Shown here: positions 1 through 64,000 of the stretch, piece after piece
Layout: every line of letters begins with the position of its first letter
Numbering within the stretch: the stretch's first letter is position 1
Assembly (NCBI GenBank): GCA_035221665.1
Contig: CM069155.1
Location: 40,734,001 to 40,798,000 of the forward strand
Length of the DNA stretch: 64,000 bases
Source: Okamejei kenojei
Lineage: Eukaryota
Reading direction: 5' to 3'
Made by a program: the position numbers and the translations under genes
Notes under the pieces: generated by a model
Database searches by the model: none
What the model was told of the DNA's origin: nothing
The model's input: only the letters and a program-made list of their open reading frames with translations

Positions 1-210
1 CACTCCCTGCACACTAGGGATATTTCTTTTGCAGAGGACAATTAACCTACAAACCTGCATATCTTTGGGATGTGGGAGGAAACAGGAGCACCAGGAGGAA
101 ACCCATGGGGTCACAGGGAGAACATGCAAACTGCACACAGACAGCACTCAAGGTCAGGATCGAACTTGGGTCTCTGACACTGTAGCTCTACCCCGCGCCA
201 CTGTGCCATC
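1..210 (-). mobile_element. tRNA-derived SINE (HE1-like), partial
   Basis: Reverse complement reads ggcacagtggcgcggggtagagc…ccaagttcgatcctgacc…tgtgcagtttgcatgttctccc (A/B boxes plus V-SINE-like core). Confidence 0.75.
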
Positions 211-279
211 CTTGTTATACAGTCATACAGAATGTTAACAGGCCATTTGACCTACCTAGAATGCCCAAATCTATGCTAG

Positions 280-575
280 CCCCTCAAAGCAACCTGCCAC
301 CACCCTCTGCTTCCTTCCATGAAGCCAACTTTGGCTCGTTCTCCCTGGATCTATCGCGATCTAAATCCTACATAACCGCCTACTATGCTGAACATTATCA
401 AAAGCCTTGCTAAAGTCCATATAGATTACATCTATGACTGTGCCCTCATTAACCTTTTGGTCACTTCTTAAAAAAAACGTAATCTGACTCATAAAACATG
501 ACCTCCCACGTACAAAACCATTCTGACTATCCCTAATCATCGTTTTATCCAAATGCAAACATATCTTATCCCTTG
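280..575 (-). mobile_element. CR1 LINE RT fragment
   Basis: Translation RDSQNGFVRGRSC…DVIYMDFSKAFD. Confidence 0.85.
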
Positions 576-585
576 TGGAACCAAG

Positions 586-785
586 GACCTGCAGATGTTG
601 GTTTACAGGAGAAAACACAATGTGCTGGAGTAACTCAATGGGACAGGCAGCATCTCTGGTCAACATGGCTGACGTTTTGGGTGGGGACCTTCAGACTGAA
701 GGAGGGTCCTGACCTGTAACGCCACCCACCCATGTTCTCCAAAGATGCTGCCTGACCCACTGAGTTACTCCAGCATTTTGTATCA
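586..785. mobile_element. Palindromic (head-to-head) short Penelope-tail element
   Basis: tgctggagtaactca…gcagcatctctgg and its reverse complement agatgctgcc…tgagttactccagca meet around 695. Confidence 0.7.
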
Positions 786-1421
786 AGTTTTATATCTTGT
801 CCCTTGTTGAGCACAAAGCCGTAGCCATGTTTGTGTACACGGTGTTAGGAAGTAGATTAGTGTGCGGTTGACCATAATGTGTGTGTGTGAGTGGTGTCAT
901 TTAATGTAAATATCTTTATCCCCTTAATCTCCAGGTAATAATGTTCTGTTCTGAACATGCAAATATGCCAAGTATAGATGACGCAGATAGGAAAATACAA
1001 GGAGGGAGACAGAGCTAAGGTGTAGCTTCAGTCTGTATATAGACACAAGGGAGGGGCAGGGGGAGGATGGTGTGGGCGGGGGGGGGGGGGGGGGGTGGTG
1101 TCTAAAGGAGGGGCACCCTTTCAGTTTAACATTGCTCATACCTGGAGCCACTCCCATAAATCCCTCTCCCTCTCCCCACCAGACTCAGGAGCAGCTTCTT
1201 CCTTCTGTAACCAGACTTCTGAACAATCCTTCCGGCAAGGCACAAAATACTGGAGTAACTCAGTGGGACGGGCAGCATCTCTGGAGAGAAGGAATGGGCC
1301 AAAAGCTCGGGTAGTGTCCGATTTTCCAAAATGTCACAGAGAGAGAGAGAGAGAGAGAGAGAGCACAGTACGAGTGAGTGTGTCAATGAGAGAGCGCACG
1401 ATACAGGAGAGGGTGTAAGGA

Positions 1422-2288
1422 ACAATAGACAATAGGTACAGGAGGAGGCCATTCTGCCCTTCAAGCCAACACCGCCATTCACTGTGATCATGGCTTATCA
1501 TCCACAATCGGGTGGGAGATTGCAACCTTCACGTGGGCCGCCCTGTTTCGACTAATGCAATCAACTCGACGTGCGCAAACAGAAGATCAAATAGAGCAAG
1601 TTGTCCGACAACTTTAGGCTGTGCACGCCACACGGAAGAAGAAGAAGATCAGTGCCCCGTTCCTGCCTCTCCCCATATCCCCTGACTGTGCTATCTGTAA
1701 GAGCTCGATCTAACTCTCTCTTGAAATCATCTGAGGCAGAGAATTCCACAAATAAAAAAGTGTTTACTCATCTCCGTTCTAAATGGTTTATCCCTTATTA
1801 TTAAACTGTGGCCCCTGGTTCTGGACTCGCCCAACATCGGGAACATGTATCCTGCCTCTAACATGTCCAATCCCTTAATAACCTTATATGTTTCAATAAG
1901 ATCAGCCATGATCATATTGAATGGCGGTGCTGGCTCGAATGGCCTCCTCCTGCACCTATTTTCTATGTAAGATCCCCTCTCATCCTTCTAAATTCCAGAG
2001 TATACAAGCATAGCAACTCCATTCTCTCAGCATATGACAGTCCCGCCATCCTGGGAATTAACCTTGTGAACCTACGCTGCACTCCCTCAATGGCAAGAAT
2101 GTCCTTCCTCAAATTTATAGACCAAAACTGCACACAATACTCCAGGTGTGGTCTCACTAGGGCCCTGTACAACTGCAGAAGGATCTCTTTGCTCCTATAT
2201 TCAACTCCTCTTGTTATGAAGGCCAACATGCCATTCGCTTTCTTCACTGCCTGCTGTACCTGCATGCTTACTTTCAGTGACTGATGAT
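1422..2288 (-). mobile_element. CR1 (HER1-like) LINE 3' region, composite
   Basis: QAVKKANGMLAFI…LYRALVRPHLEYCVQFWS…RRMRGDL, plus 3' UTR with ctattgtctattgt tail. Confidence 0.9.
1510..1647 (+). mobile_element. Second copy of the (GAA)n-tailed short element, inserted into a CR1 3' end
   Basis: gggagattgcaaccttcacgtgg…ctttaggctgtgcacgcca…gaagaagaagaag; interrupts CR1 text 'ccacaatc|agt'. Confidence 0.72.
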
Positions 2289-2303
2289 AGAGCACGCAGA
2301 CAG

Positions 2304-2445
2304 NNNNNNNNNNNNNNNNNNNNNNNNNNNNNNNNNNNNNNNNNNNNNNNNNNNNNNNNNNNNNNNNNNNNNNNNNNNNNNNNNNNNNNNNNNNNNNNNN
2401 NNNNNNNNNNNNNNNNNNNNNNNNNNNNNNNNNNNNNNNNNNNNN
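2304..2445. other. Assembly gap (N run)
   Basis: N bases. Confidence 1.
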
Positions 2446-2975
2446 GTTGTGAAAGAACATACTGTACACAGTGTGAGAGAGGTCAGAGAGAGAGCACAGA
2501 CAGTGCATGAGAGGTTGTGTTGCCAGCGGCCTGGGCTAATAATTCACAGACATTTCCAAATTCTGCCTTGGCAGCTGGGGAATATAAAATTCAGTTAATT
2601 AAATAATGTGGAATATGACGGCAGAATCAGTAATGGATGAAGTGTGGGGGGAGGGGGAGAGTATCTCACTCCAGGCCTCTAGTGACGGGATGGCTCACGG
2701 GCCAGTGATGGGACCAGCCTCACGCTTCAGGGATGTTTGGGAATGGACAATGGCTCTGGTGCAGCCCTGGAATAACACTGCAGGACTGGTCTGGGCACTG
2801 ATGGTTCATCTGAGGTCCTGTCACTGAGTGAGCGAGGGGAGATGTCATCTCATCCACAGTAATCGGCCAGTTATGTACTTAATTAAAAACTGCGGATTGC
2901 TGCAAAGCCATAAACAGCGTTTGCCGCCTAAAAATAAAGCGGCTGAGTGGGATCCACATCTGACGAAAACCGCAG

Positions 2976-2976
2976 T

Positions 2977-3027
<51 letters not shown>
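2976..3027. repeat. Poly-G tract (~50 nt)
   Basis: Direct observation; other G runs at ~1078-1095 and ~26020-26057. Confidence 0.9.
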
Positions 3028-3028
<1 letters not shown>

Positions 3029-3929
3029 GGCAACTGGACTCTCGAGTGCGCTGAGCTGCAAGACCTACTCAGCCGTGGCGGTGAGGCCACTCTGCCTACT
3101 CTCTGCTGCCCCACTGCCGGGCTGGCACGGAATGATCCTGGCGGTGTTGGCTGACAGTGATCTCCCAGCTCAGATCCGCGCCTGTACTGAGAAGACTCCG
3201 TGGAAGTTAAACAGAATGGACAGCACAGGACAGATCGCTGCCGCCATCTTAAAGACGTGTAGGTTTGTAGGTTAATCGGCCTGTAATTGCCCTTAGTGTG
3301 TCGGGAGTGGATGAGAGAGTGGGATAATGTAGAACTAGTGAGGACGGGTGATGGATGGTCAGCGTGGCCTCAGTGGGCCGAAGGGCCCTTTCCTTCCTTC
3401 CGTCCTTCCATTCATCCAGTCAATCAATCTCCCTGTGGAGCCAGAAATGGCCACTGTGATAGACACAAAATGCTGGAGTAACTCTGGAGACAGGCAGCAT
3501 TTCTGGAGAGAAGAAATGGGTGACGTTTCTTATCGCGGTGAGTCTGGCTCCAGTTTTGGAGAGGAAAGAGCATGAAGATGATCAACCTTCTGCTGGAGTT
3601 CCTCCCCTGACCTGCCAACAGTTTGGGTGCCCGATCTCAGGGTGTTTACGGCCCACAAGGTCTCTGGTCTCCCCTCCTCCTCTTCTCCCGCAGTGGTCAT
3701 CCATCTGTGCCACCATCAACCCACTGCCAGGGTCATTGGCCAATGCACTGTCTCTAATGAGGAGGGCAAGGTGACCGATGGCAGTGCAGTCAGTGTTCTC
3801 CCCATCTGGCTCTGCAGCAAGGGGCAAGGGGAGGGTCCGTGGAGGCTAATATGTGGGAGTCTTACGCTGGGATCTGCTGCTTGTGGGACAAATGAAATGT
3901 CAGGGACTAGCGGGCAGAGCCTTGAGGGG

Positions 3930-4445
3930 CAAAGTTGAAAGCATTGATGTGGAGTGGGATCTGAAAGTGGCAACACAAGTAGATAGAGTGGTAGAGATGG
4001 GCATATGGTATGCTTGTTGTCATAGGTCATTAAGTATCGGAGTCAGGAAGTCATGATGCAGCTTTATAAAACTTTGACTGAGAGTCAAAATTCAAGAGTG
4101 TTTTATTGTCATACGTCCCGAAACGGAACAATGACATTCTTAATTGCAGCAACACAACAGACATGTAAAGGCTACGTTTGAAGTATTGCTGCAGTTCTGG
4201 TCACCCCATTACAGGAAGGATGTGAAATCTATGGAGACGGTGCAGAGGAGGTTTTCTAGAATGATGCCTGGATTAGAGGACATCAGCTGCAGGGAGAGGT
4301 TGGACATTCTTGGATTGTTTAAGCGTTTGTGTGGCTTTTAGATAGGCACATGGGTACGCAGGGACCAGAGAGATAAGGGTCATGTGCAGGCAGAGGGGAT
4401 TAGTTTAACTTGGCATCATGTTCGGCATGGACACTGTGGGCCAAT
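3930..4445 (+). mobile_element. Degraded CR1 3' fragment with an inserted L2/Rex-type tail
   Basis: QFWSPHYRKDV…VQRRFSRMMPGL. Confidence 0.75.
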
Positions 4446-4505
4446 ACCATTCACACCATCCTGTTGTCGTCGGCCAATGAATGGAGGGGTTCCTATAAAA
4501 AAGAA

Positions 4506-4835
4506 CACAGAGTGCTGGAGTAACTCAGCGGGTCAGGCAGCATCTGTGGAGAACATGGATAGGTGACGTTTCACAGAGTGCTGGAGTAACTCAGCGGGTT
4601 CGGCAGCATCTGTGGAGAACATGGATAGGTGACGTTTCACAGAGTGCTGGAGTAACTCAGTGGGTCAGGCAGCATCTGTGGAGAACATGGATAGGTGACG
4701 TTTCACAGAGTGCTGGAGTAACTCAGCGGGTCAGGCAGCATCTGTGGAGAACATGGATAGGTGACGTTTCACAGAGTGCTGGAGTAACTCAGCGGGTTAG
4801 GCGGCATCTCTGGAGAACGTGGAGAGGTGATGTTT
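4506..4835 (-). repeat. Five tandem copies of a 66-bp Penelope-tail unit
   Basis: Unit cacagagtgctggagtaactcagcgggtcaggcagcatctgtggagaacatggataggtgacgttt starts at 4506, 4572, 4638, 4704, 4770. Confidence 0.95.
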
Positions 4836-6910
4836 CGGTCGGGGCTCTATGGACTGTTTGTGGGAGGGGGGAGGGAGAGAGGTGAGGCCGGACAGAGTGG
4901 GGCAGGTAATAGGCAGACGCAGGCGAGGGGGGGTTTGATAGACAGATGGTTGGAACAAACGCCAGAGATAAAAGCAGAAGGTGCGAGACAGACGTTTGAA
5001 GAGTTTGATTGAGGAGTATAGCCTCCTGTTCTAGGAGGTTGTCGGACTGAGTGGAGGGGAGGCTGAGTCAGGAGGGTGGTCTGGGGCTTCCTCGTCCAGC
5101 TGTTGCACTCAGATAACCTCGCCGGTCCAAGGGGCACTGTCTGCATCCCGCTAGTGTACTCAATGTAGTCATCAAATCACTTGTCAGGATACTAATGTAC
5201 AGCTAATTGTGATTAAGGCATCACTGGCAGTTCATCCGGCGAAGGTGTCCAACTGTGGGATGTGAGAGCTCGCTGTTCACTGAAGTTGTTCTCACGGCTG
5301 CTGCTGCTGTCAGTACGATTAATGATGCCCCTCTCCATGAGCTTCATTCATTCCGTCTGATGGGGGGGGGGGCAAGTGAAACAAAGATATCATAAAAGGG
5401 GCAAATAAATTGTCACCTGCTGTCCTTTCCACAGAGTCCATGCCGGCCACGAGCATCTGTCAACACTAGTTCTGTAACCCCACTTTCTCATCCATTCCCT
5501 ACGCACTAAGGGCAATTTACAGATGCCAATTATCCTACAAACCTGGGGTACACAAAAGGCTGGCGAAACTCAGCGGGTGCAGCAGCATCTAAGGAGCGAA
5601 GGAGATAGGCAACGTTTCGGGTCGAGACCCTTCTTCAGACTGGTCAGGGATCAGGGAAACGAGAGATATAGATGGTGATGTGGAGAGATAAAGAACAATG
5701 AATGAAAGATATGCAAAAAAGTATCGATGATAAAGGGAACAAGCCATTGTAAGCTGTTTGTGGTGTGAAAATGAGAAGCTAGTGCGACTAGGGTGGGGGA
5801 GGGAGATAGAGAGAGAGGGAATGCCAGGGCCCGAGGGCTGAGGGAGAGGTGGGAAGGTGAGGAGACAGCAAGGGTTAACAGAATTGAGAAAATTCAATGT
5901 TCAAGCCAAAGGATGCAGACTCCCTAAGCGGAATATGACGTGCTGTTCCTCCAACTTGCGTGTTGCTCACTCTGGCCGTGGAGGAGGCCCAGGACCGAGA
6001 GGTCAGATACGGAATGGGAGGGGGAGTTGAAGTGCTGAGCCACCGGGAGGTCGGCTTGGTTAATGCGGACCGAGCGGAGGTGTTCGGCGAAACGATCGCC
6101 AAGCCTCCGCTTGGTCTCACCGATATAGATCATCTGGCATCTGGATGCAGTAGATGAGGTTGGAGGAGGTGCAGGTGAACCTCTGTCGGACCTGGAAGGA
6201 CTGCTTGGGTCCCTGAAAGGAGTGGAGGGGGGAGGTGAAGGGACAAGTGTAGCATTTCTTTGCGGTTGCAAGGCAAAGTGCCCAGGGAAGGGGTGGAGCG
6301 GGAGGGAAGGGAAGAATTGACAAGGGAGTTGCGGAGGGAGCGGTCTTTGCGGAAGGCAGACAGGGGGGGAGATGGGAAGATGTGGCGAGTGGAGGGGTCA
6401 CGTTGGAGGTGGCGAAACTGGCGGAGGACTATGTGTTGTATTTGCCGGCTGGTGGGGTGAAAGGTGAGGACTCTGCCCTGTTTGCGAATGGGGGAATGAA
6501 GAGAGAGGGCAGTGTTGCGGGGTATGGAGGAGACCCTGGTGCGAGCCTCATCTATAGTGGGGGAGGGGAATCCCCGTTCTCTGAAGAATGAGGACATTTG
6601 TGATGACCTGGTCTGGAACACCTCATCCTGGGAGCAGATGCGGCGTAGACGGAGGAATTGGGAATAGGCGATGGAGTCCTTACAGGAAGCAGGGTGGGAG
6701 GAAGAGTAGTCCAGGTAGCTGTGGAATGGGAGGGGGAGTTGAAGTGCTGAGCCACCGGGAGGTCGGGTTGGTTAATGCGGACCGAGCGGAGGTGTTCGGC
6801 GAAACGATCGCCAAGCCTCCGCTTGGTCCCACCGATGTAGCTCATCTGGCATCTGGAGCAGCGGATGCAGTAGATGAGGTTGGAGGAGGTGCAGGTGAAC
6901 CAAATGACTC

Positions 6911-7442
6911 CCAACGTGACCCCTCCACTCGCCATACCTTCCCATCTCCCCCCCGTCTGCCTTCCGCAAAGACCGCTCCCTCCGCAACTCTCTTGTCAAT
7001 TCTTCCCTTCCCTCCCGCTCTACCCCTTCCCCGGGCACTTTCCCTTGCAACCGCAAGAAATGCTACACTTGTCCCTTCACCTCCCCCCTCCACTCCTTTC
7101 AGGGACCCAAGCAGTCCTTCCAGGTCCGACAGAGGTTCACCTGCACCTCCTCCAACCTCATCTACTGCATCCAGATGCCAGATGATCTATATCGGTGAGA
7201 CCAAGCGGAGGCTTGGCGATCGTTTCGCCGAACACCTCCGCTCGGTCCGCATTAACCAAGCCGACCTCCCGGTGGCTCAGCACTTCAACTCCCCCTCCCA
7301 TTCCGTATCTGACCTCTCGGTCCTGGGCCTCCTCCACGGCCAGAGTGAGCAACACCGCAAGTTGGAGGAACAGCACGTCATATTCCGCTTGGGGAGTCTG
7401 CATCCTTTGGGCTTGAACATTGAATTTTCTCAATTCTGTTAA
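6911..7442 (+). pseudogene. Frameshifted C-terminal fragment of Penelope ORF (Cys linker + GIY-YIG endonuclease)
   Basis: Translation in ORF 6588..7442 and neighbouring frames; an 8-bp deletion disrupts the IYCIRCSRC motif. Confidence 0.85.
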
Positions 7443-7679
7443 CTCTTGCTGTCTCCTCCCCTTCCCACCTCTCCCTCCGCCCTCGGGTTCCTGGCATTCC
7501 CTCTCTCTCTATCTCCCTCCCCCACCCTAGTCGCACCAGCTTCTCATTTTCACACCACAAACAGCTTACAATGGCTTGTTCCCTTTATCATCGATACTTT
7601 TTTGCATATCTTTCATTCATTGTTCTTTATCTCTCCACATCACCGTCTATATCTCTCGTTTCCCTGATCCCTGACCAGT

Positions 7680-7707
7680 CTGAAGAAGGGTCTCGACCCG
7701 AAACGTC
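7680..7707 (+). ncRNA. Minimal type-I hammerhead ribozyme-like core in Penelope pLTR
   Basis: CTGAAGA + stem II GGGTC-tc-GACCC + GAAAC-GTC (palindromic ACGT mini stem III, GUC triplet). Stem I pairing is only ~2 bp, so activity is uncertain. Mirror copy at 5611-5638 (-). Confidence 0.65.
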
Positions 7708-7892
7708 GCCTATCTCCTTCGCTCCTTAGATGCTGCTGCACCCGCTGAGTTTCTCCAGCCTTTTGCGTACCCTCGATTCTCCAGCATCTGCAGTTCCTTC
7801 TTTAACACTTTACCCTACAAACCTGCATGTGTTTGGGATGCGGGAGGAAATCGGAGCACCCGGAGGAAACCCGCGTGGTCACACGGAGAACG

Positions 7893-8025
7893 GGCTGGGA
7901 GATTGCAACCTTCACGTGGTCCACCCTGTTTCGACTAAGGGAATCAACTCGATGTGCACAAAACAAATAGATCAAATAAGTTGACCCACAACTTTAGGCT
8001 GTGCACGCCATACGCAAGAAGACAA
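7893..8025 (+). mobile_element. Short non-LTR retroelement 3' fragment with (GAA)n-like tail, 8-bp TSD
   Basis: TSD ggagaacg (7885-7892 / 8026-8033); homologous copy at ~1510-1647. Confidence 0.75.
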
Positions 8026-8391
8026 GGAGAACGTGCAAACTCCACACAGACAGCACCAGAGGTCAGGATGGAATCGGGAACTCTGGCACTGTGAGGCAGC
8101 AGCTCTACCGTGGGGCCACAGCGCGCCCCTTAATCCAGTGCCTTGAGTCGTCGCCCAGTGCTGCCCTTTGGTCCAGTTAGTGTTGGTGCATCCTCTCCAA
8201 TGCTATTCATCCTGTCACTCTGCTCCATGTTCCTTGCTACAACCATTTCCTCACTTCACTTCACGTTGTAGTGAGAGCCACATACCCACCAAACCTTGGA
8301 GCAAAAACCCTCCTCAGCTCCTTTGTCTATGATGTTGCAGAGAAGGTTCACCGGGATGCTGCCTGCATGAGAGAGTGTTACCTATAGCTAT

Positions 8392-8663
8392 GCACGGCAG
8401 TGCTGCGGTAACGTTGCTGCCAGAGACTTGCCACAGGCGCTGTCTGTGCGGAGTTTGCAGGTTTTTCCCGTGACCGTGTGGGTTTTCTCCGGGATCTCCG
8501 GTTGTATTCCACATTCCAAAGACACAGGTTTATAGGCTAAATGGCTTGGTCTAGTTGTAAATTGTCCCCAGTGTGTGTGCGATAGTGTTAGTGTGGGGGG
8601 ATAGCTGGTCAGCACGGACTCGGTAGGCTGAAGGGCCTGTACCCACTCTGTATCTCTAAACTA
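8392..8663 (+). mobile_element. HE1-like SINE
   Basis: gcacggcagtg…gtgcggagtttgcagg…ggctgaagggcctgt…gtatctctaaacta. Confidence 0.7.
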
Positions 8664-8884
8664 TGAGGGGTTGGACAAACAAAGATCTGCAGCTGCTGGT
8701 TAATACACAAAAAGACATTGAAGAAGTGGCCCAACGCGAAACACCACTAATCCATGTCCTCCAAAAGATGCTGCCTCACCCGCTGAGTTAGTCCAGCACG
8801 TTGTGTCCTTTTGGACAAGCTTGGATTGTTTTCGCTGGAATGCCGGAGGTTGAGGGGAGGCCTTTTAAAAATTATAAGTTTAAA

Positions 8885-9052
8885 AAAGAACTGCAGATGC
8901 GGGACAATCAAAGGTAGACAAAAATGCTGGAGAAACTCAGCGGGTGAGGCAGCATCTATGGAGCGAAGGTCTCGACCCGAAACGTCACCTATTTCCTTCG
9001 CTCCATAGATGCTGCCTCACCCGCTGAGTTTCTGCAGCATTTTAGTCTACCT
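8885..9052. mobile_element. Palindromic short Penelope-tail element inside a CR1 fragment
   Basis: 8909-8969 is the reverse complement of ~8996-9052; the spacer holds the hammerhead 3' half gtctcgacccgaaacgtc. Confidence 0.75.
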
Positions 9053-10049
9053 AAAATTATGAGAGGCATAGATTGTGTCCCCAATCCCAGGGTGGAAATG
9101 TCAAAGACTGGAAGGCAGAACTTTAAGGTGAGAGGAGCAAAGTTTAAAGGAGAAGTCTTTGGGAGCCCCAAGTGAGGTTTGGAAAGACAGGATGGAGCAC
9201 GGAGCCAACAGCTGATAGCCATCATTAGCCAAGCCTGAAATCACTTCCAGGCATGGGTGTTCACTCACACACTGAGATAGCATTTGGTTTGGGCAACACT
9301 TCAGATGAATCAGGTCCCGAGTGGTGAAGTCTAGACTTTATTGGGGAGGCAGCAGACTAAGAGACACAAGGGATGTTGAGGGTGGGTGGGTGGATAGGAG
9401 GGACTGGAGACTTGGTCCAAAACTGCCAAGAACAGACAGAATAACTTAGCATTCTCACATGGATGGGTGAAGGTCACAGGCTGGTCAGGTGAAAGTGGGA
9501 GGCTGCAGAGCCATTTCCAGCTGCCAAGGAGGAGGGGACCTTGGTGGAACAAACAGCCCAGTCTGGTCCAATGTCTGCATTGAGATTCAAAGAAGATAAC
9601 CAATTTCCAGGCTGAATTGGAGAGACTTTGACTCTTTCAGCAAAACCGGAGCCAAGATCAGCCACAAATAAATTGAAAGGATCTTTCTCATTCCCACATG
9701 CAGACAATCAGTGCCTGCTCCGACACTAACCTCAAGCTGTGAGATAGAAAGAAGAAAGAGCTTCCTCTGGCCGTTCTCACACAAACATTCCTAACGGCGG
9801 CTGCAGGAGGTCAGACCCAGTGGTGACTGCAACTCAGATACCGTTGGCTGCAGCTGAACGTGGGGGACGGGAGCTGTGGATGGAGCATCATCAGGGAGGG
9901 GGGGAGGAAATTGAATGGGGAGGGGGAGGATAGTGGGGGAGGGGTAAGGGGTGGGGTGGTAGTGGATAGGGGGGTAGGGAACAGAGAGTGGGGGACAGGA
10001 GGCGAGAGGGCAAATGATGGGGTTGTACCCTGGTGATAGAAGGGACAGG

Positions 10050-10205
10050 GCAGTGGACAGAGATGGTGGGGGACAGCTGGACAGAGGATGGGGCAGTGGA
10101 CAGAGAGGGGGCAGGAGATGGAGAGGGTGGGGGGCAGGTGGACAGAGGGGGTGGGGAGCAGGTGGACAGAGAGGGTGGGGAGCAGGTGGACAGAGAGGGT
10201 GAGGC
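10050..10205. repeat. G-rich ~24-bp minisatellite (ggtggacagagagggtggggagca)
   Basis: Several degenerate tandem units in a strongly G-skewed region. Confidence 0.75.
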
Positions 10206-10309
10206 AGGTTGCGGGGGGGGGGGGGGTGTCAGTGTCAGGGAGGATACGTTGCCCGGGTGATGGGTCTGGGCCTGGGCGGCGGGGAGAGGCGGGTGGGGGC
10301 GTTGCCATG

Positions 10310-10507
10310 GAGACGGTGGAGGCCGGTTCTCTGGATACTTTCAAGAGAGAGCTAGATAGGGCTCTTAAAGATAGCGGAGTCAGGGGTTATGGGGAGAAGG
10401 CAGGAATGGGGCACTGATTGGGGATGATCAGCCATGATCACATTGAATGGTGGAACTGGCTCAAAGGGCCGAATGGCCCACTCCTGCACCTATTGTCTAT
10501 TGTCTAC
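10310..10507 (+). mobile_element. CR1 3' end
   Basis: VEAGSLDTFKRELDRAL…gatcagccatgatc…ctattgtctattgtcta. Confidence 0.85.
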
Positions 10508-11796
10508 TGAGTCTATGGACTGGGGCACTCAGGCAGACAAAGAACTTGTGATTGATTTTTAAAATCCAGTTTCTCATGATGTTGGCCAAGTTGGCAAACC
10601 AAACATTTATTATTCACCTTGAACACTTTCAGAAGTCTGGGAGCGCTCCAGCTGACACCGTGCAGAGAAGCCACTGCCTCACGGCGCCAGACACCCAGGT
10701 TTGATCCTGACCTTGCGTGCTGCCTGTGCGAAGTTCACACATTCTACCAGTGACCGTGTGGGTTTCCATTAGAACACAGAAAATACAGCACAGGAGCCGG
10801 CCCTTCGGCCCACAATGCTTGTGCCATGATAGGGCATCTTAAAGGCAGCACTTACTCAATATGATCCTGGTAGACAAAAATGCTGGAGAAACTCAGCGGG
10901 TGAGCCAGCATCTGCAGTTCTTTCTTAAAAAATATGATCCTGGAATCAGCTGTGGAACAGGGTGTTTGAGGCGAGAGTTTCGGGCGTTGAGTGAAGTCGA
11001 CGTAAAGAGCAGAGAACAGCTCGGGTGGTTGGAGAGGAGATCACGAGCCTGGAGGTTGATTACGATTAAGATCAGGATTCAGCCCCTGAGCACAATGAGC
11101 ACAGCACAGAATGTTCTGGAGGAGCCACAGAGCCAATACAAATCCTGTGAAGTTAATGGAAGGGAAGATTAAAATGTGCACGCATTGGGCCTGCAGCCTG
11201 TTCAGCCAGGAGTCAGGCAAAGCTGTTGAACAATCAAGCCTCCATCTGGTTCAGATCTGGTACAACATTACATTTGCCACTGGCTCATCGCGGTTGGTGA
11301 ACAGACGTAAAAGGCAACAGATGCTGGGAAAACAAAGTTTAAATAAAACAGGAACATTCTGGAAGCACTTAGCAGGTCAGGCAACATTTGTGGAGATGGG
11401 TCATTGATCTGAACCATGCTCTCTATTTCTCTCTCCAAAGATGCTGCCTGGCAGACACAGATTAACTGAAACCGGGTTCATCTGCTGCCAGGATGGTTTA
11501 GTGTTCTGTCATTCATTTACAACAGCTGAGATTAGTTATGGCTTCATCATACTGCAGGCAGAACAAAGAAAGCGCTGGAGGAACTCAGTGGGTCAGGCAG
11601 CATCCGTGGGGGGAATTGCCCGTGGGGGGATGTTTTGGGTCGAAACCCTGCATCAGGAGAGATTTGCCAGTGTTTATTCTCCAGATTCCAGCATCTGCTG
11701 CGCCTTGTGTCTCCACACAACAGGGCGGGTGCGGTTAAGGGGCACTTCTCAGGAAAGTTACCCAGCAAATGTGGGCCGCTGGTCCACACTTCGGAC

Positions 11797-12337
11797 CGGC
11801 ACGGTGGCGGAGCGGCAGAGTTCCTACCTTTAAGGGCCTGTCCCACTTGGCGATGTTTTCGGTGACTGCCACCGTCATTGACTGACGTATCAGGTCGCCA
11901 AAAGATTTTGAACATTTCAAAATCCTGCAGTGACAAAAAAAATGTTGCGACACTTGAGGAGACACCGCGCGTCAATACGTCGTCACGCCACGTCACCACC
12001 GCGGCTTTTTCAGTGACCTGATACGTCAGTCAATGATGCCGACAGTCGCCGAAAAACTCGCCAAGTGGGACAGGCCCTTTACAGCACCGGTGACACGGGT
12101 TTGATCCTGAATACGGCTGACGTCTGTACGAAGTTTGTACGTTCTCACTGTGACCGCGTGAGTTTTCTCCAGGTGCTCTGGTTTCTCCCACACTCCAAAG
12201 ATGTATGGGTTTGTAGGCTTTGGTAAAAATTGTAAATTGTCCAGAGTGTGCAGAATAGCGCTAGTATACGGGTGATCGCTGGTCGGCGTGGACACGGTGG
12301 GCTGTAGGGCTTGTTTCCACGCTCTATCTCTAAACTA
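11797..12337 (+). mobile_element. HE1-like SINE interrupted by Harbinger MITE
   Basis: ggcacggtggcggagcggcagag…gggtttgatcctga…gtttgtacgttctc…ctatctctaaacta. Confidence 0.8.
11833..12078. mobile_element. PIF/Harbinger-type MITE (246 bp, long TIRs, TTA TSD)
   Basis: TTA|AGGGCCTGTCCCACTTGGCGA…TCGCCAAGTGGGACAGGCCCT|TTA; TIRs extend ~75 bp; inserted in a tRNA-SINE head. Confidence 0.88.
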
Positions 12338-14056
12338 CAGAAGGCAAGTTGGGCAAGGTGATAGTTGGGAGGTTGTGGCAAGGTGAAGCTGGGTGTGCTC
12401 AACATCAGCTGGCAAAGGACACAGGTGCCAGGGTACTGCCCTCACATAGAGGGGAAGTGCCCAGGGTGGGGCAAGACCCCGGGGACAATGGTGCGGGCAC
12501 AGGATGGGCAGCATCGCCACTCACTCCTGGGGACGGGTTTGATCACTCTCCTGTGCCAGGGCCAGGTCGGGACTTCCAGCCTCTCCGTGACGCTGTTGGG
12601 ACCAACATATGAACCTTCCCCTGGCCACCTCCTTCAGAAAGCAACCATCTCCACCGTGAAACACTGCAGACGAATCACGTAACCCACTGACTGGCCAAAT
12701 GGAAAGATTTAGCAAGAACAAATTAAAAATAGTTTCTCACAGCACAGAACAACAATGAACAGGCACATTAGAATGTGTTGAAAACAGTTTGAGTCTGTTC
12801 CACTGTCAGAAATGTTCAACCTTCTGCTGGTTTATATTAGCTGCTGGGCATTTGTCTACTCAATCAATCTTCCTCAGCTGCTAATATTTCACTGCATCTC
12901 CTGCTTTCCTTTCAGCCATGCATTATTCAGGAAGAATCTCGGTGCTGTTGCAATAATTTGGCAAGTACATTGGTTGTCACACATGGCGTTGTGGGCTGTA
13001 TTTCACAGTCCAATATAAAGTGAAAAGGCTTCACTGGTATCGCTGGTAATAAAGTGTAATGTCTTGCTTTGACCTGAGCCACTGCTCCTCGCCTGGGTAA
13101 GTCTCACACATTGCAGAATTAGCTGCAAGATTAAAGTGGCATAGGTGACGTGTTTGAAGAACTGTCCGTCCCCAGGGATCTGTTGAGATTGTATTTCTGC
13201 CAGTAATATTTACACTGCAAAAGTATTGAAGTCAAGTCTCTGATTCACCGTGTCATTTAGCTGTTGACAACCCGAGCAAAACTACTGCTGGTGTACAATT
13301 CTACGTTCACCCTCGATGTCCCGGTTGCCAGTGGATTATGACACGTCTTAGCCGTTCCCCTCATTTCACCTCCAATGCCTTAACCCGAGGGCACAATTGA
13401 AGCTGAGTATCCTTACCTCAGAAAAGATGTAAAAAGCTGGAGTAACTCAGCGGGTCAGACAGCATGTCTCACACTGTCTCGGAGCAAGGATCATGTGCAG
13501 AGAGTTTGGAGCAATCAGGTTGGTGTTCTATGGAGTGAAGAATGAGTGTGGATGTTATTGAAACGTAAAGTTCTGATAGTTGGATAGAGGTAGGATCTTC
13601 TCTGTAGCAAGAGGTGGAGAATATCTAGAAGCAGGAGACTGGCTCAGAATATGGGGCAAAATATTTAGAACTGGGGAGAGGAGAAATAGCTTCAGTCAGA
13701 AGATGGTGAATCAACATATTTATGGAAATAATTATTTATGGGGGAGAACAGGAATATAGTTTTGAGAGAGAGGATAGGCTTTGCTCGTATTGAATGGGAC
13801 GGCAGACTGGAAGGGCTGAATGGCCTACTCGTGGATATTTTCTGTGCCTGACCATCAATGATGAAATGGGAAGGGTCACGGACAGTGTTGTCAGGTGCGG
13901 TGTGCTGACCAACAACAGTAGGTTGGTTGCACACGGGCCACCTCGCTTCAAACGTGGACATGAGAGGAAAGCTGAGAAGTCACTGCCTTATCTTCAAAGA
14001 CCATTGTTGAGTTTGAAGTCAGTGGTGAATCGAGGGAAAACACTTTGTGGCAAGTC

Positions 14057-14425
14057 ATAGAAACATAGAAAATAGGTGCAGGAGTAGGCCACTCGGCCCT
14101 TCCAGCCTGCACTGCCATTCAATATGATCATGGCTGATATATCCAACTCAGTGTCCTGTACCAGCCTTCTCTCCATACCCCATGATCCCTCTAACCACAA
14201 GGGCCACATCTAACTCCCTCTTAAATATAGCCAATGAACTGGCCTCAACTACCTTCTGTGGCAGAGAATTCCAGAGACTCACCACTCTCTATGTGAAAAA
14301 TATTTTTCTCATCTCGGTCCTAAAATACTTCCCCCTTATCCTTAAATTGTGACCCCTTGTTCTGGCAGTAATTGTGAACAATCTTCCTGCATCTATCCTG
14401 TCCAACCCCATAAGAATTTTGTAAG
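14057..14425 (-). mobile_element. CR1 3' end
   Basis: catagaaacatagaaaataggtgcaggagtaggcc… typical CR1 3' UTR and tail on the minus strand. Confidence 0.85.
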
Positions 14426-15181
14426 GTCAATAATCCTCTCTGGCTAAACCCCTCTCTTCACCATGTGAGGGATAAAGTGATTAAACCCCATTAAAGTAAG
14501 GAGTTTTAAAGAGAATCCGAACTGAGAGGGGCTGGAGAGAGGATTCTGACACAGCTGTGTCTGAAGGTTGCCAGACCCATCCTTGAGTCCTTGAGTAAGA
14601 AGTAATAGCATTGTATAGCAGTAGAAGGGAGTGATGTAGAGAGATCCATATCAGTGGAAGGGAGTGATAGATGGGACCCTTGTCACTATAGCTTAGCTTT
14701 AGTACTGATATAGGAGAACTGAGAGGGTTCACTAGGAGGTGAGTAAAACTAGGGTAGGTCATGAGCAACTGAGCATGCTTAATAGAATAAATGAATATTA
14801 CAACACACCCCTGGTCAAGAAACTGCTCATTACCATGAACATGTTTGAACATGCGATGTATGATATGGGAGGTGCGAGGGGATGTACGGTGGGATGTACC
14901 TACAGATTGTGCACCTCAGACCCTGATTGGAGAAGGGTCCAGAGGGGAGGTTGAATGTAAAATTCTGTGTATAAAGGGGAATGACTTCTTTGGCTTCGGT
15001 GTGTCTCGATTTGGAGAGGCACCCGGGTCTGCAGAGTCGAGAGGAATAAAGAACTCTTGCTTCCAAGATTTAGTCTTTGAGCATTAATTGTGAGCACAAA
15101 GCGTATCTCACAACCACCTCCAGTTTAAATTCCAGTTGGAATATTTTGGAGGACCAAGTAACCAAGAACCAACCAAGAACC
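14426..15181 (+). mobile_element. Short LINE 3'-end fragment with (AACCAAG)n tail, split by the solo LTR and itself inserted in a CR1
   Basis: Sequence on both sides of the LTR rejoins; tail aagtaaccaagaaccaaccaagaacc; host CR1 text 'aattttgtaag|tttctataagat' resumes at ~15185. Confidence 0.55.
14464..15112 (+). mobile_element. Solo LTR (649 bp) of an LTR retroelement/ERV
   Basis: Termini TGTGAG…CTCACA; 4-bp TSD acca (14460-14463 / 15113-15116); TATAAA 14970-14975; AATAAA 15045-15050; reverse CCAAT (gattgg) ~14925. Confidence 0.8.
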
Positions 15182-16786
15182 AAGTTTCTATAAGATACAC
15201 AGCACAAAGAAATGTGTTTGTGGCTGTACCTCAGCGCCTGGTCATCAGTGCGTGAGTTGCCAGGGCAGGTCCTGCCATGTCCAATGTGTCTACAATAACC
15301 TGCCCCCCAACCAGCCAGAAGTTGCATATTTTCCTCACAGTCGAGCTGATTCAATTCTGTTTACAACTCGGATAATAAAAAGCCCTGGTCAATATTGAAG
15401 CTTGGCACAGTATCAGATAACAATATTCACGCCATTGCAGTGCTCAAAAATATATAATTTTATAAATTATACAATGAAGTATTCTCAGCAGGAGAACCAT
15501 GTCATATCATCAATACCCCGCGATAGAGCAGTAATTGTGATCATTGGCGCCCTTTCATTGTTAATATCACGTTTACCTGCTCAACACGAGCTCTCCTTTG
15601 TACAGCTGAGTACAAATCACTGACAAAAGAATGTAATTTAGATTTTATCTAAAATGTATTTCTAGTGGGGCCCATGGGTGTGAGGAAGACTGTGCAATTC
15701 ATGCATTAAATGATTCTTAATGCACTGCAATCAATACCAAACAATCAGTTTGCAGAATCTCAAAATCTGATGTCCAAATTGTGGATAGCTCTGTTTTCCC
15801 TGTTCAATGACATTGTTGTCGGTGGAAGAACTAATTCTGGCTCTGGGGCAGAGTCAGCCTCTGCCTTTGGTGTCTTTTAATTCTGTCTGAGACTGATGTG
15901 ATGAAACAAAGTGATGTGATGGTGGGAGAGTGGTTCGCTCAGTCTCAGTCCTATCCTAACAGGAAGAATCTCACAGCAACAGCAAAGGCAAAATAATTGG
16001 CAAAAAAAAAGCAAAGGGATGATTGGGGCCATGAGAGGAAATAGATGTAGACATGAAGATTTGCAAACTGACAAGGCAGGGACTGGAGCAGAGACGAACT
16101 GGCAAACCTTTTCAAACTTTGTACAAAGATGTCTTTCTCTGCTGTAAGGTTCTATAATCCTGCAGTAATTGGCAACGTAATTTAGAACTAAATGTGAACT
16201 TGATATAAAATAGCTAAGCCCTTTCGAGCCAGAGTTTTACTCTACAGCTGAATATGTCAGTGTTAATCTGGAAGTACTAATGCAAACACAAAAGCAAAAA
16301 TATTACAGATGCTGAATGAAAATAGGAAATGCTGGCAATACCGTGCAGTCAACTAGAGTTAAGGAGAGGGAAGCTGATCAAGGACTGGCTCAGGATCCAG
16401 GACCTGGTGAAAGTTGCAGATTAAGCAAACTCTGTGTGTGAGGAAGTGGGAAATGGCAAGGATAGAAGGTAGGAGAGACGATGGCAATACAGGATGAGAA
16501 CAGGACAAGTTGAAAGACAAAGAAAAGTACAGAGGATGTGAAAGTGGAAGAAGTCAAATTATTGTCGAAAATTAGTAACAGAAATTGCTGTAGATAGTTG
16601 TTGAAAATGCTGAATCCAAAACTATTGAACTCAATATGGAGTCAAGAAAAGATGCATCGAAGGTGGACACAAAAAGCTGGAGTAACTCAGTGGGACAGGC
16701 AGCAGCTCTGGAAAGAAGGAATTGGTGATGTTGCGGGCTGAGACCCTTCTTCAGACTGGTTAGGCATAAGGGAAACGAGAGATATA

Positions 16787-18395
16787 CAGTGGCTTGCAAA
16801 AGTTTTCATACCCCTTGAACTTTTCCACATTTCGTCACGTTACAACCACAAACGTAAATGTATTTTATTGGGATTTTATGTGATAGACCAACACAAAGTG
16901 GCGCATAATTGTGAAGTGGAAGGAAAATTATATATGGTTTTCAAATTTTTTTACAAATAAAAAATTGAAAAGTGTGGCGTGCAAAAGTATTCAGCCCCCT
17001 TTACTCTGATACCCTTAAATAAAATCGAGTGCAACCAATTGCCTTCAGAAGTCACCTAATTAGTAAATAGAGTCCACTTGTGTGTAATCTAATCTCAGTA
17101 TAAATACAGCTGTTCTGTGAAGGCCTCAGAGGTTTGTTAGAGAACAATTAGTGAACAAAACAAGCATCATGAAGCCCAAGGAACACACCAGACAGGTCAG
17201 GGATAAAGTTGTGGAGAAGTTTAAAGCAGGGTTAGGTTATAAAAAAATATCCCAAGCTTTGAACATCTCACGGAGCACTGTTCAATCCATCATCCGAAGA
17301 TGGAAAGAGTATGGCACAACTGCAAACCTACCAAGACATGGCCGTCCACCTAAACTGACAGGCCGGGCAAGGAGAGCATTGATCAGAGAAGCAGCCAAGA
17401 GGTCCATGGTAACTCTGGAGAAGCTGCAAAAAATCCACAGCTCAGGTGGGAGAATCTGTCCACAGGACAACTATTAGTCGTGCACTCCAAATATCAGGCC
17501 TTTATGGAAGAGTGGCAAGAAGAAAGCCATTGTTGAAACAAAGCCATAAGAAGTCCAGTTTGCCACAAGCCATGTGTGGGACAGAGCAAACATGTGGAGG
17601 AAGGTGCTATGGTCTGATGAGACCAAAACTGAAGTTTTTGGCAAAACGTTGTGTGGTGGAAAACTAACACTGCACATCACCCTGAACACACCATCCCCAC
17701 TGTGAAACATGGTGGTGAGGGGGAAACATCATGCTGAGGGGATGCTTTTCTTCAGCAGGGACAGGGAAGCTGGTCAGAATTTGATGGGAAGATGGATGGA
17801 GCCAAATACAGGGCAATCTTGGATGAAAACCAGTTGGAGTCTGCAAAAGACTTAAGACTGGGGCAGAGGTTCACCTTCCAGCAGGACAACGACCCTAAAC
17901 ATACAGCCAGAGCTACAATGGAATGGTTTAGATCAAAGCATATTCATGTGTTAGAATGGCCCAGTCAAAGTCCAGACCTAAATCCAATTGAGAATCTCTG
18001 GCAAAACTTGAACATTGCTGTTCACAGACACTCTCCATCCAATCTGACTGAGCTTGAGCTATTTTGCAAAGAAGAATGGGCAAGAATTTCAGTCTCTAGA
18101 TGTGCAAAGCTGGTAGAGACATACCCCAAAAGACTTGCAGCTGTAATTGCAGCGAAAGATGGTTCTACAAAGTATTGACTCAGGGGGGCAGAATACTTTT
18201 GCACGCCACACTTTTCAGTTTTTATTTGTAATACAATTTGGAAATCATGTATAATTTTCATTCCACTTCACAATTATGCACCACTTTTTGTTGGTCTATC
18301 ACATAAAATCCCAATAAAATACATTTACGTTTGTGGTTGTAACGTGACAAAATGTGGAAAAGTTCAAGGGGTATGAAAACTTTTGCAAGCCACTG
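16787..18395 (+). mobile_element. Tc1/mariner (Tc1, DD34E) DNA transposon, full length, IR/DR-type ~210-bp TIRs, TA TSD
   Basis: TA|CAGTGGCTTGCAAAAGTTTTCATACCCCTTGAAC … GTTCAAGGGGTATGAAAACTTTTGCAAGCCACTG|TA; inner repeat gcaaaagtattcagcccc ~16981; inserted into a Penelope tail. Confidence 0.96.
17169..18178 (+). pseudogene. Tc1 transposase, frameshifted
   Basis: MKPKEHT…GYKKIS…GRPPKLT (HTH), WSDETK, FQQDNDPKHT, WPSQSPDLNPIENLW, …GSTKY*. Indels near 17427, 17560, 17650, 17720 and 17780 break the frame. Confidence 0.93.
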
Positions 18396-20434
18396 TAGGT
18401 AATGATGTGGAGAGAGTCTATCTTTGGTTTAAACCAGCATCTGCAGTTCCTTCTTACACAAAGATGCATAGAAGATTTATGAGGTTGTGTAGACTAGGAC
18501 TTTATTCCTTGGAGCGCAGGAAACTGAGTGGTATAAAATCATGAGGGGAATAGAGAGGGTGGATACAGACTCTTTTACCCAGGGTCGGGGAATCAAGTAT
18601 AAGAGGACATAGATTTAAGGTGAGGTGAAAGTTTCAATAGGGGGGGGAGAAATGCTTAAAATGCTGGAATAGCTCAGTGGATCAGGCAGCATCTCTGGAG
18701 AATGTGGATAGGTAGGACATAATTTTGGGTTGCAACCTTTTTTCAGACAGATTGTGGGGTTGAGAGCTGAAAGAGGGAGGGACTGGACAAAGTCTGATAT
18801 GTGGGTGTAGGCCAGGAGGATGTTTGATTGGCAGATGGTTGGACAAAGGCCAGAGATGAAAAGAAAACGTGTGAGATAGGTGGACGGGTCAGGATGGAAA
18901 ATGTGCCTGTGGGAAATATGCTCTAGGAGTGACGTCATTGTGATTGTGTGGAAGTTAAAGAGAGGAAAACCAGGCGGGGTCGACTGGTTTGCGGAAGAAG
19001 AGTGAAGCAGAAAGGGAATATTTGAGGAAGAAAAACATACGAGAAACATATTGAATATTTGAGAACACAAATGTTTGAAAAAAGCCATTACTTTTCTTAA
19101 AGGTTTTGCTCATCCTGTTGCACCAGTCAGCTGGAAAAATTTAAAATGGTTCCGAGCTGAATAAAAATGGATCTTTAGGAAAGTCTTGGCTGTTCGGTAA
19201 CCTGCCATACATTATTGGAAAGGTTATTTAAAAAGTAAAACTGAACAGGAAGGTAATGGGAAGTGTGTGTCAAAAAATGTTGGAAATGTTGGAGTGCTGG
19301 CCTCTCATGTTGCTTCTTGCAGCTTTCCATCTTTGTTCCCAAGTCCAGCATCTGAAGTGTCTTCTGGCTTTCCAATATTTTTTGTCAGTTCCAAAAATTA
19401 ATTATTCCAGACAGGATAGGGAGATTCATGAGCTCTTGCTGTGCAGGGCGAAGAAAACCAAGGATCTTTGAGGAAAACAAGTCCCATTTGTCCAAGCCTG
19501 GCCCATATTCCTTTTAAATGTCATGTCGTTCACACCTCCACCACTTCTTCTGGCAGCTCATTCCATATGCACACCATCCACTATGTGAAAAAGCTGCCCC
19601 TTCGAACCTTTTAATTTTTTTCTGCTCTCACCTTAAAACTCTGCCCTCTGGACTCCCGCACCCTGTGTGGTAAAGTCTGTGGTGATGCACCTCATGATTT
19701 TATATATCACTATACATACACCTCAACCTCCTCTGCTTCAGGGGTAAAAAGCTCTAGCTTATTTAGTATCTCCCTATGAATTAAACCTTCCAGACCAGGT
19801 AACATCCTTAAATCTTTATTTTGCACACTTTTCAGTCTAATTACAACAGAATACTTAAGAGTTTGGTTGGATAGTTTTTATTGATTATTCAGCAACAAGA
19901 GAACATAAACTTCAGAGCATAAATACAAAAATTTGCAGAACCTTTTCTTGTTCCTCCAGTGAGATTTTTAATTTCCATCTTGCAGAGTTTTATACTTTAT
20001 AGCAGAATTACTTAAGGCCTTCAGATACATGTAATCATTTGAATATAATGTTTGATTCATCAAAGGAAAGCTGACATTTTGGGCTGATTGTGCCCACGGT
20101 GTGTTGATGGTTTTTGGGAATTTCCTTCCAGTTCTAGTTTGCACATCAGTGCAATCTGAACTCGCATGTCTGTCTGTGCATTGGAGTGCAGAAATTTGGA
20201 CTGCCAACACTATCAGATGCATCTGATCTCTCACTCTCTTCCTCAACATGCTATCAATTGTTTTAGGAGTATTTTGAGCTATGAGCATATCCTTCACTTC
20301 TGGCCCCTCAGCCTAACTGTGACCATCGTTGTTGCACAGCCCATTGTTGAATGAAGTCTCCGTTCTTCCTCAACAATTTAGGTGAGTTCTTACTCTTTCC
20401 TTAACAGTCATTTCTCTCTTCTTCCCTCTCCCGC

Positions 20435-20830
20435 CAGGCAGATAATATAGAAGCTTGAAAGAACGTACCACCAGATCTGGGAGCAGCTTCTTCCCTTCTG
20501 ATCAGACCACTGAACAGTCCTCAGATACGTTAGGGTGCAGTTCCGATCTTCCAACCTACCTCATTGTGGGCGCTGGACTTCTCTGTCACTGCTGTCAAAC
20601 TATGTCCTGCATTCTGATATTTTTCTCTTTGCTCTACCTGTTGTACTTGTGTATAGCATGATCAGATGTAATGGAACAGCATGCAAAAAAAGCTTTCAAC
20701 TGTACCTTGGAACGTGTAACAATAATAAACCAATAATGTTCCTGTAAAGCTGCAGCAAGTAAGAATGTCATTGTTCGCTCCCAGTGCATATTGCAATTCA
20801 ACATTGTGACTCGCTTGGTCTTGAATAGCA
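20435..20830. mobile_element. Rex1/Babar- or L2-type LINE 3' fragments
   Basis: RTTRSGSSFFP motif, 3' UTR ending aataataaac, followed by a second tail (aatgtcattgttc…ttgaat). Confidence 0.55.
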
Positions 20831-22059
20831 CAAATAGAAATGTAGATGCATCTGATGGATAACACAGAGATCGGGCTGCAAAGTGTCAAGGTTGAAAACT
20901 AAATATGAAAGGTTGCTTACTTTTGGAAGAGGTGATATGAAAGAAGAGGTGTGGTTGCACTGCTTTGAAAGGATGGGTTGAAGGCAGTGGAGAGGAAGGA
21001 CTTAGCTGTAAAATCAATGTGTGTGTGTAGCTAAGAAAAAGTGGCAAATAAACATTCTATAGAGTTGTAGATAGGTTCCTATTCTATGGAAAAGTACGGC
21101 ATGTGTTAACTCAGAATTTAAAAGGTGCATGTGCTAGTTCGATATAATGTAATTAACATGGAGTTAATGCTATACAGAAGGTCAGACCACACTAAATTGT
21201 AATCCACAGTGGAAAAATGAATGCCCTGGAGTGGTATTAAGTCTGTTTAAAAAAAAAAATCAATATGTTGATAGGATGGGTTATTTTAGATCTAATATTA
21301 TGCAAGGAGAAAGGGTAAATAAGATCATCTGGCAGCTTTAGGAGTGTGATTATATATAATATAAAGATTGAAATGATTTAGTTCAAACTGAAACTAAGGT
21401 CTTAAATATCAACAAACCAAACTTCAAAAGCATTAGGTGATGGGTACAATGAGAGGCTCAGATACTAAATTAAGTTTAATGACATGAAACCAGAATGGCC
21501 AACCGTAAAAAAAAAAAAAAGCCATGGATTTTGCAGGTAAATCCAATTTATTTAGGTAAAATACGGGACCCTCACAAAGGAAAAATAGTCCGGTCACTGA
21601 CTAACAAGAGACTGGAGATGATATAGGATCAGCAGGAAAGGCTTCCAACATGAGAAAGTGCCATGAGAATGGTAGCTAAGCCTAAGAATGGAAACGTTTC
21701 GAATCCTGAAGAGAAAAATCAAGATATTGATAAAGGAAAGTACCTCAATAAGTTCCACCCCTACAGTAGCTGCATAAGGAAAAGATTAATTTAAATGTGC
21801 ACCCCTTATGGACCCTGAAGCCTGACATGCAACATGAAATATAATAAGGCAACAGAAAATCTTCCAGAAATAATGAACAAAATAACTAAAACATTTTTTT
21901 TTGTTAAAACCTACACTAGGATTTAGCAGAGGCATTGTGGAGAGGGTAAAAGGCTGTGTTTGCCTTCTTCCAAAATTCTTTGTATCAGGAATGGCTCCTA
22001 TAATTGAGTAGGGAACAAAGTACATTAACAAATTTAAGGGAGAGTATGGAGGGAAAAGT

Positions 22060-23400
22060 AGGGACCACTATAGACCAATTTGCCCTTATCAAAGACGCCT
22101 GGAATTCTAACTAGGAAGTCATAAGGCACTTGCAAAATAACAGACCCCAAGAGCTATCGACCTAAAACCTTTGCCTATTCCGACCTAAAATTGGTTCCCT
22201 CTCTGTTTCTCACCCCAGATGCCGCCCAACTTGCTGTTTCCATCATTATATATTTTAATTACAGAATTACAGCATCTGCAATTTTATTGATCTTCATTTC
22301 GAAAATAGTGAAGGGATTGGGCAGAATCAACATGGACAAGGACAAAATTATTTTGACATATCTATTGGAATTTATTGAAATTGTAGAATAGATGAAGGTG
22401 AGCAAGTTGATGTGATGGAGTTAAAGTCCTTGGTTAAAGTGTCACAAACAATTATTAAACAAAACTGGAACATATGGTACTGGGAGCAATGTATGGGTTG
22501 AGATTGGTTAATGAATAGAGAGTAGCAGGAACAGACATGTTGTTTATTGATTGGGAGATTATGGATGTGGAGCTACCACTGCTTTCCATGCAAGGACACT
22601 GGTTGTTCACAATGTATATCAATGATTTGGAATAATGGAGCGAGTCCAACATATCCAGTTTGCTGATGATAAAAAGCTAGGTGGTTCTGTAAACTGTGAG
22701 ACAGAGAGATGATTCAGTGGCATATAGAAAGGTTAAGGCAAGGACATGTCCCATGGAATATAATATAGAAAAATCTGAAGTTATCCATATCAGTAGAAAA
22801 TATAGAAAAGTGGAATATTTTTTAAATGGTGAAAGACATGGGTCTTTTTGCAAGGGGATTTAAATACAAAAGCAGAGATACCTTGCTTTAATTATTATTG
22901 TGGCCGTACAATATCGCATCTGGTAGATTGATTTATATTAATTTTTTCATGATTTGGCATTGGTGACTGGTCCAGTATCTGTTGCCCATCCTTAGTTATC
23001 CCTGAACAGATGTGCTGTCCCTACATGTAAGAGATTTACACTTGCAAGAGAGGGAGCACAATGAAAGTTCATGCAACGCATTTCTGAGATGTCAGATTTG
23101 TCATATGAGGAGATTAGCAGACTTGTCCTGTACTCTTGCATTTGAAAACAGTGATCTTATTGAAGCATTCAAAAAAATAAGGCCTGAAAGGTAGATGCAG
23201 GGTTGACATTTCCCTGGCTGAGGTGTCCAGATCCAGCATCACGATTCAGTGACATATAAGTTGCTCTTTCAGAAATTAGATTTTTTTTTTAAATTCCTGT
23301 ACCCAAAGGGTGGTGAAATATAAAATTCTCTATATTGGACAGTGGTGGCAGCTCATCTGCTGAAGATGTTTAAAGCTCAAAAGGCTTATAATGTATTCAG
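22060..23400 (+). mobile_element. Old, degraded CR1 RT region
   Basis: Remnants of yrpi(s)l, lleff, 'atatcaatgatttgga…tttgctgatga' (YINDL…FADD) motifs. Confidence 0.6.
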
Positions 23401-23689
23401 GAAACAAATGATTATAGGTCAGAGCAGGTATGTGGTACATGAGTGACCTGGTGGGACCTCACTAAATAGAGTAGGGCCAAAGTTTAAAGAAGATGTGCAG
23501 GGCAAGAACATAAGAGTCGTGGGTGCTTGGAACGAGCTACTATGTAAGAGTGGTGGTGGATGCAAGGAATGGAGTATGGATCACGTATGTGCAGGCAGGT
23601 AAGAAGGGGCCTTGGCATAATATTTGGCATAGACACCGTGGGCTGAAGGGTCTGTACCTGTGCTGTATTGTTCTGTCTACTCTTGTTTC

Positions 23690-26018
23690 TATTTATTATT
23701 CTTATAAACAGAGGAAGTAATAGGTTTTAATAAATATCAATACATTAAAACTTACATTTTTTTCCAATGGTTTCTAAATATCTGATCTTTGGAAACAAGA
23801 AAAAGCCTTTTGTCAGCAATTGGTGTCAGGCTGTCCAGAGGTCCATGGGGTGGGGCCTCTTCTGAGGCTCACCCTGCACTCTGTCTGAAAACCTACGGGA
23901 TGTTGCCAAAGACAGCAGAGGAGTGGGTTACTGCAATGGTGTCAAGCCTTAAACTGAACACGTCAACAGCAACCTTCTGTAAGACAATGAACATAATGAT
24001 CTTGGGAAAACCGTTATTTCTCTAATCTTTTGCATTTAAATATTGTGAAAATCTCATATACATAAAGACATTCTCAGAAACAGTTAAGTTTCGCAATTTT
24101 GTAAAATTCTAAGATGCACTTTAATTTATTCCACTTCCCTGTGGCAATCCATCATCAGGTAACGGCAAACCAACCACTATATTTCCCCACTGCGCAGAGT
24201 GAATTTAGGGAAGATGATAAATCAAATTTAGCTTGATTTCATCACTCACAATTGCATTGGTATTGTAATTTATAACCTTGTAAGAGAAAGAGGATGTCAT
24301 TTGGCTCATTGTGCAACAGCACAGCTTCAACTGGAGCCGTTTACTAGAATTACATTTTTCTTTTCTCATTCATCTTTCATGCACTTAAACAGCTCTGCTA
24401 AATTACAGCGAATCTGTCTCAACAGCATTTCCAAATAATTCTATCATGTAATAACCTATCATGTTAAAATGTGTACCTTGTAACTCAGTTTATTAATAAT
24501 TTAAAATTTGTCTTTTAGGTTCATGTTTCTGGGTAAAACCTATTGAATCCCTGACAAAACTAATTGCATGATCTGCTATTTTAGTCATTTAATACAAAGT
24601 ATACATACCACTCCAAACCTCTAGAGGTCCAACTAATCTCCCTCTTCCCTTCCTTTGGATAAGTGCATTTCCTTGCAGTGAATGTTCACAGACATTACAC
24701 CCAGGCTGGCAGGATCGTTGGAGCATTGGTGATAATAGTGTCTCTAATTACAATGGTGACCTAGTATATATAAAAATAACAAAATTATTGCTTAAAATAT
24801 CTTTTCTTTCCCTTGCTAATGTAAAATTTTAATGGATTTTGTGACATTTAGAAATCAACTTGATCCAACAATTGGCGGAAATACTGGCACCTGAAAACAG
24901 GCCAAACCTGACTGAGTGGAAGACACGGCAGATCTTTTCCTCTCTAACGTCGATGCTCTGGCCACTTTCATCCTCCCTTGTTTTTCTTCGCATGATACAA
25001 GCAGCAGAATTTATTTTCCAAAAATGAACAAGCAGTGAGCAACTACGTTACCGCGAGTTTGGGCAGACTGATCCATTTAGACATGGATGCAACATTCATC
25101 AATGGGGAGCAGGAGGAAGAGCCTTTCCATCATTCTGCAAAATCATGCTGATTCTGCAGCTCAGATCCACATTCCGAAACAAATCCTGATCCCACATTTC
25201 ACTTGCATTCCATAAACTCATTGATTTTAGTCTTGGATTTATTTGTCTATTGTCATTTGGGTACCATCTCACAACCTCTGTGGATGATATATCTCACCTC
25301 TCTCCCCACAGGAAAGTGCCTATTCCTGACAACAAACCTTATTCATGACTCTACAACTGGAGGAAACAAATATGTGCTTGTTGGAACAGAGTGGAGCAAC
25401 GATATACCTTGGTAGCTAAGCATAAAAATGAATGTCTGTGAATGCTGAACGGGAATAAACAATGTGTGTGTGCGGCATTTGTCATAAATTTATAAGATAG
25501 TGGTGTAGAATGAAAATGGAAATGTCAAAAATTGCATTGAAAGAACTACTGTGAGATTTACAATGTTTCACAGTATGTGAAATGGGAAGATGGTCTCAAA
25601 ACACAATGCTTACATATTTCATATAAACAATATTCTGTGAAACAAGAACCAACATTATTGATGAGATTTTCTTCCCCCTGAAACACCTGTATTGGAACTG
25701 TCAGCCGTATGTTTGTTAAAGGCAGATAGGTTCACTGCAGGAAACATCAAACAATTTTGCATGGCTCTCACGTGGTACTCTTTAGTTCAGTGAAGTATGA
25801 TCTCTGACACAACAAACAAACAACCATTTTGTCCAAAATCAATGCTGTATTTTTCTCATTGATCTACAGGAATCAAGTCTGTTTAAAATACAGAAACCAA
25901 AGTACAGAGCAGAAAGGAGGAAATGGCAGCTGATGTATGAACTACAAGTAAAAGCCCAGATATATAAACACAGATGCTGCTTTTTTTGTCCAGCAAGTAA
26001 AACATGGCAAAATTTAGA

Positions 26019-26058
<40 letters not shown>

Positions 26059-27278
26059 GGGGGATATGACCAAGAAATAAAGAGCCATGCAGCGTAGTTC
26101 AGCCAGAACCACACTGCAAGAACCATCTGTTTAAGGACTTCATTTGCTAACAGTATTTTATCAGAAATGGTACTGTGAGATTTTTGATTCCTAAAATACT
26201 ACTTTGTCTTGTATACAGATTCCATAAAAACACTGCACAATTACACAAGGTCCACACTGAATGTCCTTGCCAGTCACTAAGAATTTCTGCCCAATACAAG
26301 GTCTGTCATTATTGTGGATTGAGAAATGAAGTCTCTCTCTGAACTGGGTGCCTTATTGGTCCAATAATGTTCTTCTCTCCCCCCCCCCCCATCCATTTCA
26401 CAAATGCAGTTTTGTGTCTCTTAATGGAGTGGTATTTTGCCCCTCCCCTGCTCCCAACCATTGCCGGTGGGAGTGTTCCCTCACCATGTGTCGGCGTTAG
26501 TTTGGATGTGCAGCCTTTGTTAAAGACCTGCCTGCGGTTCTTGCATAGTTGAATTGAATATGCTTTTCTGAAACTGAACGTTAAGCACACTTCCACGTGA
26601 CACTTATAGGAATAATTTTGTGATATAAATATCCAGTGAGCTTTTCTGGTTTCAGAAACCCTTTATAAAGGCTACCTAAGTAAAGAATTTAATTAGCATG
26701 TTCTGAGTATCAACAGAGTATTTACATTTGTACAGGAACCACATGGACCTCTTCTGCATATCTTGTAATTGTTAATAAGGCAAAACAAATTCAGATTTGT
26801 ACATTTCTCAGAGTACACAGACATTTCTGGGAACCAAAGAAAGGAAAGTCATTTTTTGGCCTCAATATGGAACCTCACAGTGGATTCAATGTAAATAGGT
26901 ATCTTGACAAATTATACCATAGCAACCCTGGGTATTATTAAAATAGTTTGAGGCCTTAACGGCTGGAAACTGAACACTAAAACTTAAAGCAAACAAATAA
27001 AAATGAAACAATAAAATTACAAATCCATACAAATTAGATTTCAAATATTGGAAAAATGTACAAACATGATTTCAGAATTCTCTGCACAAAGAAATCTAGA
27101 GATCTATAATTGATAATATATTAATTCCAATTATAAGCAATCTTCTGGTATCAAAGTTCAGACTTTTTAACCCACCCAACTGTGCTTCAATTCTATAAAT
27201 TTACAGCTATCTCTTGTTGCAGTGCATTGTTTGAATTAAAGGATCTCATACACAGGACAGTTCCCCCACATTTAAGAA
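23690..27278 (-). other. Probable long 3' UTR of FBRSL1 (3' end uncertain)
   Basis: AT-rich, repeat-poor stretch directly after the stop. Candidate minus-strand AATAAA signals (plus-strand tttatt) near 25010, 24125 and 23692. The true poly(A) site cannot be determined from sequence alone. Confidence 0.4.
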
Positions 27279-59172
<31,894 letters not shown>

Positions 59173-60607
59173 CTAGGAAATTGGAATAAACCAAAACCGA
59201 TTTTGAAGTATTTGTGCAGTACATTTCCATGTTTAATCATCATCAGCTGATTCCACCTCTAAGGAATAGAGTCAGCTTTAATATCTCACTCCTAATTATT
59301 GTTAAATGCCTGTCGATTCCAGAGTTCACCAGACACACATTCTAGCAAAAAATGATTATGTTGCAGTTGAGCTCCGAAAAGTTCAGACTTTTCCCACTGT
59401 GTACTGATCAAAATCCTCAACTCATTCATGCCCGTTAATATTTAAGGATTAATTAAATGTAGGGGTTTATCACAAAAGTAATAGCATTTCCCACCATTTA
59501 TTAAAATCTACCTATTTAAACCGCCAAAGGGGCCAATCTGCCAGCCCTGCCGTCCAGGCATAATCCATTTGCACAAATTACATTCAAATGAATACGAGGG
59601 TGGCAAAGTAGCATGGATATTAACACTAATTGTTGTCTAGCTTCACACAGCACAGCCTTGCTGCAATTTACTTAATGAAAATCTGTTTAGTTTAATTGCT
59701 TTGATGCTATTCCCTTTATCTCAATGAATGCATGCATTAAGCCAGCTTTGCCGGCCGCACTTCTACAGTAATATTCTACAAGAGGAGCCAACAAGAAGAA
59801 AGGCCAGAATTTATGTCCCTGGGCTTAATCTCCTCACTCAAAAAAAATCACATTCCAGCTGGCTTAAGGTTCTCTAAATCAGACTGTTTTAAGTACACAA
59901 AGGCAAGTGTAATGAAAAACATCTTTGAAACAGAAGTTCAACTTCAAATATTAAGGGAAATTGCAACAAAGCTCAGATTCATTATTAATTTGTTCCCCTC
60001 ATTTTTAAACTACTGTTAAATTTATTTGTTCCACAGGTACATAACCCCTTCTAACTAAGTGACCTTTTACTGTCAATCTTCCCACTATGAGTTCACCTAT
60101 AAATGAAAAATAAAACTAATTATATTGTGAGGAAAAGCAATTTCTGTAAACAACCTCTGACTGAGATAAGGATGTAGCAACTAAAGTATATCAGGCAGAT
60201 GCCAGAACTTCGCCACAGTGCCTCCAACTGCACACTTCGCCACCAATTAGTTTTAAACGTCCACATGATTTACAGCACCACTGCCAATATCTGTGCCATA
60301 ATCTACTATTTCCTTGCTAAACCATTCTCTCCTTATGTCCCTCTTTCTTATTATGGCACTATTTATGAATCCACCTATTTAACAAAGCTTTTAATCACAA
60401 AAGAAATAAAGCCAAGGGGGGTCATTTTGCTCTTTGGTCCTGTTCCACCATTTAATAAGGTCAGAAATAATCTTTCAATTCAGCTCCAAATCTCTAATAT
60501 CCAAAAATGCAATGATCTCCATTTTGAAACTACTCAGTGGTTGAAGCAGAGAATTCCAGAAATATAATTTGTCTCCAAAAATAGGGTTTCTGCTTCCATG
60601 ATGAATT

Positions 60608-60739
60608 GCAGTCTGAGGAAGGGTCCCAACCCAAAACATCACCTATCAATTTTCTCCAGAGATGCTGCTTGACCCGCTGAGTCAAGCATTCTGTGTCTAT
60701 CTTTAGCATAAGCCAGCATCTGCAGCTCCTTATTATACA
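60608..60739 (+). mobile_element. Short Penelope-tail insert with TSD
   Basis: TSD atgaatt (60601-60607 / 60740-60746); starts gcagtctgaggaagggtcccaaccc. Confidence 0.7.
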
Positions 60740-63367
60740 ATGAATTACTGTTGTGAACAACTTCATATTTTTCTGTGTTACATGTGAGTTTCCACAATTA
60801 TTCATTTAGCATGTCTATATTTCCTTGAAGCCAAAACGCTTGCAAATTTTTATCAATTACTTGATCCCAGCAGACCACTAACCAGATGAATACCACGACC
60901 TAACCCAAGGGTTGTGATATCTCCTGGATATGCCTCCGAACATAAGCAGTTCAGACTTCAGCGAAACTCCTCAAGTTACAGGCACATCACATACATATGT
61001 GCGTGTTGGAAATCACAATGGTTTCCAGAATTCCAATGATAGCTTTCCCTTGGTTATCAGGCTATAGGGTACAGTCCGACGTACCGCTGCCCCAATCTGC
61101 ACATTGAACTTTGTCTCTAGATCTGAAGCACTACAATGCTGAGAACTATATTCTGCACCCTGCATCTTTCCCTTTGTTCTACCTATTGTACTTGAGTTAG
61201 ACTTGATGGCATATATGTATAGTATTATCTGATTTGATAGCATGCAAAGCAAGGGTTTTCACCGTACCTTGTAGATATGACAATAATCAATCTAACCTAC
61301 ATCTAAACCTAAAGGATCACCCATGTGTAGTTGTTGTACATCATCTGTCCTCCTATCCCCATGTGACCTCATCTAATTCAACTTTTTATTTAGGTACCCT
61401 TCAATGTAGTGTTTTATTCCATGACTAATGAATGGATTAAGTTAAGGGCAACCAAAAGTAAAACATTACTATTAAATTACTTACTGCAAACCCTTTTCAA
61501 TTTTTTGCCTCTTGGCTCTGGTAAAAAAACATTTTCCTAAACTGATATTATTAATGTCCAAATCTCACTGAGAGACTCAGGCTTGAAACTGGTGTCCAAT
61601 GAACTCATCCAAAGTCTGTCAAATCTAATCTAATATCTCCTTTGGTTCAAGCACCACTCTTATCAGGTTGTGAAGTGCCCTGGGCCATTACACAAAATTA
61701 AGATGCTGTTTAAATATGGAAACAGCTGCAACTCAACATGGAAAGAGAAGCAGTATTTTTGGAGGCAAACTCTCAGTCAACTTGATAGAGTTGTCTCAAT
61801 GATAACTGGTTTTCACCTTGACTAGCAGTTGGTGAACACACAAAATCCACTCTGTGTCTAATGGACCAGCATGGGCAATGTCTAATCCAGTTGCAATTTG
61901 CAAAGCCATTTGTGTGCCTATGTTGCAGTTTGCCTCATGGGTGATTTATACTCAAGAATTCCAATGATAGCTGGAGCTTTCTATCTCCATATACACATTC
62001 CTGCTAATGGAAGGGGATAATCCACATAATCACAAAACATAGAGCTTTGTGCAGGAAGACTACCATACTGTAGTTAAAACACTTTCAAATTGGAGAACGC
62101 CATCAAATATATCCAGCTCAGTCAACAATTGATTTTTCAAGATCGTGCAAAGTTTGGTCACATCTCATCCAAACAATTTAATTCTTCATCGATGGGAATG
62201 TCAAACGTTAGGAAACTAGATAAACATTGATGTTGAAAATGGTGAATATTTATAGCTTAATCATTTTTAAAAGAGGAAATCAAATATCAGTTATTCTACC
62301 ACAGATGTTGTATAAATGCTATCAGGCACCAGGGCCTTTTGGTTCATTTTTGTTAGCTAGTTCAAACCATGCAATCATCAGAGATCATACAGGGAAAGAT
62401 CAGGGGACACATTTTACTTTGATGCAGTAATTAGCAATCCTTTCCATGTGTTTTGTTCGTTGTACACATCTGTAAGGAACATTAACATTTGAAGTACTTT
62501 CCCGAGGTGAATCAGTGCATCAAGCTAATTTATTATTCAACAGCTGCCAACAGATTTAGTTATTCTTTTTATGTACTTAGGATAGTCAGCCAGCTAACAC
62601 CGTAAATGCCCAGTACAGAGTTTGCAAACACTCATGTAGTGTTTTAAAATGTGTCACGTTGGAAAATATAGATGACTACGATAGGGTGGAGCTTTAGACT
62701 TATTATGAGCCCATGTTAATTTAAAGCAAAACACCCTAAATACCATCTTACAGTAACACTAGTTGCACAACATATTTTCAAGAATCATGGTTCCAGAGAC
62801 TGGTTGCCATTAAGACTTTAATTGAAAAATGTCAATACCAATACAATAATGAATGCGGCATAAATGTAACATTCATTTGGGGTGGTAAGAAAAAAATGTT
62901 TTTGGTGCTTTAATTCTTTGCTTTCTCTACATCTGCTTTATTTTTCTAAACTTATGGCAGTTTCACTGCAGATGCGAGGATCTTCTGAAGAACCGCCAGT
63001 ATGTTTAACTATCAAGACCACATGGGCAAAGGCAGAGTCATGCAATCTTCGAATGTACCATGGACGAGGCAAAAGATGGAATTCTAATCAAAATCCAAGG
63101 GGAAAAAAACACAATAGAATCAGCATTGATGCACACAAAGTTTTGAAATCTACTTTATTTAGTTTGGGGCAATCACACTTTGTTTTCAGAATAAGTGTTT
63201 GTGGACAAAAGATTAGCTTAAAATTGGATCAGATACACATTTGACCATTTATCAGGAATAGGTTCATATTGCTTTGGTTATTTGAATGTGGAGTGTAAAC
63301 ATTAAACATAAAAAAGTACCAGTAGTTCTTTCCAAAGAAACCGGTCTATGATGCATCTCATTTAAAT

Positions 63368-63467
63368 GCATCAGTCTGAAGAAGGGTCTCGACCCAAAAT
63401 GTCACCCATTCCTTCTCTCCAAAGATGCTGCCTGTCCCGTTGAGTTACACCAGCATTTTGTCTATCT
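63368..63467 (+). mobile_element. Short Penelope-tail insert with TSD
   Basis: TSD tcatttaaat (63358-63367 / 63468-63477); starts gcatcagtctgaagaagggtctcgaccc. Confidence 0.75.
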
Positions 63468-64000
63468 TCATTTAAATTGACCATTTACTGGTTAGCATGC
63501 AACAAAAGCTTTTCACTGTACCTTAGTACACGTGACAATAAACTATACTAAATCACTGGAAATAATTTAGCCCAAATTTCTCCTAATGAACAACAATAAA
63601 CAAGTACTCCTCCATTTTATTTCTATCAGTAAAATATTGATCAGTTCTAAAATTAATGGCGTCACACAATAACTGGATTCAAGATTCTTGACAATCTTGT
63701 CCTTCTTGAGTATTGGAATGTTAGGTGTTCCTTTGAAAATATTTTATTTTATCCAATATTATGCTAATCCTTTTGAAAGACAACCTTGTACTGCAATTTA
63801 TTAGTAGTATTCTACTAAAGTACACCATAGGCAAATAGTTTATACTCAAACTGTACCATAGTAGCAGCATGAGTAGATAGGAAATAAATGAGAAGCAACA
63901 ATGTGCATTTCCCACTCTGACCTGAGGAATTGATTTTGTCTCCCATTCCCTAAACAGAAAGTTATTAATCTTTTCAATTAATGCATGCACATGCTCCAAA

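What the first reader, a model, noticed from the sequence alone, without database searches (positions are those of the whole stretch)
5611..63403. Dispersed family of ~100-130 bp mobile units built around a Penelope hammerhead core, with 5' ends clustering at the ribozyme
Seen: the motif CTGAnGA-a-GGGTC.GACCC-GAAAC-GTC or decayed variants occurs at 5611-5638(-), 7680-7707, 16727-16754(-), 49040-49067, 55038-55065, 60613-60640 and 63376-63403, with partial copies at ~671-725, ~8968-8986 and ~57571. Independent short inserts with their own TSDs (55.0, 60.6, 63.4 kb), plus one at 49.0 kb without a clear TSD, begin within a few nt upstream of CTGAnGA. At least one other copy (~43634) appears to start just after the GTC triplet. 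Established: Penelope pLTRs carry minimal type-I hammerheads that act as dimers. Inference: this is a non-autonomous, retrozyme-like family mobilised by the GIY-YIG Penelope, with boundaries set by ribozyme structure or cleavage. Caveat: stem I is only ~2 bp here, so the core may be a structural relic.
Basis: partly seen in the sequence, partly recalled or inferred. Interest (0 to 1): 0.7.

Follow-up and report, generated by a model that had tools for sequence, protein, structure and literature searches.

The report
Penelope end stubs stopping before hammerhead
These short repeats are end pieces of a known kind of jumping gene (a Penelope-like element), about a million per genome, and most begin just in front of its minimal self-cutting RNA motif rather than at the cut site, likely because that is where the element's RNA starts.

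Summary
The motif is real at all stated places; the window holds 29 copies, the genome about 1.0 million (620 in 1.70 Mb). Each unit is the last ~93 bases of the pseudo-LTR of a Neptune-type RT/GIY-YIG Penelope, with or without a 36-base tail. 5' ends do cluster, but just before CUGA (22 of 46 young copies at -6..+1; 0 at the GUC cleavage site). Long copies that run into the ORF start there too (10 of 30), and short and long copies share haplotypes: no separate family. There are no monomer arrays; 205 of 620 copies sit head-to-head. Not a retrozyme, and cleavage does not set the boundary. Best reading (inferred, 0.55): the RT starts at the 5'-most copy of its internal start sites and runs off the capped RNA 5' end. 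Support: initiator-like YCAGTCT, excess G before it, template-jump chimeras. No RNA-end data were available. Rfam gave no hammerhead hit. The scan noted this family before on other DNA of this genome (60 notes).

The parts
5546..7808 (.). Composite head-to-head Penelope insertion (two 5'-truncated, rearranged copies), inserted in a SINE-like repeat; outer ends are the pLTR end (5546) and the tail end (7808); 16-bp TSD with 1 mismatch (5530-5545 / 7810-7825)
7164..7442 (+). GIY-YIG endonuclease-coding 3' end of the Penelope ORF (fragment)
   Evidence: no Pfam hit for this fragment; 95-98% identical copies with longer frames hit RVT_1 and GIY-YIG below Pfam's cut-off
7443..7772 (+). Pseudo-LTR; its last 93 bases (7680-7772) are the short unit
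7675..7681 (+). Initiator-like YCAGTCT that is also a usable 3' splice acceptor; 5'-end hot spot (-6..+1 around 7680)
   Evidence: initiator consensus recalled
7680..7707 (+). Minimal hammerhead core: CUGA-N-GA, bulged A, 5-bp stem II, GAAAC-GUC, 2-bp stem I
   Evidence: sequence; descriptor from PMC4209133
7773..7808 (+). 36-base optional 'tail'; second 3'-end peak
   Evidence: 3' ends at +92 in 12 and +128 in 11 of 47 young hits
5611..5638 (-). Hammerhead core of the inverted arm (keeps its upstream pLTR)
614..784 (.). Head-to-head pair of short units joined across the CAG-A-CTG centre near 692-698; left arm carries a tail
8912..9052 (.). Head-to-head pair, arms 58 bp, junction inside the core
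16665..16784 (-). Older-subfamily copy with ~30 bases of upstream pLTR, abutting the inverted repeat of a Tc1/mariner element
49036..49113 (+). Short unit with internal deletions, inserted in a LINE; starts G+AGT; no clear TSD
55038..55130 (+). Young short unit (0..+92) with ~14-16-bp TSD and 21-base filler
60609..60738 (+). Short unit with tail, 7-bp TSD
63368..63468 (+). Short unit, 10-bp TSD
43629..43698 (+). Partial unit starting at +23 to +28; end not fixable
4504..4845 (-). Five 66-bp tandem copies of +20..+85 of the unit; lack the CUGA half of the core
56945..58662 (.). Four further decayed copies (56945+, 57569+, 58032+, 58593-)
1241..34870 (.). Eight further decayed copies: 1241-, 3461-, 8719+, 10877-, 11569-, 13427-, 18658-, 34791+

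Best explanation
The units are the last ~93-130 bases of a Penelope-like retrotransposon's terminal repeat, inserted singly or head-to-head with target-site duplications, and they likely arise when the element's reverse transcriptase copies only the 5'-most stretch of the uncut, likely capped element RNA and runs off its start, a few bases before the hammerhead. Shown: identity with the pLTR of an RT + GIY-YIG element; two 3' ends (+92, +128); a 5' hot spot at -6..+1; none at the cleavage site; TSDs; the same 5' start in long copies; chimeras joined at that start. Inferred: the two 3' ends are the internal RT start sites (by analogy with anole Poseidon, PMC11167929); the transcript carries these sites twice (5' UTR and 3' end), so starting at the 5' copy gives a short run-off cDNA, like a retroviral strong-stop; the hot spot is the transcription start (initiator-like YCAGTCT, extra G from the cap); priming from both target strands, or snap-back, gives the head-to-head pairs; jumping to a second RNA gives the chimeras. 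The hammerhead is a passenger in these copies.
For: 5' ends: 22 of 46 young copies in 8 bases versus 7 in the 762 bases upstream, about 300-fold per base; 0 of 46 at +25..+31. 10 of 30 loci that contain the ORF start also begin at -4..+7. 8 of these 30 are chimeras of an ORF-containing piece (ending about 300-1200 bases downstream of the start), a few mostly purine or A-run bases, and a second unit starting at -3..+7; 3 of the 8 show one TSD around the whole. Base before AGT in solo copies: C18 G17 T7 A7, p=7e-4 for G among non-C; genome-wide G 1098, A 870, T 513; control position G 44, A 56 of the first 100 listed of 533, Fisher p=0.023; first non-reference base G in 19 of 35 at the edge versus 9 of 44 elsewhere, p=0.002. 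TSD in 33 of 108 solo copies, 0 of 216 flank-swapped controls. Head-to-head 205 of 620 against 27 expected; tail-to-tail 18. PMC11167929: internal RT start at two sites matching the tail, uncut RNA is the main template, no reads at the cleavage site. PMC11702581: an extra G marks full-length L1 5' junctions.
Against: No RNA 5'-end data: all runs were contigs, several probably DNA. The G excess is modest (56% of purines against 44% at the control), A is also above T, and G precedes +2 starts as well (6 of 6), so general purine-rich filler may explain part of it. Starts spread from -6 to +7, and 12 of 18 solo copies with CAGT have the templated T before it. The same site is a working splice acceptor, and in D. 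virilis the intron end, not the start site, maps to helix I (PMC4209133; PMC2377424). 16 of 30 ORF-start loci and 12 of 46 young copies extend upstream of the site. G before GT in solo copies is not significant (8 of 16, p=0.06).
Confidence: 0.55

Rival explanations
1. Ordinary 5' truncation of copies made from the 3' pLTR, with a strong stop at the edge of the hammerhead caused by RNA structure, a bound factor, or the splice acceptor (spliceosome or branch).
For: The site is a real acceptor: 3 exact genomic copies (2 loci) join the donor at +160 to -1. The 5' end and tail can pair in the predicted fold of the +128 form. D. virilis has its intron end at helix I.
Against: Spliced junctions are rare: at most 8 at 2 mismatches against 894 exact unspliced. 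Most solo copies keep the intronic AG (65 of 108 have A at -3, 75 have G at -2) with no shared upstream exon. The 5'-tail pairing is in the predicted fold of only 23 of 85 copies, has no covariation, is absent from +92 forms, and fold z-scores are -1.2 to +0.8. A pause explains the extra G and end-to-end chimeras less well.
Confidence: 0.22
2. A separate non-autonomous, SINE-like family that is itself transcribed from an internal promoter and re-copied.
For: Very high copy number (31,171 exact matches to one young 35-mer, against 894 to an ORF-start 23-mer); D. virilis Penelope has an internal promoter; one old haplotype is mostly short (15 short, 1 long).
Against: Short and long copies share haplotypes in every frequent subfamily; the nearest neighbour of a short copy is long in 45% of 185 cases against 25% by permutation; both 3' ends match the long element's.
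Confidence: 0.1
3. The boundary is made at DNA level: the endonuclease cuts or resolves an intermediate at this site of the pLTR.
For: The anole protein nicks its own pLTR DNA; PMC8557442 ascribes tails and inverted repeats to endonuclease resolution.
Against: The reported preference is AT-rich ATT, unlike this site; does not predict extra G or A-run fillers at chimera joints.
Confidence: 0.08
4. Retrozyme: hammerhead cleavage and circularisation define the unit.
For: Core residues fit the min-HHR pattern; 92 of 281 copies keep core and stem II; PLE-derived retrozymes exist in vertebrates.
Against: No start peak at +28; same-strand neighbour spacings scatter from 46 to 395 bases; units contain the cleavage site internally, uncut; stem I 2 bp; no Rfam hammerhead hit at E<=10; CpG-type decay hits G12 and 15.2/16.2.
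Confidence: 0.05

Closest known systems
EN+ Penelope-like elements, Neptune-type (PMC8557442, passages seen)
   Same: RT + C-terminal GIY-YIG, Cys motif in the linker, partial tandems, inverted 5' copies, 30-40-base tail, hammerhead in the pLTR, heavy 5' truncation.
   Different: About 1 million terminal stubs with one dominant 5' start; not described in the passages read.
[quoted passage not shown]
   Same: No loop 3, palindromic 15.2-16.2, extra base before stem II, G10.1-C11.1, mostly single dispersed motifs from truncated PLEs.
   Different: Helix I is 2 bp (4-5 bp in their Schistosoma families; 2 bp in D. virilis); copy number far above the 2,000-9,000 they list.
Anole Poseidon PAc in vitro (Frangieh et al. 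2024, PMC11167929, parts 1-2 of 4 read)
   Same: Two discrete 3' ends separated by a tail, about 90-130 bases past the hammerhead; uncut RNA as template; both strands extended.
   Different: There the ORF starts in stem II; here the first ORF ATG lies about 160 bases downstream. They do not report a 5' run-off hot spot.
Non-LTR retrozymes (Li et al. 2026 preprint, parts 1-3 of 5 read; Cervera and de la Pena 2020, search listing only)
   Same: PLE pLTR-derived, protein-free, type-I hammerhead.
   Different: Defined by tandem arrays of hammerhead-bearing monomers; here singles and head-to-head pairs with no fixed period.
Full-length L1 insertions with cap-derived G and twin priming (PMC11702581, passages); R2 snap-back and template jumping (PMC11371274, passages)
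   Same: Extra G at the RNA 5' end, inverted 5' junctions, jumps to a second template.
   Different: Those start at the RNA 3' end; here the start is inferred to be internal and near the 5' end.

Membership tests
EN+ Penelope-like element (Neptune type) | One ORF with RT and C-terminal GIY-YIG | tested here: met
   L043 and L044 frames (556, 559 aa) hit RVT_1 and GIY-YIG, both below Pfam's cut-off; no intact full ORF seen (L047 is broken)
EN+ Penelope-like element (Neptune type) | Partial tandem forming pLTRs, optional 30-40-base tail, inverted 5' copies | tested here: met
   L047 pLTR-ORF-pLTR; 36-base tail; inverted pairs
EN+ Penelope-like element (Neptune type) | Zn-finger-like Cys motif between RT and EN (Neptune/Nematis) | tested here: met
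   C-x4-C-x2-C before the EN; feature from PMC8557442
EN+ Penelope-like element (Neptune type) | Placement in the Neptune clade by RT phylogeny | not tested
   no reference set fetched
Minimal type-I hammerhead (min-HHR) | Core CUGANGA / GAAA / UH, extra base before stem II, G10.1-C11.1, palindromic 15.2-16.2 | tested here: met
   column counts over 281 copies; 92 intact (the first 10 bases were a selection criterion, so their conservation is inflated)
Minimal type-I hammerhead (min-HHR) | Helix I able to close the core | tested here: inconclusive
   2 pairs only (77 of 89 and 82 of 91 paired; third pair 8 of 91); dimer conformer -6.7 against -19.7 kcal/mol for the best dimer fold
Minimal type-I hammerhead (min-HHR) | Self-cleavage as dimer or with protein | not testable with these tools
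   needs a bench assay
Rfam hammerhead families | Covariance-model hit | tested here: not met
   no hammerhead family among 8 matches at E<=10; minimal forms are expected to escape these models (my knowledge)
Non-LTR retrozyme | Tandem arrays of monomers, each with a complete hammerhead | tested here: not met
   102 of 620 have a same-strand neighbour within 400 bases, spacings 46-395 with no period; the window's 66-bp array lacks CUGA. Arrays elsewhere in the genome are not excluded by a 0.06% sample.
Non-LTR retrozyme | Unit ends set by ribozyme cleavage | tested here: not met
   0 of 46 young and 13 of 620 total near +28
Non-LTR retrozyme | Abundant circular RNA | not testable with these tools
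   only contigs were served
Independent non-autonomous (SINE-like) family | Own lineage with diagnostic changes | tested here: not met
   shared haplotypes and nearest neighbours with long copies

The most novel reading that the evidence does not exclude
The million stubs are genomic footprints of a 'strong-stop'-like step in Penelope replication: RT starts 93 or 130 bases from the capped 5' end, runs off the cap, and then integrates, pairs head-to-head with a second such cDNA, or jumps to another RNA. This step would explain how pLTRs, partial tandems and inverted ends are built, and the hammerhead at the first bases of the RNA would mark or gate it without cutting. The hammerhead exon is also flanked by working splice sites that could loop it into a ~160-base circle or excise the ORF.
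Probability: 0.4. Interest if true: 0.6.

Novelty: new member of a known kind. Interest (0 to 1): 0.33.

Why it matters
How Penelope-like elements build their terminal repeats and what their hammerhead does are open questions. If the hot spot is the capped RNA start, about 3% of this genome records one intermediate of the cycle at base resolution, with 5' end, two start sites, head-to-head joints and template jumps all countable, and one 5'-end experiment would test it. It also warns that high minimal-hammerhead counts in such genomes are transposon stubs, not retrozymes.

Tried and rejected
Rfam at E<=10: no hammerhead; the mir-1756 match at 8937-9027 is the head-to-head palindrome. Pfam on window fragments: no Penelope domain hit, 0 of 5 such frames. 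PDB sequence search: 0 hits. Sequencing runs: 24 listed, all contigs, 3 on record as RNA (metagenomes, small share); two lay-ups show no molecule starts and no listed joint between the donor and the acceptor, and depth across the spliced junction is near nil: no evidence either way. Splicing as main cause: rejected on rarity. G excess before GT in inverted copies (14 of 18) was dropped because microhomology with the inverted arm explains it. From the 47 young hits I dropped 1 tail-only row; of the 25 at -6..+1, 3 belong to a sister subfamily with another upstream pLTR and were not counted as breakpoints; 5 ran past the reference; both arms of inverted pairs are counted. One search was meant as a junction control but the reference base was G, so it serves only as a copy count. 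5'-tail pairing as boundary-setter: weak. Lunse et al. 2017 could not be read (not held); I know it only from a review passage and recall. Supplements of the papers were not opened; alignments in PMC4209133 and PMC11167929 supplements may already include this motif or a 5' peak. The sequence look-up in earlier findings gave nothing.
Full report
Coordinates below are relative to C3 of CUGA (0 = window 7680). Cleavage would fall after +27.

1. Observation. All seven motifs are present as stated, and the partial ones too. A profile from 8 window copies finds 29 hits in the window and 327 in 0.90 Mb of arbitrarily spaced genome stretches, with 0 in reversed sequence. In 170 stretches (1.70 Mb) it finds 620, which scales to about 1.0 million copies and 2.9% of bases. 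One young 35-mer has 31,171 exact matches. The window lies in a gene whose last exon looks AUTS2/FBRSL1-like and the repeats look like those of a cartilaginous fish (both recalled, no call). TSDs in the window are clear at 55.0 kb, 10 bp at 63.4 kb, 7 bp at 60.6 kb, unclear at 49.0 kb. Three of the seven listed motifs (5611, 7680, 16727) keep upstream pLTR. The 43.6-kb copy may start at +23 rather than +28.

2. What the unit is. The window element 5546-7808 is two truncated Penelope copies head-to-head inside one 16-bp TSD. Its endonuclease piece has 123,527 first-look candidates in the genome. Locus L047 holds a near full-length copy: endonuclease end + pLTR, ORF, pLTR. Longer frames hit RVT_1 and GIY-YIG, below Pfam's cut-offs, and carry C-x4-C-x2-C before the endonuclease, the Neptune/Nematis linker (PMC8557442, passages). 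The unit is the last 93 bases of the pLTR, with or without a 36-base tail: 3' ends peak at +92 (12) and +128 (11) among 47 young hits. In the full element the same stretch is the 5' UTR; the first ORF ATG is at about +161. Several subfamilies with different upstream pLTRs all have YCAGT before CUGA.

3. 5' ends. Of 46 young hits (>=92% identical to the window element) that include the pLTR end, 5 run past the reference, 7 break between -742 and -33, 25 align from -6..+1 (3 of them a sister subfamily, leaving 22), 9 start at +4..+44, mostly inverted arms, and none at +25..+31. That is about 300-fold more breaks per base at the edge. Over all 620 hits, 13 start at +26..+30, fewer than in neighbouring bins. 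So the cluster is at the 5' edge of the core, and the cleavage site lies inside the unit, uncut. Of 281 copies with an intact start, 108 have unique flank upstream, 80 an inverted arm and 93 a shared upstream; 33 of the 108 have a 9-18-bp TSD against 0 of 216 controls.

4. Not a separate family. Among 30 loci chosen for containing the ORF start, 10 begin at -4..+7, 16 extend upstream and 4 begin at +38..+82. Short and long copies share haplotypes, and a short copy's nearest neighbour is long in 45% of 185 cases against 25% by permutation. The boundary therefore belongs to the element's template, not to a short family.

5. Signs of an RNA end. YCAGTCT fits the initiator consensus with A at -3 (recalled). 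The base before AGT in solo copies is C18, G17, T7, A7 (p=7e-4). Genome-wide exact counts are G 1098, A 870, T 513 (C not counted). At a control start (+1) the first 100 of 533 matches are G 44, A 56, near background and below the 56% at -4 (p=0.023). In young copies the first non-reference base is G in 19 of 35 at the edge and 9 of 44 elsewhere. An extra G marks full-length L1 junctions (PMC11702581, passage). The effect is modest: G also precedes +2 starts and fillers are purine-rich in general. Eight of the 30 ORF-start loci are chimeras: unit plus 300-1200 bases of ORF, a few purines or an A-run, then a second unit from -3..+7; three show one TSD around the whole. This fits run-off and a jump to another RNA's 3' end, as R2 does (PMC11371274, passages).

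6. Head-to-head pairs. 205 of 620 hits have an opposite-strand partner with 5' ends within 120 bases (27 expected); tail-to-tail 18. In 9 of 80 inverted copies the joint is the symmetric CAG-A-CTG (12 rows counting the other strand), which two cDNAs ending at -3 could form by a 5-base overlap (inference). The window's 614-784 pair is one. Inverted pLTRs with palindromic joints are known (PMC3846280, passages); the anole protein extends both target strands.

7. Splicing. The acceptor-like CAG at -2 is used: 3 exact matches (2 loci) join a donor at +160 to -1; at most 8 at two mismatches, against 894 exact unspliced. This shows rare copies of spliced RNA, either back-spliced or with the ORF removed. 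It is too rare to explain the hot spot but keeps a splice-related stop as a rival, since the D. virilis intron ends at helix I.

8. The ribozyme. The core fits the min-HHR of PMC4209133: 92 of 281 copies keep core and stem II; stem I has 2 pairs; changes follow CpG decay, with some U-G wobble and no clear compensatory change. Rfam finds no hammerhead. Folds are not unusual (z -1.2 to +0.8) and the hammerhead dimer conformer is far above the best fold. Activity in the parent element with protein help, as in the anole, is untested.

9. Mechanism. Shown: pLTR identity, two 3' ends, 5' hot spot, TSDs, pairs, chimeras. Inferred: RT starts at +92 or +128 of the 5' UTR copy on uncut capped RNA, runs to the start at about -3, often adds a base opposite the cap, and integrates alone, with a second cDNA head-to-head, or after a jump (0.55). 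Rivals: pause or splice-related stop (0.22), self-propagating short family (0.10), DNA-level cut (0.08), retrozyme (0.05). No RNA-end data could be had.

10. Comparison and novelty. It is a Penelope-like element with a min-HHR (features met) and not a retrozyme (arrays and cleavage-defined ends tested, not met; definition from the 2026 preprint). Six paper searches and one on fish repeats listed no report of this 5' hot spot; supplements and Lunse et al. 2017 were not seen, and repeat databases were not available. The scan's own notes hold 60 entries on this genome under these words; the eight shown reach the same reading, which I had formed before opening them (note). They are not independent support. 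Verdict: new member of a known kind, interest 0.33.

Noticed in passing
L203:1380-1640 (-), L204/L205: Genomic copies with an exact splice-type join of the donor at +160 to the acceptor at -1, so the hammerhead-bearing stretch behaves as an exon; L204 has the join on both arms of an inverted pair.
   Followed up: partly
L208, L211, L216, L219, L224, L225, L226, L235: Two-template chimeras: 5' part of the element ending within the ORF, short purine or A-rich filler, second short unit; suggests prematurely ended Penelope transcripts serve as jump acceptors.
   Followed up: partly
window 16785-18397: Tc1/mariner element with 186-bp inverted repeats and a broken transposase (HTH and DDE_3 hits), inserted next to a Penelope stub.
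   Followed up: no
window 4504-4845: 66-bp minisatellite (5 copies) born from +20..+85 of the unit.
   Followed up: partly
window 27279-28553 (-) and upstream minus-strand frames to about 59236: 424-aa frame and smaller exons of a host gene that looks AUTS2/FBRSL1-like (recalled; no Pfam hit); most of the window is its introns.
   Followed up: no
window 29843-29997 and 30921-31075: 155-bp direct repeat, 100% identical, 1078 bases apart; possible recent duplication or assembly artefact.
   Followed up: no
window 7670-7679 and sister subfamilies: A CTRAC-like word 2-4 bases before the CAG is kept across subfamilies whose upstream pLTRs otherwise differ; branch-point-like but unusually close to the acceptor.
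   Followed up: no
runs X1-X24: Near-identical element sequence in runs labelled with at least 8 coded organisms; depth steps at the same unit edges in other organisms' contigs.
   Followed up: no
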